Shown here: one piece after another, positions 1 to 64,000 of the stretch
How the letters are laid out: each line of letters begins with the position of its first letter
Numbering within the stretch: position 1 is the first letter of the stretch
DNA from: an uncultured Pelagibacteraceae bacterium
Lineage (GTDB): Bacteria > Pseudomonadota > Alphaproteobacteria > Pelagibacterales > Pelagibacteraceae
Direction: 5' to 3'
NCBI GenBank assembly: GCA_902627565.1
Contig: CACOJM010000007.1
Location: forward strand, 52-64,051
DNA: 64,000 bases
Notes under the pieces: generated by a model
Database searches by the model: none
What the model saw: the letters and a program-made list of their open reading frames with translations, nothing else
What the model was told of the DNA's origin: nothing
Program-made: the position numbers and the translations under genes

Positions 1-1
1 T

Positions 2-286
2 GCAGCTGGATATATTTCAAATAATCTTTCTAATAAAAAAAATTTGAAGGAAACACTCAAAGATAGTCTAAAAGATTTAGATGGTTTTTACACTTTTATA
101 ACCGGCACAAAAGATGGTTTTGCAGTTTTAAGAGATGAAATTGCTTGTAAACCAGCAGTGATTGCTGAAACAGATGATTACGTTGCTATAGCATCTGAAT
201 TTCAAGCTATGGCACATCTTCCTGAAGTAAATAATGCCAAAATTTTTGAACCAGAACCGGGTATAGTTTATTCTTGGGGTAATTAA
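2..286 (+). CDS. glxB: Class II glutamine amidotransferase subunit of N-methylglutamate synthase (GlxB/MgsA), C-terminal part; 5' end outside window
   Basis: Frame is open from base 2. DGFYTF..RD..ACKPAVIAETDDYVAIASEF is typical of GlxB. It sits directly upstream of glxC/glxD. Confidence 0.85.
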   Translation, partial: AAGYISNNLSNKKNLKETLKDSLKDLDGFYTFITGTKDGFAVLRDEIACKPAVIAETDDYVAIASEFQAMAHLPEVNNAKIFEPEPGIVYSWGN

Positions 287-963
287 TGGAACTAGACTTA
301 AAAAAATTAGAATTAAGAAATGTTAACGATAAATTACAAAATCTCGATAGAAAAACTAATGAAAGAGATTTTACAATTACAAATCCTGAAGGAAACCATG
401 CAATATGTGCAGGATTAGATAAAGAAATGAATGTAACCATTAAAGGTCATGTTGGTTATTATTGTGCAGGAATGAATAAGAAGGCAACTATTACAATTGA
501 AGGAAATGTTGGTACAGGAGTAGCTGAAAATATGATGTCCGGAAAAGTTCATGTTAAAGGAAATGCCTCTCAGTCTGCAGGTGCTACAGCACACGGAGGT
601 CTTTTAATAATTGATGGCAATGCCAGCTCAAGATGTGGGATATCAATGAAAGGTGCAGACATTATTGTTAAAGGTTCAGTTGGCCATATGTCAGGTTTCA
701 TGTCTCAATCTGGGAACTTAATAGTCTGTGGAGATGCTGGTGAGGCATTAGGAGACAGTTTATATGAAACAAATATCTATATTAGAGGAAATGTAAAATC
801 ACTAGGCGCAGATTGTATTGAAAAAAAAATGGACAAAAAACATATCAATAAATTAAAAAAATTTTTAAAAGATGCTGAAATAAAAAACTATAAAGCAGAA
901 AGCTTCAAAAGATATGGTTCAGCAAGAAAGTTGTATAATTTTAAAATTGATAATAATTATTAA
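286..963 (+). CDS. glxC: GXGXG-domain subunit of N-methylglutamate synthase (GlxC/MgsB)
   Basis: Glycine-rich GltB C-terminal-type repeats (GHVGYYCAGMN, GNASQSAGATAHGG, RCGISMKG); operon context. Confidence 0.9.
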   Translation: MELDLKKLELRNVNDKLQNLDRKTNERDFTITNPEGNHAICAGLDKEMNVTIKGHVGYYCAGMNKKATITIEGNVGTGVAENMMSGKVHVKGNASQSAGATAHGGLLIIDGNASSRCGISMKGADIIVKGSVGHMSGFMSQSGNLIVCGDAGEALGDSLYETNIYIRGNVKSLGADCIEKKMDKKHINKLKKFLKDAEIKNYKAESFKRYGSARKLYNFKIDNNY

Positions 964-965
964 TT

Positions 966-2294
966 ATGAAAAAAAATAATAAAACTCACCCTAGACAATC
1001 TTGGACCTTCGATGAATATACAAATTCTGAAATTAGAAGAGCCGCAGCCACAGGTATATATGATATTAGGGGTGGAGGATCAAAAAGAAAGCTTCCTCAT
1101 TTTGATGATTTATTATTTTTAGGTGCTTCAATGTCAAGATATCCATTAGAAGGTTATAGGGAGAAGTGTACTACTAATGTTACATTGGGAACTAGATATG
1201 CAAAAAAACCATTAGAACTTGAGATACCAATTACAATTGCCGGAATGAGTTTCGGTGCATTATCCGGTGCAGCCAAAGAAGCTTTGGGAAGAGGTGCAAG
1301 TGCAGCTGGGACATCAACAACCACTGGTGATGGTGGTATGACTCCAGAAGAGAGAGGACAATCAAAATACTTAGTTTACCAGTTGCTACCGTCAAGATAT
1401 GGAATGAATCCTGATGATTTAAGAAAAGCAGATGCAATTGAAGTAGTCATAGGACAAGGTGCTAAACCTGGAGGTGGAGGAATGTTATTAGGTCAAAAAA
1501 TTAATGACCGTGTTGCAAAAATGAGAACTTTACCAAAAGGAGTTGATCAAAGGTCAGCTTGTAGGCACCCTGACTGGACTGGTCCAGATGATCTTAAAAT
1601 TAAGATTTTAGAATTAAGAGAGATAACTAAGTGGCAAGTCCCTATTTTTATCAAAATTGCAGGGGCAAGACCATACTATGATACAGCTTTAGCTGTTAAA
1701 GCTGGTGCAGATGTGGTTGTGCTTGATGGAATGCAAGGAGGAACAGCGGCTACCCAGGAAGTATTTATTGAAAATGTGGGACAACCTACCTTAGCATGTA
1801 TAAGACCTGCGGTTGATGCTCTTCAAGATCTAAACGTTCATAGAAAGGTTCAATTAATAATTTCTGGTGGAATAAGAAACGGAGCTGATGTTGCAAAAGC
1901 TCTTGCATTAGGTGCTGATGCAGTTTCAATTGGTAGTGCTGCTATGATTGCTATAGGAGATAATGATCCTAAATGGGAAAATGATTATAAAAAACTTGGT
2001 ACAACCGCCGGAGCATATGATGATTGGCATGAGGGAAATGATCCTGCAGGAATTTCTACTCAAAATCCAAAACTAATGAAAAGACTGGATCCTAAAAAAG
2101 CAGGAAAAAAACTTACTAATTACCTAAAAGTTATGACTTTAGAAGCTCAAACGCTTGCTAGAGCATGTGGTAAAAATAGTTTACATAATTTAGAACCTGA
2201 AGATTTGTGCGCTTTAACTGTAGAAGCTGCAGCTATGGCAAGAGTTCCTCTTGCTGGAAGTGATTGGATACCAGGAATAAAAGAAAAAAAATGA
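966..2294 (+). CDS. glxD: FMN-binding glutamate synthase family subunit (GlxD/MgsC)
   Basis: IAGMSFGALS, GQGAKPGGGG, RHPDWTGPDDL, ISGGIRNGADVAKALALGAD motifs. Confidence 0.92.
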   Translation: MKKNNKTHPRQSWTFDEYTNSEIRRAAATGIYDIRGGGSKRKLPHFDDLLFLGASMSRYPLEGYREKCTTNVTLGTRYAKKPLELEIPITIAGMSFGALSGAAKEALGRGASAAGTSTTTGDGGMTPEERGQSKYLVYQLLPSRYGMNPDDLRKADAIEVVIGQGAKPGGGGMLLGQKINDRVAKMRTLPKGVDQRSACRHPDWTGPDDLKIKILELREITKWQVPIFIKIAGARPYYDTALAVKAGADVVVLDGMQGGTAATQEVFIENVGQPTLACIRPAVDALQDLNVHRKVQLIISGGIRNGADVAKALALGADAVSIGSAAMIAIGDNDPKWENDYKKLGTTAGAYDDWHEGNDPAGISTQNPKLMKRLDPKKAGKKLTNYLKVMTLEAQTLARACGKNSLHNLEPEDLCALTVEAAAMARVPLAGSDWIPGIKEKK

Positions 2295-2328
2295 TTGCTA
2301 GGCATCTTTTTAATAATTAAGATTAAAT

Positions 2329-3654
2329 ATGCCAAAAAATTTATCTCAGATAGCAAAATCAAAAAAAATAAAATACTTTCTTATAAGTTTTGTAGACCTT
2401 TTTGGTGTTTTAAGATCCAAGCTTGTACCAGCTCAAGCAATAGGTGAAATGCAAAAGAATGGTGCCGGGTTTGCTGGATTTGCAACTTGGTTAGATATGA
2501 CACCAGCTGATAGTGACATGTTTGGTGTACCAGATCCCAATAGTTTAATTCAATTACCATGGAATAAAGAAATAGGCTGGTTAGCATCAGATCTATATAT
2601 GGATGGGAAACCTGTCAAAGCATCTCCAAGAATTATGCTTAAAGAACAAATTAAAAAATTATCACAAAAAAAATTACAAATGAAATCAGGTGTTGAGTGT
2701 GAATACTTTTTAATTTCCGATGATGGATCATCAATAGCTGATCTAAGAGATATTCAGTCAAAACCTTGTTACGATCAGTCAGCTCTGATGAGGAGATATG
2801 ATTTAATAAAAGAAATTTGTGACTGCATGCTTCAATTAGGATGGAAACCATATCAAAATGATCATGAAGATGCTAATGGCCAATTCGAGATGAATTGGGA
2901 TTATTCTGACTGTTTAATAACAGCAGATCGACATGTTTTTTTTAAATTTATGGTAAAAAGTTTAGCAGAAAAACATGGCTTAAGAGCTACCTTCATGCCA
3001 AAACCTTTTCATAATTTAACTGGAAATGGTTGTCACGCTCATGTTTCGGTATGGAACGGAAAAAATAACAAATTTTTAGATAAAAAAGATAAATTAGGTT
3101 TAAGTAAATTAGCTTATAATTTTCTTGGTGGAATAATAAGAAATGCTCAGGCACTGTCAGCATTTTTTAATCCAAGCATCAATAGTTATAGAAGAATTAA
3201 TGCACCTCCAACAAAGTCAGGTGCAACATGGTCTCCAAGTAGTATTTCATACACAGGTAATAATAGAACACACATGATAAGAATTCCTGATCAAGGTCGA
3301 TTTGAGTTAAGATTAATGGATGGTTCAGCTAATCCATACTTACTTCAATCTGGAATAATTGCTGCTGGTCTGGAGGGTATAAATAAAAAAATTAATCCTG
3401 GTAAACCATTATACTGCAACATGTATACAGATTATAAAAAATATCCAAATTTAAAAAAACTTCCTAATGATGTGAATCAGGCAATCAAAATGCTTGAAAA
3501 TAGTAAGTCACTTGCAGATGCTTTTGGAAAAGATGTAATACAAAGCTATGTAAAACTTAAAAAACAAGAAGTTAAAAATTTTAATAAAAAAGAAAATTTT
3601 AACAAAAAAAGACCTGTTACTCAGTGGGAAAAAGATAATACTTTAGATTGTTAA
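2329..3654 (+). CDS. gmaS: Type III glutamine synthetase-like gamma-glutamylmethylamide synthetase (GmaS/GlnT)
   Basis: GAGFAGFA, KPCYDQ, QNDHEDANGQFEMNW, TFMPKPF, NNRTHMIR motifs; adjacent to glxBCD. Confidence 0.88.
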   Translation: MPKNLSQIAKSKKIKYFLISFVDLFGVLRSKLVPAQAIGEMQKNGAGFAGFATWLDMTPADSDMFGVPDPNSLIQLPWNKEIGWLASDLYMDGKPVKASPRIMLKEQIKKLSQKKLQMKSGVECEYFLISDDGSSIADLRDIQSKPCYDQSALMRRYDLIKEICDCMLQLGWKPYQNDHEDANGQFEMNWDYSDCLITADRHVFFKFMVKSLAEKHGLRATFMPKPFHNLTGNGCHAHVSVWNGKNNKFLDKKDKLGLSKLAYNFLGGIIRNAQALSAFFNPSINSYRRINAPPTKSGATWSPSSISYTGNNRTHMIRIPDQGRFELRLMDGSANPYLLQSGIIAAGLEGINKKINPGKPLYCNMYTDYKKYPNLKKLPNDVNQAIKMLENSKSLADAFGKDVIQSYVKLKKQEVKNFNKKENFNKKRPVTQWEKDNTLDC

Positions 3655-3655
3655 A

Positions 3656-4789
3656 GTGAAAGGCTTAAAACATCTTAAAAGCTGGAAATACAAAAAATTA
3701 TTAAAAAATAATAATTATAGTTTCAAAAGAAATTATATTTTGAAATATCTCCCTTCCGCATTAATCACTAACGCATATAAATCAATATCTAGTTGGAAAA
3801 ATTATAGAGCAACACCTATTTTATCTCTTAATAAATTGAAGAATGATTTAAAGTTAAATAACATATTTTATAAAGATGAATCTAAGAGATTTCATTTAAA
3901 GTCCTTTAAAGCTTTGGGAGGAGCATATGCTGTTGAAAGAATATCTAAAGGGAAAAAAAATATTGTTATTTCATCGGCAACTGCTGGTAATCATGGCAGG
4001 TCTGTTGCTTGGGGTGCAAAAAGATTAAATTTAAAATGTAAAATTTTTGTAAGTCAATATGTAAGTCAAACCAGAGTTAGTGAAATAGAAAAGTTTGGTG
4101 CTGAGGTAATAAGAGTTAAAGGAAATTATGAAAATTCATTAGAGGAATGCAAAAGACAATCAAAAAAAAATAATTGGCAAATTGTTCAGGACGTCTCTAC
4201 TAAAAACTATAGATATATTCCACAACTCACTATGGCTGGTTATTCGATCATAATTAAAGAAATATCTAAACAAACAAATCATTACATAACACACATATTT
4301 GTTCAAGCTGGTGTTGGAGGGTTAGCAGCGGGCGTAGTTGCAGGGGTAGCAAAATATTTTAAAAGAGTCCCAAAAATAATTGTTGTTGAACCTGAAAGAG
4401 CAGATTGTGTACTTCAGAGTGTAAAAGCGAACAAACTAAAAAAAATAAAAATAAAAAAAGAGAGCATCATGGGTGGAATGTCATGTAATGAAATGTCACT
4501 TGTCCCATGGCAAATATTAAAAAAAGCTTCTAACTATTGTGTATCTGTTGCTGACGATAATGTAGCCAAAACTACAGCGATGCTAAAAGATAAAAAATTT
4601 AGCAGAAGTTCAATTATAGGAGGTGAATGTGCAACTCCTGGGATTATTGCTCTAATAGGTTTAGCTAACAATCTTAAAGCAAGAAAATCATTAAATTTAG
4701 ATAAAGATTCCAACATTCTTATCATTGGATGCGAAGGAAATGCAGATATAAAACTTTACAAACAACTGTTATTTATGGGCAGAAAATAA
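3656..4789 (+). CDS. dpaL: Diaminopropionate ammonia-lyase family PLP enzyme (true start may be downstream)
   Basis: KDESKRFHLKSFKALGG PLP-lysine motif, ATAGNHGRSVAWGA, THIFVQAGVG. Confidence 0.75.
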   Translation: MKGLKHLKSWKYKKLLKNNNYSFKRNYILKYLPSALITNAYKSISSWKNYRATPILSLNKLKNDLKLNNIFYKDESKRFHLKSFKALGGAYAVERISKGKKNIVISSATAGNHGRSVAWGAKRLNLKCKIFVSQYVSQTRVSEIEKFGAEVIRVKGNYENSLEECKRQSKKNNWQIVQDVSTKNYRYIPQLTMAGYSIIIKEISKQTNHYITHIFVQAGVGGLAAGVVAGVAKYFKRVPKIIVVEPERADCVLQSVKANKLKKIKIKKESIMGGMSCNEMSLVPWQILKKASNYCVSVADDNVAKTTAMLKDKKFSRSSIIGGECATPGIIALIGLANNLKARKSLNLDKDSNILIIGCEGNADIKLYKQLLFMGRK

Positions 4790-4797
4790 AAATTTTT

Positions 4798-6216
4798 ATG
4801 ACGAAAAATGCAATTACTTGGATTAGAGAAGATTTTAGAATTGAGCATAATCCCGCTCTTGCTTATGCTACTCAAAATCATGAAAATGTAATTGCCTTAT
4901 ATATCTATAATAAGATTGACTTTGATAATAAAAGAGAGGCACAAAAATGGTGGCTTTCTAAATCTTTAGAAGTATTCAAATCAGAATTATCTAAATATAA
5001 GATAAATCTTCAGATTTTAGAGGGAGACGAATTAGAAGTATTTTCTAAAATAAAGAAAAAAGATGATATTTCAATATATTGGAATAAAATTTATGAGCCA
5101 GACGTGATTGCCAAAGGAAAGAAAATAAGAGATGTCCTAGAAAAAAATAATATAGAATTTAAGTATTTTAAAGGAAATATTTTAAATGAATTTCAAGAAG
5201 TGACAAAAAATGATGGAACCCCGTTTAAAGTATTCACCCCTTTTTGGAGAAATGCTGAACAAAAATTTTTAGGCTTACCTCCAAGTAAAAATTACATCGT
5301 TAAGAAGAAAACTAAGACTCTAACTTTATTTAAAAATTGTATAGAACCAACCAAAATTTTACCAAAAAAAAATTGGTATAAAAAATTTGAAAATTATTGG
5401 AATGTGTCAGAAGATGATTCAAAAAAAATTTTGAATAATCTAATTAAAAATAAGATAAAAGACTATGGAACTGCTAGAGATTATCCATCTATTGAAGGTA
5501 CATCAAAATTATCACCTTACATAAAGCATGGACAAATTCATGTTAACACAATTTGGAATAAGTGTAAGGGGTTGAAAACTAAAGGGATAGGATATAGAAA
5601 ATATATCAATGAATTGGGTTGGAGGGAATTTTCACACAGTTTAATCAATTATTTTCCAGAGTTTTTGAAAGGTAATTTTAGAAAAGAATTTGATAAATTT
5701 CCATGGGTAAAAAATGATAAATTTCTTAAAGCTTGGAAAAATGGAATGACTGGATATCCAATTGTTGATGCTGGAATGCGAGAACTATATGAAACTGGCT
5801 GGATGCACAACAGAATAAGAATGGTTGTAGGATCTTTTTTAGTAAAACATCTAAGAATAAATTGGACTGAGGGTGAAAAACATTTTAGAAATTGTTTATT
5901 AGATTTCAATAAAGCTAATAATGTTGCACAGTGGCAATGGGTTGCTGGTTGTGGAGCAGATGCTGCTCCCTATTTTAGAATATTTAATCCAATTCTGCAG
6001 GGGGAAAAATTTGATAAGGAAGGTACTTATGTTAAAAAATGGGTTACAGAATTACACAAAGTTCCATCAAAATTTATTCATAAACCCTGGGAAATGGAAA
6101 CAAAATACCAACAAGCAATCAAGACTATAATTGGAAAAGATTATCCAAAACCAATTGTAATTCACGAAGAAGCTAGAAAATTAGCTCTTTCCGCTTTTCA
6201 AACTCTTAAAAAGTAA
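4798..6216 (+). CDS. phrB: Deoxyribodipyrimidine photolyase (class I)
   Basis: WIREDFR, TSKLSPY, ELGWREF, TGYPIVDAGMREL, WMHNRIRM, WQWVAGCGADAAPYFRIFNP. Start moved to the ATG at 4798, after the dpaL stop. Confidence 0.93.
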   Translation: MTKNAITWIREDFRIEHNPALAYATQNHENVIALYIYNKIDFDNKREAQKWWLSKSLEVFKSELSKYKINLQILEGDELEVFSKIKKKDDISIYWNKIYEPDVIAKGKKIRDVLEKNNIEFKYFKGNILNEFQEVTKNDGTPFKVFTPFWRNAEQKFLGLPPSKNYIVKKKTKTLTLFKNCIEPTKILPKKNWYKKFENYWNVSEDDSKKILNNLIKNKIKDYGTARDYPSIEGTSKLSPYIKHGQIHVNTIWNKCKGLKTKGIGYRKYINELGWREFSHSLINYFPEFLKGNFRKEFDKFPWVKNDKFLKAWKNGMTGYPIVDAGMRELYETGWMHNRIRMVVGSFLVKHLRINWTEGEKHFRNCLLDFNKANNVAQWQWVAGCGADAAPYFRIFNPILQGEKFDKEGTYVKKWVTELHKVPSKFIHKPWEMETKYQQAIKTIIGKDYPKPIVIHEEARKLALSAFQTLKK

Positions 6217-6223
6217 CACTAAC

Positions 6224-6466
6224 TTATTTTTTCATAGATTTACTTGCCCACCATTTGTCTAAAATAAAATACCATATAGCATTAGCCAATGGTTCAACAA
6301 TAGCATCAGTTAAGGCAATAAAAAAAGTGACGTCAGCAACAATCATCAGTACTGTAATTGCTATAATGAAATGCCCTATAGTATAGATAACAGTTCTGAG
6401 TATTGAGCCTTTATTATTTTGAAAAATATTTTCGGCTGTTTTAAATACACCTTTAGTTAATTCCAT
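6224..6466 (-). CDS. Small membrane protein, DUF2061-like
   Basis: 80 aa with two hydrophobic helices; ALTDAIVEP..N..WYFILD..W pattern. Confidence 0.6.
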   Translation of the reverse strand: MELTKGVFKTAENIFQNNKGSILRTVIYTIGHFIIAITVLMIVADVTFFIALTDAIVEPLANAIWYFILDKWWASKSMKK

Positions 6467-6510
6467 TTTTATAAAAAAAATAGATTGTATTAATTAATTA
6501 GAGTAATTAA

Positions 6511-6687
6511 TTAACTCTGCGAACAAACATCCTTAATTACGGGTACATTAGCACAATCAGAACATTTAGTTTTCTGTACTATACATCCGTTATCAAGAAC
6601 TTTTACATCTACTACTCTATCGCATTTAGAACAAATAGATGAAACTGTTAATCCACATTTTTTACAGCTATAGTTTTGTGTCTCCAT
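6511..6687 (-). CDS. 58-aa Cys-rich putative metal-binding protein (not in ORF track)
   Basis: Manual translation: METQNYSCKKCGLTVSSICSKCDRVVDVKVLDNGCIVQKTKCSDCANVPVIKDVCSQS*. Eight Cys, three CxxC. It fills an otherwise unexplained gap. Confidence 0.75.
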   Translation of the reverse strand: METQNYSCKKCGLTVSSICSKCDRVVDVKVLDNGCIVQKTKCSDCANVPVIKDVCSQS

Positions 6688-6693
6688 AACTAT

Positions 6694-6721
6694 AGAATAA
6701 TTTTAAAAAAATATTTTACAA
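6694..6721 (-). promoter_or_regulatory. Putative sigma70 promoter for the Cys-rich ORF, probably leaderless
   Basis: Minus strand reads TTGTAA-N16-TATTCT-N6-ATG; no Shine-Dalgarno. Confidence 0.4.
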
Positions 6722-6737
6722 CTTTAAAGTAAGTGAA

Positions 6738-6781
6738 TGATAATCAATCTCAATTTTTTTTTGAGAATGATTATTATTATC
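6738..6781. promoter_or_regulatory. Pair of Fur-box-like sites arranged as an inverted repeat
   Basis: TGATAATCAATCTCA (6738-6752) and GAGAATGATTATTATTATC (6763-6781; 16/19 match to GATAATGATAATCATTATC). Confidence 0.6.
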
Positions 6782-6808
6782 TCTTTTTTATAAGGAAAAT
6801 TTTTTTTA

Positions 6809-7228
6809 TCATTCACCAATAAAATGATGGATAATTTTTCTTTTTTTCTTATCAATACGATGTTCAAATAAATAAATTCCCTGCCATGTTCCAAGTAATA
6901 ATTCTGTATTTTTTATACTTAAAGAAATTTGATTATTTGTTAATGCAGATTTAATATGAGCTGGCATATCATCTTTTCCCTCCGTGCTATGAATATATAA
7001 TTCCTTATTCATTGGAGCTAAATTGTCAAAATAATTTATTAAATCAGTTTGAACATCTGGATCTGCATTTTCTTGTACAATTAAAGATGCGCTAGTATGT
7101 TGAATACTTAAATTTACAATACCATTTTTAAACTTATTTCTTTTAATCCATTCAATGGTTTGATCTGTAAATTCATATAATTTTTGACCGTTAGTTGTTA
7201 TCTCAAGATTAAAAAATTCTTGTTTCAT
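6809..7228 (-). CDS. yjbQ: YjbQ family (secondary thiamine-phosphate synthase) protein
   Basis: HTSASLIVQENADPDV, DDMPAHIK, LGTWQGIYLFEH. Confidence 0.9.
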   Translation of the reverse strand: MKQEFFNLEITTNGQKLYEFTDQTIEWIKRNKFKNGIVNLSIQHTSASLIVQENADPDVQTDLINYFDNLAPMNKELYIHSTEGKDDMPAHIKSALTNNQISLSIKNTELLLGTWQGIYLFEHRIDKKKRKIIHHFIGE

Positions 7229-8283
7229 TATTTATATTCTTTAGACGTTAGTTCATATAAACGGCTAATAGTACGTTTAAATTGATTTTCTAAAATTTGT
7301 GACGAAATAAATTTATCTAAATTTTGACTAGCTGTAACAGCAATTGGTATACTTTTATCATATATAATATCGATCAATGTAATAAATCTATGTTGTTGAT
7401 TTGAATTTATTTCATCAAATTGTGGGATATTTTCAATAACAATAAAATCTGATACTTTTGCTATTTCCAAATAATCTTCTGCTCCTAAATTTTGATCACA
7501 CAAATCTTTAAAGTAAAATCTACAAATTCTCTCATAGTAATTTTTTATTTCAAAATTTCTTCCTTTAATATTTAAAGTTTTATTATGCTTCATTTTATTT
7601 TTAGTAATAATTCTAAAAAATTTATTTATTTTAAAATTCGTTTCCTGGTTTAATGGGAAAAAATACCTTTGTTTCTTATTTTCATTTGATTTTCGATAAT
7701 CATCTTCAATTTTAAGTTCATGTTCAAAAGATCTTTTCTCCATAATATTTATAAATGGTTTAAATTGGTCTCTCTGAAGACCTTCTTTATATAGTTCTGA
7801 TATTTTGGTATTGGAGGTTAAAATTATCTTAATATTTTCTTTAAATATCTCATCAAATAATTTTCCTAAAATCATAGCATCTGCAATGTTGGTAACTTGA
7901 AATTCATCAAAAAATAATAAAGAAACTTCTAATTTTAAATTTTTTACAAATAAATTTATAACATTTTGATCATTTTTATTTTTTCTTTCATGAGCAAAAT
8001 CATGAAAATTTAACATAAATTCATTAAAATGAAGTCTTTTTTTCTTCTCTTGAATTTGATTAAAAAAAAAATCCAAGATCATTGTTTTTCCAACTCCAAC
8101 ATCGCCATAGAGATAAAAACTTTTCTTATGATTTTTTTTATAAAAAAAATTAAGAACAAATGACCTAAAATTTTTATTATAGTAATCTTGCAATTTTTTT
8201 ATAACTAAGATTTGATTATGATTAATTTCTAAGTTTTTAGAATTACAATAAAAGTTAAACTTTTCTTCAAGGTTTTTTAACAT
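7228..8283 (-). CDS. zapE: AFG1/ZapE family ATPase
   Basis: YLYGDVGVGKT Walker A, HFNEFM, FDEFQVT..ADAMIL, RFITLID, RTISRL. Confidence 0.9.
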   Translation of the reverse strand: MLKNLEEKFNFYCNSKNLEINHNQILVIKKLQDYYNKNFRSFVLNFFYKKNHKKSFYLYGDVGVGKTMILDFFFNQIQEKKKRLHFNEFMLNFHDFAHERKNKNDQNVINLFVKNLKLEVSLLFFDEFQVTNIADAMILGKLFDEIFKENIKIILTSNTKISELYKEGLQRDQFKPFINIMEKRSFEHELKIEDDYRKSNENKKQRYFFPLNQETNFKINKFFRIITKNKMKHNKTLNIKGRNFEIKNYYERICRFYFKDLCDQNLGAEDYLEIAKVSDFIVIENIPQFDEINSNQQHRFITLIDIIYDKSIPIAVTASQNLDKFISSQILENQFKRTISRLYELTSKEYK

Positions 8284-8714
8284 TAATCTTTTTTAGTCTT
8301 AAAATCGACTCCGTATTCTGATCTTGATCCTTTTCTTAGCCCAAATGGACCTGGTATAAAAATAGTCATTGGTTTAGTTCCTGGTTTAAGTTCAACTCTG
8401 TGAAAGGCATTTGCAGATCTAAAACCAATATAGCCAGGCTTTCTCCAGAACCTTCCGTATTTTGTTATTTCCCAATACCCCCCTTTTAATATAATTGTTA
8501 TATAAGGACAAAGATGATTATGAACACCATCACCATGATCATCTGCGAGCATTTCATGTATTAAAATATTAAATGGAAACCATTTAGGTCTATGTCTGAA
8601 TAAAACGTAATAACGATTCATCCAAGGTTTAGCTAAATCAAATCTTGGATGAGATGGACCTCTATCTAAAACAATTTTTTTTCTACCGATTTTATCTAAA
8701 AACTCTAAAATCAT
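8283..8714 (-). CDS. Cupin-fold hypothetical protein
   Basis: HNHLCPYITIILKGGYWE and FHRVEL resemble cupin metal-binding motifs 1 and 2. Confidence 0.6.
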   Translation of the reverse strand: MILEFLDKIGRKKIVLDRGPSHPRFDLAKPWMNRYYVLFRHRPKWFPFNILIHEMLADDHGDGVHNHLCPYITIILKGGYWEITKYGRFWRKPGYIGFRSANAFHRVELKPGTKPMTIFIPGPFGLRKGSRSEYGVDFKTKKD

Positions 8715-8716
8715 AA

Positions 8717-10015
8717 CTACTCATACTTAATGACTGTGCCATTTTTTATAACAAATAAATTTTTATTAAAAATAAATGGCATTGATATTATTTCCCTTGA
8801 AATATTTATATTTTGGATATCCTTTCCAGTACTAAGTTCAATTTTTTTGAGTTTTCCATTATTTATACTAACGTAAACCATGTTTTGACCTATAGAAAAA
8901 CCAGTTGGTTTTAGAAATCTTCTTTCTTTTACTCTATTATCTTTAAAAATATAATTTATTCGGATTATATTCCCTTTGTCTTTATCGATCACGTACAAAT
9001 ATCCCTCATCTGAAATTGTAATAATTAAATCACCTACTAGAATTGGCGTAAAATTAGACTTAACTGTATTCATCCAATTAATAGATCCATTTTTTTTATT
9101 TAAAGAGAAAAACTCATTTTTATTATTAGAAAAAAAAATATTTTTTCCATCACTTACTAATCTAGAATGTTTAAAATTATATGTTTCATTTATTATCTCG
9201 CTACTTTGTGTAGGAAGCTGCCAAACAATTAACCCGGTATTGAAATCCACTGCAGTAATATCACCTACTATATTGTTAAAAATTACTAATTCATCATCCA
9301 ATATTAGAGAATTTTTTGAATTTGAAACTGTTAATGAGTTTTCAGTTTTTAAATTCCAACACTCAGATCCATCTTTAATATTAAAACATCTTAATATATT
9401 CTTTAAATCAACAACAAAAAATTTATTTTTCAAAGTTTTTATTTCGGAATTAAATGGATAGTCATTTCTTTTTGACCAAATTAAGTCACCTGTATTCAAA
9501 TTAATTAGATATAATTTTGACAAATTATCTGTAACAATAAGATTATTTCCTTCTTTAGAAAAACTAAGCTTAGGGTCAGATTTTTTTTCAAATTTATCAT
9601 AATAATTTCTTTTCCATAATATCTTTCCATCTTTATCATATTTTATCACAGACCCTTTTTTATCAAAAAAAATTAAATCATTATCCAGAAATAATGGGTA
9701 AAAATTTAATTGCTCAAATCCATTCAATTTTGAAAACTTATAAGAACTTACTTTATTTAATTTTCCAGAATAATTTTGAACTCCAAAATTATTTTGATTA
9801 TGAAAAATATTATTATCAGAATAAATTTTTGGTAAATTTAATTTTAGATTTGAATTTAATTCTTTTGGTACGCCATTTTTTTTTTCGAGTATTAACTTAA
9901 TATTCTTAATTTCATCTGATTTTTTATTTTTATTATTCCAAATCTTAGAGTTTTCATTTAAAGAACAATTAACTAATAAAAACGAAAATATAATTAATAA
10001 AAAAACCTTAATCAC
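8717..10015 (-). CDS. bamB: PQQ-repeat beta-propeller lipoprotein, BamB-like
   Basis: Lipobox-like LLVNC; repeated G..xW propeller motifs (TGDLIWS, DGSECWN, TGLIVWQ, NGSINWM); follows a YfgM-like gene. Confidence 0.7.
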   Translation of the reverse strand: MIKVFLLIIFSFLLVNCSLNENSKIWNNKNKKSDEIKNIKLILEKKNGVPKELNSNLKLNLPKIYSDNNIFHNQNNFGVQNYSGKLNKVSSYKFSKLNGFEQLNFYPLFLDNDLIFFDKKGSVIKYDKDGKILWKRNYYDKFEKKSDPKLSFSKEGNNLIVTDNLSKLYLINLNTGDLIWSKRNDYPFNSEIKTLKNKFFVVDLKNILRCFNIKDGSECWNLKTENSLTVSNSKNSLILDDELVIFNNIVGDITAVDFNTGLIVWQLPTQSSEIINETYNFKHSRLVSDGKNIFFSNNKNEFFSLNKKNGSINWMNTVKSNFTPILVGDLIITISDEGYLYVIDKDKGNIIRINYIFKDNRVKERRFLKPTGFSIGQNMVYVSINNGKLKKIELSTGKDIQNINISREIISMPFIFNKNLFVIKNGTVIKYE

Positions 10016-10652
10016 TAAAATCTCTATTTAATCTTTTTTGTGCTTCTTGAGTAATATCTAAATTCGAATTTTCAAGACTTATAATCTGATTAAAAAATTC
10101 TTTTGATTTTAATTTTTCATTTTTTGCGTAAAAAAATTCTGCCATTAAATAAAGCGCATGGGATTTCCAAACACTCTCCGTCTTTATTAATGGATCCAAA
10201 ATTTCCAATAATTCACTCTCATTACTTTGATCTGCATTAAACAAACCCTTTTTAAAGACTAATAAATTTTTAATCTCTTTATCCAAGGATGTTTTTTGTA
10301 TTAAGATATCAAATAAAGCATTTATTCTATTCCTATCTTCTAAGAGATTATTATCTATTATAAAATATAATGATAAGGGAGAATAAGTTGGATCTTTTTT
10401 ATTCACTATTTCAATTAAAGTATCAGATGTTTTTTTTTTATTTTCATCATTAAAATCAATAATTGTTTTATTATATAAATTAGAAATCTTAATATTTTCC
10501 TTTTTTGTGTATTCTAAATAACCAAAAAATAAAATAGAAATTAGCAATATTGAAACTATAAATATAATTATTTTATTCTTATTATTTATAAAAAAATTTT
10601 TAATTTTTTCACTGCGAGTATTTGTATTTATTATTGCTATATCTTCATCCAT
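10008..10652 (-). CDS. YfgM-like membrane-anchored TPR protein (ancillary SecYEG subunit)
   Basis: Single N-terminal TM helix, helical repeats, canonical position upstream of bamB. Confidence 0.6.
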   Translation of the reverse strand: MDEDIAIINTNTRSEKIKNFFINNKNKIIIFIVSILLISILFFGYLEYTKKENIKISNLYNKTIIDFNDENKKKTSDTLIEIVNKKDPTYSPLSLYFIIDNNLLEDRNRINALFDILIQKTSLDKEIKNLLVFKKGLFNADQSNESELLEILDPLIKTESVWKSHALYLMAEFFYAKNEKLKSKEFFNQIISLENSNLDITQEAQKRLNRDFSD

Positions 10653-10654
10653 AT

Positions 10655-13324
10655 CTAAATCATGTTACGAAGGACATACTGTAAAATCCCACCATTTTTA
10701 TAATATTCTAATTCATTTTTAGTATCTATCCTACATAATGTTTCGATCTTTTTAACTTCACCCGATAGATATTTTATTTCCAATTTTACTTTGTCAGAGG
10801 GATTTAGTCCTTTTTCTAAATCGATTACACTAAATAATTCAGAACCTAATAAATTTAAATTTTTACGATCTATATTATTTATAAATTGTAGCGGTAATAC
10901 TCCCATACCAATTAAGTTTGATCTGTGAATTCTCTCAAAACTTTCTGCTATCACTGCTTTGACGCCTAAAAGCTTTGTTCCTTTTGCAGCCCAATCTCTT
11001 GAGGAGCCTGTGCCATATTCTTTGCCTCCAATCACTACTAAATCAATATTTCTTTTTTTATATTCAACAACAGCATCGTATATTGGCATGACTTTCTCTT
11101 CAGGGTACAATTTGGTGTAACCTCCCTCAGTCCCGGGTGCCATCTCATTTCTTATTCTAATATTTGCAAATGTTCCTCTCATCATGACTTCATGATTTCC
11201 TCTACGTGATCCATATGAATTATAATCTTGTGGTAAAATTTGATGTTTCATGAAGTATTCTCCTGTTGGGCTCTCCCTTTGAATGTTTCCAGCTGGAGAT
11301 ATGTGGTCCGTAGTGACCATGTCTCCTAGAATTAGTAAAGGTCTAGCATTTTTAATTTCTTTAAATCCCTCAGGTTTATCTGGTAAGCCATCAAAAAAAG
11401 GAGGTTTTTTGACATAAGTTGAATTGTCTTCCCAATTATAAATACTGCTTTTTTCAGTTTTAATTTGTTGCCATTGCTTTGGACCCTCTGAAACATTTGA
11501 ATATCTTTTAATAAACATTTCTGCGCTCAAAGAAGATTTTAATGTTTCTTCAATTTCTTTATTAGATGGCCAAATATCTTTCATGAAAATATCTTTGCCA
11601 TTTTTATCTTTTCCAAAGGAATCTTTGTATAAATCAAAATTCATATGACCAGCAAGAGCATAAGCTACAACTAATGGAGGTGATGCCAAATAATTTGCTT
11701 TTATATGAGGTGAAATTCTTCCCTCGAAATTTCTATTTCCAGATAATACTGAAACAGCATAAATATTCTCCTCTTTAATAGCTTCAACTATATTGTCATC
11801 TAATGGTCCTGAATTTCCGATACAAGTTGTACAACCATAACCTACAAGATTAAATCCAAGTTTATCTAAATAAGTATTCAGTCCTGCTTTTTCTAAATAA
11901 TCGGTCACCACTTGTGATCCTGGAGCAAGTGAAGTTTTTACCCACGGCTTAACTTCTAAACCTAATTCAACAGCTTTTTTTGCAAGTAATCCTGCTCCAA
12001 TAAGAACATTTGGATTTGAAGTATTAGTACATGATGTTATAGCAGCAATTAAGATTGAACCATCTTTAATCTCAAATTCTGAATTATGTACCTTAGAAAT
12101 AGAAAAATTTTCTTTTTTTGTAATTTCTTTAAAACTATCTTTAAAACTTTTTGCAGCATCTGTTAATAAGACTTTATCTTGCGGTCTTTTTGGGCCAGAT
12201 ATTGTTGGAACTATTGTAGACATATCTAAAGTTATAGTGTCAGTAAATTCAATTTCATTACTAGCCCATAAGCCCTGGGCTTTAGCATACTCCTCAACTA
12301 TTTTGACTACATTAGTTTCCCTTCCTGAAAACTTAAGATATTTTAATGTTTCATCATCAATTGGGAAAAAACCACAAGTTGCTCCATATTCAGGAGCCAT
12401 GTTTGCTATTGTTGCTCGATCAGCCAATGTTAGATTTTTTAAACCTTCCCCATAAAATTCTACAAATTTACCAACTACACCTTTATCTCTTAACATTTTA
12501 ACAACGGTCAGCACTAAATCAGTTGCGGTTGTGCCTTCTGGCATTTTATTCTTTACTTCAAAGCCAATCACCTCCGGAATTAACATTGAAATTGGTTGAC
12601 CCAGCATACCAGCTTCTGCCTCAATACCTCCTACACCCCAGCCTAAAACTGATAATCCATTGACCATAGTAGTATGACTATCTGTGCCCACAAGTGTATC
12701 TGGGAATAAATAATTATCGTTTTTATATTTTGCAGACCAAACTACTTTAGACAGATACTCTAAATTTACTTGATGACATATGCCTGTACCTGGAGGAACA
12801 ATTCTAAAATTGTTAAATGCTTGTTGACCCCATTTTAAAAAGGAGTATCTCTCGCCATTTCTATTGAACTCGATTTCAACATTCTTATCAAAAGAGTCTG
12901 ATTTTGCCGATTGATCTACTTGCACAGAATGATCAATAACAAGATCTACTGCAGAAAGCGGGTTGATAGTATTTGGATCTTTATTTTTTTCTTTAACAGC
13001 TTCTCGCATTGCAGCTAAATCTGCAACTGCAGGTATCCCCGTATAATCTTGTAATAACACTCTTGCTGGTCTATATGCTATTTCTGTTTTAGATTTCTTT
13101 TCTTCAAGCCAATTTTTTATCGCTTCAATTTGATTTTTATTTACTGATAAATCATCTTCATATCTTAAAAGATTTTCTAAGAGCACTTTTAGGGATTTTG
13201 GTAATTTTGAAATTCCTTTTAAACCATTTTCCTCAGCTTTATCTAATGAATAAAATTTAAAATTTTCTTCATTAATTTTTATATCTGATAAACAGTTATA
13301 AGAGTTTTTTGTCCCTGGTTTCAT
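10655..13324 (-). CDS. acnA: Aconitate hydratase A
   Basis: RVLLQDYTG, DLVIDHSVQVD, GTDSHTTM, AAITSCTNTSNP, GYGCTTCIGNSG, SSRDWAAKG. Confidence 0.97.
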   Translation of the reverse strand: MKPGTKNSYNCLSDIKINEENFKFYSLDKAEENGLKGISKLPKSLKVLLENLLRYEDDLSVNKNQIEAIKNWLEEKKSKTEIAYRPARVLLQDYTGIPAVADLAAMREAVKEKNKDPNTINPLSAVDLVIDHSVQVDQSAKSDSFDKNVEIEFNRNGERYSFLKWGQQAFNNFRIVPPGTGICHQVNLEYLSKVVWSAKYKNDNYLFPDTLVGTDSHTTMVNGLSVLGWGVGGIEAEAGMLGQPISMLIPEVIGFEVKNKMPEGTTATDLVLTVVKMLRDKGVVGKFVEFYGEGLKNLTLADRATIANMAPEYGATCGFFPIDDETLKYLKFSGRETNVVKIVEEYAKAQGLWASNEIEFTDTITLDMSTIVPTISGPKRPQDKVLLTDAAKSFKDSFKEITKKENFSISKVHNSEFEIKDGSILIAAITSCTNTSNPNVLIGAGLLAKKAVELGLEVKPWVKTSLAPGSQVVTDYLEKAGLNTYLDKLGFNLVGYGCTTCIGNSGPLDDNIVEAIKEENIYAVSVLSGNRNFEGRISPHIKANYLASPPLVVAYALAGHMNFDLYKDSFGKDKNGKDIFMKDIWPSNKEIEETLKSSLSAEMFIKRYSNVSEGPKQWQQIKTEKSSIYNWEDNSTYVKKPPFFDGLPDKPEGFKEIKNARPLLILGDMVTTDHISPAGNIQRESPTGEYFMKHQILPQDYNSYGSRRGNHEVMMRGTFANIRIRNEMAPGTEGGYTKLYPEEKVMPIYDAVVEYKKRNIDLVVIGGKEYGTGSSRDWAAKGTKLLGVKAVIAESFERIHRSNLIGMGVLPLQFINNIDRKNLNLLGSELFSVIDLEKGLNPSDKVKLEIKYLSGEVKKIETLCRIDTKNELEYYKNGGILQYVLRNMI

Positions 13325-13327
13325 ACT

Positions 13328-13924
13328 TTATATATAAAATGTAATTATGCTCAAAAGAAGAAGCCCTGACATAGCATAATTAAAGTACTTAATAAATTTA
13401 TCATTTGTCGCAAATTTCCTTAAGAATTTACCTATAAATGTCCATAACGTAATACTTGTTAAAGAAAACAAGAAAGCAAGAATAACTACTTGAGTCGCAT
13501 AATTAATATAATTTTCTCCTAATTCAACATAAGTAGAAACTACTATGATTGCTACCATCACTCCTTTTGGATTTAAATATTGAAAAAGAAAGGTTTCAAT
13601 AAACTTTACTGGATTTTCTTTTTTAGTTTCATCAGAGGTAGTTGAAGATGCAATTTTATAAGCTAAATAAATCAAAAAAAGAGTACCCAAATATTTTATA
13701 ATAACTTGTATTATTGGAAAAAGTTTAAATACATTAATTAAACCAATAGTTAAAAAAATAACTAGAGAAGTAAAACCCAAAGTAACTCCAAGAATATGTG
13801 GAATAGTTTTTGTAATACCAAAGTTAAAACCAGAATAAGAAGCAACAACGTTATTTGGTCCTGGGGTATAGGCTGTCACAAACCAAAATAAAGCAATCGA
13901 TAGTATCTCTGGATGCATATTCAA
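13328..13924 (-). CDS. LysE/RhtB family exporter
   Basis: TPGPNN motif, FQYLNPK, about six TM helices. Confidence 0.88.
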   Translation of the reverse strand: MNMHPEILSIALFWFVTAYTPGPNNVVASYSGFNFGITKTIPHILGVTLGFTSLVIFLTIGLINVFKLFPIIQVIIKYLGTLFLIYLAYKIASSTTSDETKKENPVKFIETFLFQYLNPKGVMVAIIVVSTYVELGENYINYATQVVILAFLFSLTSITLWTFIGKFLRKFATNDKFIKYFNYAMSGLLLLSIITFYI

Positions 13925-14262
13925 GCTATTGGCAATCCGTTTTCAGATTTTTGTGATGGGTGTACTAAAATTACCTTACCTTCTTTATCAATTGAACCTA
14001 AAATTAAAACTTGAGAGACTACTCCAGCAATATTCTTTTCAGCAAAATTGCAAACTCCTATTACTTGTTTTCCTTTTAAATTCTCCTCGTTATAATAATG
14101 AGTAATCTGAGCTGACGATTGTTTAATACCAATTTCCTCACCAAAATCTACTTCGACAACCAATGAAGGTTTTCTAGCTTTCTCATTTTTTTTTACTGAT
14201 ATTACAGTGCCAACTCTTATATCAACTTTATCAAAAATATCGTATGTTATTTGTTCTTTCAT
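13921..14262 (-). CDS. csaA: tRNA-binding/chaperone protein CsaA
   Basis: VDIRVGTV, VDFG..IG..SSAQIT..Y, NF..KNIAG..S OB-fold signature. Confidence 0.88.
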   Translation of the reverse strand: MKEQITYDIFDKVDIRVGTVISVKKNEKARKPSLVVEVDFGEEIGIKQSSAQITHYYNEENLKGKQVIGVCNFAEKNIAGVVSQVLILGSIDKEGKVILVHPSQKSENGLPIA

Positions 14263-14291
14263 AATTGCAGTATTTATAATAATTATTAGTT

Positions 14292-15480
14292 ATGAGTACA
14301 GAAATTAATTTAGAAAAATTATACAACAATTCAGTCAAAATTTTGACTGACCTAATAGGTTTTAGAACAATTTCTGGTGAAGATAACAGTGAATTAATAA
14401 ATTATTGTGAAGATTACCTTCATAAACTTGGGGCCACTTCTTTTAAAACATTTGATGATAAAAAAAAAAGAGTAAATCTTTTTGCTACCTTAAAAGCAAA
14501 AAAAACTAATGGTATTAAACCAATAATTTTATCAGGACATACAGATACTGTTCCAGTTTCAAAAAGTTGGAGCACAGATCCATTTAAAGCAACTATAAAA
14601 GGAGATAAACTTTATGGAAGAGGATCATGTGATATGAAAGGTTTTATTGCATGTGCTTTGGCTTTTGCACCTATTTATGCTTCAACAAACTTAAACAGAG
14701 ATATACATTTTTCATTTACTTTTGATGAGGAAACAGCTTGTCTTGGAGCTCCAATCTTAATAAAGGAATTAAAAAAAAGAAATATTAAAGATGGTATTTG
14801 TATTGTAGGCGAACCTACTAAAATGAAAATTATAGATGCTCATAAAGGTTGTTATGAATATACAACTTATTTTGAAGGCTTAGCTGGCCACAGTTCAGCA
14901 CCACACAAAGGCGTAAGTGCAGTTGAGTTTGCTACAAGATATGCAAACAAATTAATTGAACTAAGAGAAGATTTAAAAAAGAGCTCCTAAGGACTCTATT
15001 TTTGATCCACCTTTTTCAACTTTACAAGTTGGTGGGATTTTTGGTGGGATTGCTCATAATGTTATTGCAGATAAATGTTATATCAATTGGGAAACAAGAC
15101 CAGTTGTGAAAGAAGATGGAAAATTTTTAAATGATCAAATTGATAAATTTGCAAATGAAATTCTTTTACCGGAAATGAAAAAAGTATTCAAGAATTCAAA
15201 AATAACAAAAGAAATTATTGGTGAGGTCACAGGTTTTGATCGCGTAAAAAAATCTGAGGCCTGTGAACTAGTATCAAGTTTGACAGGTGATAATTCAAGA
15301 GAGGTGGTGTCATTTGGAACTGAGGCTGGTTTATTTCAAGAAATTGGGATTAGTACTGTAGTATGTGGCCCTGGTTCTATTGAACAAGCACATAAAGTGG
15401 ATGAATTTATTGAACTTAATGAATTAAAGAAATGCATAAATTTTTTAAATGGTGTAAGGTCTAAATCTATTTCTAATTAG
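14292..15480 (+). pseudogene. argE: Acetylornithine deacetylase (M20), frameshifted at A6 run 14975-14980 (real lesion or sequencing error)
   Basis: LSGHTDTVP, GRGSCDMKGF, DEE, GEPT occur before the stop at 14990. The +1 frame continues APKDSIFDPPFSTLQVGGIFGGIAHNVI into ORF 15106-15480 (FGTEAG, GPGSIEQAHKVDE). Confidence 0.85.
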
Positions 15481-15518
15481 GAAATTATTAAGAAATCTAA
15501 ATTATATTAAAATTATAA

Positions 15519-16418
15519 ATGGTTAAAAAAAATTCAAGAGATCTTGTGGGCTATGGTAGTAAAGGAAAAAAAATATCATGGCCTAACAATGCAAAATTAG
15601 CTCTACAAATAGTCCTAAATTATGAAGAAGGAGGAGAAAATTCTATTTTAAATGGAGATAAATATTCTGAAACTTTTTTATCTGAAATTATTGGTGCAAA
15701 AGCAATTAAAGGAAGGCATATAAGTATGGAAAGTATATACGAATATGGATCTAGATCAGGATTTTGGCGTTTAGACAGGTTATTTAGAGAAAAAAATATT
15801 CCAGTAACTATTTTTGGTGTGGGTTTAGCATTAAAACAAAACCCTGATGTGTGTAATGCAATTAAGAATGGTGACTACGAAATTGCAGCTCATGGTTACA
15901 GGTGGATAGACTACCAAGATGTAAAAAAAGCAACTGAGAAGAAGCATATGCAACTGGCCATAAAAACGATTAAAGATATTTTTGGATCAAGACCTTTAGG
16001 TTGGTACACAGGTCGATGTAGCCCAAACACTAGAGATTTAGTTTTTGACGATGGTGGTTTTAAATATGATAGTGACAGCTATAGTGATGACTTACCATAT
16101 TGGGAATACAGAGGTAAAAAGAGACAACTTATTATTCCTTATACTTTAGATAACAATGATATGAGATTCGCAACAAACCAAGGATTTAATACTGGTGATC
16201 ATTTTTATAATTATCTAAAAGATAGTTTTGATGCATTGTATGATGAGGGAAAAACAAGCCCTAAAATGATGTCAGTTGGATTACATTGTAGACTAATTGG
16301 CAGACCCGGTAGAATTCAGTCCTTAAAGAAATTTTTAGATTATGTTCTTAAATTTGAAGATGTATGGATTTGTAAAAGGATTGATATCGCTAACCATTGG
16401 ATCAAAAATTACTCATAA
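15519..16418 (+). CDS. puuE: Allantoinase PuuE (polysaccharide deacetylase fold)
   Basis: LNYEEGGEN, ESIYEYGSRSGFWR, HGYRWIDY, GWYTGR, PYTLDNNDMRF, MMSVGLHCR. Confidence 0.92.
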   Translation: MVKKNSRDLVGYGSKGKKISWPNNAKLALQIVLNYEEGGENSILNGDKYSETFLSEIIGAKAIKGRHISMESIYEYGSRSGFWRLDRLFREKNIPVTIFGVGLALKQNPDVCNAIKNGDYEIAAHGYRWIDYQDVKKATEKKHMQLAIKTIKDIFGSRPLGWYTGRCSPNTRDLVFDDGGFKYDSDSYSDDLPYWEYRGKKRQLIIPYTLDNNDMRFATNQGFNTGDHFYNYLKDSFDALYDEGKTSPKMMSVGLHCRLIGRPGRIQSLKKFLDYVLKFEDVWICKRIDIANHWIKNYS

Positions 16419-16419
16419 T

Positions 16420-17403
16420 ATGAAAGAAAAAATAATATTTACTAACGGTTTGATAGATTTAGCTCAACCAAGGTTGGGGACCAAAGTAATCTATAAAACT
16501 GACGATTTCTTTGCATCTGCTAATAGAATTATTAGTCCGACTATTCCTATATTCAAAGATGGTGTATTTGATAAACATGGAAAATGGATGGACGGATGGG
16601 AGTCTAGAAGAAAAAGGACTTCTGGACATGATTATATTGTTTTGAAATTAGGGAAACCAGGAAAAATTTCTAAAGTTGATGTGGATACATCTCATTTTAA
16701 TGGAAATCAACCATCAATGGTATCAATTGAAGGAGCAAATTCTAGTTCAAATAAAATCAAACAATTCAAATGGATTTCAATTCTTTCAAAAAAAAAGGTT
16801 AAAGCTAATTCACATCATTTTTTTTCGGTAAAAAACAATAAAATATTTACACACATTAAATTTAATATTTTTCCTGATGGTGGTGTTGCTAGATTAAGAT
16901 TATATGGATCAATCGCTAAATCAAAAAAATTAAAGAACAAAAAAATAAATCTCGCTTCATTATTAGATGGGGCTTCTGTTGTTGCTTGTAATAATGAACA
17001 TTTTGGAAAAGCAGAAAATATTTTAGCTCCTGGTAAAGCAAAAAATATGGGTGATGGCTGGGAGACTAGAAGAAGAAGAAGTAAAGGGAATGACTGGTTA
17101 ATTCTAAATTCTATTGATGGAAATTCTATTGATAAAATTGAAATTTCAACTCATCATTTCAAAGGGAATTATCCTAGCTACTGTTCTTTACAAGCAGCTT
17201 ATTTGCCATCTAAAAATTCTAAACAAATTGTAAGTTCCTCAAATAAATGGAAATACCTATTAAAGAACACAAAATTATCAGCCAATAAAATTCATAGATT
17301 TAAAAATTCTTTAATGAAAAAAAATAAAATTAACCATATCAAAATTAATATTTTTCCTGATGGTGGTATTTCTAGATTTAGAATTTTTGGTAAAAAAATA
17401 TGA
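16420..17403 (+). CDS. alc: Allantoicase
   Basis: Duplicated DGWE(S/T)RR and FPDGG(V/I) motifs; start moved to the ATG at 16420. Confidence 0.92.
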   Translation: MKEKIIFTNGLIDLAQPRLGTKVIYKTDDFFASANRIISPTIPIFKDGVFDKHGKWMDGWESRRKRTSGHDYIVLKLGKPGKISKVDVDTSHFNGNQPSMVSIEGANSSSNKIKQFKWISILSKKKVKANSHHFFSVKNNKIFTHIKFNIFPDGGVARLRLYGSIAKSKKLKNKKINLASLLDGASVVACNNEHFGKAENILAPGKAKNMGDGWETRRRRSKGNDWLILNSIDGNSIDKIEISTHHFKGNYPSYCSLQAAYLPSKNSKQIVSSSNKWKYLLKNTKLSANKIHRFKNSLMKKNKINHIKINIFPDGGISRFRIFGKKI

Positions 17404-17903
17404 CAGACTTAATTATAAAGCCAAAGCCCATCACTAAAGAAAATTTTAAGAAGTTTGGTGATATGATAACAACTGCTAATATTAAGCCAATTGAAATTAA
17501 TAATGGTTATGCAAAAAGATATGATGGAATTGCAAATTTAGATACTAAAAAAGATAATGGTGAATCTACCATTAGTATTTTTTCTGCCTTGAAAAGATCT
17601 TTTCCAATGAAAATTGATATGATGGAAAAACACCCTCTTGGAAGCCAAGCATTTATTCCAATGAAAGAAACAACTTTCTTAGCCTTTGTTGCTCCTGAGG
17701 GTGATAAACCAGACTTAAATAAAATAGAGTCCTTTATAATTCCAAGAGGAATAGGAATTAATTATAATCCCGGTATATGGCATTTCCCATTAATCTCTAC
17801 TGAAGATATGAATTTTTTAGTTGTAGATAGATTAGGTGCGGGAGATAATTTAGTTCTTCACGATCTCAACAGTGAAAATATTTCTTTAGAATTTAAAGTA
17901 TAA
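17400..17903 (+). CDS. allA: Ureidoglycolate lyase
   Basis: MEKHPLGSQAFIP, GINY..GIWHFPL, FLVVDR. Confidence 0.9.
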   Translation: MTDLIIKPKPITKENFKKFGDMITTANIKPIEINNGYAKRYDGIANLDTKKDNGESTISIFSALKRSFPMKIDMMEKHPLGSQAFIPMKETTFLAFVAPEGDKPDLNKIESFIIPRGIGINYNPGIWHFPLISTEDMNFLVVDRLGAGDNLVLHDLNSENISLEFKV

Positions 17904-17905
17904 AA

Positions 17906-17935
17906 AAAGCCCATCAATAGAAATTGATGGGCTTT
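17906..17935. terminator. Bidirectional intrinsic terminator
   Basis: AAAGCCCATCAAT-agaa-ATTGATGGGCTTT between convergent allA and NCS1. Confidence 0.85.
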
Positions 17936-17949
17936 AATTTTAAATTTAA

Positions 17950-19404
17950 TTATTTTTTTGACGATGATATTGCTAAGTGAATCAGGGCACCTAAAGATGC
18001 ACCAATTATCCAAGCATATCCTCCACCACCGCCTAGGTTAGCGAAGAAATCATCTAGTCCCATGAATAAAATGTTAGGCCATACTGTACCAACAGCTATA
18101 TATCCTGATAGCACCCAAGCTAACATTCCTTTTCCATTGAAACCACCATTATAGTGATACTTACCATTAGGTGAGTCACTAAATAGATCATCAACATCTA
18201 ATCTTTGTTTTTTAATTATATAGTAATCAGTAATCATGATACCAAACACAGGAGCTAAAATTGCACCTAAAGTGTTTACAAATGGAAACATTCCCATTTG
18301 AGTGATTACTGCAACCCACAAACCACCAATTACAAAACCAAAACCAGCAGTTATTAAACCACCAATTCTAAAATTGATTTTGCTTGGTACTAAGTTTGCA
18401 AGGTCATATGCAGGAGGTATAAAGTTTGCAACCATATTAATACCAACAGTTGCTGCAAAAAATGCAAATGCTGCAACAACAGTTAATACAATATTGTCCA
18501 CTTTAGCTACCATATCTGTCGGACTTGCTACATATTCTCCAAAGATAGCAATTGTTCCACCAGTTATCATTAAAGTAATAAACGAGAAGAAAACAACATT
18601 ACCTACTAATCCCCACAGGTTACCTTTTTTCATTTCATCTTCATTTTTAACAAATCTAGCAAAGTCTCCGAAGTTAATTACTACAGCAGCAAAATATCCA
18701 ACCATAATTGAAAATACTGCTAGGAACGCCCCAAATGTTCCTAAACCTTCAAATCCACCTGAACGTGACCCACCAGAAAATATTTCTCCAACTTCTGATA
18801 AAAGGCTTCCTCCAGCTTTAAACCAAATTACTAGCATCAATAAAACCATCACAACATAAACTGCTGGTCCCGCAAAGTTTAAAAATCTTTTTACTAGATC
18901 TATTCCTTGCCAAAATAAGTAAACTTGGAATCCTGACACAAATATAAATGATACCCACATTACTCCTGTCATACCTAAAAACATTTCAGTTCCAGGATTG
19001 CCAGTAATAGCTGTAATTAAAAGTGCCACTGCAGTTGATGCTGCATATGTTTGTGCTCCATACCAGAACATTGCCACAAGCCCTCTTGCCATTGCAGGAA
19101 AGTTTGCACCAAAAACACCCATACTTACTCGAGCGAATACTGGATAGGGAATACCATGTTTTACACTTGGTTTTCCTGACAAATTAACTAACCACATGAT
19201 AAAAAATCCAGCTAGTATTAAAGCTAAAAATACTGCCCAACCATTTAATCCTGAAGCTATAAATAGCGATGCTGCCAAAGTATATCCAAATAAACTTTGT
19301 ACATCGTTTGCCCATACGTTAAAGATTTCAAACCATCCCCAATTTTTTTTATTAGTTGGAGTTGGAGCTAAATCTGAATTGTAGAGCGATTTTGATCTAC
19401 TCAT
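17950..19404 (-). CDS. NCS1 family nucleobase/allantoin:cation symporter
   Basis: GIPYPVFARVSMGVFGA, WYGAQT, NFGDFARF, DYYIIK; about 12 TMs; beside allantoin catabolism; AGGAGA RBS. Confidence 0.9.
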   Translation of the reverse strand: MSRSKSLYNSDLAPTPTNKKNWGWFEIFNVWANDVQSLFGYTLAASLFIASGLNGWAVFLALILAGFFIMWLVNLSGKPSVKHGIPYPVFARVSMGVFGANFPAMARGLVAMFWYGAQTYAASTAVALLITAITGNPGTEMFLGMTGVMWVSFIFVSGFQVYLFWQGIDLVKRFLNFAGPAVYVVMVLLMLVIWFKAGGSLLSEVGEIFSGGSRSGGFEGLGTFGAFLAVFSIMVGYFAAVVINFGDFARFVKNEDEMKKGNLWGLVGNVVFFSFITLMITGGTIAIFGEYVASPTDMVAKVDNIVLTVVAAFAFFAATVGINMVANFIPPAYDLANLVPSKINFRIGGLITAGFGFVIGGLWVAVITQMGMFPFVNTLGAILAPVFGIMITDYYIIKKQRLDVDDLFSDSPNGKYHYNGGFNGKGMLAWVLSGYIAVGTVWPNILFMGLDDFFANLGGGGGYAWIIGASLGALIHLAISSSKK

Positions 19405-19580
19405 ATTATCTCTCCTATTTTATGCAAATAAATTTGTTTACTTGCAGTTTTAATTAGGAGAACATTATTGATTTATTGGCTAACTTCAAATTAATCATTT
19501 TTTTTAGCTTTGAATTTATCGTTAACTATCAACAATTAATTGATGTAGACCTAAAATGAACGGTTGGGTTATTACTTAAA

Positions 19581-21017
19581 TTAATTATTCCAACCACCTA
19601 CAGCCTTAACTTCTAAAAATTCTTCGAGACCGTGCTCCCCAGCTTCCCTACCAATCCCTGAATGTTTAAATCCACCGAATGGTGCATCAACAGCAATACC
19701 TGCACCATTAACATCTACCATTCCTGATCTTAACTTTCTTGCAACTCTTTTAACTTTATCTTTATCTTGAGTCTGAATGTAATTCGTTAAACCGTAAGGT
19801 GTGTCATTGGCAATTTTAATTGCCTCTTCCTCATTTTCGAAAGGCATTACTGACAAAACTGGTCCAAAAATTTCTGTTCTAGCAATTTCCATATCATTGT
19901 TCACATCTGCAAATACAGTCGGCTTTACGAAATATCCTTTTTGTAAACCTTCAGGTTTGCCTGGACCACCAGCCACTAATTTGGCACCTTCATCAATACC
20001 CTTCTTGATTAAAGTTTGAATTTTATTATACTGAGTTTCAGAAATCACAGGACCAATATGTTCTCCCTCTTTTTTAGGATCACCAACCTCAAAATTTTCT
20101 GTATATTTTTTTAATCTTTTTACAGCTTCATTATACATTGACTTTTCAACAAGCATTCTTGTTGGAGCATTACATGATTGACCTGAGTTTCTAAAACATC
20201 TCAATGCACCCCGCTCTATCGCTTCAGGATCTGCATCTTTAAAAATAATATTAGCACCTTTTCCACCTAGCTCTAAACTTACTCTCTTAAAATCTTTTGC
20301 AGCATTTTGTGAAATAAGAGCTCCAGCACGAGTTGAACCAGTAAATGAAATCATATTGATATCTGGATGACTTGTTAATGCATCACCAGTAGTAGCTCCA
20401 TCTCCATTAATCAAATTAAAAACTCCTGGAGGAAAACCTGTTTCATCAATCAATTCTGCCAAAATCATTGAGGATAAAGGAGCAAGTTCAGATGGTTTTA
20501 AAACCATTGTGCATCCAGATGCTATTGCTGGCATCACTTTTAAACAAACTTGATTCATAGGCCAATTCCAAGGGGTGATTAAAGCGCAAATACCTTTTGG
20601 TTCATAGATAAGTCTTTGATTAGGAGCATGTTCTCCCAATGGTTTTTCAAACTCAAAATTCTTTAAGTACCTAATAAATGATTTTAGGTGAGCCGCGCCA
20701 GTTCCTGCCTGAAGTTTTGTTGCAAAATCTTTTGGGGCTCCCATTTCAGTTGTAATCGCTTCAGCGATATCGGCCCATCTTTTTTTATAATTTTCATAAA
20801 GTTTTTCCAAAAGATTAATTCTCTCTTCCTTTGAAGAAAATGCCCAAGAGGAGTAAGCTTTTTTTGCAGCACTTACAGCATGATTAACATCATCTTTGTT
20901 ACCTAAAGATATAACTGCACAATTTTCTTCTGTAGCAGGATTAATTACTTTAATTTCTTCTTTACTTTTTGGTGTTACCCAATTTCCATCAATATAAAAA
21001 TTTTTTTTATTTTCCAT
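19581..21017 (-). CDS. NAD(P)-dependent aldehyde dehydrogenase
   Basis: ITPWNWP, LKPSE, FTGS, LELGGKG, NSGQSC, EIFGPV, PFGGFKHSG. Confidence 0.93.
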   Translation of the reverse strand: MENKKNFYIDGNWVTPKSKEEIKVINPATEENCAVISLGNKDDVNHAVSAAKKAYSSWAFSSKEERINLLEKLYENYKKRWADIAEAITTEMGAPKDFATKLQAGTGAAHLKSFIRYLKNFEFEKPLGEHAPNQRLIYEPKGICALITPWNWPMNQVCLKVMPAIASGCTMVLKPSELAPLSSMILAELIDETGFPPGVFNLINGDGATTGDALTSHPDINMISFTGSTRAGALISQNAAKDFKRVSLELGGKGANIIFKDADPEAIERGALRCFRNSGQSCNAPTRMLVEKSMYNEAVKRLKKYTENFEVGDPKKEGEHIGPVISETQYNKIQTLIKKGIDEGAKLVAGGPGKPEGLQKGYFVKPTVFADVNNDMEIARTEIFGPVLSVMPFENEEEAIKIANDTPYGLTNYIQTQDKDKVKRVARKLRSGMVDVNGAGIAVDAPFGGFKHSGIGREAGEHGLEEFLEVKAVGGWNN

Positions 21018-21037
21018 ATCAGACTCCTAACCTTTCT

Positions 21038-21997
21038 TTATTTTTTTGCAAACAAATTAGTTAATTCATAAACAATTGTAGCAGCAGCTAAAGAGGTTAC
21101 TTCTGCATGATCATATGCGGGTGACACCTCAACTACATCAGCTGATATCAAATTCATTCCAGATAGACCTCGAATTACATTAACCATTTCTCTTGTAGTC
21201 ATTCCTGCTATTTCTGGTGTGCCTGTTCCAGGTGCAAAAGCTGGATCTAATACGTCTATATCAATAGATAAATATAAAGGGTTGTTGCCAACTCTTTTTC
21301 TAATTCTTTCAGCAATTTTATCTGTGCCCTCTGTTTGAAACTCATCACAATGAATTATCTTAAATCCAAAACTTTCATCATTTTTAATATCATCTCTACT
21401 ATACAAAGGTCCTCTAATACCTACATGCATAGAAGCATTATCTAAAAATAAATTTTCTTCCCTAGCTCGTCTAAAAGGTGTTCCATGAGTATATGGTGCA
21501 CCAAAATAGGTATCCCATGTATCTAAATGTGCATCAAAATGAACTAATGCAACAGGGCCCTTATTAATTTTATTGACTGCTTTTAATAAAGGAAAAGCAA
21601 TTGTGTGGTCTCCACCCAAACTAATTATCCCACCAGTTTTTTTTAGTAAATCAGTTGCTCCATCTTCAATTTGTTTGATGGCCTCATTAATATTAAAAGG
21701 ATTACATGTAATATCTCCAGCATCAGCAACTTGTTGTACTTTAAAAGGCTCTACATCATAGCTTGGATGATAATTTGTTCTTAAATGTCTTGAAGCTTGC
21801 CTTATACTTTGAGGACCAAATCTAGCTCCAGGTCTATAACTTGTTCCAGCATCAAATGGAATTCCTACAATAGCTACATCACAATACTCAACATCTCTTA
21901 ATTCTGGTAATCTTGCAAAAGTGGATGGTCCAGCAAATCTTGGTACCTTAGTTCCACTTACTGGTTGAATAGGTTCTTTACTACTTTTTTTTTTCAT
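21038..21997 (-). CDS. speB: Agmatinase / ureohydrolase
   Basis: GARFGP, LGGDH, HFDAHLD, YLSIDIDVLDPAFAPGTGTPE; start taken at ATG 21997. Confidence 0.85.
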   Translation of the reverse strand: MKKKSSKEPIQPVSGTKVPRFAGPSTFARLPELRDVEYCDVAIVGIPFDAGTSYRPGARFGPQSIRQASRHLRTNYHPSYDVEPFKVQQVADAGDITCNPFNINEAIKQIEDGATDLLKKTGGIISLGGDHTIAFPLLKAVNKINKGPVALVHFDAHLDTWDTYFGAPYTHGTPFRRAREENLFLDNASMHVGIRGPLYSRDDIKNDESFGFKIIHCDEFQTEGTDKIAERIRKRVGNNPLYLSIDIDVLDPAFAPGTGTPEIAGMTTREMVNVIRGLSGMNLISADVVEVSPAYDHAEVTSLAAATIVYELTNLFAKK

Positions 21998-22051
21998 TAT
22001 AAAAAGTCTATCACATTCTAACAATTTGGAATATCTTCAATAATAATAATT

Positions 22052-22774
22052 ATGAAATTATTTAAGTTAATTTTATTGTGTTTATTTTTATTTTCTAATG
22101 CCTATGCAAATACAATTTATGAATTAATAAAAATTCCTCATCTTGAAATTTATAATATTAAAACTGAAAATAAGTTAAGATATTTATATGCCAAACAACC
22201 TTTTACAATTGGTGTAGATAATAATATCAATTGTTTCAATTCACCAAAACGAGACTTAGAAAAAAAATACTTAATTATAGAAAAAAACCTAAGTAGATAT
22301 TCAAAAAATTTTCTAAAAAAAATAAATCTAAAATATATTGTTCTATGTGAAGATTTATCAATTTCAGGAATTGGAACAGCAGGTATTCCAGATAATGTTA
22401 TGAAAACTCTAATTGTAGATATTAAATTTAATGAGAAATATTTTGAAAGAGTACTTCATCATGAAGTATTTCATATTATAAATGACACTTATAAAGAAAT
22501 ATTTAATGAAAAAATCTGGTCATCATTTAATCCCTCAGGATTTAATTATGCTGAGTGTTCTACATGTACAAAAAAAGTTGGTTTGGATACATATTTAAAA
22601 ACTAATGGTTTTATTACAGAATATTCAAGATCTACTGCGTCTGAGGATATGGCTGAAGTATTCTCCCATTTAATGTATGGAGATTTACCAGACGAAATAG
22701 ACCCTATCTTAAAAAAAAAGATAGAGTTTATTAAAAAAGGTATTTCAAAAATTGATAAAAATTTTATTTTATGA
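22052..22774 (+). CDS. Secreted putative zinc metallopeptidase
   Basis: Signal peptide (AYA-N), HHEVFH zincin motif, YS..ASEDMAEVF. Confidence 0.7.
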   Translation: MKLFKLILLCLFLFSNAYANTIYELIKIPHLEIYNIKTENKLRYLYAKQPFTIGVDNNINCFNSPKRDLEKKYLIIEKNLSRYSKNFLKKINLKYIVLCEDLSISGIGTAGIPDNVMKTLIVDIKFNEKYFERVLHHEVFHIINDTYKEIFNEKIWSSFNPSGFNYAECSTCTKKVGLDTYLKTNGFITEYSRSTASEDMAEVFSHLMYGDLPDEIDPILKKKIEFIKKGISKIDKNFIL

Positions 22775-23415
22775 TTGAGAAAATTGAAGCCTCAGCATCG
22801 GAAAAAATTATATTTATTTTTATTATAGTTTTAGGTTTATTTTCTCTAACCTCATTTCTTCTTATAAAAGATAGGTGTTTATTTGTTAAAAACTATGATC
22901 CTGAAAAGATTAAGTTTAAAGATCCAAGTAATATTGCAATTCTCAATGTTGGTTGTGGAAATGTAATTATAGAATTATATCCAGAAATCTCTCCGAAAGG
23001 AGTTGAAAGATTTAAAACTCTTATTGAATCAAAATCATATGATGATGTTGCTTTTCACAGAGTAATTAAAGACAAGCTCGTCCAGGCAGGTGACCTAGAG
23101 TTTGGAAGAAAAGGTAATATTGATTATGGAAAAATTGGAACTGGAAAATCTGGCTTGGGAACAATTAAGTCTGAAATTGAAAAAGAGTTTAACTATTCAA
23201 AAGGAAGTGTGGGTTTAGCTAGAACTCAACAATATGATACAGAGGATAGTCAATTTTTTATCATACTTCAGGATGAGCCATTGTATGAGGGTGAGTTTAC
23301 TCCAATAGGAAAAGTAATTTATGGAATTAAAGTTTTAGAAAAAATAAAATATTTAGATAAGTCTGAATATGTTCTTAGACCTGATTTTATTAATTCATTA
23401 AGGTTGTTTAATTAA
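22771..23415 (+). CDS. Cyclophilin-type peptidyl-prolyl isomerase with N-terminal TM
   Basis: FHRVI, QAGD, GSVGLAR, SQFFI, GKVIYG. Confidence 0.88.
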   Translation: MIEKIEASASEKIIFIFIIVLGLFSLTSFLLIKDRCLFVKNYDPEKIKFKDPSNIAILNVGCGNVIIELYPEISPKGVERFKTLIESKSYDDVAFHRVIKDKLVQAGDLEFGRKGNIDYGKIGTGKSGLGTIKSEIEKEFNYSKGSVGLARTQQYDTEDSQFFIILQDEPLYEGEFTPIGKVIYGIKVLEKIKYLDKSEYVLRPDFINSLRLFN

Positions 23416-25631
23416 CTAAAGGCTTACCTGTCGCGAGTGTGTGTTTAATTCTATCTTGAGTTTGTTTCATTTCAATTAATTTCATAAAGGCATCAAGTTC
23501 TAATTTAAATAAATCATCCTCTAACAAACTTTTATCCATTGTTGTATCTCCACCACTAAGAACATAAGCTAACTCTTTTGCAACAGTCATACCATGATCT
23601 AGAATAACTTTTTCATTGTAAAGTTTATCTAAAATTTTAGTCATCTCTCCAATTACTGCTTTTCCAGGCAAATTAAATTGAAGTTCATTAGGAGCTTTAA
23701 AGTTTTTATTTTCATCTAAAATTTTCTTCGAAACTTCCAATAAACTATTTCTATTCATAATTTTTTTATTTTCAGGTAATAGATATTTCAATGGCTCTGC
23801 TTCAACAGGAGAGGTAGCTGTCCTTCCATAGCCAATAATATCAAAAACTTTTAAAGGTGCATAATTAGGATCTTTTTTTGCTTCTTCTGTATTAAGCCAT
23901 CTTGCTAACATTTCTTTACATCCTCCTCCTGCAGGAATTAAACCAACGATAGTTTCAACAAGTCCAATTACTATATTTGTGTGTGATGCCACAAAATTAC
24001 TTTGAACTAAAACCTCAAACCCACCTCCCAGCGTCAGACCTGATGGTGCAGATACAACTGGATGTTTAGAATATTTTAGATGTTTGCATGTCTCTTGAAA
24101 ATACTTTATGAACTTTTCAATTGATTTAAAATCATTCTTGTCAGCAAATTGCATTGTATAAGTTAAATTTACCCCAGCAGAAAATTGCATACTTTCATTA
24201 ATTATTATCAAAGGTTTATCAGTTGCTTTTTTAAGGGCGTCCATTGAATCATAATCTAAAGCATTAGCTTTAGTCGTAAATTCAACTATATTGTAATCAT
24301 TAAATCTATAGATTGATGCAGAACTATTTCCATCAATACTTGATGCTGTTTTTTTAACCTTACCTAAAGTTTCTATAGAAGTATATTTCTGTCTCACCCC
24401 ATAAAAATTTTCATTTTTTGTTTCAGCTAAATTTTCTAAAAATTTGTTACCTTTAAAATTATCAACTTTCTCAAAAAAGTTTTTTACTCCAATTTCTTCA
24501 AGCATTTCAAAAGGTCCCTTAGCCCAATTAAAGCCAAGTCTCATTGCTTCATCAATGTCATTAAATTCTTTTGTAATTGTAGGAACTAAAGAAGATGCAT
24601 ACTTAATAATTTTTTCTAAAACAGACCAGGCATATTCACCATATTTATCACCTCTATTAATTAGACTCTTTAAATCAACTTTATCTGATTTTATATCAAT
24701 TTTTTTACTTGGAGAATAATCTCCAGTTTGAAGATTTATAGCTTCCATAATTTTTCCATTATCGGTCTTCTTCATTCTGTAAAAGCCACCTTTACCTTTT
24801 CTTCCTGTGTAACCAGTTTCAATTAACTTTTTTACTAATGGGATTTCTTTTGCAACTTCATGAAACTCATCAGACTCTGGTAATTCTTTAATAAAACTTT
24901 TCAAAACATCAGCCATCAAATCAATTCCAATCAGATCATAAAGACCAAAAACTCCTGTTTTTGGAATACCCATTGGTCTTCCAAATATTGCATCTGCCTC
25001 TTCAACGGTAAGCTTCATCTTAAATGCTTCAGTCATTGCTATTTGCATAGCGTACACACCTACTCTGTTTCCTAAAAATCCAGGTGTATCGTTACAAACA
25101 ATTGCTCCTTTACCTAATTCAATTTCACAAAATTCTTTCAATTGATTAATTTTATCTAGATCATTATTTTCATTCTTAACAATTTCTAAAAGACCCATGT
25201 ATCTAACTGGATTAAAAAAATGGGTAATACAAAAATCTTTTTTTTTGTTCTTTATTTAAATTTTGAGATAAAACTTTAATTGGAATTGATGAAGTATTAG
25301 ATGAAACTATTGCGCCTTCTTTCCGACTTTTAAAAATTTTTTCATAAATTTGATGTTTAATATCAATTTTCTCAACAACTGCCTCGACAACCCAATCTGC
25401 TTTCTCAACAACTGAAAAATCATCAGTAATATTTCCAACTTTAATGTTATTAATTTTAGATCTATCAATTAATAATGGTGGTCTTGATTTATGAATTCTT
25501 TCTCTAGCTTTTTCACTTATCTCAGTTTTTAAATCTAGTAATGTAACTGGAATATCTGCATTACAAAGATGTGCAGCAATACCGCTTCCCATTGTACCTG
25601 AGCCAATCACCACTACATTCTTAATCTTCAT
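23408..25631 (-). pseudogene. 3-hydroxyacyl-CoA dehydrogenase/enoyl-CoA hydratase fusion, frameshifted at the 9-nt run 25238-25246
   Basis: GSGTMGSG, VVEAVVE, SNTSS in the first ORF. Removing one A restores EQKKDFCITHFFNPVRYMGLLE and joins the 596-aa ORF (DTPGFLGNR, FSAG, TLGGGFE). Confidence 0.88.
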
Positions 25632-25643
25632 GAAATAATTTTG

Positions 25644-26498
25644 TTATTGATTTATTCCTCTGAGTCTCTCAGATCTTCTTCTCAAAAGCTCAGCTGTAAC
25701 TAATATTAATGTTGATAAAATAATTAAACAAGTTGCCACAGCTAAAATGGTTGGACTCAACTGTTCTCTTAAACCCGTCCACATTTGGATTGGGATGGTC
25801 GTATTTTCTAATCCAGCTAAAAATAAAACTACAACCACTTCATCAAATGAGGTCACGAAAGCAAATAAACCTCCTGATATAACTCCGGGTAAAATTAATG
25901 GTAAAGTAATTTTCATAAATGTATTTACTGGATCACTCCCCAAACTCGCAGCGGCTCTTGTCACACTATGATCAAATCCTGACAAAGTAGCCGTAACTGT
26001 AATTACCACAAAAGGTGTTCCTAAAATAATATGAGCAAGAACAATACCTGTATGAGTTGCTGCTAAACCAGCTTTTGCCATAAAGAAAAATATTGCAACA
26101 CCAGAAATAATCAAAGGTACAATCATTGGAGAAATTAAAACTGCCATTATCAAACCTTTGTAAGGCATATGTCTACTACTCAATCCTAAAGCAGCAACTG
26201 TTCCAAGTATAACGGAACCTATTGTAGCAAAGATTGCTATTATAAAACTATTTTTAGCTGCTAATCCCCATGGATTTTTTGTTCCGTAGATCATGTCTTT
26301 ATACCACCTTAAAGAAAAGGCATCTGGATCTAGACGCTTCATTCCATCAGAAAAACTTAAAAATTCCTCTGCATTAAATGATAATGGAAAGATCACGAAT
26401 AAAGGCGCAATCAGAAAAAAGAAAACTGCACCGCAGATTGTAAGATAAATATAATGCCAAATTCGATAATGTGGTTCGGTATATTTTGGTAAAGCCAT
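25644..26498 (-). CDS. potC: PotC-like ABC permease
   Basis: SPMIVP, EAA-type loop (AAASLGS), FVTSFDEVV. Confidence 0.8.
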   Translation of the reverse strand: MALPKYTEPHYRIWHYIYLTICGAVFFFLIAPLFVIFPLSFNAEEFLSFSDGMKRLDPDAFSLRWYKDMIYGTKNPWGLAAKNSFIIAIFATIGSVILGTVAALGLSSRHMPYKGLIMAVLISPMIVPLIISGVAIFFFMAKAGLAATHTGIVLAHIILGTPFVVITVTATLSGFDHSVTRAAASLGSDPVNTFMKITLPLILPGVISGGLFAFVTSFDEVVVVLFLAGLENTTIPIQMWTGLREQLSPTILAVATCLIILSTLILVTAELLRRRSERLRGINQ

Positions 26499-26503
26499 TT
26501 TAA

Positions 26504-27757
26504 TTATCCTAATTTAATGTTATCTATTCCGACTATTTTGTTATAAAGCCAATAAATCACTAACACTCCACTTAATAACATTAATCCCATTGCGGATGCA
26601 AAACTCCAATCTAGCGTACTTTTCATGTGGAAGGCAATTTGGTTACTTATTAAAGTCCCAGATGCACCACCAACTAAAGCTGGGGTAATATAATAACCAA
26701 TCGCTAAAATAAATACCAATAAACAGCCTGCACCTATTCCAGGAATAGTTAATGGGAAATAAACTTTCCAAAAAGCAACAAAAGGTGTTCCACCTAAAGA
26801 TTTTCCTGCTCTCATTAAGCTAGGTGAAATAGTTTTCATTACACTATAAAGTGGTAGCACCATAAATGGCAGTAAGATTTGAGTCATTGCCACATAACTT
26901 CCTGTTTTGTTATACATCATTTCAGGTCTATTATCGTCTGCAACTAATCCAATCCCAACAAAGAAATCATTAACAATTCCTTGTTGTTGCAACAAAATCA
27001 TCCAACTAGCAGTTCTTACTAGTAATGAAGTCCAAAATGGAAGTAGTACACAGATCATTAGTAAGTTACTATACTTCATTGGTAGAGTAGCTAACAAATG
27101 AGCTATTGGATAAGCCATTAAAAAACAAAAAACTGTTACGAAGAATGCAATCTCTAAAGTTCTTAACCATAACACTCTGTGAATTCTTCTATCTTCCTCA
27201 ACGCTTACTATTTTCCCTTCTTCATTTACGTACATATCCATTCCTTTTAGATACTTTTGACCTGTAAATTCAGGAGCTCTTCTTTGAATTGCTCTCCAAT
27301 ACTCAACATCAGCCCATCGTTTATGCACTGCCATTATTTGTTCTTTATAATTTCCCTCTTCAAATGATTTTGATTTTCTTCTTAATTTTTTAATAATACT
27401 TTTAAAGCCGTTCTTTGTGTAATTTAATTGAGTAGATAGTTTACCTTCTCGTTTATCTTCAACTAGTTTTATAAAGTCCTCATGAAAAGCTGCGAAAACT
27501 TCCTCATCTGGCAACTCTTGTCCATCCCAATTTTCCATTGCTTTAAAAGTTTTTGGAAGCATTTGTGTTACCATTTTATCATCAACACTTCTGAACAACA
27601 TGTCACCTATTGGAAAAACATAAGTGATAATTAAAAAAAATAATAAAGGAGCAACAAGCAAGAAAGCTTTAATTTTATTCTTTTTCTCAGCTTTCTTAAG
27701 ACTTACCTCTAAAGGTATTCCATCTGTTGTTAAAATCTGTTTTGTTTCTGAGCTCAT
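26504..27757 (-). CDS. potB: PotB-like ABC permease
   Basis: LPFWTSLLVR, LPFMVLPLY, IGYYITPALVGG. Confidence 0.8.
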   Translation of the reverse strand: MSSETKQILTTDGIPLEVSLKKAEKKNKIKAFLLVAPLLFFLIITYVFPIGDMLFRSVDDKMVTQMLPKTFKAMENWDGQELPDEEVFAAFHEDFIKLVEDKREGKLSTQLNYTKNGFKSIIKKLRRKSKSFEEGNYKEQIMAVHKRWADVEYWRAIQRRAPEFTGQKYLKGMDMYVNEEGKIVSVEEDRRIHRVLWLRTLEIAFFVTVFCFLMAYPIAHLLATLPMKYSNLLMICVLLPFWTSLLVRTASWMILLQQQGIVNDFFVGIGLVADDNRPEMMYNKTGSYVAMTQILLPFMVLPLYSVMKTISPSLMRAGKSLGGTPFVAFWKVYFPLTIPGIGAGCLLVFILAIGYYITPALVGGASGTLISNQIAFHMKSTLDWSFASAMGLMLLSGVLVIYWLYNKIVGIDNIKLG

Positions 27758-27764
27758 AAATAAA

Positions 27765-27790
27765 AAGGGCGGTTATAAATAACCGCCCTT
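27765..27790 (-). terminator. Intra-operon hairpin/terminator after the substrate-binding gene
   Basis: AAGGGCGGTTAT-aa-ATAACCGCCCTT followed by T residues on the minus strand. Confidence 0.8.
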
Positions 27791-27827
27791 AAATTATAAT
27801 ATATAATTAAGTTTAATAAAACTTAAA

Positions 27828-28955
27828 TTATAGACCAGCTTTCATAGCTTCCCATTTTTCACCAAGCTCTGTGCCGTTATCAGCCCAGAAAATTGGATCT
27901 ACTAGGAAATAGTTTTTTGTGTTAGCTGGTGCAGTTGGCATTTGTGGTACCATATTAGTCTTACCATCTTTATACCAAGGCTCACCTTTTTCCATAATAC
28001 CAATTGAAGATTTTCTCCAAGGAGCATATGCAATATATTTAGCACTTCCTGCTAACATTTCTGAACTAGTCATCATAGCTAAAGCTTTTTTAGCCATACC
28101 ATTAGCATCGTTTGGTCCACCTTTAACTTGTACGAAATATTCGTAGTCAAGACCTTGGCCATCCCAAACTTGTTTGATTGGTGCACCTTCTCCAATTTCA
28201 GCATTGAAGAATCTACCATTCCAACCAGTAGCCATTACTACTTCACCTGATACTAACAGTTCTGGTGGTTGAGCACCTGCAGACCAAAATACACATCCAC
28301 CGTTAGGGTCTGTGCAAAGTTTTTTGATCTTATTCATTGCTCTTTCAACACCTTTTTCTGTTTCTAAAGCTTTATAGATTTTTGCTCCACCTTTTCCTGG
28401 CTTAATACCATCTGCAGCTAAAGCGATCTCTAAATTAGTTAAAGCGCTTTTGTAGATAGCTCTTTTTCCAGGGAATTTCTTTGTGTTGAAGAAATCTTTG
28501 ATAGTCTTTGGAGTACCTTTAACATTATTAGTGTTATAAGCATAGTTCCAAGAATATAAAATATTTCCTACAGCACACTTACTTGGCATTGCAGTAAAGA
28601 AATCTTTACTTGCTGGAGTTCCATCTGGAGCTGGTGGGAAGTCTTTGTCGAAATCAAATTCAACAAATAATCCTTCATCACATCCAGTGATAGTATCCAT
28701 TGCAAACACGTCGATTATATCCCACGTGATTTTCCCAGCTTCTTTTTGTGCTTTGATTTCTGATAAACCACCTGAATAGTCAACCCAAGCAATGTTAATG
28801 CCTAGTTTTTTAGCAGTTGGATCACCATAACCTAACTTTTGAGACTCAGTATAAGCCCCACCCCAAGACACTGCAGTTACTGTTGTTGCAAATGCTGAAG
28901 TAGTCAGTGAAAGTACAAAAGAAATAGCTAGTAATATTTTACTAAGTTTTTTCAT
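27828..28955 (-). CDS. potD: PotD-like ABC substrate-binding protein
   Basis: Signal peptide, SWGGAY, FFNTKKFPGKR, LEIALAADG, WNGR; GGAGG RBS before ATG 28955. Confidence 0.8.
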   Translation of the reverse strand: MKKLSKILLAISFVLSLTTSAFATTVTAVSWGGAYTESQKLGYGDPTAKKLGINIAWVDYSGGLSEIKAQKEAGKITWDIIDVFAMDTITGCDEGLFVEFDFDKDFPPAPDGTPASKDFFTAMPSKCAVGNILYSWNYAYNTNNVKGTPKTIKDFFNTKKFPGKRAIYKSALTNLEIALAADGIKPGKGGAKIYKALETEKGVERAMNKIKKLCTDPNGGCVFWSAGAQPPELLVSGEVVMATGWNGRFFNAEIGEGAPIKQVWDGQGLDYEYFVQVKGGPNDANGMAKKALAMMTSSEMLAGSAKYIAYAPWRKSSIGIMEKGEPWYKDGKTNMVPQMPTAPANTKNYFLVDPIFWADNGTELGEKWEAMKAGL

Positions 28956-29055
28956 TTTTCCTCCGTTTAAACGTTTGTAAAAACAAATTAAAGCAAGTCT
29001 AAGTACTAGAGTCAACAGGCGTTTTTAACTTATATATAGAGTGATTCTGTGACGT

Positions 29056-30141
29056 TTATTTTGGGTCTAAAGCTCTAGCGTCTTCACTATTCCATCCAAT
29101 CTTAATTTCATTTCCAAGTTTAATATCAAGATTTGCCGAACTGTTAGGTACTTTTAAAATAAATTCAGGATTGCCCAATAGATTTATTCGAACTCTAGTA
29201 TGATCCCCATGATAAATTACCTCTTCAATTTTACCATTGTGAATATTGTCCATTTTATCTTTTGGATTAATTAAAGCTCTCTCAGGCCTTAAAGATACTT
29301 TTGTTTTTTCACCTTTAGATTTAACTGAGATTGGGTTTGCCATTATTTCAGCATTGGCAAGTTTTACTTTACACTTTCCATCTGATATATCCGAAACTTC
29401 ACCATTAAAAGTATTGTTCTCACCAATAAACTCTGCCACAAAAGAATTGACTGGTTTTTCATATAATTCATCTGGGCTTGAAAGTTGTTGAACTTTTCCA
29501 TCATTAAATACTGCAATACGATTTGACATTGTTAAAGCTTCACTTTGATCATGAGTTACATAAACAACAGTCACCCCAATACTTTCATGAATATGTTTAA
29601 TTTCATATTGCATGCTCTCTCTTAAATTTTTATCTAAAGCTCCCAATGGTTCATCCATTAGAACTAATTGCGGATCAAATACAAGAGATCTTGCAACTGC
29701 TACCCTTTGTTGTTGTCCTCCAGATAATTGTCCCGGCATCCTTGACGCAAAGCCCTGTAGCGATACCATCGATAATGCTTTATCGATTTTTTTATCAGCT
29801 TCATCTTTTGGAATTTTTCTAACTCTCAAAGGAAAAGCTAAGTTTTCATACACAGTCATATGCGGAAACAAGGCGTAGTTTTGAAATACCATTCCTATTC
29901 CTCTTTTGTGAGGAGGAATACTTGAAATTGCTTTTCCACCTAGATAAATTTCTCCATTCGTTGGAGTTTCAAATCCAGCTAACATCATTAAACAAGTTGT
30001 TTTTCCAGAACCAGATGGTCCTAACATTGTTACAAACTCACCTTCTTCAATATCTAATTGAAGGTTTTTGACAACTAAAACTTTACCGTCATAACTTTTG
30101 TCAACATTCTCAAATTTTACGAAATCTTTTTGTTTAGACAT
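29056..30141 (-). CDS. potA: PotA-like ABC ATPase
   Basis: GPSGSGKTT, VFQNYALFPHM, LSGGQQQR, DEPLGALD, TOBE-like tail. Confidence 0.85.
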   Translation of the reverse strand: MSKQKDFVKFENVDKSYDGKVLVVKNLQLDIEEGEFVTMLGPSGSGKTTCLMMLAGFETPTNGEIYLGGKAISSIPPHKRGIGMVFQNYALFPHMTVYENLAFPLRVRKIPKDEADKKIDKALSMVSLQGFASRMPGQLSGGQQQRVAVARSLVFDPQLVLMDEPLGALDKNLRESMQYEIKHIHESIGVTVVYVTHDQSEALTMSNRIAVFNDGKVQQLSSPDELYEKPVNSFVAEFIGENNTFNGEVSDISDGKCKVKLANAEIMANPISVKSKGEKTKVSLRPERALINPKDKMDNIHNGKIEEVIYHGDHTRVRINLLGNPEFILKVPNSSANLDIKLGNEIKIGWNSEDARALDPK

Positions 30142-30192
30142 AAAATAGATAACTTTAAAACATTTGTGAGTATAAATTTCAACCTTTAATAA

Positions 30193-31368
30193 TTAGCTTT
30201 TAACGTGTAGTTCTTTGGATAGATTGCAAAATAATTCAGATCCTTTATCTGTTACTCTAACTGCTTCTGAAGCTTCCACACCCCAATCACCAAATTGCAT
30301 AACAGCTATCATATGAAAACAAATATTAGGTTCTAATGGTGTCATATCTCCTTTATAAATATTTAAAGTATGCTCACCCCAGTCAGGTGGATAACCAATA
30401 CCAATTGAATAACCAGTTCTAGATGTCTTTTCTATACCGTATCTATCTAATATTTTCCAAAATGCTTGAGCGACATCGTCAACTGTATTTCCAGGTTTTG
30501 TTGCATCAATACCAGCTTGAAGTGCCTCTATTGTTTTTTTCATTGTATCGATTTTAAGTTGATCAGGTTTTCCCAGTAAAACCGTTCGAGCCATTGGTGC
30601 ATGATATCTTTTATAAACCCCTGAAAGTTCAATAATTGTTGCTTCACCTTCAACAAATTTATCTTGAGTTGCAGTCAAGTGAGAAGCTGAAGTGCCTTTT
30701 CCAGTTGGTAATAATGTTGCAATACTTGAGTATTCTCCTCCAAACTCTGGAGTTCCATAAAATAAAGCTTTTTGTATTTCTCCAACAGCATCACATTGTC
30801 TAACCCCTGGTTTGATTACATCAAAAGCTGTTTTCATTCCAATTTCTGAGATCTTTGCAGCAGATTTCATAAAAGTTATTTCAGCACTAGATTTTACCAA
30901 CCTAGCCCAATTAACTAATCTATCTGAATCTTTTATCTTTGCATTAGGTAAGCCTTGTTTAATTTTTTCATAACAAAATGCTGTAAAATAATGAGCATCC
31001 ATTTCTAAACCGATAGAAAGTTTGTCCCATTTTTTATCTTTAATTATTTTTACTAAGTAATCATAAGGATGTTTTGGCCAAGTGTGGATATAATGCTCAT
31101 CATAAACAATTATATTCTCTTTTTTAACGTATGATTTTATAAATGCTCCTCCAGCATCTTGCTTTCTAATAAAACATATTGGTTCCTCTGCATTGATATG
31201 AACTATAGCGCATTGTGCATAATAGAAAGACCATGCATCATATCCAGTTAGATAATTTATATTGTTGGTGTCATGAGAAATTAAAAGTTCAATACCTTTT
31301 TCATGCATCATTTTTTGAACTTTATTAAGTCTTTTTTTATATTCTTCTTTTGTAAAAAGCATATTCAA
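30193..31368 (-). CDS. doeA: M24 family hydrolase, ectoine hydrolase DoeA/EutD-like
   Basis: YLTGYDAWSFY, LVNWAR.VKS, RTGYSIGIGYPPDWGE typical of DoeA. Confidence 0.7.
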   Translation of the reverse strand: MNMLFTKEEYKKRLNKVQKMMHEKGIELLISHDTNNINYLTGYDAWSFYYAQCAIVHINAEEPICFIRKQDAGGAFIKSYVKKENIIVYDEHYIHTWPKHPYDYLVKIIKDKKWDKLSIGLEMDAHYFTAFCYEKIKQGLPNAKIKDSDRLVNWARLVKSSAEITFMKSAAKISEIGMKTAFDVIKPGVRQCDAVGEIQKALFYGTPEFGGEYSSIATLLPTGKGTSASHLTATQDKFVEGEATIIELSGVYKRYHAPMARTVLLGKPDQLKIDTMKKTIEALQAGIDATKPGNTVDDVAQAFWKILDRYGIEKTSRTGYSIGIGYPPDWGEHTLNIYKGDMTPLEPNICFHMIAVMQFGDWGVEASEAVRVTDKGSELFCNLSKELHVKS

Positions 31369-32111
31369 TTTTTATTAAATAATTTACCAAATCCTGTCAC
31401 AGAATTATTTTTTCCAATACTTTCTAGAGAATCCCAAATCAGTACTTGGTTACTAGACAAAACAGGTTTTTTTAATTTTTTTTCTAATTTATCAATTATA
31501 TTTAAGACTGGTAAAGCTGTACAGGAAATAAATAATACATCCGCATCATTCATTTCAATATTAGATAGTGTATCATACAAAAATTCTTGCTCTACTTTTC
31601 CAATATCATAGTCAGCTTTAATATCTAAATAAGAATTAGATGTAATTTCAAATCCTTCATTACTAAAATAACTTACAACTTCATCATTTAGTTTTTTACT
31701 ATATGGAGTAAAAATTGATATTTTTTTTACATCTAATTTTTTTAAAGCTTTAATTGCAGCTGAGCTTGGTGTTGTAAGTTTTGCTTTTGGTTTTGCTGCT
31801 TTAACTTTTTTTTCTATCGAGTCATAACCAGCTGCTATAGTACCAGATGTACAACCATACACTATACAATCAATATCCTCGTTAGGTAAAATATTATTGG
31901 TAACTTCGGTTACTTTTTCAGACATCTTTATTAAATTTTCTTTGGTAAGAGGATTGTAACATTCGATCCTATTAACAAAAAAATCTATATCTTTATTCTT
32001 AATTACATTGATAAAATCTCGCTCAATCATAAAATCTGTTGCTAAAGCAATTAATCCAATTCTTGGATTGGAATTTTTGATAAATTGAGGCTCAATTTTG
32101 TTTAATTTCAT
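31365..32111 (-). CDS. Maleate isomerase/Asp-Glu racemase family (EutA-like)
   Basis: IGLIALATD, YGCTSG, TPY, FISCTAL, PVLSSNQ. Confidence 0.8.
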   Translation of the reverse strand: MKLNKIEPQFIKNSNPRIGLIALATDFMIERDFINVIKNKDIDFFVNRIECYNPLTKENLIKMSEKVTEVTNNILPNEDIDCIVYGCTSGTIAAGYDSIEKKVKAAKPKAKLTTPSSAAIKALKKLDVKKISIFTPYSKKLNDEVVSYFSNEGFEITSNSYLDIKADYDIGKVEQEFLYDTLSNIEMNDADVLFISCTALPVLNIIDKLEKKLKKPVLSSNQVLIWDSLESIGKNNSVTGFGKLFNKN

Positions 32112-32239
32112 ATTAAATCAATATCTAGGCAGTCTAAATTAATTAAAGCTAATATAAAATAAGATAATTTGCTTGTTGAAAATCTTTATAAATGAGATTT
32201 AATTAATTTTTATAAAATGTTAACAAATAGAGGAAAATA

Positions 32240-33421
32240 ATGAAAAAACTATTTATTGCTGCATTCATTTTTGTTTCAACTTTTACAACAAATGTTTTTG
32301 CAGAGATTAAAATGGGGATCATTTTAGGATTTACAGGTCCTATTGAATCTCTAACACCGGCTATGGCTGCATCTGCAGAACTTGCTTTCAAAGAAGCTTC
32401 TGACTCAGGTTCACTATTAGGTGGAAAAAGTATTTCAGTTATAAGAGCAGATTCTACTTGTGTTGACTCAGCGGCAGCAACAGCAGCAGCTGAAGGTGTT
32501 ATTTCACAAGGTGTAGCAGCTATTATGGGTGCTGACTGTTCAGGTGTAACTGGAGCGATAGCTTCAAACGTTGCTGTACCAAACGGTGTAGTAATGATCT
32601 CACCATCAGCTACATCGCCAGGACTGACAACTTTAGATGACAAAGGGTATTTCTTTAGAACTGCTCCATCTGATGCTAGAGGTGGTCAAATTTTAGCTGA
32701 TATTACAAAAGACAGAAAAGTTAAAAGCGTTGCAATTACTTACACTAACAATGACTATGGAAAAGGGTTAGCAGATGTTTACAAAGCAGCTGTTGAAGCT
32801 CATGGTATTAAAGTAACTACTGTAACTGCTCATGAAGACGGAAAAGCAGATTATTCATCAGAGGTAGCAACTCTTGCTTCAGCAGGTGGTGATGCAGTGG
32901 CTGTAATTGGATATCTAGACCAAGGTGGTAAAGGAATTATCCAAGCCTCTTTGGACTCAGGAGCATTTGATAAATTTATTTTATCTGATGGTATGATCGG
33001 TCAGTCTTTAGTTGATGCGTTTGGAAAAGACTTAAGAAAATCTTTTGGTTCAATGCCAGGATCAACTGGAAAAGGTGCCGGAGTATTTGCTAAAGTAGCA
33101 AAAGCTGGTGGTATCGATAGTTCAGGACCTTACACAGGTGAATCTTACGACGCTGCAGCGTTAATCGTTTTAGCAATGCAAGCAGGTAATTCAACTGATA
33201 GAGCATCAATTGCAAAAAATGTAATGGATGTTGCTAACGGCCCTGGAACAAAAATTTACCCAGGTGAACTAAAAAAAGGTTTAGATTTATTGGCTAAAGG
33301 TAAGAAAGTTGACTACGAAGGTGCAACTGGAGTTACTTTTACTAGCGTCGGTGAAGCTGAAGGTTCTTTCTTAGAACAAGAAGTCAAAGGCGGAAAATTT
33401 AAGACTAAAAAACAAAGATAA
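32240..33421 (+). CDS. LIV-type ABC substrate-binding protein
   Basis: Signal peptide, GADCSGVT, ISPSATSP, FFRTAPSD, NNDYG. Confidence 0.88.
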   Translation: MKKLFIAAFIFVSTFTTNVFAEIKMGIILGFTGPIESLTPAMAASAELAFKEASDSGSLLGGKSISVIRADSTCVDSAAATAAAEGVISQGVAAIMGADCSGVTGAIASNVAVPNGVVMISPSATSPGLTTLDDKGYFFRTAPSDARGGQILADITKDRKVKSVAITYTNNDYGKGLADVYKAAVEAHGIKVTTVTAHEDGKADYSSEVATLASAGGDAVAVIGYLDQGGKGIIQASLDSGAFDKFILSDGMIGQSLVDAFGKDLRKSFGSMPGSTGKGAGVFAKVAKAGGIDSSGPYTGESYDAAALIVLAMQAGNSTDRASIAKNVMDVANGPGTKIYPGELKKGLDLLAKGKKVDYEGATGVTFTSVGEAEGSFLEQEVKGGKFKTKKQR

Positions 33422-33436
33422 TTTATCTTAAAATTT

Positions 33437-33470
33437 AAACCCCCAACATTAATTTGTTGGGGGTTTTTTT
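33437..33470 (+). terminator. Intrinsic terminator (likely bidirectional)
   Basis: AAACCCCCAACA-ttaatt-TGTTGGGGGTTT followed by a T-run. Confidence 0.88.
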
Positions 33471-33542
33471 TTAAAAAAATAAATATTTATCAGCCATATA
33501 TAAAGCCCAAGCCAATGCGGCACCTGTAATGATATATTTCAT
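33471..33542 (-). CDS. Putative 23-aa hydrophobic micropeptide (not in ORF track)
   Basis: MKYIITGAALAWALYMADKYLFF*. ATG is 4 nt after the livM stop and the stop is just before the terminator. Confidence 0.45.
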   Translation of the reverse strand: MKYIITGAALAWALYMADKYLFF

Positions 33543-33546
33543 AGTT

Positions 33547-34917
33547 TTATTTTATTTCTATTTTTTCAGGAAGTATACCCTTTGGTCTATATCTCATTAT
33601 TACCAAGAGACCTACTCCCATCATTAAAAATCTAAAGTACGGAACACTTTCAATTAAGTGTACTTTTAAAAAATGTGTATCGTCCAGTCCAGCAGTAGTT
33701 AAATTAACTAAGTAAAGACCAATTGGTGCCGCTTCAATCCATAAAAACCAAACAACAAAACCTCCAAGAATCGCACCAAAGTTATTTCCACTTCCACCGA
33801 CAATAACCATTACCCAAATTAAAAAAGTATATCTCAAGGGCCTATAACTTCCTGGGGTAAACAATCCGTCTTGAGTAACTAACATTGCACCTGCAATACC
33901 AACAATGGCTGAGCCTAAAACAAAGATTAACAAGTGTTGTTTAACCACATTTTTACCCATTGCATTAGCCGCTTCCTCATTATCTCTAATTGCTCTCATC
34001 ATTCTTCCCCAAGGAGAGTAAAGAGCTTTTTGAGTTAAGATTAATAAAATAATTACTACAACTAAAAATAATCCAGAGTAACAAAGCTTTACAAAAACTG
34101 ACGATCCTTCGATTACAAGTTGATTCAAAGCTGTTTGTCTTTCAGTCAAATCAGTAATTAGATTTAATTTACTTGAGTTAAATTTTTCGACAAGATTTAT
34201 AAACCAATCTGTTTGTTGTAAATTCACCTCATAAGGTGCAGGTCTTTTTAACCCAATTACATTCTTAACACCTCTTGTTAACCAATCTTCATGTTTTATA
34301 ATTGCAATAACAATTTCTGATATTAGCAAAGTTGCTATAGCTAAATAATCTGCCCTTAATCCTAAGGCTACTTTTCCTATAACAAAAGCTAATCCACCTG
34401 CAAAAAAAGCTCCAACAACCCAAGAAAAAATAATTGGAAGACCTAATCCTCCAAGAAAACCAGTTTTTGCTGGTTCTACATTTTCAATTGCCTCAATTCC
34501 AGGTTCTGAAATAAATCTTATGATAACAATTCCCAAAACTATGATAGCAGCTACAATGTAAGTTCTGTTTTTCGATTTCTTATAATTTTTTAAAATATAT
34601 CTAACAACCAATACCATCGCTATTATAAGAAAAAGACTAAATAAAATATTAGACCCACCTGCGCTCCAAGCCTCTTGAACTGGATCTACTGAAATTAAAA
34701 CTGCTGCTAAACCACCTAAAGCTGTAAAACCCATTATACCAAAGTTAATAAGACCAGCATAACCCCATTGAATATTGGCACCCATTGTCATTACTGCTGA
34801 AATAAGACAAAGATTAAATATTGATAGAGCAATATTCCAAGACTGGAATATACCTACAAGGATAATTAAACCCATCATTATACTGTATGCAGCAATTACG
34901 TTTAAATTTTTTCTCAC
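33547..34917 (-). CDS. livM: LIV ABC permease (LivM-like)
   Basis: WGYAGLINFG, LRADYLAIATL, SPWGRMMRAIRDNE, IVGGSGN. Confidence 0.85.
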   Translation of the reverse strand: MRKNLNVIAAYSIMMGLIILVGIFQSWNIALSIFNLCLISAVMTMGANIQWGYAGLINFGIMGFTALGGLAAVLISVDPVQEAWSAGGSNILFSLFLIIAMVLVVRYILKNYKKSKNRTYIVAAIIVLGIVIIRFISEPGIEAIENVEPAKTGFLGGLGLPIIFSWVVGAFFAGGLAFVIGKVALGLRADYLAIATLLISEIVIAIIKHEDWLTRGVKNVIGLKRPAPYEVNLQQTDWFINLVEKFNSSKLNLITDLTERQTALNQLVIEGSSVFVKLCYSGLFLVVVIILLILTQKALYSPWGRMMRAIRDNEEAANAMGKNVVKQHLLIFVLGSAIVGIAGAMLVTQDGLFTPGSYRPLRYTFLIWVMVIVGGSGNNFGAILGGFVVWFLWIEAAPIGLYLVNLTTAGLDDTHFLKVHLIESVPYFRFLMMGVGLLVIMRYRPKGILPEKIEIK

Positions 34918-35924
34918 AGCACCTTCCCTTTAAATATGCCTGATGGACGATAGAGTAATACGATAACCAGTATTGAAAAGGATACTGCAAATTTGTAATC
35001 TGTAGAAAGCAATTGAACTAAGCCATCAGGCTCCATGCTTTCAGGTAAAACATACATGAAAAATTTTCTATAAGCGTAAGTTAACAATATTTCAGAAAAA
35101 GCAATAACATAACCGCCTAGAAAGGCTCCAAATGGATTACCAATGCCACCAACTATAGCTGCAGCAAATATTGGTAGCATATTATTGAAATAAGTAAAAG
35201 GTTTGAAACTTTTATCTAAACCATATAAAGCACCACCAATCGTGGCAAGAATACCTGCTATAACCCAGGTCGTCATAACTATTTTTTTTGGATCAATACC
35301 TGATAACAATGCTAAATCTTCATTATCAGAGTACGCTCTCATACTTTTTCCAGTCTTAGTTTTATTTAAAAACCAAAATAAAGTTGAAACTAAAATCAGA
35401 GTAACAATAATTGTAAGAACTTGAGTAGATTTAATTGCGAGTCCCTCATTTAAACCTGTCATTTCTTTAAATTCACCAGCTTTAATTAAAAATTTTTCTC
35501 CATCAAAAAATCTTCTATCAGAGGGGCCAATAATTATACGAACTACTGCTTGAGTAACAAACATTACTCCAATACTTACCATCGCTAATTGTACTGGAGG
35601 ACTTTTTTTTGATCGGTAATATTTAAAGACAAATTTATCTATTATTAACATATAGCCAATCATAAAAATAACAGCAAAAGGAATTGCTAAAAGCGCTGTG
35701 GGCAGAACTCCAAGACTAATTCCAACAGACTGAAAATACCAAGTGAATAGAATTACAAACATTGTTCCAAAAGACATCATGTCTCCTGTAGCAAAGTTTG
35801 CAAATCGTAAAATTCCATAAATTAATGTTACGAAAATTGCACCTAGAGCTAATTGAGATCCATATGATAAAGCTGGAATAAAAATGTAGTTTAACAAAAG
35901 TATAATTGCGTTTACAAAGTCCAT
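34914..35924 (-). CDS. livH: LIV ABC permease (LivH-like)
   Basis: LIYGILRFANFA, TKTGKSMRAYSDNEDLA, FAAAIVGGIG. Confidence 0.85.
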   Translation of the reverse strand: MDFVNAIILLLNYIFIPALSYGSQLALGAIFVTLIYGILRFANFATGDMMSFGTMFVILFTWYFQSVGISLGVLPTALLAIPFAVIFMIGYMLIIDKFVFKYYRSKKSPPVQLAMVSIGVMFVTQAVVRIIIGPSDRRFFDGEKFLIKAGEFKEMTGLNEGLAIKSTQVLTIIVTLILVSTLFWFLNKTKTGKSMRAYSDNEDLALLSGIDPKKIVMTTWVIAGILATIGGALYGLDKSFKPFTYFNNMLPIFAAAIVGGIGNPFGAFLGGYVIAFSEILLTYAYRKFFMYVLPESMEPDGLVQLLSTDYKFAVSFSILVIVLLYRPSGIFKGKVL

Positions 35925-35925
35925 A

Positions 35926-36633
35926 TTAACCACCTAAGAAAGAGCTTCTTACACTTGGATCTTCTAGTAATTCTTTCCCTGTACCAGAATGCCGATTCTC
36001 ACCCGTTACCAAAACATATCCTCTATCAGAAATATTTAATGCTTGTTTTGCATTTTGCTCGACCATTAAAATTGCTACATTAGTTCTTTTTACTTTTACA
36101 ATATGATCAAATAGTTCATCCATCACAATGGGTGATACACCTGCAGTTGGTTCATCCAACATTAATACTGAAGGTTTAATCATGAGTGCCCTGCCTAATG
36201 CAACCTGTTGTCTTTGTCCTCCAGATAACTCACCAACTAATTGATCTTTTTTTTCTTTTAGAATAGGAAACAAATCAAAAATTTCACCAATCGTCTCTTT
36301 AAATTCAGTATTAATTAAGAATGCACCCATCTCTAAATTTTCTTGCACTGTCATACCTGCAAAAACATTTTTTGTTTGGGGTACAAATGAAATACCCTCT
36401 TTTACTCTATCCTGTGGTGAAAGTTTTGATATATCCTTGCCATTAATAATTACTGAGCCAGATTTTAGATTTAACAGACCTAACATCGCTCTCATAGCTG
36501 TAGATTTTCCAGCTCCATTAGGTCCAAGGATCGATACTATTTCTCCTCTTTCAACATTTACCGAACAAGAATTAATTATATCTGGTCCATTACCATACCC
36601 ACCAGTCATGTTATTGCCTTCAAAAAATGCCAT
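35926..36633 (-). CDS. livF: LIV ABC ATPase (LivF-like)
   Basis: GPNGAGKST, LSGGQRQ, LDEPTAG, VEQNA. Confidence 0.88.
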   Translation of the reverse strand: MAFFEGNNMTGGYGNGPDIINSCSVNVERGEIVSILGPNGAGKSTAMRAMLGLLNLKSGSVIINGKDISKLSPQDRVKEGISFVPQTKNVFAGMTVQENLEMGAFLINTEFKETIGEIFDLFPILKEKKDQLVGELSGGQRQQVALGRALMIKPSVLMLDEPTAGVSPIVMDELFDHIVKVKRTNVAILMVEQNAKQALNISDRGYVLVTGENRHSGTGKELLEDPSVRSSFLGG

Positions 36634-36634
36634 C

Positions 36635-37420
36635 TTAATTATCCTTTAATTTCGAACCTCTACCTAAATAACTTTCAATAACTTTTTCATCTTTTTTTGC
36701 ATCCTCAACTGAACCTTCGAAAAGAACTGAACCTTCTGCCATTACAATTACTGGATCACATAATCTTCCTATAAAATCCATATCATGTTCAATCATGCAA
36801 AAAGTGTAACCTTTTTCCTTATTGAGCTTTTGAATAGCTGTTCCTAGATCTTTTAGTAAAGTTCTATTAACACCCGCTCCTACCTCATCTAACAAAACTA
36901 ATTTTGCATCAACCATCATTGTTCGACCAAGTTCTAATAATTTTTTTTGTCCACCAGATAAATTTCCAGCTAATTCATTTTTTAAATGATCAAGATTAAG
37001 AAAATTAACAACCTCCATAGCCTTTTCTTTTATCTGACTCTCCTCTTTTTCGACTAATGAGGGTTTTAACAAAGCATTCATTAATTTTTCTCCTGATTGA
37101 TTTCCTGGAACCATCATTAAGTTTTCTAAAACAGATAAATTTGTAAATTCATGTGCTATTTGAAAAGTTCTCAGTAATCCTTTCGAAAATAATTCATAGG
37201 ACGGAACATCAGTAATATTTTCATTATTAAACATAACGCTACCAGCAGATGATTTTAAATTTCCAGCAATAAGATTAAATAAGGTAGTTTTACCAGATCC
37301 ATTAGGCCCAATAATACCCGTGATAGTTCCTTTTTTTACTTTAAGAGAACACTCTGATACCGCTGCTAGCCCACCAAAATATTTCGATAAATTATTAATT
37401 TCTAAAATATTTTCAGACAT
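36635..37420 (-). CDS. livG: LIV ABC ATPase (LivG-like)
   Basis: GPNGSGKTT, RTFQ, LSGGQKKL, IEHDM, YLG. Confidence 0.88.
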   Translation of the reverse strand: MSENILEINNLSKYFGGLAAVSECSLKVKKGTITGIIGPNGSGKTTLFNLIAGNLKSSAGSVMFNNENITDVPSYELFSKGLLRTFQIAHEFTNLSVLENLMMVPGNQSGEKLMNALLKPSLVEKEESQIKEKAMEVVNFLNLDHLKNELAGNLSGGQKKLLELGRTMMVDAKLVLLDEVGAGVNRTLLKDLGTAIQKLNKEKGYTFCMIEHDMDFIGRLCDPVIVMAEGSVLFEGSVEDAKKDEKVIESYLGRGSKLKDN

Positions 37421-37423
37421 TAA

Positions 37424-38191
37424 TTATTTGTTTAGTCTTTTATGAATATTATTTAAAGTATTTATTACGGATTTATAAACACCTTTTTTACTCATTTCAC
37501 TTAAACCTTGCTCATTTAATCCTTTGGGAGTTTGTGATTCTTTTACCAAATATTTTAATTCTTTTTTTGAATTTACTACCGCATCTTCAGATAGAGCTAA
37601 AAATAACGTTGTAATATATTTTTGAGAGTCTGATCTTTTAATACCTCTTTTAACTAACCATCCACTCATAACTTTTAATAATTCGTAATAAGATGCCATC
37701 ATCCCAGATGTTGACCAAAAATTTATAGAAAGTTTTTCATTTTTAATTTCAACAGTAGAACCTATTTTGTCAAAAAAATTTTTAACCTTTTTATTTGGTG
37801 GATAAATTGGAACAGGTCCTTTTTTTAAAGATATTGGTGGTAATGGAATAGCTCTCACAATATCAACCTTTGCTTTAATCATTTTTTTTAATTCTGGAAT
37901 TGTGATGGTTGAAATAAAACTTACAACTGTCTGGTTAGACTTAAATTTGAGATTTTTAATAATCTTTTCTCCAACAGTGGGTGTCACTGCTAAAAATACC
38001 CAATTACTATTATCAACTATTTTTTGATTATCTTTCTCTATAGATATCTTTTTAAATTTTTTTTTTAATCCGTTGGCAATTTTATGGTTTCGAGAGGATA
38101 TGAATATCTTACTATATTTAATTGATGATCCACATATCCCAGTGATTACTGAAGAAGCAATCTTTCCTGTTCCAATAAAACCAAGTTTCAT
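37424..38191 (-). CDS. proC: Pyrroline-5-carboxylate reductase family protein
   Basis: GFIGTGKIA Rossmann motif, VRAIP, TPKGLNEQG. Confidence 0.75.
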   Translation of the reverse strand: MKLGFIGTGKIASSVITGICGSSIKYSKIFISSRNHKIANGLKKKFKKISIEKDNQKIVDNSNWVFLAVTPTVGEKIIKNLKFKSNQTVVSFISTITIPELKKMIKAKVDIVRAIPLPPISLKKGPVPIYPPNKKVKNFFDKIGSTVEIKNEKLSINFWSTSGMMASYYELLKVMSGWLVKRGIKRSDSQKYITTLFLALSEDAVVNSKKELKYLVKESQTPKGLNEQGLSEMSKKGVYKSVINTLNNIHKRLNK

Positions 38192-38224
38192 AATTTTTAA
38201 ATTTTATTAATTTATTATGATAGA

Positions 38225-39136
38225 TTAATTTTTAAAAAATGAACCCCTAATTCTCAGTAGTTCTCTACTTAAATCTTTGTTTTCTTTAAAAGGTTTTCTT
38301 CCATGTAGCCAAAAATAATTATTTGCAACCACTGCTGCTCCTACAGGTAATTTAGTAATTACTTTGTTCTTGCTCTCCTCTAAGCAATCAGATAATTTTT
38401 GTAAAAAGTTACCTTGAGACATATTTTTTGGCTCTGGAAACTGATCAATATATGATATCTGAGGTTTGCCATTCTTGTCCTCAGAAAAAACAGGATGTTC
38501 TACTTTATAATCTACATTCTTACTTTTTGGCGAACTCCATAAAAAATTTTCTTTTCCAATTGGATCATTAAAAAGCTCATCACAATACTCCCAATCATCT
38601 AAATGAAGCATTGCTGTTTCACCACCTTCCACATTTTTTTCCTCAATTTTTGTCATTAAAAGCCAATCTGTAACTTCTTTGACATAAGTTCCATCGGTAT
38701 GAAGGTCCATATTGGTGTAAGCTTTTCTTAAATATGAGTCACTCTTGTCTTCGTGTTTCACATGAAATCTTGCATAATATTTTCCAGCCATTGAATCATA
38801 GTTAGGTATTCCAATTAAATGAGATATTGCTGTAGATAATTTTACCAAAAAAATATCATCAATACTCGCATTTTTATTTTCAGGACCAATTATAAAACAA
38901 CCAGAATTTCTATCTCTTATAATTTTGTTCATTAAAACACTAAGTTTATTTTCACTTAAATCATCTAAGCTTTTTGCGATGGTAAATCTAGTGAAAGGTT
39001 TATACTCAATAGCAGTCAAATCAAATTTTTTGAAAGGAAAAATCAGTTTTTCAATAGTTTCATTTTTGATTTTAATATCAATTATTCTAGGAGATATCTT
39101 GTTAGTTGATATTTCGAATCCAGATATATTATTCAT
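38225..39136 (-). CDS. glaH: Glutarate 2-hydroxylase (Fe/2-oxoglutarate dioxygenase CsiD/GlaH)
   Basis: EYKPF.RF, SDSYLR, LHTDGTYV, LHLDDWE, YIDQF, NNYFWLHGR, RELLRIRG. Confidence 0.88.
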   Translation of the reverse strand: MNNISGFEISTNKISPRIIDIKIKNETIEKLIFPFKKFDLTAIEYKPFTRFTIAKSLDDLSENKLSVLMNKIIRDRNSGCFIIGPENKNASIDDIFLVKLSTAISHLIGIPNYDSMAGKYYARFHVKHEDKSDSYLRKAYTNMDLHTDGTYVKEVTDWLLMTKIEEKNVEGGETAMLHLDDWEYCDELFNDPIGKENFLWSSPKSKNVDYKVEHPVFSEDKNGKPQISYIDQFPEPKNMSQGNFLQKLSDCLEESKNKVITKLPVGAAVVANNYFWLHGRKPFKENKDLSRELLRIRGSFFKN

Positions 39137-39180
39137 ATTTAATTAACTAATTTATATAAAACTTTATAATTTTCAAAGTA

Positions 39181-39504
39181 TTAAAAAAAATTGTTTACTA
39201 TACTCATTGAAATAGCTGAAAAAATTGTTGGATAAACGAAATTTTTCTTTGTTATGAAAAATATTCCAAGACTTAAAAATACTACGACTAGCCTACTTAA
39301 ATAACTTGCATCTGATAGAACACCTACTGGAAAAATAATTGTCCTAGCAATTAAAGCTGCGAGTGTTGCATATGCTAAACAATTGAACCATCTAAAAATT
39401 TTAGAGGTCTCTTTTATTTTCAATGAAGACAGTACACCTAAAAATCTTGATAAATAAGTCGCTAATGATGTTACTATTATAGAAAGCAAAACACTAATTG
39501 ACAT
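39181..39504 (-). CDS. azlD: AzlD family exporter subunit
   Basis: ATYLSRFLG, four TMs, coupled to azlC. Confidence 0.75.
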   Translation of the reverse strand: MSISVLLSIIVTSLATYLSRFLGVLSSLKIKETSKIFRWFNCLAYATLAALIARTIIFPVGVLSDASYLSRLVVVFLSLGIFFITKKNFVYPTIFSAISMSIVNNFF

Positions 39505-40198
39505 TTTTTTCTCCAACTAGATATGCTACTGAGCCACCTATGAGTCCGCCTAATAAAATGGACCACTCAGGCGAAAAAAAATAAAAAACTGGACCTAAGA
39601 TAGCACCCAAAATTACTGATAAAGTAATTTGCAATGTTTTCATTGCTCCTACCATCATACAAGTAAAATAAATTGGGTTTAAAATTGCCAAACCCATTAA
39701 CATGTCTTTATTCAAATAATCTGCAAGATAAAAACCTATAATTGTTGCTAGGATTGATACACTTAAAGTTGCTGAACCAATTCCTATCCAAAAGTCTACT
39801 CTATCTTTTTTTTCTACTGTCTCATAATTACTTTTCATAATTAACCATGCAGATACAGCAATAAAATGACAGGATAAATAATATTTCCATTTAGGTTGAC
39901 TATCGTCCATCATTAAGGGAAATAAAGATACTGCCATTGGATAAAGTCTTGCATTAACAAACCATACCGCAATAAAAATACTTAACAATGATGCTCCAAT
40001 GAGAATTGACTCTGCCATTACAAGTGAGCCAGGTAACGCATAAATCAATAATGTTGAAAGAACACTCTCATGAATATTAAAACCAACATTCTTTAAAAGT
40101 GCTCCAATTGCTACAAAGCAACATGCTAGAGCTATCGCTGGGCTATCTGTCTTAAGAATTGACTTATAGCCCCTAAAAAAAAATTCTTTTTTGATCAT
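39494..40198 (-). CDS. azlC: AzlC family exporter
   Basis: YALPG, VNARL, multi-TM. Confidence 0.75.
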   Translation of the reverse strand: MIKKEFFFRGYKSILKTDSPAIALACCFVAIGALLKNVGFNIHESVLSTLLIYALPGSLVMAESILIGASLLSIFIAVWFVNARLYPMAVSLFPLMMDDSQPKWKYYLSCHFIAVSAWLIMKSNYETVEKKDRVDFWIGIGSATLSVSILATIIGFYLADYLNKDMLMGLAILNPIYFTCMMVGAMKTLQITLSVILGAILGPVFYFFSPEWSILLGGLIGGSVAYLVGEKNVN

Positions 40199-40984
40199 TT
40201 AGCCACCTAGAAATAAGCGACCTACATCAGGATTATTTAAAAGATCGTCTCCTTTACCGGCTATAGCAGTTTGACCAGAAACCAAGACATAACCTATATC
40301 AGCAAATTCTAAACCTTTTTTTGCGTTTTGTTCAACAAGGATTATTGTCTTTTTTTCATTCTCTTGCAGATCTCTTAATATTTCAAAAACCATATCAATA
40401 TATCTTGGTTCTAATCCGATAGATGGCTCATCAACTAATAATACTGAGGGCTTCATTACTAATGCTCTAGAAATTTCTAGCAATCTTCTTTCTCCTCCTG
40501 ACAAAACTTTTGCTGGTTGGCTTCTTCTATTTCTTAGTCTTTCATATTTTTCAAAAATTCTTTCAGCTTCTTGATATGACTCCTCTGTTTTTTCTTTTAT
40601 AAAACCACCCATTAAAAGATTTTCTTCTACAGTCATATCAGGAAAAACAGAGTTATCTTGAAGTATATAAGCTATTCCAACAGATTTTAATTTTTCCGCT
40701 GGTGTAAGATTTGTAATTTCTTTTCCATCAATCTCTATTTGTCCAGAAAATATATTTGTAAAACCATATATAGAGTGAAGTATTGTTGATTTACCAGCGC
40801 CATTCGGACCAATTAAACAAAGTGATTGCGCTTTACTTACGAAAAGATCAAAATTATGCAAAATTTCCATTTTACCATAACCAGCATTCATATTCTTAAT
40901 TGTAAGGTGTACATTATTTGGTGAAAGTTTTTTCAAATCCTCTGCCTCTGGAGCTTTTCCCAAAACTTCATATTGATTAGACAT
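40199..40984 (-). CDS. LIV ABC ATPase (LivF-like, second system)
   Basis: GPNGAGKST, LSGGERR, DEPSIGL, VEQNA. Confidence 0.88.
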   Translation of the reverse strand: MSNQYEVLGKAPEAEDLKKLSPNNVHLTIKNMNAGYGKMEILHNFDLFVSKAQSLCLIGPNGAGKSTILHSIYGFTNIFSGQIEIDGKEITNLTPAEKLKSVGIAYILQDNSVFPDMTVEENLLMGGFIKEKTEESYQEAERIFEKYERLRNRRSQPAKVLSGGERRLLEISRALVMKPSVLLVDEPSIGLEPRYIDMVFEILRDLQENEKKTIILVEQNAKKGLEFADIGYVLVSGQTAIAGKGDDLLNNPDVGRLFLGG

Positions 40985-41724
40985 TATTGTGCCCCCAAGT
41001 ATGCATCAATTACACGTTTATCATTTTTAATTTCATCTGGTGTTCCATTTGCAAGCATCTTACCATGAGCTAAACAATAAATACTTTCTGCTAATTGCAT
41101 AATTACTCTCATATTGTGTTCAATTACTAAAAGAGTAATTCCAAAATCTTGATTAACTTTTATCAATCTATCAATGATACCATTAATTAATGTTGGATTT
41201 ATGCCTGCTGTTGGTTCATCTAATAAAAGCATTTCAGGTTCATTCATCAAAGCCATTGCAAGCTCTAATAATTTTTGTTGGCCAAATGATAAATCTCCAG
41301 CTCTTAATTTTCTTTTTTGATAAAGTCCGACAAAGTTTAAAAGATTCTCTGCTTTTTCTGTTAAATCTTTTGGTATCTTAGAAAATATCTTTAATATACT
41401 TTCATCACTTCCTTTATGACTAATTAGCATATTGTCTACACAATTTAATTTTCCATAAATTCTAGTTTGCTGAAAAGTTCTTAATAATCCAAGTTTAGCA
41501 ATAACTGGGACAGGTAATTCAGATACTTCTTTACCATTAAATTTAATAGAACCATTATCTATAGGATAAGTTCCGACAATCGAATTAAATAAGGTTGTTT
41601 TTCCTGAACCATTAGGACCTATTAATCCAAATATTTTTCCTTTTTCTACAGACATAGAAATTTCTACATTAGCTTTAACACCTCCAAACGATTTACTTAC
41701 ATTAGTAACTTCTAAAATACTCAT
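40984..41724 (-). CDS. LIV ABC ATPase (LivG-like, second system)
   Basis: GPNGSGKTT, LSFGQQK, DEPTAG, IEHNM. Confidence 0.88.
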   Translation of the reverse strand: MSILEVTNVSKSFGGVKANVEISMSVEKGKIFGLIGPNGSGKTTLFNSIVGTYPIDNGSIKFNGKEVSELPVPVIAKLGLLRTFQQTRIYGKLNCVDNMLISHKGSDESILKIFSKIPKDLTEKAENLLNFVGLYQKRKLRAGDLSFGQQKLLELAMALMNEPEMLLLDEPTAGINPTLINGIIDRLIKVNQDFGITLLVIEHNMRVIMQLAESIYCLAHGKMLANGTPDEIKNDKRVIDAYLGAQ

Positions 41725-42770
41725 TTTAATTCCACCTGTGCTTTACGATCTGCTTCATCAACAACTTCACCAAATCTCTCAGGATATTTTTCCCTCAACC
41801 ATCCCATAATTCCCTCAGGGAAATAAATTACAATTACAACTATTAAAACACCTAAGGCAACATACTGCCAACCCAAGAAGAATGTCCAGAACCCCTCTTT
41901 AAAGATATGAAAAACTGTTGCTCCAATTACAGGACCCCATAAAGTTCCTTTACCACCTAAAATAGCCATTAGGACCATAAACACTCCCATCTCTCTTCCA
42001 TCAAATGCGACATCAGTCGAGTCTATATAGCCAACTAATCCTCCCATAATTCCTCCTGCCAATCCGCAGAAGAAAGCAGAAACCATCCAACCAATAATTT
42101 TGTACTTCATTGTTTCGATTCCCATTGCTTCAGCCTTATCTTCATTATCTCTAATTGCATTAAGAATTAATTTAAATCTAGTTGAGTAAATTGCTCTTAC
42201 AGCTAAAAACGTTAATACAAGTGCTCCAAAACTTAAAAAGTAAAAAAATTCTCCTCTAGCCTCCAAACCACCTACATTAGGAAAAGGTGGAGTTGTGAAA
42301 CCTTGACCAGCTCCAATAATTTCTATACCTCCAGAAATTTCACCAGCTGCAACTCCTAAACCTAAGGTGCAAATTGCAAAATAATGTCCTCTTAACCCTA
42401 AGATTGCGTAACCAATTATGCCTGCAATAAGTGTTGGGACTACTGCTGCAACCACAAGTCCTGCTGCCATTCCTTGAAAAAATTGAGTAGGAGTATGTAC
42501 AAAAGTTTTTTCTCCTCCACTTTCAGTCCACTCTGCTAACGGAAAAAACATTCCTACTTGGACGGATGCACATAAATACATTCCTAAACCATAAAATAAA
42601 ATATTTCCAAATGTGTTATAACCCATCTCACCACCTTGAATATTCCAAGTGGTTGCTAAAATAATTAATACACAAAGAATTGATAGTTGAACTTTAAATG
42701 CTGGAAAAACAAAAGGAGCTACTAATCCAAATACTAAAATTACACCATATATTATTGCGTTTTTATTCAT
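41721..42770 (-). CDS. LIV ABC permease (LivM-like, second system)
   Basis: LRGHYFAI, AIRDNEDKAEAMG, LGGKGTLWGP. Confidence 0.85.
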   Translation of the reverse strand: MNKNAIIYGVILVFGLVAPFVFPAFKVQLSILCVLIILATTWNIQGGEMGYNTFGNILFYGLGMYLCASVQVGMFFPLAEWTESGGEKTFVHTPTQFFQGMAAGLVVAAVVPTLIAGIIGYAILGLRGHYFAICTLGLGVAAGEISGGIEIIGAGQGFTTPPFPNVGGLEARGEFFYFLSFGALVLTFLAVRAIYSTRFKLILNAIRDNEDKAEAMGIETMKYKIIGWMVSAFFCGLAGGIMGGLVGYIDSTDVAFDGREMGVFMVLMAILGGKGTLWGPVIGATVFHIFKEGFWTFFLGWQYVALGVLIVVIVIYFPEGIMGWLREKYPERFGEVVDEADRKAQVELK

Positions 42771-43663
42771 TATTTTAAGTACTCTCTTTTTCTAGAAAGT
42801 TTAAATCTTCTATAAACTAAAATTAAAACTAACAATAAGAATACTGAGCCAATTCTAAATTCTGTGCCCAATATATAATCTGCAAATTCCTCAAATACAC
42901 CAAGGCCCATTCCTGACATCGCAACACCAGGTAAATTTCCTAAACCAGCAACAATGACAATCATAAATGATCGTATTGTATATGGTAATCCCATATAAGG
43001 ATGTATAGTAAAAGTTATTGAAATTAATGCTCCTGCAACACCACAAAGAGCAGCATTTATTCCAAAAGTAGCAGCATAAACCTTTTCAGTATCCACTCCT
43101 AAAATCTTTGCTGCTCTGGCATTTTGAGCAGTTGCTCTTATCGCACGCCCAAGCTTAGATTTTTTCATATAAATTACTAAACAAATTGCAAATACTATAC
43201 TTATAAATGCTGAGAATATTTTTGAGTTAGGTAATGTTACATTATTATCAAATAACATAGTTGTACCATAACCAGAATTAGCAAGAACAACATCTGCACC
43301 GAAAGCGAAATTCATTAATTGCATGAATAAAATACTTATTCCAAATGTTGCAAGAATTGAGATGAATAAGTCTCTGTCAACTACTTTGTTAATTACTAAC
43401 TTATAAATTCCAACTCCAATAAAATACATTATAATTGGTGAAACAATTACGCCCCATGCAGGATGAATTCCATAGAGATACATAAAGTAAGCAATATATC
43501 CTCCAAGGATAACTAAATCACCTTGAGCTATATTTATGATATTCATAACCCCCCATTGAAGAGCCATGCCATAAGCAATCAATGCAAATAAAATACCAAG
43601 AAGTAATCCGTCCAAGCAAGCTTGAACGGTAATCATTGGATATTGAAAAACCATGAAATCCAT
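42770..43663 (-). CDS. LIV ABC permease (LivH-like, second system)
   Basis: WGVMNIINIAQG, GRAIRATAQN, AGLGN. Confidence 0.85.
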   Translation of the reverse strand: MDFMVFQYPMITVQACLDGLLLGILFALIAYGMALQWGVMNIINIAQGDLVILGGYIAYFMYLYGIHPAWGVIVSPIIMYFIGVGIYKLVINKVVDRDLFISILATFGISILFMQLMNFAFGADVVLANSGYGTTMLFDNNVTLPNSKIFSAFISIVFAICLVIYMKKSKLGRAIRATAQNARAAKILGVDTEKVYAATFGINAALCGVAGALISITFTIHPYMGLPYTIRSFMIVIVAGLGNLPGVAMSGMGLGVFEEFADYILGTEFRIGSVFLLLVLILVYRRFKLSRKREYLK

Positions 43664-43680
43664 AATTTACTCTATAAAAA

Positions 43681-43709
43681 AAATACCCCCTAAAATTTAG
43701 GGGGTATTT
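43681..43709 (-). terminator. Intra-operon hairpin/terminator after the substrate-binding gene
   Basis: AAATACCCCCTAAA-a-TTTAGGGGGTATTT followed by a T-run on the minus strand. Confidence 0.85.
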
Positions 43710-43721
43710 GTAGATTTGTTA

Positions 43722-44960
43722 TTATCTTTCAGACCACTTAGGAATTGGGTGAATTAACTTAGCTGAAGCCCACTTAGTTGGAGCCACAACTTTGTTTTCA
43801 CATTTTCCTGAGCCATCACACATTACTTGGAAAAGTACCATTGGCTTGTCAACATTTTGACCACCCGGTGCAAATTTTATATTTCCATAAAATGTTTGCA
43901 TATTAGTAGCTGCTAAAGCATCTCTTACTTTTTTCTTATCGAAAGAATTTGCTCTTTCAAAAGCATCTTTAAAAACTAATAATGCAGCTGAAGACTCTGC
44001 TGATTGGTATGGCGGATCATATCCAAACTCTTTTTGAAAATCTGCCGCATATTTCATACCATCCTTAAAGAAATTATCTTTGTAAGTTAATGTCTTATGC
44101 CATTGAGAAGCACACAAAGCATACTGTGAATTCTTACCATGTTGTTTTGATAATTTCGCAGCATCACAATGTGTCATCGCTAGCATAGGTACATCTACTT
44201 TCATTTCAGCTATTTGTCTTATAGCAGTCAATGCACCTTTAGTATGACCTGAAACAACTAGAACATCTGGCTTCATTTGTTTTACTTTAACTAATGTAGC
44301 AGCCATATCATTTAGTTCTTTTGGTAATTTATCATCAATTACTTTTTTAGAACCTGTTCTTTCGATTGCATCTAAAACTCCCAATCTTACATCTTGAGAA
44401 AATGCATCTTGTTCAAATGCCATTGCAACTGTTACTGGTTTTCCATTATTCTTTTCTACCGCTAAATCAATAGCAACATCAAGATATAAATTAGCTGGAG
44501 CTAATACTGCAAAAAGATATTTGTATCCTTTAGTAAACAAAGATCTAGAAGCACCATTTGCCTCAACCATTGGTACACCATATTTTTCAGTTACTGGTGC
44601 AATTGCTTTTGTTAATCCAGAGCTATATGGCCCAAGCATAAACTCAACACCATCTTGAGAAATTAATCTTTCTGCTAATTGAGCTGCTCTTTTTGGGTTT
44701 GATTCATCATCATAATAAATGATTTCAAACTTATAAGTTTTTCCACCAACTTTTACTCCACCCATGCTGTTAATTCTGTCAACGGCCATATTATAACCGT
44801 TTTGAGTATGAACACCATTAGATGAATATTTACCAGTCAATGAAATTGCAGCGCCAAGAACAATTTTATCACCCACTACTTTTGCAAAAGATACAACAGA
44901 AGTTGAAAGTAAAATTGCTACTGCAGAAATAAAACTCAAAATTAATTTATTTATTTTCAT
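43722..44960 (-). CDS. LIV-type ABC substrate-binding protein (second system)
   Basis: Signal peptide, SLTGKYS, YDDES, LGPYSSG, TFYG.IKF. Confidence 0.88.
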   Translation of the reverse strand: MKINKLILSFISAVAILLSTSVVSFAKVVGDKIVLGAAISLTGKYSSNGVHTQNGYNMAVDRINSMGGVKVGGKTYKFEIIYYDDESNPKRAAQLAERLISQDGVEFMLGPYSSGLTKAIAPVTEKYGVPMVEANGASRSLFTKGYKYLFAVLAPANLYLDVAIDLAVEKNNGKPVTVAMAFEQDAFSQDVRLGVLDAIERTGSKKVIDDKLPKELNDMAATLVKVKQMKPDVLVVSGHTKGALTAIRQIAEMKVDVPMLAMTHCDAAKLSKQHGKNSQYALCASQWHKTLTYKDNFFKDGMKYAADFQKEFGYDPPYQSAESSAALLVFKDAFERANSFDKKKVRDALAATNMQTFYGNIKFAPGGQNVDKPMVLFQVMCDGSGKCENKVVAPTKWASAKLIHPIPKWSER

Positions 44961-45050
44961 TTTATTCCTTTGGTTAATTAATTAATTAAAAATGAATTAA
45001 ATAAAGAAATTAATTATTTTTCAAGTGGCAAATGCATCATAATAGATATG

Positions 45051-45665
45051 TCAATATTGTTGTGTAACAATAATTATTAATGCTATAACAACTAAAACAC
45101 TCGCTGAGATTGTATTAATTGTTTTAGGATTTGCTTTTATCCAACTAATTAATTTTTGTGCAAGCATTGCATATCCCATTAAAGATAAAAAATCTAAAAG
45201 TATATAAGTTGTTATTAAAATAAAGAATTGAACAATATAATTTGAGTTAAAATCAATAAATTGTGGAAATATTAAAGGAAAAAACAACCAAGCCTTTGGA
45301 CTAGTTCCTGCAACTAAAAAACCATCTTTAAAAAAAGAAAAAAAACTTTTTGAAGTAATTACTTTTGAATCTATATCTTTTGGTGAAGATTTATAAACAT
45401 CATATGCTAAATAAAGTAAATATAATACTCCAACCCACTTAAAAAAATTTAAAAAATTAGGATTATCAGAAAGAAAAGTCCCTAAAACAAATATAACTAA
45501 CGTTGCTTGAATAAAATTTGCAGTAATATCGCCTAAAGCAGTCCATACACATTTTTGAACACCGTAATTCATTGAATAAGAGACGATAACTACTCTAGGT
45601 GTACCAGGTGTAATAAATAAAAAAATTATAATTTGTAAAAAAAGGACAAAATCTAAAGGGAGCAT
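45051..45665 (-). CDS. rhtB: LysE/RhtB family exporter
   Basis: ITPGTP, GVLYLLYLA, GFLVAGTSPKAWLFF. Confidence 0.75.
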   Translation of the reverse strand: MLPLDFVLFLQIIIFLFITPGTPRVVIVSYSMNYGVQKCVWTALGDITANFIQATLVIFVLGTFLSDNPNFLNFFKWVGVLYLLYLAYDVYKSSPKDIDSKVITSKSFFSFFKDGFLVAGTSPKAWLFFPLIFPQFIDFNSNYIVQFFILITTYILLDFLSLMGYAMLAQKLISWIKANPKTINTISASVLVVIALIIIVTQQY

Positions 45666-45721
45666 AAAAAAAAAGATAGTCCTTAAAAACCGGGAGCTAA
45701 AGATGGCTAAGAAGGACTATC
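45666..45721 (-). ncRNA. Structured leader or sRNA upstream of rhtB (hairpin plus U9)
   Basis: Perfect 10-bp stem GATAGTCCTT/AAGGACTATC around a 27-nt loop, followed by T9 abutting the ATG. TATAAT lies at 45734-45729, just upstream. Confidence 0.6.
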
Positions 45722-45785
45722 GAACTTAATTATATCAGATCCAAAAAAAAATGCATTATCGATTTTTTTCAAATATAAAGGATTT

Positions 45786-46082
45786 ATGAAAAAAAAAGGT
45801 CACAGGCCCATAACTCGGGTCAAAAATCCAGAGCCAAATGTGGAGGATCCAGATTGGGTCATCTGGGCAGCCTGGGCTGACAGGATTACGTTTGAGGAAA
45901 TTAAAAAAAAAACTGGTTATTCAGAATCCCAAGTCATCAAAATTATGAGAAAATCACTAAAGCCAGCTTCCTTTAGATTATGGAGAAAAAGAGTCCATGA
46001 AAAAAGTATTAAACACAGAAAAAAATTTGAATATTCGCGTAAACAAATATCTAGTAAAATTAAAAAAGGTGATTATTTATAG
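45786..46082 (+). CDS. TIGR03643/DUF2805 family protein
   Basis: AWADRITFEEI...E..VIKIMRKSLKPASFRLWRKRV. Confidence 0.75.
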   Translation: MKKKGHRPITRVKNPEPNVEDPDWVIWAAWADRITFEEIKKKTGYSESQVIKIMRKSLKPASFRLWRKRVHEKSIKHRKKFEYSRKQISSKIKKGDYL

Positions 46083-46085
46083 ACT

Positions 46086-46340
46086 ATGAAAAAAATTACT
46101 ATTTATACTGGTCCATTATGCAATTATTGTGATGCTGCAAAGAGATTACTAACTAGAAACAATGCACCTTACAATGAAATTAATATTGCAACAGTTGATG
46201 GAGCAATGGATGAAATGATTAAGAAAGCTAATGGTAAAAGAACAATTCCTCAAATATTTTTTGACGACCAACACATTGGCGGTTACGATGAAGTAAGAGC
46301 TTTAGAAAAAGAAAATAAACTTCAGGATTTACTTAAATAA
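46086..46340 (+). CDS. grxC: Glutaredoxin 3
   Basis: CNYC, TIPQIF, HIGGYD. Confidence 0.93.
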   Translation: MKKITIYTGPLCNYCDAAKRLLTRNNAPYNEINIATVDGAMDEMIKKANGKRTIPQIFFDDQHIGGYDEVRALEKENKLQDLLK

Positions 46341-46356
46341 AATTAAAAAAATTAAT

Positions 46357-46656
46357 TTATCTCAAGATACTCATAGGATCATAATAACAATCCATTTGCT
46401 CTATTGTTTCAAAAAATATTTGATTTAATTCAGTTGAATGATGAGTTGGACAAATATTTACAGCATTTAAGTTATTTATATAATCATTTTTTACTTTATT
46501 GATCGCTAATGAGCTAGATAAAGATGATGTAGCTTGCAAAACACTTCCAGAATGAGCAAAAGTTAAACTTGGGCCAACCATTGCACTATATTGTGTGCAA
46601 TTATTTAAAATTGGCAACAAAAGAATTATTAAAATTATTTTTTTCACAAAATTCAA
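46357..46656 (-). CDS. Hypothetical small lipoprotein
   Basis: Hydrophobic N-terminus ending ILNNC; TTG start. Confidence 0.55.
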   Translation of the reverse strand: MNFVKKIILIILLLPILNNCTQYSAMVGPSLTFAHSGSVLQATSSLSSSLAINKVKNDYINNLNAVNICPTHHSTELNQIFFETIEQMDCYYDPMSILR

Positions 46657-46695
46657 CTTATATAAAAATTTTAAATTTAAAATGCTTAAATTTAT

Positions 46696-46705
46696 CCAAT
46701 TTGGG
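46696..46705. promoter_or_regulatory. CCAATTTGGG motif copy 1
   Basis: The same 10-mer recurs at 54922-54931 (reverse complement) and 63939-63948; all copies are intergenic. Confidence 0.5.
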
Positions 46706-46744
46706 TTTTAAATCCGAATTTTTTTTTATATTTACTTAAGTGAG

Positions 46745-48964
46745 TTAAAATGTGCCAAAAATTTCAAGATTTGCACCGTAATCAGGGATTTTACTAAATA
46801 AACTATAGTTTGAATTTAATTTTAAATTAAAATTACCCATTTGTTTTAGATAACTGACTTTCGTATTATTATTATTTGTTGGGTCATAAATTACATCAAA
46901 ATTTGCATTTTGTTTATTTACGTTACCAAACTTAATGAACAAACTATCTTTGTGACCACTTTTGTCCAGACTTTGAAATCTTTCATAGTTAATTGCAATT
47001 GTACGACCATCTAAACTCATATATTCAAAACCTATATTCCCTTTTACATTGTGTAATGAATGGTTATTTATAGTTTTTTTAAGAGTAATATTATCCACAT
47101 GATTTTTTACATAATGATCAATGTTTGGTGTTAAGTCATAAATATATTCAATAAATCCATTTCGACTTATAGTGTCATCATTTAAATATAAGATATTGTC
47201 AAATTTCAAACCTGCAGAAATATTTCCTGTTTTAAATGTAAGACTCTCGTGACTTTCAACGCTATTAGAGACAACACCAAAATCGGTATAATCTGAAAAT
47301 TGAGTAATTCCCATTTCAAGCTTTCCAAATGGAATTAATTCATATTTGGTATACTCATTTTCATTTTCATAGCTCATTGACGTATAAATTTGTTTTCCAT
47401 TTCTTTTACCTGTAACCTGATCTTTGCCTAACTGGTCTATCATTAAATAACTAGCACCAAATAATAAATTAAGATTTGACCGGTTTTTTAGAGGTACACT
47501 ACTGTATATATTCAGAGAAAACGTTTGTGCATCTAATTCATCACTTGACCCATCATCTATATCAACCTCGTCATTACCGTATCGAAATGCATAACCAAAA
47601 ATCTTTTTATCTACTAATTTGTCCGAACCAAACATAATACCTCTAGTCTTAACTTCCTTAGGTTTAGAGGATGCTGTATCACCAACTCTTCCAAATGAAA
47701 TATCTACGTGTGACCAGTAAGACCAATTCTTTTTATTTATTTTAGAATTTTCTTTTTTTAACGATGCTTGAGTATATTCAATATTATCTAATGAATTTTC
47801 TAAGTTCGTTTTCAATGCTGCTAAAATTGGATTATGAATATTCAATTTAACTTCATGATTAGTTAAATTAGCTCTTTCATCGTTTCTCCGTAACCATTCA
47901 AATCTTTTGAAAATTGTTGAAGAGTTTTGATGAATTACATTTTTAGCAATTTCTACTTGAGCCCCTATTGCTGTAACAGCATCTGTTTCACATATTACAA
48001 TTCCATAAGGACAAACTAAATCATATTCATATACTCTATCGAGATCACCTGATGCATCAATTTCGTACGTTGTCTGATAGAGTTTCATTCCGTCACTAGA
48101 AAAGCCTAATCCAATTGGAGTTCCTATTCCACCTGATGCATCAAAGAAATTTGTTATACTCCCAACAAAAGTTGCTGTGCTTGTATGAAAAGGTGTCGAT
48201 AATTTATAGACAGCAATTTTGGCATTAGCATTTGCGGATGTATGAGAGTCAATTACATACATTCTTGTTCCATCATCATCAAATTCTACATCTTGTTCGA
48301 ATAATGAAAGTTTACTAGTAACAACTAATTCATTTACAAAAGTTGCTGTGGATGGAACAAAAGGAGTGCTTAAATCATATTCCACCACTCCTCCATCTGC
48401 TATCTCATTATCACCACCATCGACAAAATACATCTTAGTTCCATCATTATTAAATGTGATATCACGTGGTCTAACATCCCCATCACCAGCACTAAATGCA
48501 GTTTTATAATCACTAACTCCATCATCTGCATCTTGTGAAAAATTTGAGATATCATACGGAGTAGTCAGAGTATGAATATTAAATGTACCGTTTTGACTTA
48601 TAACAAAAACTTTTGTCCCATCACTATTAAATTCATGACCTTGAACAAAAGTACCTACATCATCAGATCCAGCATCCAAATTTAATCGAACCTCAGAAGA
48701 AGTATCCATTGTGCTAATATCGAAAGGTGTAGTTAAAGTAAATTGACGTATAAAAGCAAAACCCGTTTCATTAGTAAAATTAGTGAAATGAATTTTTGTT
48801 CCATCTGGACTTAAAGTAACATCTGCTGGACCACCAATATCATCACCAGTAATATCAGTTACAGAAGCTGATTGCTTAAAAACTGGCATAACTACTGCAA
48901 ATGAATTTGAGGTTAAAACAAAAAAAGAAATAATGAAAATTTTAAAAAATATCTTCTGAATCAT
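46745..48964 (-). CDS. Autotransporter-like surface protein with beta-propeller passenger
   Basis: Signal peptide; five xxDGTK-type blades with L(S/T)TP(F/Y) repeats; C-terminal amphipathic beta strands; terminal Phe. Confidence 0.7.
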   Translation of the reverse strand: MIQKIFFKIFIISFFVLTSNSFAVVMPVFKQSASVTDITGDDIGGPADVTLSPDGTKIHFTNFTNETGFAFIRQFTLTTPFDISTMDTSSEVRLNLDAGSDDVGTFVQGHEFNSDGTKVFVISQNGTFNIHTLTTPYDISNFSQDADDGVSDYKTAFSAGDGDVRPRDITFNNDGTKMYFVDGGDNEIADGGVVEYDLSTPFVPSTATFVNELVVTSKLSLFEQDVEFDDDGTRMYVIDSHTSANANAKIAVYKLSTPFHTSTATFVGSITNFFDASGGIGTPIGLGFSSDGMKLYQTTYEIDASGDLDRVYEYDLVCPYGIVICETDAVTAIGAQVEIAKNVIHQNSSTIFKRFEWLRRNDERANLTNHEVKLNIHNPILAALKTNLENSLDNIEYTQASLKKENSKINKKNWSYWSHVDISFGRVGDTASSKPKEVKTRGIMFGSDKLVDKKIFGYAFRYGNDEVDIDDGSSDELDAQTFSLNIYSSVPLKNRSNLNLLFGASYLMIDQLGKDQVTGKRNGKQIYTSMSYENENEYTKYELIPFGKLEMGITQFSDYTDFGVVSNSVESHESLTFKTGNISAGLKFDNILYLNDDTISRNGFIEYIYDLTPNIDHYVKNHVDNITLKKTINNHSLHNVKGNIGFEYMSLDGRTIAINYERFQSLDKSGHKDSLFIKFGNVNKQNANFDVIYDPTNNNNTKVSYLKQMGNFNLKLNSNYSLFSKIPDYGANLEIFGTF

Positions 48965-48970
48965 GTTGGA

Positions 48971-51022
48971 TTATTTTTTCTTTATTAATTCAGTATTATT
49001 TATATTAATAGCCATACAAGTAATATCATCTCTTAATTTTTCAGCACCCCAATTTAACTCTTTCTCAATTGACTCAACAATAGTCTTTGGTGTCACTTCG
49101 GACATACTATCTATAATCTTTTGTACTCCTTCGGCTCCTAATTCTTCACCATTTTTTAAATAGCCTTCCGTTACACCGTCAGTATAAACAACAAATGTCT
49201 TATCTTTTAGGTTCATAGTATTGGATTTAACCATAGACTCTGTAAAATATTTAACAATTCCAATGGGTGGCATTTCTGACTTTATATATTCATAATTTTT
49301 ATTTTGATCAAAAGTTAAAATACTTTCGTGCCCTGCATTAATAAATACGAGTTCTCCAGTTTTGATATTTAGTTTTCCAAAAACAGCAGTTACAAACATC
49401 CCTTTAAATTTTGCCTCAACAAGCTCATTGTTCACTCCAAAGACAACTTTTTCTAAAGGGAATTTTAAATTAGTAAGTGTTCTAAATATTGACGATGCTT
49501 TTGCCATATACATACCAGCTTTAACTCCTTTTCCTGATACGTCGGCTAATGTAAAAAAGTACTCTTCTGGTGTTGCTCTTACCACATCAAAATAATCTCC
49601 TGATACATCTCTTGCTGGTACGTTTTTGGCAAAGATAAAGTTTTCAAATTTTGAGATATCTGGAAATAAACTTTTTTGAACTCCAGCAGCTAATTCTCTT
49701 TCTTTCAAAAGTTTCGCTTCTTTTTGTAAATTATCTAAAGCAATTTTATTTTCCTCAATAAATCTAAAATAAAGACCAGTTAAAAAAGTAATTGTAACAA
49801 TAAATATTGGATAACTCATATCAATAAGTTCAGATCTAAATTTATAGATAGAAAATCCAATAATTATTATTGCTAAAAGATTTCCAAAGAAAATAGATAA
49901 ACTATATTTCGGTTTTATTTTTTGAGAAAGAATGAATGTGATTAAAGCTACAATAATTGAAAATAATAACTCAAAAATATAAGTGTTTGGATTTCTAATT
50001 AAATAAGATTGATCTAAAATATTTTCAATTACATTCGCATGAACTTCTACTCCTGGAACAGTTACTCCTAAAGGAGTTTTAACTAGATCGAACAGTCCTT
50101 GGGCAGATGCTCCTATTAAAACATATTTATCTTTAAAAAAATCTGATTGAAATTTACCATCATAAACATCTCCAGCAGAGATATATTGTTTTTTATCTGA
50201 TTTTTTATATTTGATCCAAATTATACCATTAGGGTCTGAACTTATCTTATAAGGTCTTGCACTTATTCTATTAATCCCAACTTCATTTAATTCTACATAA
50301 ATATTTTTTTGATTAGACCCAACTCGAACCATTTCAAGCCCCATAGTTGGATATAGTTTTTTATTAAATTGAACAATAAGAGGTAAAGATCTTATAATTC
50401 CATCTAACTGATCTAAAAATGATATTGAACCTAATCCTTTTACGTCTTTTTCTAATATTTCAAGAGATCCAATTGAATAAGGGTATGAGTAAGTAAATTG
50501 CTTTGGATCTCCTCCTTTAGACAAAAATCTTGCTTTTGCTTTTCGATCATAATTGGAATGGGAAGGAACATTGCTTCCTAAAACTGCAATTATTGATTTA
50601 GACTCTTTTAATTTTTCAGAAAAGATATCATCAGGACCTTTTAATTTTTGAAGTTCAGCAACATCAGAAGGTATTAAATCGTAAGACTTAATTATTTCAT
50701 CAGGTGACTGTTTATCTTTTTCAGTAAAAAAAATATCAAACCCAATCGCTTTAGGGCTTGATGTATTGAGTTGATCAAGTATTTTTGCAAAGACATTTCT
50801 GTTCCACGGGAATTGTCCAAATTTTCCTAAACTCTCTTCATCTATATCAATAATTACAACTTCACTATCTTTTTTTTCTGCGAACACTTTTTGATAAAGA
50901 TCAAAACTAAGATATGAAACTGATTTGATAAATGAAGGATTGATTATCTTTAAAGAAATAAGAAGTAAAAGAACCAGTAAGAAAATTAAATAATTCTTGT
51001 GTTTTTGGAAAAATACTCTCAC
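48971..51022 (-). CDS. CHASE2 sensor fused to a SpoIIE/RsbU-type PP2C phosphatase
   Basis: CHASE2 motifs (IIDIDEESL..GQFPWNR, IGFDIFF, DGIIR, VLIG, TP..PGVEVHA), three TMs, then VSGDYFD, ADVSGKG, NAGH, YTDGVTE, DDIT. Confidence 0.9.
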   Translation of the reverse strand: MRVFFQKHKNYLIFLLVLLLLISLKIINPSFIKSVSYLSFDLYQKVFAEKKDSEVVIIDIDEESLGKFGQFPWNRNVFAKILDQLNTSSPKAIGFDIFFTEKDKQSPDEIIKSYDLIPSDVAELQKLKGPDDIFSEKLKESKSIIAVLGSNVPSHSNYDRKAKARFLSKGGDPKQFTYSYPYSIGSLEILEKDVKGLGSISFLDQLDGIIRSLPLIVQFNKKLYPTMGLEMVRVGSNQKNIYVELNEVGINRISARPYKISSDPNGIIWIKYKKSDKKQYISAGDVYDGKFQSDFFKDKYVLIGASAQGLFDLVKTPLGVTVPGVEVHANVIENILDQSYLIRNPNTYIFELLFSIIVALITFILSQKIKPKYSLSIFFGNLLAIIIIGFSIYKFRSELIDMSYPIFIVTITFLTGLYFRFIEENKIALDNLQKEAKLLKERELAAGVQKSLFPDISKFENFIFAKNVPARDVSGDYFDVVRATPEEYFFTLADVSGKGVKAGMYMAKASSIFRTLTNLKFPLEKVVFGVNNELVEAKFKGMFVTAVFGKLNIKTGELVFINAGHESILTFDQNKNYEYIKSEMPPIGIVKYFTESMVKSNTMNLKDKTFVVYTDGVTEGYLKNGEELGAEGVQKIIDSMSEVTPKTIVESIEKELNWGAEKLRDDITCMAININNTELIKKK

Positions 51023-51080
51023 TACACAAATCTATATTTAATTTAAATAAAGTAAATAAATCTTAATGAAAAAGTACTAA

Positions 51081-52352
51081 CTACTTCTTTCTTCTTCTTT
51101 TCTTCTTAGCTTTTCTCTTCTTAGCTGCTTTTTTCTTTTTAACTATTCTTTTCTTTTTAACAACTTTTTTCTTTTTCTTAGGTTTTTTCTTAACTACTTT
51201 TTTCTTTTTCTTAGGTTTTTTCTTAACTGCTTTTTTCTTTTTCTTAGCTGGTTTTTTCTTCACTGCTTTCTTTTTAGTAGCTTTTTTCTTGACTGCTTTC
51301 TTTTTAGTAGCTTTTTTCTTCACTGCTTTTTTCTTAGTAGCTTTTTTCTTAGTAGCTTTTTTCTTTTTACCTTTTTTCTTTTCAGCTTTAGCTTTTTTCT
51401 TTTTACCTTTTTTCTTAGTAGCTTTTTTCTTTTTACCTTTTTTCTTTTTGCCTTTATCTAATGCTGCATCTTTTTTAGCTTTTTTCTTTTCTGCTTTAGC
51501 TTTTTTCTTAGCTTTTTTCTCTGCTCTATCAGCTTTGATTGCTACTTTTTTCTCTTTATCTTTTTGAATATTTTGTTTTATGATTGTTTTAATTTCTTCT
51601 TTTTCAAAGCCCATTTGTTTTAATTCTTTTTTTAAACTTTTTCTTAATTGTTTTCGCTCGGCTTTTGTAGAATCCGGTGAAAGTTTAGCAACTCTCAATG
51701 CCTTCATTTTCTTATTAAATTTTTTTAATTGATTTTTTGTTATCTTTCTAGCTTGGCCTGGCGCCTTTCCTTTTGTCATTGAAGTCATGCTATAAGGATT
51801 ATCTAATAAAGTTTGACCAAATTTATTTCCAACAAGAACTGCTCCTGGTCTCATGCCAAGTGTATTATTTTTTCCAGGACCTACTAATAAAGTATCTGTT
51901 TTTCCTTTTGATACAATGGTTTGAAATTCTGTACCTCTTGAACCTAAAGTTCCTTCTGGTACTTCAACTGTTAAACTGTCAGGATTTTTTTTGCTAATTA
52001 ATCCTGAGATAACTTTTAAACTTCCTTGTTTAACACTTGCAACTATTTTTCCATCATTAGTTGATGGATCAAAAACAAAAGTATCCATTACTACTTCTGA
52101 GTCTTCTCCAATGGTAAAAGTTGATTGATCTAAAAGTAAAATTTGTGTTCCTGATCCTGCTCCAGCAAGAATTGTTTCATTTAAATAAATTTTATCACCA
52201 GCTTTTAATTGCCTAGTTTCGGTTTTGACAGTACCTGATATAGCACCTACAATTCCAACTAGTTGTTTTTCAATAGTTAATTTTTCCTCTGCATTTGAGT
52301 TTACACTCAATAAGAAAATCAAACCAAAGACAGTTGATAAAATTTTTTTCAT
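51081..52352 (-). CDS. Periplasmic FecR-domain protein with histone H1-like Lys-rich C-terminal tail
   Basis: Signal peptide; GDKIY..E.I...QILLLDQSTFTIGEDS, SGLISK, TLGSRGTEF (FecR-like); last ~123 aa are about 70% K/R. Confidence 0.8.
   Translation of the reverse strand: MKKILSTVFGLIFLLSVNSNAEEKLTIEKQLVGIVGAISGTVKTETRQLKAGDKIYLNETILAGAGSGTQILLLDQSTFTIGEDSEVVMDTFVFDPSTNDGKIVASVKQGSLKVISGLISKKNPDSLTVEVPEGTLGSRGTEFQTIVSKGKTDTLLVGPGKNNTLGMRPGAVLVGNKFGQTLLDNPYSMTSMTKGKAPGQARKITKNQLKKFNKKMKALRVAKLSPDSTKAERKQLRKSLKKELKQMGFEKEEIKTIIKQNIQKDKEKKVAIKADRAEKKAKKKAKAEKKKAKKDAALDKGKKKKGKKKKATKKKGKKKKAKAEKKKGKKKKATKKKATKKKAVKKKATKKKAVKKKATKKKAVKKKPAKKKKKAVKKKPKKKKKVVKKKPKKKKKVVKKKRIVKKKKAAKKRKAKKKRRRKK
51084..51452 (-). 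repeat. Tandem 15/30/33-nt coding repeats (KKKAT/KKKAV; KKKPKKKKKVV)
   Basis: For example, three near-identical 30-mers at 51251-51340. Confidence 0.85.
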
Positions 52353-52472
52353 TTTGCAAAAAGTAGCAAAATTTAGAAAAAAAACAAACTTTAAAAACCA
52401 AAAAAAAACTCATTTTGGTCATCGATTTTAAGTGTTTTTGGTAAATTTTGAGTTAAAAAATTAATAGTAATT

Positions 52473-53777
52473 TTAGTTAAGCCTAAATCCTCTTGAGAAA
52501 CTTAAAGACAAAGAATCAGTTATATAATCATAGTTAAGCATATTAGCTTCTGAAAAAAGTCTCTCATATGACAAGTTAATAAATAAAGATCTGTTTGGAT
52601 CGATCTGCGGAAATATGTCCCCTATAGCTTTAGTTAACATAACATCAAAAGTGTTTGTGTAATCTGATCTAATTTTTTTGGAAGTTACAGATGAATCTTC
52701 TTTTTTATAATCATTGAACCCAATAGAATTACTTACAGCAATATAAGCCCATGGAAAGGCAAAATTTACTCCTAAACCAAAATCATAAGTTTCATAATCG
52801 TTACCTGCATCAACTCTGGCATCTGTATCGCTGTATCCTAAACTTAAATTTGTTGAAATAATTGGAGTTAATATAAAATCATGTCCAAAAGTAAAACTAT
52901 GCCCAACAGAATTAGTTTCATTTGCTGTTGTGTCCATTGAATTGTCATTTCCTTTTGAATTAGAGTAAGCATATCCATAACTAAATGAATTCCTTTCACC
53001 AACTGAAAAGAAACCACCTACACCATACATTTTTGAAAAACTGTCTGCATCGTGCTGGTAATCTGATTTACTTAACATTAGGTAGGGACTTAAACTCTGG
53101 TTTCCTAATACAGTATCTAAGGCTAAAGTAAGACCATAACTTTGAAAATCATCGTCACTTTCATAATATTGTTCTGAAAGAGAATGAGAAGCATTAATTA
53201 AAAAAGACGACTCTTCTCCGATAGGTCTTGTTGCTGATATTCCAAGACCACCACTTAAGGTTCTGTCATGCATCGCAGAATTAAAACCAACCACACTTCC
53301 AGACTCTTCTTTGGTTCTTGTTTTTGAAACACTGTTAACATTGTTTGAGAAAAGACTTCCTACTGAAATATCTGCAGTTAAATTCCAAAGGCTCGGTTCT
53401 CTATCTCTTAATTCTTCCTCAATTTCTAATAAAGTTTCTAAATCTTCTTGCTCTAAATCTTTCATCAATTTCATTTCCTCTATAATCGTGTTTGCTTTCT
53501 CAGGAGAGTCAACCTGAACCAAAATCGATAACAGTAATAATTTTATTTCAGTGTTATCAGGATAAAGCATATTAAGTCTTTCAAGTGTAGAAATTGTTTG
53601 TTTGAAATTTCCCATCTTACCTTGTTGTTGGGCGTACTTTAAATTCAAATCTAAATCATTAGGCTTTTGTAAAATTTGCATATAGGTAATATTTTTTTCC
53701 GATGAAAAAACAGAGGTCGTGATCAACAATATAGTTGAGACAAATAATATTTTTATTCTGTTTGAACTTAAAAACAT
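52473..53777 (-). CDS. TPR plus outer-membrane beta-barrel protein (Slam/NsrA-like architecture)
   Basis: Signal peptide; TPR-like PNDLDLNLKYA..TLERLNMLYPDN; SNNVN motif; alternating Gly/aromatic beta strands. Confidence 0.7.
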   Translation of the reverse strand: MFLSSNRIKILFVSTILLITTSVFSSEKNITYMQILQKPNDLDLNLKYAQQQGKMGNFKQTISTLERLNMLYPDNTEIKLLLLSILVQVDSPEKANTIIEEMKLMKDLEQEDLETLLEIEEELRDREPSLWNLTADISVGSLFSNNVNSVSKTRTKEESGSVVGFNSAMHDRTLSGGLGISATRPIGEESSFLINASHSLSEQYYESDDDFQSYGLTLALDTVLGNQSLSPYLMLSKSDYQHDADSFSKMYGVGGFFSVGERNSFSYGYAYSNSKGNDNSMDTTANETNSVGHSFTFGHDFILTPIISTNLSLGYSDTDARVDAGNDYETYDFGLGVNFAFPWAYIAVSNSIGFNDYKKEDSSVTSKKIRSDYTNTFDVMLTKAIGDIFPQIDPNRSLFINLSYERLFSEANMLNYDYITDSLSLSFSRGFRLN

Positions 53778-53823
53778 AAGAAACGAAAGATATAAGCTAT
53801 ATTATTTTTTTCAATTAATAATT

Positions 53824-54264
53824 TTAATTACACTCGGATTTGTCGATAGCGCCTGTGTTATCTGTTGTTATTTTACAGTCACCAAGTCCCTTGGCCACGG
53901 CTGTATAAGCGGTCACATTTTGAGTATAAGTACAATATACAAAACCACCCGCTTCAACATCTATGTAATTAGCTTTTCCAAATAATTGGGTTCCAATTGT
54001 AGATGTAGTAGTTGCATTAGCATCGCATTCTTCTTCCGCAGCTGCTGTATCACAATATTCACCAGCAGATGAAAAATATGATGCACAATCAGCATAGTGA
54101 TCTGTTTGAGCTAAGCCGATTTGCATTAAAACGTTTTCAGCTGCTTTTTTTTTTGAGCCTTCTACATAACCATTGTATGAGACAGTTCCAACTGCAGATA
54201 AAATTCCGATAATTGCAACAACAACTAAGAGCTCGATTAAAGTAAATCCCGAGCTCTTAGTCAT
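53824..54264 (-). CDS. Type IV pilin (PilE-like, probably minor)
   Basis: G|FTLIELLVVVAIIGILS class III signal; six Cys. Confidence 0.9.
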   Translation of the reverse strand: MTKSSGFTLIELLVVVAIIGILSAVGTVSYNGYVEGSKKKAAENVLMQIGLAQTDHYADCASYFSSAGEYCDTAAAEEECDANATTTSTIGTQLFGKANYIDVEAGGFVYCTYTQNVTAYTAVAKGLGDCKITTDNTGAIDKSECN

Positions 54265-54278
54265 ATAATTTTTTATTC

Positions 54279-54818
54279 TTATTCTAAAGAAATTGAATCT
54301 TCTACATTATCATTATCACCACTATCAAATTTTGATGTAATTGAAATAGTGTTTCCTGAAGATCCATCAAGTTGAACATAGCCTAAAGCATTTTCACCAC
54401 AGCTTGACTCTGTTTCCGTTTCTGATTCAGTAGAAGCTTCAGCATCACCCTCTGCTTCCATAACTGCCGCACAACCTGTATCGAATGGATTTTTATCACC
54501 CAAAATCGAGTTTTCAGTAACATGTGTTACTACATCAGCCCCAGCTGTACTATCATTTACTGATGATACATAGTCTGAGCAAGCCATACCATTTGAACCA
54601 GTGTTATCTTTTAAGATTGTTGCGCCACTATCTAAGCTACACTTTTTTGTTTCTGCTGCTAGCACTTTAACAACATTAGCATGAATAGTTTTCACTGCAT
54701 TTTTCTTGGCAGCATTTGTATATCCATTGTATGCAACAACACCCACTGCGGCTAGAATACCAATGATTGCAACAACAACCAATAATTCTATTAAAGTAAA
54801 ACCTTTATTGTTTTTCAT
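54279..54818 (-). CDS. pilA: Type IV pilin (probable major pilin)
   Basis: KG|FTLIELLVVVAIIGILAA; GAGGG RBS; own promoter region. Confidence 0.85.
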   Translation of the reverse strand: MKNNKGFTLIELLVVVAIIGILAAVGVVAYNGYTNAAKKNAVKTIHANVVKVLAAETKKCSLDSGATILKDNTGSNGMACSDYVSSVNDSTAGADVVTHVTENSILGDKNPFDTGCAAVMEAEGDAEASTESETETESSCGENALGYVQLDGSSGNTISITSKFDSGDNDNVEDSISLE

Positions 54819-54921
54819 TTTATCCCTCTTTATATTATTTATATTATTATTCTTATTAATAATTTCTAATATGTAAATACTTTTTAAGTGTTTAATAATC
54901 TAACAAAAATAAGTGTTTTTA

Positions 54922-54932
54922 CCCAAATTGGG
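54922..54932. promoter_or_regulatory. CCCAAATTGGG palindrome (motif copy 2) in the divergent pilin/STAS promoter
   Basis: CCCAA-A-TTGGG, GC-rich within an AT-rich spacer. Confidence 0.55.
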
Positions 54933-54989
54933 CAAAAATATTACTATTTGATATTTATTTATGTTATCAGTTAAAAATATTACAAATTT

Positions 54990-55289
54990 ATGACTTATAA
55001 AGTTACAGAAGAAGGAAACGTCAGTACTGTTTTTTTAAATGGTGAAATAGATATGGATGTTACTGAAAAAGCTAAAGAGCAAATTTTGCCTTTAGTTGAA
55101 GCTGGTAAAGAAGTTCACCTAAATTTAAAAGATGTTTCTTACATGGACTCTTCTGGAATTTCTATTCTTATTGAAAGCCATCAAAAGGCTCTTGAATTGA
55201 ATACTAAAGTCATAATCAAAGAGGTAAGTAAATCTGTTTTAAAAGTTATTATGATGGCTAAACTTGAGCAGATATTAAACTTAGAATAA
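54990..55289 (+). CDS. STAS-domain anti-anti-sigma factor (RsbV/SpoIIAA-like)
   Basis: LNGEID, LNLKDVSYMDSSGI with the phospho-acceptor Ser. Confidence 0.92.
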   Translation: MTYKVTEEGNVSTVFLNGEIDMDVTEKAKEQILPLVEAGKEVHLNLKDVSYMDSSGISILIESHQKALELNTKVIIKEVSKSVLKVIMMAKLEQILNLE

Positions 55290-55702
55290 TGAACATTCAA
55301 GAATCTAAAGATTTTTTAGTTAGTACTGCTAGTTTAAAAGAAGTACGAACTTTTTCTAGAGAAGTGTTTGAAAAAATAAATTTACCACAAGATCAAAAAG
55401 ATGAACTTGTATTAGCTATTGCTGAAGCTGCTCAAAATATTGTTAAACATGCTTACAAAGATGTTGTTGAAACTTCAGACAGAATGGAAATTAAAATTTC
55501 ACTTAAAGATAAGGATTTAGAAATAGGTTTTTTTGACAAAGGTAAAGCAGTAATACCTGAAAATATCAAACACAGAAAATTAGACGATATTAAACCTGGT
55601 GGACTTGGAACTTTTTTCATCAAGCAGATTATGGATGCTGCTGTTTTTAAAAAAGATCAAAAAGAATGGGTAAACCACTTAGTGCTTACAAAAAAAATTT
55701 AG
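55289..55702 (+). CDS. RsbW/SpoIIAB-like Ser kinase / anti-sigma factor
   Basis: LAIAEAAQNIVKHAY (N box), FDKG, GGLGTFFI; translationally coupled to the STAS gene. Confidence 0.9.
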   Translation: MNIQESKDFLVSTASLKEVRTFSREVFEKINLPQDQKDELVLAIAEAAQNIVKHAYKDVVETSDRMEIKISLKDKDLEIGFFDKGKAVIPENIKHRKLDDIKPGGLGTFFIKQIMDAAVFKKDQKEWVNHLVLTKKI

Positions 55703-56934
55703 CCTATTAATGCTCCAACATTAAAGATTGGAGAGTACATCGCAATCATCAAACCACCGATCATCACTCCCATAAAAACAATCATAATTGGTTCAATCAA
55801 ACTTGACATGTTATCAACTGTTGTATCGAATTCTTCCTCATAATAAGTTGCAACTGATCCAAACATTTCATCTAATTGACCTGTCTGTTCACCAACAGAA
55901 ATAAGTTGGCTGAACGTTGGTGGAAATAAAGGTTCTTTTAAAAAAAGTTTTGTTAAAGTATCTCCTGAAAAAACACCCTTCTTAACATTTTCTAAAGCTT
56001 CAGTTACAACAACATTGTTGCTGACTGATTTTGCAATCTCAATACTCTCTAATAAATTAACGCCCGCTGCACTTAAATTTCCTAGAATTAATGAAATTCT
56101 AGCTAGTAAAGATTTTAAAATCATTTCTCCAAATACTGGTAATTTTAAAATTTGTTTATGCCATCTATATTGAAATGCAGCATTTTTTGTTGTTAAATAT
56201 CTAAAGATAACCACAAATGAAATAATTGAAATAAGCATAACTAATCCACCTGTTCCTCTTAAAAAATCACTCATCGACATAATTACTGCTGTTGGTTTTG
56301 GTAAAGCTAATCCCATACCTTCATACATCTTAGCAAAAACTGGCACTACTTTGATTAACATAAATGCACTGACAGTTATCGCTACGGAAAACATTATTGA
56401 TGGGTACATTAATGCAGATTTTATTTTCTTTTTTATCTTTTCTTTTTTTTCAAGTGAGTCCACTATCTTTAAAAGAAAAACATCTAGTTTACCACTGGCC
56501 TCACCAGCTTTAATTAAATTACAATAAACATTATCAAAATATTGTGGATATTTTTCAAAACATTTAGACAATGTTACACCACCCTCAAGGCTTTTTCTGA
56601 TGTCTTCAATTACTTCTTTAATAGCAGGACTTTCTAATTGATCTCTTAACATGCCTAGAACCTCAAGTATTGGCAGACCTGCCTTTACCATAGTTGCAAA
56701 TTGTTTTGAAAAAATTAAAACGTCCTCTACTTTTACTTTTTTCTTTCCAAATGAAAAACCTGCACCTTTTGCTTTAGTTTTAGCCTCTCCTTTTTTCTTT
56801 TTTGCTCTAATTAGATTAGTAATTATGATTTTTTGTTCTTTAAGTTTATGAGATGCCTCTTCCTGATTAATAGCCTCAATATCACCCGTTACGTATTTCC
56901 CGTCTGCGATACCTTTATATGTGAAAGCTTCCAT
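55699..56934 (-). CDS. pilC: Type IV pilus platform protein PilC
   Basis: QFATMVKAGLP, AGEASGKLD, KSALMYP, VGEQTGQLD, IEP, MYSPIF. Confidence 0.93.
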   Translation of the reverse strand: MEAFTYKGIADGKYVTGDIEAINQEEASHKLKEQKIIITNLIRAKKKKGEAKTKAKGAGFSFGKKKVKVEDVLIFSKQFATMVKAGLPILEVLGMLRDQLESPAIKEVIEDIRKSLEGGVTLSKCFEKYPQYFDNVYCNLIKAGEASGKLDVFLLKIVDSLEKKEKIKKKIKSALMYPSIMFSVAITVSAFMLIKVVPVFAKMYEGMGLALPKPTAVIMSMSDFLRGTGGLVMLISIISFVVIFRYLTTKNAAFQYRWHKQILKLPVFGEMILKSLLARISLILGNLSAAGVNLLESIEIAKSVSNNVVVTEALENVKKGVFSGDTLTKLFLKEPLFPPTFSQLISVGEQTGQLDEMFGSVATYYEEEFDTTVDNMSSLIEPIMIVFMGVMIGGLMIAMYSPIFNVGALIG

Positions 56935-56953
56935 TACTCTTTATATATACTAA

Positions 56954-58705
56954 TTATGAAGCTGATAAAACCCGTTCATACTCCCTAAAATTAAGCTCCC
57001 CATTCGCAATTAGTCTTCTACCCATATCTTGCATGGTTTGAAAACCCTCTTTTATTGCAATTTCTCTTAATTCAGGTGTTGTTGCCTTTCTAAGTATTGC
57101 CTCTTTAACAGGTTTTGAAACTACCAAAATTTCATAAAGACCCTGTCTTCCCTTATAGCCAGTATCTTTACATTTAGCGCAACCTTTTCCTTTTACAGCT
57201 TTTACTCTAGAAGCTTGTTCTGGAGAAAAACCTAAATCCTGTAAAACCTTTGGATTAACATCGTCGTCTGGAACCCTACACTCTTTGCAAGTTCTTCTTG
57301 CTAATCTTTGTGCTAAAACTAATTGGCAAGCAGCACTAATTAAATAATCAGGTGTTCCCATATTTTGTAATCTAGTAATTGTGCTTGGAGCATCATTGGT
57401 GTGCAAAGTACTAAATACTAAGTGTCCTGTTAATGCAGCTTTTAATCCTATATCAACAGTTTCTTTATCTCGCATCTCTCCAACTAGAATAATTTCTGGG
57501 TCTTGTCTTAAAAAAGATCTTAATGCTGCAGCAAAACTTAGTCCAATGTCGTCTTTTATCTGTACCTGTCCAACACCATCTAATTCATATTCTACCGGAT
57601 CTTCGGCTGTTAAAATATTTAAATGAGGCTTACTAACTTCTTTTAAGATACTATAAAGAGTTGTAGATTTACCAGATCCAGTTGGTCCAGTTACTAATAT
57701 TAATCCTTGAGTTGAATAAATCGCTTTTCTTAAATTTTTTAAATCTGCATCTTCAAAGTTTAGTTGTTCTAAAGTAATGTCTCCAGCATCTTTGTTTAAT
57801 ACCCGCATTACTATTCTCTCATTATTAGCTGTTGGTAAAATTGATAATCGTAAATCAACAACCTTTCCATCAATTTTAAAATTTATTGCTCCGTCTTGTG
57901 GTAATCGTCTTTCAGCAATATCTAATTTACCCATGATTTTAAATCGGGTTACTACTGCTCCATAATTATCATGAAGAAATTGTTTATATTGCTCTTGTTC
58001 TGTTAGCATTCCATCTAAACGATATCTTACTCTTGAAGAGAACCTGTAAGGTTCTATATGAATATCACTAACTCCTGATTTGATTGCTTCTGCAACAACT
58101 GCTGTACTAAATTTTATAACTTCAGACTCATTCTCTATAGCTTCTATATCTTCTTCAGGAGCTTTTTCTAAAACTTCACCTGCTTCACCTAGATCAGATT
58201 CAAAAGTTTTAGTTTTTTCCTTATTTTCTTTTCTAATTGTTGCAGTTGTAACATCTCCACTTTCCGATTGAAGTTTTTCTATAAATTCTGAAATCTGAGA
58301 TATCTTAGCAGCATGTAATTCAATATTTTTTTTTGTTATCGCTTTTAAATTTCTCATTAGACCAAGTTTTGAACTGTCAGAGATTGCAATATGAAGAGAT
58401 TTGCCTTCAACTTTAAATGGAGCTACAAAATTTACATTTATGTAATTTGAAGGTAGAACACTTTTAATTTCATCACTGATTTGAATTTTTGAAAGATCAA
58501 CAACTTCAAGACTCTGCTCTTTAACTAATACATCAAGGATTTTATCCTCATCTGTAAGCTTAAGTTCAAAAACTGCGTCTATCTGAGATTTATTTCCTTC
58601 AGTGCTAATTTTTTTAATGTTTATTAAATCTTTTCCAGAGATAATATCATTATCAATTAATACATTTATTAAGTTAATTTCACTTTCTCTACTAATTTTA
58701 AGCAT
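56954..58705 (-). CDS. pilB: Type IV pilus extension ATPase PilB
   Basis: SDIHIEP, ERRLPQDG, GPTGSGKSTT, EDPVE, LRQDPE, TGHLVFSTLHTN, tetra-Cys zinc motif. Confidence 0.93.
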   Translation of the reverse strand: MLKISRESEINLINVLIDNDIISGKDLINIKKISTEGNKSQIDAVFELKLTDEDKILDVLVKEQSLEVVDLSKIQISDEIKSVLPSNYINVNFVAPFKVEGKSLHIAISDSSKLGLMRNLKAITKKNIELHAAKISQISEFIEKLQSESGDVTTATIRKENKEKTKTFESDLGEAGEVLEKAPEEDIEAIENESEVIKFSTAVVAEAIKSGVSDIHIEPYRFSSRVRYRLDGMLTEQEQYKQFLHDNYGAVVTRFKIMGKLDIAERRLPQDGAINFKIDGKVVDLRLSILPTANNERIVMRVLNKDAGDITLEQLNFEDADLKNLRKAIYSTQGLILVTGPTGSGKSTTLYSILKEVSKPHLNILTAEDPVEYELDGVGQVQIKDDIGLSFAAALRSFLRQDPEIILVGEMRDKETVDIGLKAALTGHLVFSTLHTNDAPSTITRLQNMGTPDYLISAACQLVLAQRLARRTCKECRVPDDDVNPKVLQDLGFSPEQASRVKAVKGKGCAKCKDTGYKGRQGLYEILVVSKPVKEAILRKATTPELREIAIKEGFQTMQDMGRRLIANGELNFREYERVLSAS

Positions 58706-60244
58706 CTATAAAATCCTCGGTGCAATAAATACTAATAATTCATCCATGTTATCAGTATTTTGTTTGCCTTTAAATAAATTTCCAACAACAGGTACATTTC
58801 CTACTCCTGGGGTTTGCTGCTTACTATTTGTTAATGCATTCTTTTTAATACCACCAATAACTACGATATCCCCATCGGCTATTAGTAATTTAGTACTAAT
58901 TTCCATTTTATTAATTGCAGGATCTCCTGGGTTAGATCTATTTGGCGTATCATTGTTCACTTGAATATCTAAAAGAACATTACCATCACCAATTATACTC
59001 GGCGTTACTGTCATTTTTAGAGCTGCCTCCTTAAATGAAGTATCAGAACCTTCCGCAGAACTTGAGGCATAAGGAATTTCCTCACCTTGAGTAATAGTTG
59101 CAACCTGATTATCTAAGGTAAATATTTTTGGATTGGAAATAGTTTTTCCCATTCCTTGAGACTCTAAAGCAGTTATTTCTGTTTTTAAAACTGCTGATCC
59201 AGTTTGTTTTAATATACCAATACCACTTGTCTTACCTGCTGCTGTAAAGTCAGTAAGTGAATCTAAAGTATTTGCTAAGTTAGCTGTTCCCGATGAACGA
59301 TCTACGTTTCCAGTTGATCCAGCTTGCACACCTCCTATAACTTCACCCTCTCTTTTGTAAAATCCACCGAGCCTCGTGCCCAAAGCTCTTTCAAAATCAG
59401 AGTTTGCCTCAACTATAAAAGCTTCGATTAATACCTGTTTAGTCCTTACATCAATTTCTTTTATTATTTTATCTACGACATCTAAATCTTTTTCTTTTCC
59501 CCTTGCAATAATTGATCTAGTGGTTTTTTCTTCAGTAAATTGTACTAAAGAAATTCCTCCTTCAGCAGCCTTAAACAATTCATCTAAAGTAGCTTTAGCT
59601 TCAGCAGGACTTATATAATAAAGTCTAAAAATTTCTGAAATCAGTGGCTCTACTGAGTCCTCTAATTCAACTTTTTTTCTTACAGCTGATGCTCTTGCTG
59701 ATTTTGTAGACTCTTGTTGAGTTAAATTTGATGGAGAATGAACTCGAATTAAATTACTTTGCACATCAAAGTCTGCTGCATAATTTTTTAAATCTAAAAG
59801 AGCATTGAATGCTTTATCCCAAGGGATATCAATCAATTGAGCAGTAACTGATCCAGCAACCTCATCTCCTATCAAAATATTTATCTCACCAGCTTTTGCC
59901 ATTAGTTCAATTGCAGTTCTATAATCTAGATTTTGGAATTTAAAAGACACACTTTGTTTTAGTAATTTATATTCATCACCAATTAATAAATAATTTCTAG
60001 TTTTTTGAGAGGAAATTTGTTTCCTTTTACCAAGTTTGATTACATCTCCTTCGGCTGGTTGGGGACCCATTGAGGCAGTTTTATCTACTTCTATCTTACC
60101 TTTCTTCTTAATATCATCTTTAATAAGAGGGGTGTTATGTTTAAACTTTTTCTTACCAAAATTAGGGTCTGTAGCACATCCACTCAAGAGCAAAGATGAT
60201 ACAAAACTGAATAAAATTAAAAATTTTAATCTTTTAATATTCAT
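58706..60244 (-). CDS. pilQ: Secretin PilQ, short lipoprotein form
   Basis: LLLSGC lipobox; PWDKAF; QVLIEAFIVE; QGEEIPY; VIGG; ELLVFIAPRI. Confidence 0.9.
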   Translation of the reverse strand: MNIKRLKFLILFSFVSSLLLSGCATDPNFGKKKFKHNTPLIKDDIKKKGKIEVDKTASMGPQPAEGDVIKLGKRKQISSQKTRNYLLIGDEYKLLKQSVSFKFQNLDYRTAIELMAKAGEINILIGDEVAGSVTAQLIDIPWDKAFNALLDLKNYAADFDVQSNLIRVHSPSNLTQQESTKSARASAVRKKVELEDSVEPLISEIFRLYYISPAEAKATLDELFKAAEGGISLVQFTEEKTTRSIIARGKEKDLDVVDKIIKEIDVRTKQVLIEAFIVEANSDFERALGTRLGGFYKREGEVIGGVQAGSTGNVDRSSGTANLANTLDSLTDFTAAGKTSGIGILKQTGSAVLKTEITALESQGMGKTISNPKIFTLDNQVATITQGEEIPYASSSAEGSDTSFKEAALKMTVTPSIIGDGNVLLDIQVNNDTPNRSNPGDPAINKMEISTKLLIADGDIVVIGGIKKNALTNSKQQTPGVGNVPVVGNLFKGKQNTDNMDELLVFIAPRIL

Positions 60245-60740
60245 TTGCCTCTCTTATCTGATTTTTAAAATTCATAATAATGTATTTACTATCTCCATCC
60301 TTTTCAAAAACAGCTCGTTTAATATCTACATCAACAAGCTTAACGCCACTTAAAACTTCTTCAAATAATTCTATAGTCATAAATTCACCATTATCATCTA
60401 CTAAGGTTATGAAACTATTGTCTTGAGCAGAAAATGATCCAACAAGTTTATAAGATCTTAATTTAACAGCGCTTGATGTAGGTGTGGATGCAGTTACTAT
60501 ATCACTTGCAGTAGATGCGTCTCCAGCAAAAGGATCATTCAACGGCAAAGGTTCTTCTTCAATTACAACTGAACCTGTCTCATTATTTATATTATTTTTT
60601 TGAGCTGCCTGTTTTTCTTTTACTTTTTTATTAATCTCTTTTGCTTTATCTACGATATTTTGATCGTGATTATCTGCCACGACTTTTTGTGCAAAAGTAA
60701 AGATCATTAGTATTAAAATTATGAGCCTAAAAAAATTCAT
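60234..60740 (-). CDS. pilP: PilP-like protein
   Basis: DPF motif, YKLVG beta domain, position between pilO and pilQ; no lipobox Cys. Confidence 0.65.
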   Translation of the reverse strand: MNFFRLIILILMIFTFAQKVVADNHDQNIVDKAKEINKKVKEKQAAQKNNINNETGSVVIEEEPLPLNDPFAGDASTASDIVTASTPTSSAVKLRSYKLVGSFSAQDNSFITLVDDNGEFMTIELFEEVLSGVKLVDVDIKRAVFEKDGDSKYIIMNFKNQIREANEY

Positions 60741-61422
60741 CTGGTAAACCCACTATTGTTAAAACTCCATTTACAACTACCGTACTGGTTGTATCCCCTT
60801 TTATCACTTTAATTGTTTCTTTGTCAAAATTTAACATCTTTTGAGACATGGCCACTTGTCGTTTAAACTTGATATATCCAAGAAAATTGCCCTTTATTTG
60901 AAAATCTACAGGTATTTTATAATACGCAATGTTTTTTTTAGCCTTTGTGTCAACTTTTTTCTTCTTTTTCTTTTTCTTTTTCTTTTTTTCTGTAGATGCC
61001 ATTGCTGAGGCCTTAGTAATTGCTTTTGGCTTACCTTTTTCAATTTTTGATATAACCAAATTATTTAATCCAGCAAATTCACTTAGGGTCTCATATAAAC
61101 CCTCTACTTCTGCTTTACTATGAAAGAGCGTAGAATAATTTTCGTATCGAGGAGTAAGTTTCTTAATTTTTGCTTTATTGTTTGAGATATCTTTGTTCAT
61201 CTTTTCAATTTCAGCCTGTTTTTTTTGCATATTATCAAGCTGAGCTTTTTTCTTATCAACAATAGGATTAAGAACAGTATAGAATATAATTAGGAATAAA
61301 ATTACAGATCCAAAACCAATCCCAAATTTTATTAAAGTTTTTTTATCTATTGATTGAATTTTGGCCTTAATACTTTCTACATTTATATTCTTCAAATCTA
61401 AATTAATGTTTTTTAAATCCAT
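60727..61422 (-). CDS. pilO: PilO-like alignment protein with poly-Lys insert
   Basis: TM, coiled coil, YYKIPVDFQIKGNF; position in the pilMN-O-P-Q series. Confidence 0.8.
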   Translation of the reverse strand: MDLKNINLDLKNINVESIKAKIQSIDKKTLIKFGIGFGSVILFLIIFYTVLNPIVDKKKAQLDNMQKKQAEIEKMNKDISNNKAKIKKLTPRYENYSTLFHSKAEVEGLYETLSEFAGLNNLVISKIEKGKPKAITKASAMASTEKKKKKKKKKKKVDTKAKKNIAYYKIPVDFQIKGNFLGYIKFKRQVAMSQKMLNFDKETIKVIKGDTTSTVVVNGVLTIVGLPDEFF

Positions 61423-61425
61423 AAA

Positions 61426-63846
61426 TTATCCTTTAACATCTATTATTACTGTAAAGTTCTTTTTAATATCTGCAGAGTCTCCTGCTTTACCCTTAAAATT
61501 CATATTTCCTAGTGAAGCTTGGGTAACTAATTCTTGAGCTCCCAAATTATTTATTAATTTTAAAATATCTTGATCTGTTGCAGCCTGACCTTTTATTACT
61601 ACTCTATTTTTTCCATTATAATCAACGGAGTCAAATTTTATTCTTTTTGGAACACTCATAGCAACTTGTGCTAAAACTCTGTAACTAATTTTTTTATTTG
61701 ATTTAAGGCTATTGCTTAATTTTAATGTATTCGAAATTACCGCTAGTTCTTTTTTAATTTTCTTTTGTTCAGCTTTTTTTATTTTATGAGTTTTTAGTAC
61801 TTTGTCGTAGTTAACTAACTTTTTATTGTAAGAATGAATGTTCCAAAAAGATAATGCAAAAAGGAATAAATATACTGCTGCAACTGTAGCTGTAATTCCC
61901 TTGAAAGCAAAATTTGAAAATGCTTTCATCTTTTTCTCTTTGATCATTCCTTTTCGATTAGGTAATAAATTTATATTTTTGACAGCAGTTACAAATTTAT
62001 AATAACCAAAGACGTCTAATTTTCTAAAAGCAAGACCTATTACTGAAGATAAATAAGATCTATTAGGCAAATCAACTTTATCTTTATTTTGTTGAGGAAT
62101 TAATAATCCATCCATTGGATCGAATAAATTAAAACTTACGTTTAGTAAAATTTTTCTAAAATTAGCTAAATAATCTTCAACATTCTGTAAATCAGAAACA
62201 ACTTTTATATTTCTAATTCTTTTTTCATATTTAGTTTCAAAGTCTTGAACAGCTTGTTTTACTTGTGTTATAAATCTTCTTACAAGTGCTTCTTTTTCTT
62301 CGGCATCTTGAGACTCTAATAGTATTTTTCTGTCTTGCCCTCGTAAAAAAATATCAGTAATTATTGGATTATTATCATATAAAATCATTAGATAATTTTC
62401 ATCTAAACCAAACTCTAAAACTGCAGTTAGATTTGCATCATCGGCTTTATTTGAAATTTGATTTATCTGATCTACTGCAGATTTTAATGCAAAACATTTT
62501 ACATCAATTATAACTGGGTTGAGATTACTTTGTTTAATGATTGAAGTATAATTATTTATATCAGCTAGTTTTGAGGCAACAAATAAAATATCCATTGTAT
62601 TTGCTTTTTCATTTCTATTTATTACCTGGTGAAAAATTGAATAGTCATCCAAGTTATCAGTTAATTGAACTAAATTTTCCCAAAGTGAATTAGTTTCTAT
62701 TGCTTTTTGCAATTCCTCTTCCTTCATTAAAGGCGCAGTAACAACTCTTATAATTGCACTCGTAACAGGTATAGCTATAGCAGCATTAAGAGTTGAAATT
62801 TTAGACTTTTGTAATGCAATTGAAAGTTCAGCTCCTAATTTTTCTCCGTTATCTAAAACATTTGCATCATCTGGAAGATCAACTGAATGAACATAAAATT
62901 TATCTAATACCCATTGATTTGATTTGTTTGTTGAAACTTGAGCTAATCTGATTTCTTTATTTGTAATTTCTACACCAACAATTTCCTCACCTTTTACTGA
63001 TGACTTACCAATTTTAGATTTGAAAAAATTTCCAACTTTTTTTGTAAGCTCACTTGTTTTTAAAGATTGTGGTGAGCTAGAACTTTTTTTAATAAAATCT
63101 GGTTTTTTAAATTTAATTTTTTTTAGATTATCTAGAAAAGCAAACTTAGATTTCTTTTCTTTTGTAACATCTTCTACAACTTGGCTTAAATTTGCAGTGT
63201 CATCTTTTTTTGGTTCTGATGTTACAATTGGTTGACTTGTTTCTTGAGGTTTTTCAATTTCGTTCGGAGTTTCTAATTGAGTAGAAGATTGTTCAGTAGT
63301 AACGTTTTGCTCAACAGTAGTAGTTTGTTCTGTAATTTCTTTTTCTTTAGCCTGACCAGAAACTACATCATCAAACCATTTTTCTAAAATAGGAATTGCT
63401 TCTTCTAAATTTGGAGTTCCCGATGATGAAATTTTTTGTTTTCCCTCATGATAAAGTCGTCCAACCCAATTTTTTGACTTTAATTCACCTTTATATTTGT
63501 CTTGTCGAACATAAATATGCAATCTTCCATCTTTTTTGTGGATCACTTCACGTCCTGGACTAACCTCTTCCTCTTTCGTTTCACTCGAAACGCTAGAAGT
63601 TTGTTGATCTTCATTATTTTGAGTTTCTAAATTCTGATTAATACCTTTTTCTTCTGAGGAAATATCATTATTTTGGTTTTGATCATTATTTTGATCATCA
63701 TTTACATTCCCATCAGTAGTGGAGTCGTTATTTTGAGTTTCTACACTTTCAGGTTGATCATTTTTATCAACTGATGGTTGATTTTCAGTCTCTGACTGAG
63801 ATGAACCCTCATCAATAATTTTTTTATCGTCTTCTTGGTCGCTCAT
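61426..63846 (-). CDS. PilM-PilN fusion with a ~285-aa N-terminal extension
   Basis: IVGVEI..EIR..Q (PilM start, ~aa 287), AAIAIP, IIDV..FAL, then INLLP + TM + IKGQA (PilN, from ~aa 624). Confidence 0.85.
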   Translation of the reverse strand: MSDQEDDKKIIDEGSSQSETENQPSVDKNDQPESVETQNNDSTTDGNVNDDQNNDQNQNNDISSEEKGINQNLETQNNEDQQTSSVSSETKEEEVSPGREVIHKKDGRLHIYVRQDKYKGELKSKNWVGRLYHEGKQKISSSGTPNLEEAIPILEKWFDDVVSGQAKEKEITEQTTTVEQNVTTEQSSTQLETPNEIEKPQETSQPIVTSEPKKDDTANLSQVVEDVTKEKKSKFAFLDNLKKIKFKKPDFIKKSSSSPQSLKTSELTKKVGNFFKSKIGKSSVKGEEIVGVEITNKEIRLAQVSTNKSNQWVLDKFYVHSVDLPDDANVLDNGEKLGAELSIALQKSKISTLNAAIAIPVTSAIIRVVTAPLMKEEELQKAIETNSLWENLVQLTDNLDDYSIFHQVINRNEKANTMDILFVASKLADINNYTSIIKQSNLNPVIIDVKCFALKSAVDQINQISNKADDANLTAVLEFGLDENYLMILYDNNPIITDIFLRGQDRKILLESQDAEEKEALVRRFITQVKQAVQDFETKYEKRIRNIKVVSDLQNVEDYLANFRKILLNVSFNLFDPMDGLLIPQQNKDKVDLPNRSYLSSVIGLAFRKLDVFGYYKFVTAVKNINLLPNRKGMIKEKKMKAFSNFAFKGITATVAAVYLFLFALSFWNIHSYNKKLVNYDKVLKTHKIKKAEQKKIKKELAVISNTLKLSNSLKSNKKISYRVLAQVAMSVPKRIKFDSVDYNGKNRVVIKGQAATDQDILKLINNLGAQELVTQASLGNMNFKGKAGDSADIKKNFTVIIDVKG

Positions 63847-63867
63847 TTACAACTCATATTTTTTTTC

Positions 63868-63922
63868 TCTAACACAAATTAACGAATCTCTAACACAAAA
63901 AACAAAATTAGTCTAACACAAA
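63868..63922. repeat. Three direct repeats of TCTAACACAAA upstream of pilMN
   Basis: Copies at 63868, 63889 and 63912 (spacing 21 and 23 nt). Confidence 0.8.
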
Positions 63923-63938
63923 ATTATAAAAAAGATGT

Positions 63939-63948
63939 CCAATTTGGG
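63939..63948. promoter_or_regulatory. CCAATTTGGG motif copy 3
   Basis: TCCAATTTGGG is identical to 46695-46705. Confidence 0.5.
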
Positions 63949-64000
63949 AATATGATAAAAAAAGTCAACAAAATAGCCATTTTTCAATAAATAAATTTTT

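Follow-up and report, generated by a model that had tools for sequence, protein, structure and literature searches.

Few bacteria in the ocean are as abundant as SAR11, a group noted for having very few regulators. In a "Candidatus Pelagibacter" MAG, a stretch of 64,000 nucleotides (the window, meaning the whole stretch analyzed) carries type IV pilus genes that are interleaved with genes for an outer-membrane protein, a FecR-domain protein, a sensor phosphatase, a STAS protein, and an RsbW-like kinase. The question raised by this locus is whether the signaling genes form a switch that belongs with the pilus and, if so, what feeds the switch and what it acts on. For SAR11, a multi-input phosphorylation switch confined to an optional pilus island would count among its few environmental decision circuits. 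It offers a handle on when these bacteria make pili and on what the pili are for, with attachment, phage susceptibility, and nutrient scavenging as possible purposes.

Gene content of the pilus locus

Every gene named in an initial annotation of the window was recovered in place from ORFs and Pfam matches. The features are as follows.

46357-46656, minus strand: 99-aa ORF, small exported or lipoprotein-like protein that travels with the CHASE2 cassette
46745-48964, minus strand: probable type Va autotransporter, 739 aa, with a beta-propeller-like passenger (from ESM-Atlas look-alikes)
48971-51022, minus strand: CHASE2-PP2C (SpoIIE) membrane sensor phosphatase (CHASE2, E 6.6e-55; SpoIIE, E 4.2e-32)
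51081-52352, minus strand: exported FecR-domain protein with a Lys-rich tail of ~200 aa (FecR, E 2.1e-7)
52473-53777, minus strand: outer-membrane TPR/beta-barrel protein with N-terminal TPR helices and a 14-strand barrel, Slam-like
53824-54264, minus strand: pilin 2, 146 aa (N_methyl, E 1.1e-8)
54279-54818, minus strand: pilin 1, 179 aa (N_methyl, E 1.5e-10)
54819-54989, no strand: divergent pilin/STAS intergenic region containing a terminator-like hairpin
54990-55289, plus strand: STAS protein, single-domain anti-sigma-factor-antagonist type, with a DSSG phospho-serine motif (STAS, E 2.3e-15)
55289-55702, plus strand: RsbW-like GHKL serine kinase (HATPase_c_2, E 7.5e-19)
55699-56934, minus strand: PilC platform protein (T2SSF, E 3.1e-60)
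56954-58705, minus strand: PilB assembly ATPase with an MshEN-type N-terminal domain (T2SSE, E 2.5e-123; MshEN, 7.8e-14)
58706-60244, minus strand: PilQ secretin (Secretin, E 5.1e-41; Secretin_N)
60234-60740, minus strand: PilP-like small exported protein, named from position alone
60727-61422, minus strand: PilO-like protein with a variable poly-Lys linker (weak PilO/T2SSM Pfam matches; position kept in relatives)
61426-63846, minus strand: PilM-PilN fusion, 806 aa (PilM_2, E 1.6e-17; PilN, 3.6e-5; NCBIfam pilM)
63868-63919, no strand: first three copies of a larger TCTAACAC(AA) repeat array that lies upstream of pilMN and is truncated by the contig end

A type IVa pilus set comprising PilM, PilN, PilO, (PilP), PilQ, PilB, PilC, and pilins was thus present in a single locus, and neither PilD nor PilT was found within the window. 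The window spans nearly all of contig C7, and the contig end truncates the locus at the pilMN promoter. The match of PilB to NCBIfam type_IV_pilB (E 6.9e-165) was under the model cut-off. Pfam and NCBIfam scans returned no family match for the PilP-like ORF, which lies between pilO and pilQ in relatives too, or for the 99-aa ORF, orthologues of which adjoin the CHASE2 cassette in four relatives (G008, G017, G019, and G023). The 739-aa protein likewise had no direct match in these scans. Its ESM-Atlas look-alikes (score, 0.99) have beta-propeller passengers, and PF03797 (Autotransporter) occurs in 96 to 100% of their members, which supports the "autotransporter" part of its initial label, "autotransporter adhesin"; one to three paralogues occupy the equivalent position in relatives.

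A homology search with the window proteins returned, among the matches listed, near-identical Pelagibacter proteins only. Marine metatranscriptomes from two studies contained RNA-library contigs that were nearly identical to pilin 1 (552 nt), the FecR gene, the TPR-barrel gene, CHASE2-PP2C, and pilMN. These contigs are weak evidence because DNA carry-over is possible, and they indicate presence only, as they carry no strand, ends, or levels. A very high RNA-library depth over positions 51028-52209 was set aside as not meaningful, this being a low-complexity Lys-coding repeat.

A STAS/RsbW-like switch linked to pilus genes

The STAS protein passed the NCBIfam anti-sigma-factor-antagonist model ant_ant_sig (67.1 bits; cut-off, 53.45), and its YMDSSGIS motif was kept in all aligned Pelagibacter orthologues. 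The N, G1, and G2 boxes of the kinase were conserved in an orthologue alignment. The best NCBIfam match of the kinase was RsbW, at 50.7 bits versus an equivalog cut-off of 145, a score that makes it a superfamily member rather than an orthologue. The metal-binding Asp/Gly motifs of the PP2C domain were invariant in 15 orthologues with identities down to 23% (invariant residues D476, D479, D494, G497, K498, G499, D615, G616, D665, and D666). The sequence contains the parts of a partner switch, namely, a STAS protein with the DSSG serine, a GHKL kinase, and a PP2C with intact metal-binding residues.

As initially described, the STAS gene is divergent from pilin 1, with its start 171 bp away; rsbW is convergent with pilC, and their stop codons overlap on opposite strands. 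The pilin/STAS intergenic region was poorly conserved in relatives, and no conserved element was found in it in an alignment of five genomes. The terminator-like hairpin in this region (54916-54938, minus strand) is built on the motif CCAATTTGGG, one copy of which is its stem. This motif is present in three exact copies in the window (0.2 expected) and five in the genome; it was rejected as a conserved shared operator, being absent in exact or relaxed form from the orthologous loci.

A search of the whole genome for Sigma70_r2 gave a single match, on contig C4; C7 had none, and the window is therefore without a sigma gene, as the initial annotation had it. Complete relatives, with or without the switch, contained only RpoD- and RpoH-sized sigma-70-family genes (~615 aa and ~301 aa), and the switch is thus without a dedicated sigma factor. 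No cognate alternative sigma factor for the kinase was found in the window or, beyond those two genes, in the complete relatives. RpoD or RpoH may be targets of RsbW.

Sigma-independent STAS outputs are known from HmpU/V/W of Nostoc punctiforme, which concerns type IV pilus-driven hormogonium motility, and from RbaY/V/W of Rhodobacter capsulatus (PMC6495340, PMC3999984). As in these systems, where the output is thought to be STAS, the Pelagibacter locus combines a PP2C, a STAS protein, and an RsbW-like kinase with no cognate sigma factor identified (PMC6495340, PMC3999984). Hmp bears on pilus-dependent behavior, and Rba is alphaproteobacterial. Unlike in either, the Pelagibacter kinase and STAS genes sit inside the pilus assembly locus, the phosphatases are membrane sensors (CHASE2 and Amt) or GAF linked rather than REC linked, and a lone kinase receives several inputs, in a genome that has just two sigma factors.

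Among 121 genomes of the Pelagibacter genus, the RsbW-like kinase was found in 52, always as a single copy, and PP2C and pilC were both present in all of these (52/52). RsbW was in none of the 62 pilC-negative genomes. Seven pilC-positive genomes, which represent a separate pilus lineage (PilC identity, 64 to 66%), had neither RsbW nor PP2C, and PP2C was not found in switch-less genomes of the survey, save five incomplete ones. The end of rsbW lies 3 to 20 nt from pilC in ~44 species. Elsewhere, namely, in a second genus and a divergent clade, STAS is immediately upstream of pilD, and in one genome (G013), rsbW is ~1 kb from a pilT-like gene. The STAS/RsbW switch therefore belongs with the pilus island, in keeping with the initial proposal, given the strict co-occurrence and two independent pil-linked arrangements. 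Co-occurrence in close relatives within one variable island can also reflect co-inheritance.

Two pilus versions are recognized in Pelagibacterales, and an October 2026 preprint already draws STAS/RsbW in the pilus loci of this order (Fig. S5 in bioRxiv 10.64898/2026.10.07.757358). The terms CHASE, FecR, and SpoIIE do not occur in its text, and the lone passage with "phosphatase" is an introductory remark on an Amt-phosphatase fusion. The counts of co-occurrence and the input cassettes are new relative to that preprint, as is the lack of a cognate sigma factor.

The inputs are modular. At least three PP2C inputs can be exchanged for one another, the CHASE2-PP2C with its neighbors being one. 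A GAF-PP2C gene lies just past the contig end, upstream of pilMN; in sister genomes, the same slot holds two ammonium transporter-PP2C (Amt-PP2C) fusions. Contig C18 and the sequence upstream of pilMN in G008 are collinear.

On balance, the locus is probably an accessory type IV pilus island of "Candidatus Pelagibacter" with an integral, sigma-less RsbW/STAS switch whose modular PP2C inputs affect the pilus. In this mechanism, RsbW would phosphorylate the serine of the STAS DSSG motif, and membrane or cytoplasmic sensor PP2Cs would remove the phosphate once their sensor domains are triggered. Unphosphorylated STAS would then sequester RsbW and/or bind a non-sigma effector, leading to altered production or activity of the pilus; control of piliation by the switch is what we infer from this gene set. 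The two inputs of this genome would be CHASE2-PP2C and GAF-PP2C.

The switch could instead be a general physiological regulator (of nitrogen or energy status, for example), with RpoD, RpoH, or a metabolic enzyme as its target, and it would then sit beside the pilus genes only because both belong to a horizontally exchanged variable region. The Amt fusions and GAF sensor inputs, which point to metabolic cues, favor such a role, and the Amt-fused inputs suggest nitrogen status as a signal that the switch could pass to a nonpilus target. Consistent with this are the pleiotropic effects of sigma-less switches elsewhere (PMC3999984), the placement of Pelagibacter pilus loci in flexible-genome islands (bioRxiv 10.64898/2026.10.07.757358), and the indirect derivation of the pilus output itself. 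These points are opposed by the restriction of RsbW to pilC-positive genomes in the counts above, by pil adjacency kept in two arrangements over two genera (rsbW-pilC and STAS-pilD), and by the same two sigma factors in genomes without the switch, and we regard a general regulator as unlikely.

Within the reading of a pilus-directed switch, a more specific form has a rather low probability. The switch would be a posttranslational gate on the pilus, with a single STAS phosphostate integrating nitrogen status via Amt-PP2C, an intracellular ligand via GAF-PP2C, and also an extracellular macromolecule, and the direct partner of STAS or RsbW would be PilB, PilC, PilD, or PilT. The FecR protein would act as a surface-displayed sensor of a new, Slam-dependent kind; the TPR-barrel would let its variable tail thread through while its FecR domain touches CHASE2 in the periplasm.

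The CHASE2-PP2C triad

The CHASE2 domain lies in the periplasm between transmembrane helices and, together with the adjacent exported FecR-domain protein and the TPR/beta-barrel protein, forms a triad. Clusters of CHASE2 with a FecR-domain protein and an outer-membrane partner have been described for adenylate cyclases of Campylobacterota and a histidine kinase operon of Burkholderia (PMC9239204, PMC5192318), and the CHASE2 cyclases CyaD1/D2/K of S. meliloti sense an extracellular protein via the outer-membrane barrel NsrA (PMC13001267). The Pelagibacter triad shares with the former clusters the periplasmic CHASE2 sensor, the adjacent exported FecR-domain protein, and the outer-membrane partner (PMC9239204, PMC5192318), and it differs from the cyclase and histidine kinase clusters in that the output domain is PP2C. 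By analogy, CHASE2-PP2C would probably take an envelope or extracellular cue via the Slam-like TPR and 14-strand barrel protein and the exported FecR-domain protein, thereby relaying a signal across the envelope. A predicted complex of the CHASE2 periplasmic domain (residues 31 to 350) and FecR (residues 22 to 200), made with our own alignments and run without controls, scored 0.00, a value that speaks neither way on binding.

The AF2 model of the TPR-barrel protein (pLDDT, 87.4) has helices at residues 32 to 124 and 14 strands at residues 132 to 432. This architecture resembles that of Slam/type XI secretion proteins (DUF560, PF04575), and a quarter of the homologues match SlipAM/TPR_Slam; among 30 aligned homologues, SlipAM (PF04575) was found in 7 (best E, 3.2e-9), TPR_Slam in 5, and DUF2860 in 6. 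By features and fold, the protein resembles ESM-Atlas clusters, with SlipAM shares of 12 to 13% in the fold-matched clusters. Unlike Slam proteins, the window protein matched no Slam model, even at E values up to 10, and there is no adjoining cargo with a C-terminal 8-strand barrel, the FecR proteins matching only the FecR model. The best PDB barrel matches to the model were the 14-strand CymA and OmpG; a profile search of the PDB returned no Slam structure, and Foldseek returned generic barrels only. Two T11SS papers (PMC8406197 and bioRxiv 10.1101/2024.09.26.615229) mention neither FecR nor CHASE2. The Slam-like appearance of the outer-membrane partner is a general lead for CHASE2 triads. 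As a separate lead only, the FecR N terminus had a weak similarity to the NCBIfam LapA retention module (21.5 bits; cut-off, 50).

The triad was also conserved, with its genes ordered differently, in G013, G018, G011, and G258. CHASE2-PP2C was 5 to 24 kb from pilC where both shared a contig, and in a sister genus (g5), the triad was 577 kb away from the pil genes and hence can stand apart from the locus. The initial idea of a cascade hard-wired to the pilus locus is not sustained, given this separation and the swappable inputs, the cascade being neither specific to the locus nor needed for it.

The same CHASE2-PP2C architecture was present in ~18 of 400 other Alphaproteobacteria. Because tblastn with the window proteins was too insensitive for neighbors in these distant genomes, Pfam scans of flanking ORFs were used instead. 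A single cluster in G428 contained RsbW-like, FecR, OmpA, CHASE2-PP2C, MBL, and STAS genes, and parts of it were found in G453 and G545; these FecR/CHASE2-PP2C/STAS/RsbW clusters stand without pil genes and may represent a wider alphaproteobacterial module. CHASE2-PP2C plausibly acts on STAS, judging from this clustering and from the covariation of PP2C and RsbW. That the triad is a mere neighboring cassette, independent of STAS/RsbW and dephosphorylating some other phosphoprotein, would agree with its unlinked position relative to both rsbW and pil genes in the sister genus and with its variable internal gene order and distance to pil genes. This is very unlikely given that 33 of the 34 genomes encoding a full-length CHASE2-PP2C also had RsbW (the remaining genome is 87% complete), that PP2C was confined as described above, and that the variant adjoins STAS and RsbW-like genes in distant Alphaproteobacteria.

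The PilM N-terminal domain and polybasic segments

The N-terminal extension of PilM-PilN contains an integrase arm-type-like domain (residues ~97 to 165; about 63352-63558). It was 43% and 39% identical to the N termini of two Pelagibacter tyrosine integrases, its AF2 model has four strands and a helix, and its weak Foldseek matches include the arm-binding domains of P4-like/HPI integrases (3rmp and 3jtz). The FecR tail, read off the translation together with the signal peptide, has ~90 to 100 Lys/Arg in its final 150 residues, and four close relatives retain it. From these features and the poly-Lys run of PilO, the initial annotation had proposed that the triad senses a polyanion such as DNA and that the pilus serves in DNA sensing or uptake. 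A sub-threshold match of pilin 2 to ComP_DUS (23.7 bits; cut-off, 27.3) would also suit that proposal.

A role in DNA sensing or uptake is nevertheless very unlikely. Other clades that retain the triad have an acidic or Ser/Thr-rich FecR tail (G013 and G018) or none (G011), and the poly-Lys run of PilO, a variable linker, is absent in G128 and G047. The competence genes also fit poorly: a search for ComEC (PF03772) found it in none of five Pelagibacter genomes, of which three are complete and piliated, versus detection in 10 of 14 control genomes, and DprA was found in only 1 of the 5. The arm-like domain of PilM is real; it does not serve as a hint of a DNA signal, because its occurrence follows that of a repeat array in the promoter of its own gene. 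The orthologous regions of G008, G017, and G047 have seven to eight TCTAACAC copies, and a paired TCTAACAC repeat occurred in 25 of the 121 genomes, all 25 of which have the PilM N-terminal domain. The domain also occurs in pilus loci without the switch. An integrase arm-binding domain fused to PilM beside an operator-like repeat array is a general lead in its own right.

Gene content and layout of the pilus island

The metagenome-assembled genome containing the window (G000) was ~1.03 Mb in size, 85% complete, and ~30% GC, and the window represented nearly the entire contig (C7); a near-identical protein is listed publicly under Candidatus Pelagibacter sp. ORF listing and Pfam and NCBIfam scans recovered every gene in the list of the initial annotation, as follows.

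46357-46656, minus strand: 99-aa ORF (orf99)
48971-51022, minus strand: CHASE2-PP2C sensor phosphatase
51081-52352, minus strand: exported FecR-domain protein with a Lys-rich tail of ~200 residues
52473-53777, minus strand: TPR/beta-barrel protein
54990-55289, plus strand: single-domain STAS protein
55289-55702, plus strand: RsbW-like kinase
55699-56934, minus strand: pilC
61426-63846, minus strand: pilMN, a PilM-PilN fusion gene
Also on the minus strand: pilO, a pilP-like ORF, pilQ, pilB, two pilin genes, and a gene for a 739-aa protein

The 739-aa protein had no direct Pfam match, and its look-alikes in the Atlas (score, 0.99) were autotransporters with beta-propeller passengers. The described divergence of the STAS gene from pilin 1 was also found (opposite directions, 171 bp from the STAS start), and, as had been noted, a sigma-70-family gene was not found on C7. 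The stop codons of pilC and rsbW overlapped on opposite strands (55699-55702), with no terminator-like site found between the two genes, so that pil transcripts from the minus strand would cross rsbW and the STAS gene in antisense before they reach the hairpin that precedes the pilins. Transcriptional interference could arise in this way.

The switch components look functional from their conserved residues. The YMDSSGIS phospho-acceptor motif of STAS was retained in all aligned Pelagibacter orthologues, the N, G1, and G2 boxes were retained in the RsbW orthologue alignment, and the PP2C metal-binding motifs were invariant in 15 orthologues with identities down to 23%.

Linkage of the switch to pilus genes and sensor phosphatases

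The search within the genus covered 121 species-level genomes with a completeness of 85% or more. RsbW was found in 52 (in single copy throughout except for one duplicated contig), any PP2C in 57, and pilC in 59, and all 52 RsbW-containing genomes also contained PP2C and pilC. The five genomes with PP2C and without RsbW were all incomplete, and the seven with pilC and without RsbW carried a separate PilC lineage (64 to 66% identity), which agrees with a preprint that recognizes “two versions” of the pilus (bioRxiv 10.64898/2026.10.07.757358, October 2026). One locus of the switch-less version (genome G047, L031:8471-14030) contained 11 divergent pilin genes in tandem, immediately downstream of pilC, in the order 11 pilins-pilC-B-Q-O-MN, with the switch genes absent. 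In an order-level search, the kinase was found only in this family, in 64 of 130 genomes, and in none of 20 genomes from the sister family.

In ~44 species, the 3' end of rsbW was convergent with pilC at a distance of 3 to 20 nt. In a divergent clade (G013, G065, G093, and G150) and a second genus (G258 and G559), the STAS protein was longer, had an acidic C-terminal tail, and was encoded directly upstream of pilD and codirectionally with it; in G013, these genes were located as follows.

L016:5852-6355: acidic-tailed STAS
L016:6356-7111: prepilin peptidase gene pilD

The G013 rsbW gene was 40 kb from the STAS gene, with ABC-2 transporter genes next to it and a pilT-like ATPase gene ~1 kb away. 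Two distinct arrangements setting switch genes against pil genes are harder to explain by hitchhiking alone, although the genomes are related and the counts represent nonindependent events.

PP2C paralogues near the locus had three architectures, namely, CHASE2-PP2C, ammonium-transporter (Amt)-PP2C (716 and 745 aa), and GAF-PP2C (429 to 456 aa), all of which were present in genome G008. Sister genomes carried two tandem Amt-PP2C genes (in G128, L029:13868-16018 and L029:16436-18673) between the pilins and conserved Grx/DUF2805/LysE/binding-protein genes, a slot occupied in the window by the TPR-barrel, FecR, CHASE2-PP2C, autotransporter, and orf99 genes. A second contig of the window's own genome (C18) carried GAF-PP2C at its start (L034:244-1593, minus strand) and was collinear with the G008 region immediately upstream of pilMN, and the island therefore continues past the window; the assembly break between C7 and C18 probably lies inside the repeat array upstream of pilMN.

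Full-length CHASE2-PP2C was found in 34 of the 121 genomes, 33 of which contained RsbW, and was 5 to 24 kb from pilC where both were on one contig. In G258 (genus g5), the triad of TPR-barrel, FecR, and CHASE2-PP2C genes was 577 kb from pilC and rsbW and is therefore not obligatorily tied to pil genes. The initial annotation had proposed a cascade hard-wired to the pilus and a survey of its signaling genes beside pil genes; the STAS/RsbW pair was indeed pil linked, but the triad represents just one of several input cassettes.

Full-length CHASE2-PP2C also occurred in ~18 of 400 other Alphaproteobacteria (25 to 29% identity). A compact and complete cluster in G428 (L049:7239-12714) contained genes for RsbW-like, FecR, OmpA-like, CHASE2-PP2C, MBL-fold, and STAS proteins, and partial clusters (L048 and L050) were found in G453, with FecR, OmpA, and MBL adjoining CHASE2-PP2C, and in G545, with MBL and STAS adjoining and a weak tblastn match to RsbW. 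The hosts of the CHASE2-PP2C/STAS clusters have large genomes, and no pil or sigma genes were seen among the scanned ORFs adjacent to CHASE2-PP2C in G428, G453, and G545. These clusters support an action of CHASE2-PP2C on a STAS/RsbW pair, and this wiring would be older than the Pelagibacter island, with the cascade in the window being a reused module of a known type. A description of the six-gene module was not found in the literature searched.

Output of the switch and relation to prior work

We modestly favor a reading in which a phospho-switch resident in the pilus island would be fed by interchangeable sensor PP2Cs and would most likely control pilus production or activity. The largest gap in this pilus-control reading lies at its output step. 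Just two sigma-70-family genes (~615 and ~301 aa) were present in each of the complete genomes, both switch-bearing (G013, G102, and G108) and switch-less (G047), so that the switch must act either on a non-sigma target or on one of the two housekeeping factors. Partner switches without sigma targets are already known (Hmp [PMC6495340], Rba [PMC3999984], Syp, and Hsb), as are CHASE2/FecR/TPR gene clusters.

The preprint cited above draws an anti-sigma-factor antagonist and RsbW kinase in Pelagibacterales pilus loci, as well as the PilM-PilN fusion and type Va autotransporters, and remarks on the Amt-phosphatase fusion in its introduction; the terms CHASE, FecR, and SpoIIE are absent from it. 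Searches of literature on Pelagibacter with partner switching or anti-sigma-factor antagonists found no further paper on the switch. New here are the strict coupling of the switch to a single lineage of pilus, the modularity of the sensor phosphatases that would feed it, and its having no cognate sigma factor in a two-sigma genome. Overall, the observation of the initial annotation was confirmed, and its interpretation was partly supported.

Contigs from marine RNA libraries (two studies) matched the pilin 1, FecR, TPR-barrel, CHASE2-PP2C, pilMN, and autotransporter genes with 0 to 9 differences. These matches are consistent with transcription of the island in the sea, with DNA carryover possible and strand and level not given by such contigs.

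Promoter repeats, polybasic regions, and envelope proteins

The following elements were located in the window.

46696-46705, 54922-54931, and 63939-63948: CCAATTTGGG, intergenic in the island
63352-63558: PilM N-terminal domain, with 43% and 39% identity to the N termini of two Pelagibacter tyrosine integrases (further loci of the domain and repeat comparison, L014:4605-4918, L070:458-1729, and L071:989-2257)
63868-63919: TCTAACAC(AA) repeats, directly upstream of pilMN

The three intergenic copies of CCAATTTGGG in the island compared with 0.2 expected and only five genome-wide, and the element was absent from orthologous loci of relatives. At 54916-54938, one copy formed a hairpin of 10 bp that, on the minus strand, ran into a T-rich tail, and the copies may thus be terminator-like hairpins rather than operators.

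The PilM N-terminal domain was modeled as four strands and one helix, with weak Foldseek matches that included the arm-binding domains of P4-like and HPI integrases. The TCTAACAC(AA) array in the pilMN promoter, cut off in the window by the contig end, comprised 7 to 8 copies in relatives (G008, G017, and G047), with ~21-bp phasing and in both orientations. The paired repeat was found in 25 of 121 genomes, with the domain in all 25, and in 0 of 93 genomes without the domain (a reversed-pattern control produced 1 match), a correlation between adjacent stretches of DNA that would be coinherited in any case. The pairing occurred whether or not the pilus locus carried the switch. These patterns suggest that an arm-binding domain has been domesticated to act on an operator-like array, and the likeliest role of the domain would be to bind the promoter of its own gene rather than cargo DNA.

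The integrase-like character of this domain was one of three features from which a polyanion signal or cargo, such as DNA, had been proposed; that character is genuine, but the domain tracks the promoter repeats. The two polybasic features did not hold up. The poly-Lys tail of FecR was kept in the close clade (89 to 101 Lys/Arg among the final 150 residues in G008, G017, G019, and G023). In G013 (906 aa) and G018 (511 aa), acidic or Ser/Thr-rich extensions took its place, and G011 lacked it. The poly-Lys run of PilO was a variable linker, deleted in G128 and Thr/Glu rich in G047. Arguing against a DNA uptake pilus, no member of the ComEC family was found in any of five Pelagibacter genomes (G000, G013, G102, G047, and G004), three of which were complete and carried pilus loci, and DprA was found in one of the five (G013).

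An exhaustive representative search identified 445 relatives of the TPR-barrel protein. Among 30 aligned full-length homologues, 7 matched SlipAM (best E value, 3.2e-9), 5 matched TPR_Slam, and 6 matched DUF2860; the window protein itself matched none of the three. Its AF2 model (pLDDT, 87.4) contained TPR helices (residues 32 to 124) and a 14-strand barrel (residues 132 to 432). Atlas fold matches (TM, 0.73 to 0.75) included clusters labeled DUF2860/SlipAM, and PDB matches were generic barrels of 14 to 18 strands only. The partial matches and predicted folds point to an architecture resembling that of Slam and to a distant kinship, short of established membership in that family; a canonical Slam cargo domain was not found beside the gene. 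FecR and CHASE2 are absent as terms from two T11SS papers (PMC8406197 and bioRxiv 10.1101/2024.09.26.615229). Relay across the outer membrane has a functional precedent in S. meliloti, in which CHASE2 cyclases sense an extracellular plant protein via the outer-membrane barrel NsrA (PMC13001267).

As a lead only, the N terminus of the FecR protein matched the LapA “retention module” below threshold (NCBIfam, 21.5 bits; cutoff, 50). This module is a domain of adhesins and plugs a pore in the outer membrane.

Follow-up and report, generated by a model that had tools for sequence, protein, structure and literature searches.

In the BiofilmReg operon of Burkholderia, a LysM-FecR protein is encoded next to a CHASE2 kinase (PMC5192318), and the CHASE2 cyclase cluster of Campylobacterota contains FecR and TPR proteins (PMC9239204). 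In type 11 secretion (T11SS), the canonical cargo is targeted by a C-terminal eight-strand barrel (PMC8406197). As for polycations and cationic segments in the envelope, RcsF senses LPS through a cationic segment at the surface (PMC4942254), and PgaA binds cationic dPNAG in an electronegative groove of its TPR domain (PMC9384988). Here we analysed a window of 64,000 nucleotides from an uncultured Pelagibacteraceae bacterium, in which a FecR-domain protein with a polylysine tail, hereafter P0001, is encoded between a CHASE2 phosphatase and a putative Slam-like outer-membrane barrel protein. No earlier description of P0001 was found in the literature on Pelagibacter FecR, DUF560 with FecR, SAR11 lysine-rich or CHASE2 proteins; nor were DUF560 and FecR found together in the literature searched, and the 2025 cargo survey makes no mention of FecR. 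The reading towards which we lean, although we hold it at rather less than an even chance, is that P0001 works as a trans-envelope sensor adaptor and makes contact, through its polycationic tail, with an acidified barrel or the anionic envelope.

The gene of P0001 (51081..52352 including the stop codon, minus strand), delimited by its ORF translation and its orthologues, encodes 423 residues. As read from the sequence, its product appears to begin with a Sec-type signal peptide at residues 1-21 (52290..52352, minus strand), where a KK n-region and a 14-residue hydrophobic core lead to a predicted cleavage after SNA and before EE; orthologues seem to have matching patterns, with VFA, SYA or SFA before EE, and the AlphaFold model has a helix at residues 2-17. 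Sequence inspection found no lipobox cysteine in the signal peptide. The FecR-fold beta domain follows at residues 30-200 (51753..52265, minus strand), with AlphaFold pLDDT above 90 throughout and a match of Pfam PF04773 (FecR) to residues 60-153 at 31.7 bits against a cut-off of 24, or 34.6 bits when residues 1-210 are scanned alone. In Foldseek, the top match of this fold is the C-terminal cell-surface signalling domain (CCSSD) of PupR, 6OVK (E 6.8e-6), followed by 4M0N/4M0H (E about 1e-4). Next comes a helical linker at residues 204-319 (51396..51743, minus strand), kept in sequence across species orthologues and modelled as helices at 206-218, 230-246 and 251-319. The polylysine tail, delimited by composition count and AlphaFold, covers residues 301-423 (51084..51452, minus strand); residues 315-392 are modelled as disordered and 395-422 as helical, and the model has no beta domain in the tail. 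Its polybasic C-terminal end (residues 395-423; 51084..51170, minus strand) emerges from the orthologue alignment and is predicted to be a helix with pLDDT 90-96. A sequence-only reading of this DNA had described an exported FecR-domain protein beside a CHASE2 phosphatase. The signal-peptide pattern in P0001 and its orthologues points to export, the above-cut-off PF04773 match and the similarity to 6OVK bear out the domain, and the adjoining downstream gene (48971..51022, minus strand) does encode a CHASE2 sensor domain fused to a PP2C/SpoIIE phosphatase (Pfam CHASE2 E 6.6e-55, SpoIIE E 4.2e-32).

Counted anew, the 123 residues of the tail include 80 K, 5 R, 1 E and 0 D, and the extreme polycation first noticed from the letters, with 85 K/R and a single acidic residue, is thus confirmed. 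In the whole 29%-GC genome, only 5 of the 2755 ORFs of at least 60 aa reach at least 25 K/R per 50 aa; P0001 has the highest density among them (37/50) and is the sole one with a C-terminal stretch, the signal peptide being read for P0001 alone among the five. Tandem periods of 15, 30, 33, 45 and 66 nt correspond to KKKAT/KKKAV and KKKPKKKKKVV units. Lysine is encoded by 51 AAA and 29 AAG codons in the tail and by 46 and 6, respectively, in the remainder of the gene. The AAG codons break the A-runs, whose longest is 6 nt in P0001 and between 6 and 8 nt in every orthologue; when the AAG positions were shuffled, the longest A-run had a mean of 13 nt, and 0 of 5000 shuffles came to 6 nt or less. 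Ribosomes have been shown to slide on AAA runs (PMC4363877).

About 100 metagenomic orthologues share at least 93% identity in the N-domain, and about 50 complete gene copies with the tail occur in species-level Pelagibacteraceae genomes, including single-cell and HIMB-labelled ones. Over 98 near-identical and about 50 species-level copies, K+R stays constant at 61-68% of the tail, and tail length ranges from 109 to 180 aa across orthologues. The 98 intact near-identical orthologues show 34 distinct tail lengths and net charges from +66 to +99, and in most of them the tail ends in a nearly identical motif of the KKKR[IV]VKKKKAAKKRKAKKKRRKKK type. In contigs from marine DNA and RNA libraries, the small indels of the tail are all of 3 nt, and clean joints skip 99, 75 and 147 nt, with 9, 9 and 3 letters between, respectively; the RNA-library contigs span 51044-52324 and leave the flanks uncovered, both RNA runs being from one study and picked with the P0001 gene. 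Because the tail recurs in orthologues and genomes with constant composition, broken A-runs and in-frame indels, it is not an assembly artefact; it is real, maintained by selection and variable in length. In fact, all close orthologues have one, and the 34 lengths among 98 orthologues, with in-frame variants in metagenome and metatranscriptome contigs, agree with the earlier expectation that length differs among strains. These features are best explained, we propose, by a tail under selection: an intrinsically disordered polycation that carries a charge of about +70 to +100 and whose polybasic end is conserved.

Some further observations concern the surroundings and the source of the tail. Metagenome gene calls include some truncated or frameshift-like tail forms. 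A scan of 50700-54000 found no terminator, and promoter-like sites lay near the chance level. Moreover, a rough scan of the best 80 of 498 viral-contig FecR-domain relatives (at most 34% identity) found no lysine-rich stretch, and as these viral relatives are distant and lack such a stretch, they lend no support to the idea that the tail came from a phage.

Upstream of P0001, at 52473..53777 (minus strand), lies the gene of its candidate outer-membrane partner, for which AlphaFold suggests a Slam/DUF560-like protein with a signal peptide, three TPRs and a 14-strand barrel. In the model (mean pLDDT 84), the TPRs form six helices at 32-124 and 14 long strands occupy 132-432. The best TM-scores are those of OmpG (0.67-0.79) and CymA (about 0.6), both 14-strand; the PDB matches are generic barrels alone, with no Slam structure among them. 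The product itself has no match to Pfam SlipAM (PF04575) or TPR_Slam (PF24575), and a SlipAM profile search gave no match in this genome, nor in the control genomes. Among 45 members of the barrel family, 8 match SlipAM (best E 7.9e-14), 11 TPR_Slam and 6 DUF2860, and the Atlas neighbours by features and by shape include carriers of SlipAM, DUF2860 and TPR_Slam, with SlipAM or DUF2860 found in 12-35% of their members. The modelled architecture of TPRs and 14 strands, together with the SlipAM/TPR_Slam matches among relatives, suggests a protein related to Slam/DUF560 of type 11 secretion, which we call Slam-like. The adjacent pair, barrel-protein gene then FecR gene, occurs in many alphaproteobacterial loci.

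The complex of P0001 with this barrel protein was predicted with an ipSAE of 0.83 (runs 0.82, 0.87 and 0.83), the best control giving 0.00; the mark for such predictions is attained by 58 of 80 solved complexes and by 2 of 110 mismatched pairs. The partner has pLDDT of at least 67, and at least 59% of contacts are common to the runs. On the FecR domain the predicted interface comprises residues 33-39, 70-80, 115-117 and 157-167, and in the same model about the first 60 linker residues pack against the TPR, with the tail falling outside the confident interface. The interface takes in all three invariant columns of the barrel family (P39, G56, R67) and 9 of the 29 that are conserved in the FecR domain (p 0.0014, 0.015, 0.03). 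Q70 and the segment G158-N163 of the FecR domain are among the conserved positions at this predicted interface. As predicted by this model, the direct partner of the FecR domain and linker would be the TPR domain of the neighbouring barrel protein.

The barrel protein differs in charge between loci. In the polylysine loci its net charge is -24 to -30 (the window's own is -24), against -8, +7, -3, +2, +2 and +7 in six tail-less relatives, a contrast that is effectively one evolutionary event, the polylysine loci being close kin, and thus a hint and not a statistic. The extra acidity is spread over the TPR, strands, periplasmic turns and external loops, with 9 D/E and 2 K/R at lumen-facing strand positions. 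In three further tail-less loci, a moderately basic spacer (P0149, +27) is not paired with an acidic barrel protein. The periplasmic domain of CHASE2 (about residues 30-350 of the window's product) has a charge that does not follow the type of tail, and for this reason an electrostatic pairing of the tail with CHASE2 was dropped.

The trio of barrel protein, FecR protein and CHASE2-PP2C recurs in the loci L002-L006 and L013-L015, and it usually adjoins type IV pilus genes. In the window, two type IV pilin genes (53824..54818, minus strand; Pfam N_methyl) lie directly upstream of the barrel-protein gene, and PilC and PilB are encoded at 55699..58705. Between them stand the genes of a STAS anti-anti-sigma-type protein (54990..55289, plus strand; Pfam STAS) and an RsbW-like kinase (55289..55702, plus strand; Pfam HATPase_c_2), which on family knowledge are likely a partner switch fed by the CHASE2 phosphatase. 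Among the 10 proteins scanned from 46745 to 58705, no sigma-factor or TonB-receptor family was found. In sister species, an acidic or neutral extension takes the place of the tail and the trio is unchanged; the module therefore does not need the polycation, and the tail may be accessory, since these species manage without it. Relatives without the tail share a conserved C-terminal domain (alignment A3), acidic or S/T-rich, which has no Pfam match and whose profile had 0 matches among PDB sequences at E up to 10; an Atlas search with P0123 gave no usable match. In a protein-language search its only neighbours were TbpB_B_D, FHBP_C and HpuA, at 0.78-0.83 and below threshold, so that this beta-rich domain may be TbpB-barrel-like, which is to be taken as a lead only. 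In P0149 and P0150, a K/A/Q-rich helical spacer separates the FecR domain from the terminal domain.

From these results a possible scenario can be drawn for the sensor adaptor. P0001 would be exported by Sec, as its sequence suggests, and its FecR fold and first linker helices would dock on the periplasmic TPR of the upstream barrel, as the complex model predicts, much as FecR and PupR bind their transducers in the outer membrane at the periplasmic domain. From there, the state of the complex could be relayed to the inner-membrane CHASE2-PP2C, and the phosphatase would act in turn on the STAS/RsbW-like partner switch, both steps being suggested by the conserved gene neighbourhood and family knowledge. 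The polylysine tail would be a lineage-specific replacement for the C-terminal beta-rich domain of relatives; it might pass through the barrel or wrap around it, and so meet both the acidified barrel and the anionic outer-membrane surface. In this way it might give the module its means of electrostatic sensing or gating, comparable to the OMP-threaded cationic segment with which RcsF reads the charge of LPS. Such a route is not an easy one energetically, as it takes about 100 positive charges first across SecYEG, against the membrane potential, and afterwards across a 14-strand barrel.

The best-surviving alternative, doubtful as it is, takes P0001 for a periplasmic tether or ruler, in which the helix (about 10 nm) and the tail would reach anionic inner-membrane lipids or peptidoglycan and hold the complex near CHASE2, the tail doing the job of LysM in the Burkholderia LysM-FecR proteins. 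The order of helix 251-319, disordered stretch and conserved polybasic end would suit such a part, as would the fixed composition with freely varying length, which fits a spacer or anchor; P0149 and P0150 have their K/A/Q-rich helical spacers, and the LysM-FecR proteins adjoin CHASE2 kinases (PMC5192318). However, a ruler is expected to hold its length, whereas the tail spans 109-180 aa, and the acidity of the barrel, some 25-30 charges including external loops and seen only in the polylysine clade, is left unexplained. A further version, which we consider unlikely, keeps the sensor but builds it on a type 11 chassis: the tail would pass through the acidified barrel as a surface antenna for LPS charge, DNA/polyphosphate or phage contact, and FecR on the TPR would signal through CHASE2-PP2C and STAS/RsbW to type IV pilus activity.

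It seems improbable that the tail is a periplasmic polyanion trap, for pilus-imported DNA in the manner of ComEA, or for polyphosphate or phosphate, with occupancy reported to CHASE2. Such a trap would accord with an extreme polycation within a type IV pilus locus, where the ComP_DUS-type match of a pilin is weak (23.7 bits, under the cut-off), and with the large labile extracellular phosphate pool of SAR11 (PMC4525184). However, none of the 41 genomes searched in the genus, of which 40 are at least 90% complete, gave a match to ComEC (PF03772); the best PF12836 (HHH_3) match in the present genome (85% complete) has 19.9 bits, below the cut-off, and belongs to a different gene, and the Pfam scan found no HHH_3 in P0001. 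The sister-species trios, moreover, have acidic or neutral extensions in place of the polycation. The ComEA-like DNA ratchet put forward by the sequence-only reading is accordingly disfavoured, because ComEC and ComEA were not found. Kinship with histone H1 and Hc2, to which it had likened the tail, is not supported beyond a likeness in composition, for Pfam searches with residues 301-423 and with residues 196-423, run up to an E of 10, returned noise only (Mucin E 4.8; WH_MCM3_C E 0.088), and the tail has no homology to DNA-binding families. As for phosphate, about 7e7 molecules per cell (PMC4525184) would by our arithmetic need several hundred thousand +100 tails per cell, and on this copy number the extracellular phosphate buffer was rejected as the main ligand pool. 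The tail may bind LPS or polyphosphate.

Less credible again is that P0001 as a whole is true type 11 secretion cargo, leaving through the Slam-like barrel for display or release, to serve as a polycationic adhesin or aggregation factor towards particles, cells or polymers of negative charge and not as a signalling subunit. The Slam-like features of its neighbour speak for this, as T11SS barrel genes are usually flanked by cargo genes (PMC8406197, PMC12282271), and hypervariability is a typical trait of surface structures; the TbpB_B_D, FHBP_C and HpuA neighbours of the relatives' C-terminal domain lend it a lead only, but Pfam and the PDB profile search did not confirm that domain as TbpB-like. 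P0001 moreover lacks the C-terminal barrel that targets known cargo, every solved FecR fold is a periplasmic signalling domain, and the conserved CHASE2 link favours signalling (PMC9239204). Finally, a neutral expansion, in which AT-rich drift and replication slippage made a functionless lysine run, would suit a 29%-GC genome with AAA as the common lysine codon, slippage-prone tandem repeats, a very variable length and the truncated or frameshift-like forms of metagenome gene calls, but it is very improbable in view of the K+R kept at 61-68% with a conserved C-terminal end over some 150 copies, the systematically broken A-runs (0 of 5000 shuffles), the population indels in frame only, the first rank of the tail among the K/R-rich stretches of the genome, and the charge of the barrel protein shifted alongside it.

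Should the sensor adaptor be as proposed, its interest would go beyond this locus. SAR11 (Pelagibacter) is the most abundant heterotroph of the ocean, and the module is present in many strains. SAR11 has very few regulators, and therefore a conserved sensor module in a pilus locus likely controls something important. CHASE2 is widespread, and the predicted chain from barrel to FecR adaptor to CHASE2 offers a concrete model of how such a sensor may be fed; it suggests, too, a signalling role for type 11 secretion-like barrels, which is not mentioned in the T11SS papers checked. For an exported protein, a net charge of about +100 would be a biophysical oddity, with regard both to its export and to how it behaves in the envelope. 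Furthermore, the codon pattern of the tail provides a clean natural case of selection against slippery poly(A) in a polylysine gene, and its hypervariable length may serve as a strain marker.

Compared with the known systems, the tail resembles histone H1 tails, Hc2 and AlgP-type nucleoid proteins in its K/A/P-rich short repeats and disordered polycation; the latter work on nuclear or cytoplasmic DNA, whereas P0001 has a putative signal peptide and a periplasmic fold. Two systems are analogous in how they work. PgaA, likewise an electronegative outer-membrane protein made of TPR and barrel, deals with a linear polycation, but its polymer is a polysaccharide, its barrel has 16 strands (PMC8406197), and it has no FecR or CHASE2 partner. 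In RcsF-OMP, a barrel-associated cationic segment reads the charge of the outer membrane and a periplasmic domain signals to an inner-membrane protein; there is no homology, however, and RcsF is a small lipoprotein whose surface segment has 5 basic residues, while P0001 is unlipidated, to judge from the missing lipobox cysteine, has about 100 basic residues in its tail, and its threading is hypothetical. The T11SS pairs (PMC8406197, PMC12282271) share with this locus a neighbour with TPR and 14 strands and the adjacent gene of a secreted protein. Here, in contrast, the contact is predicted through the N-terminal FecR domain, P0001 has no C-terminal eight-strand TbpB-type barrel, and the CHASE2 signalling link is not described for T11SS.

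The FecR/PupR sigma regulators have the same periplasmic fold, signal across the envelope, and bind an outer-membrane barrel protein through the latter's periplasmic domain, as is predicted for P0001. Unlike them, P0001 carries neither a cytoplasmic anti-sigma domain nor a membrane helix, having only a cleavable signal peptide; where they bind the signalling domain of a TonB-dependent transducer, its predicted partner is the TPR of a Slam-like barrel; their output is an ECF sigma factor, whereas here it would be a CHASE2-PP2C phosphatase with a partner switch; and the polylysine tail is found only here. The secreted FecR proteins beside CHASE2 in Burkholderia and Campylobacterota, often accompanied by a TPR protein, are probably the same kind of accessory subunit as P0001, though the extra module is a polylysine tail in the one case and LysM or another domain in the other, and the output is a PP2C within a type IV pilus locus here, a kinase or cyclase there. 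Compared with the Campylobacterota cluster in particular, the TPR protein is here modelled as a 14-strand Slam-like barrel, and it is the predicted binding partner of the FecR protein.

The gene for the FecR-polylysine protein (51081..52352, minus strand) is a single ORF of 423 aa, and its nearest public relatives all belong to Pelagibacteraceae or Candidatus Pelagibacter, that is to SAR11; the window has 30.7% GC, and the host genome is 1.03 Mb, 85% complete and 29% GC. Judged by its residues, the N-terminus (KK, 14 hydrophobic residues, then SNA/EE) reads as a textbook Sec signal, and the protein is not a lipoprotein because cysteine is absent from this region. The Pfam FecR family matches residues 60-153 above its cut-off, while the AlphaFold model, made from an alignment of 80 rows, shows residues 30-200 as a confidently modelled beta domain, followed by helices at 206-218 and 230-246, a long helix at 251-319, predicted disorder at 315-392 and a confident helix at the polybasic end (395-422). 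The closest solved structure to the beta domain is 6OVK, the C-terminal cell-surface signalling domain of PupR. The last 123 residues, organised as 5- and 11-residue units, hold 80 K, 5 R, 1 E and no D, and are the most extreme K/R stretch among the 2755 ORFs of the genome. Thus the ORF, Pfam, AlphaFold and the composition bear out all the elements observed in the sequence-only reading, namely signal peptide, FecR domain, helical linker and polycationic repeat tail. The four remaining lysine-rich stretches of this genome are all N-terminal; they open the ORFs C5:23926-26055(+), C10:7544-9289(+), C1:98921-100132(+) and C6:36327-37238(+) with 50-70 K/R-rich residues, at 27-30 K/R per 50 aa.

The tail is genuine and not an artefact, as it is present in 98 intact close orthologues and about 50 copies in species-level genomes. 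The former are the intact ones among the best 120 matches (FecR-domain identity at least 93%) from a search of 5.8 billion proteins; their tails, counted from after the DKEKK motif, measure 109-163 aa and comprise 34 lengths and 80 distinct sequences, so the expected variation in length among strains is real, with K+R at 61-68% throughout, a net charge of +66 to +99 and a near-invariant end. The approximately 50 complete species-level copies, single-cell and HIMB-labelled genomes included, have tails of 123-180 aa with unchanged composition. Several assemblies break within the tail (L053, L064-L066, L077, L090, L106 and L113, at single-cell and metagenome contig ends), and this recurrence means that the repeat is hard to assemble rather than invented. 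Of the close orthologues catalogued from metagenomes, around one fifth stop early with out-of-frame-looking sequence within the tail (P0005, P0013, P0015, P0057, P0058, P0061, P0107 and P0111; P0015 represents 11 sequences and lies on a 175-kb contig), which could be homopolymer sequencing errors or genuine slippage variants. One orthologue (L006:1362-2684, genome G019) has a strongly acidic linker insert of about 40 residues immediately N-terminal to the tail, so that acidic and basic blocks share one chain.

Lysine codons in the tail are 36% AAG versus 12% in the rest of the gene, and AAG is so placed that the longest A-run is 6 nt despite runs of five lysines (6-8 nt in orthologue tails). 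When the same AAA/AAG codons were redistributed over the lysine positions of the tail, the longest A-run averaged 13 nt and was 6 nt or less in 0 of 5000 trials. Since ribosomes slide on iterated AAA (PMC4363877), the broken A-runs are direct evidence of selection for faithful polylysine synthesis. Contigs from marine DNA runs and RNA libraries cover the tail; their small tail indels are 3 nt in every case, and the larger clean joints are in frame once the intervening letters are counted. Contigs of two marine metatranscriptome libraries from one study cover 51044-52324, whereas RNA-library contigs are missing from the flanks 50800-51043 and 52325-52600, which DNA runs do cover; this restriction to the FecR-polylysine gene is a weak hint that it has a transcript of its own or a more abundant one.

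The FecR-polylysine gene comes fourth in a minus-strand series of six: pilin, pilin, TPR-barrel protein (52473..53777), FecR-polylysine protein, CHASE2-PP2C (48971..51022) and a 739-aa protein (46745..48964). The last of these begins 6 nt beyond the end of the CHASE2-PP2C gene; it carries a signal peptide and gave zero Pfam matches at E up to 0.01. A STAS/RsbW-like pair is divergent from this series, with PilC and PilB beyond. The order of barrel protein, FecR-polylysine protein and CHASE2-PP2C is preserved in orthologous loci, and the adjoining CHASE2 phosphatase gene noted earlier is accordingly found there as well as in the window. In other species of the genus the trio runs CHASE2-PP2C, barrel protein, FecR-X, where X is another C-terminal extension; it is flanked by prepilin peptidase and pilins in two loci, a prepilin peptidase adjoins the barrel/FecR-X pair in one metagenomic locus, and in one further genome the trio is located elsewhere. 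The pilin adjoining the barrel gene (53824..54264, minus strand) scores 23.7 bits against the family of the ComP DNA-uptake-sequence receptor, below the cut-off of 27.3.

The barrel protein alone gives only weak TPR and barrel profile matches; AlphaFold models it with three TPRs and 14 long strands, and the solved structures that it matches best are 14-strand barrels. A TPR followed by a 14-strand barrel is the architecture of DUF560, or type 11 secretion, barrels (PMC8406197). SlipAM is found in 8 and TPR_Slam in 11 of 45 aligned family members, and a minority of members in the nearest Atlas clusters, by language-model features or by shape, carry SlipAM, TPR_Slam or DUF2860. We therefore regard the protein as probably Slam-like, SlipAM being seen only in its relatives. 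Of 247 near-complete alphaproteobacterial genomes, 37 have homologues, and many of the loci read continue with a gene for a signal-peptide protein starting with the FecR-family motif. This barrel protein is the predicted partner of the FecR-polylysine protein: the modelled complex reaches an ipSAE of 0.83 (0.82, 0.87, 0.83; best control 0.00); partner pLDDT is 67 or higher, and 59% or more of the contacts recur between runs. Of 80 solved complexes 58 attained this mark, as did 2 of 110 mismatched pairs, though these counts are approximate here because custom alignments were used. In the predicted interface, TPR residues 32-123 contact the FecR beta domain and linker helices 204-266; 3 of 3 invariant barrel-family columns and 9 of 29 conserved FecR columns fall within it, and the tail lies outside its confident part.

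Elsewhere in the genus X is not lysine-rich: it is either an extension of 300-700 aa, acidic or rich in S/T, or is encoded by a gene of its own. Among the best 150 of the 50%-identity representatives covering 11,474 homologues, only the closest clusters (identity at least 84%) have the polylysine tail, and all the rest have S/T-rich or acidic extensions without Pfam families. Two relatives (P0149, P0150) have a K/A/Q-rich helical spacer and then a conserved terminal domain (motifs SSGxYTY and IDFxxRTI) that is missing from the polylysine clade. In this lineage, therefore, the tail has taken the place of the C-terminal module usually present, and it may be a spacer that has overgrown. Genome G017 holds a polylysine copy (L005, contig C4) and a second, FecR-X copy with an S/T-rich C-terminal domain (L012/L016, contig C5), so the two types can coexist as paralogues. 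Distant FecR-domain relatives (23-34% identity) occur in 498 viral contigs of IMG/VR (loci L131-L210 among them), and pelagiphage curli-secretion modules are reported to carry FecR with an adenylate cyclase (PMC9599517); adaptors of the FecR type may thus work with more than one kind of outer-membrane pore.

A hint at the target of the tail comes from charge. Net charges of the barrel protein are -24 to -30 in four polylysine loci, versus -8, +7, -3, +2, +2 and +7 in six tail-less relatives, and the extra acidity lies in the TPR, strands, periplasmic turns and external loops; strand positions that face the lumen carry small, polar residues, among them 9 acidic and 2 basic ones. The CHASE2 periplasmic domain has no comparable trend across the compared loci. 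As the polylysine loci are close kin, this is one evolutionary contrast, suggestive and not statistical. The trio is conserved and usually sited among type IV pilus genes, and we propose that the exported FecR fold would dock onto the TPR of the Slam-like barrel, that this outer-membrane complex would inform the CHASE2 phosphatase, and that the latter, by family knowledge, would dephosphorylate the STAS protein and flip the RsbW-like switch. The tail would be a selected polycation that, threaded or wrapped, engages the anionic outer membrane and its acidified partner barrel and so acts as a sensing or gating element.

It is less likely, but worth keeping in mind, that the tail is a periplasmic tether gripping inner-membrane lipids or peptidoglycan, a role that falls to LysM in the LysM-FecR proteins of Burkholderia (PMC5192318). 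A trap for DNA or polyphosphate, as first suggested, seems improbable; its ComEA-like ratchet version loses ground, since 41 genomes of the genus yielded no ComEC, no ComEA-type domain is above cut-off in this genome, and sister species bear acidic extensions. That interpretation is partly supported: it stands for a real, length-variable tail beside a CHASE2 phosphatase, is disfavoured for the ratchet and is unsupported for histone kinship. Full secretion as a polycationic adhesin is quite doubtful, and neutral expansion is contradicted by the constant K+R composition, near-invariant end, broken A-runs and 3-nt indels, and is very improbable.

Compared with known systems, the FecR domain is a true family member by profile and fold; the protein as a whole is neither an anti-sigma regulator of the FecR type nor ComEA-like, and a Pfam scan lends no support to kinship of the tail with histone H1 or Hc2. 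As working analogies for the sensing or gating polycation, and not as relatives, RcsF reads LPS charge with a cationic segment threaded through an OMP (PMC4942254), and PgaA binds a cationic polymer in a TPR groove that is electronegative (PMC9384988). Earlier papers mention briefly that FecR-domain proteins occur together with CHASE2 sensors and TPR proteins (PMC5192318, PMC9239204); in the literature searched we found no functional study of this association, no paper combining DUF560 and FecR, the latter being unmentioned in a T11SS cargo survey, and no earlier description of the SAR11 FecR-polylysine protein. What is new here is the probable Slam-like identity of the TPR protein with its predicted docking, and a selected, length-variable polylysine tail with a co-acidified partner.
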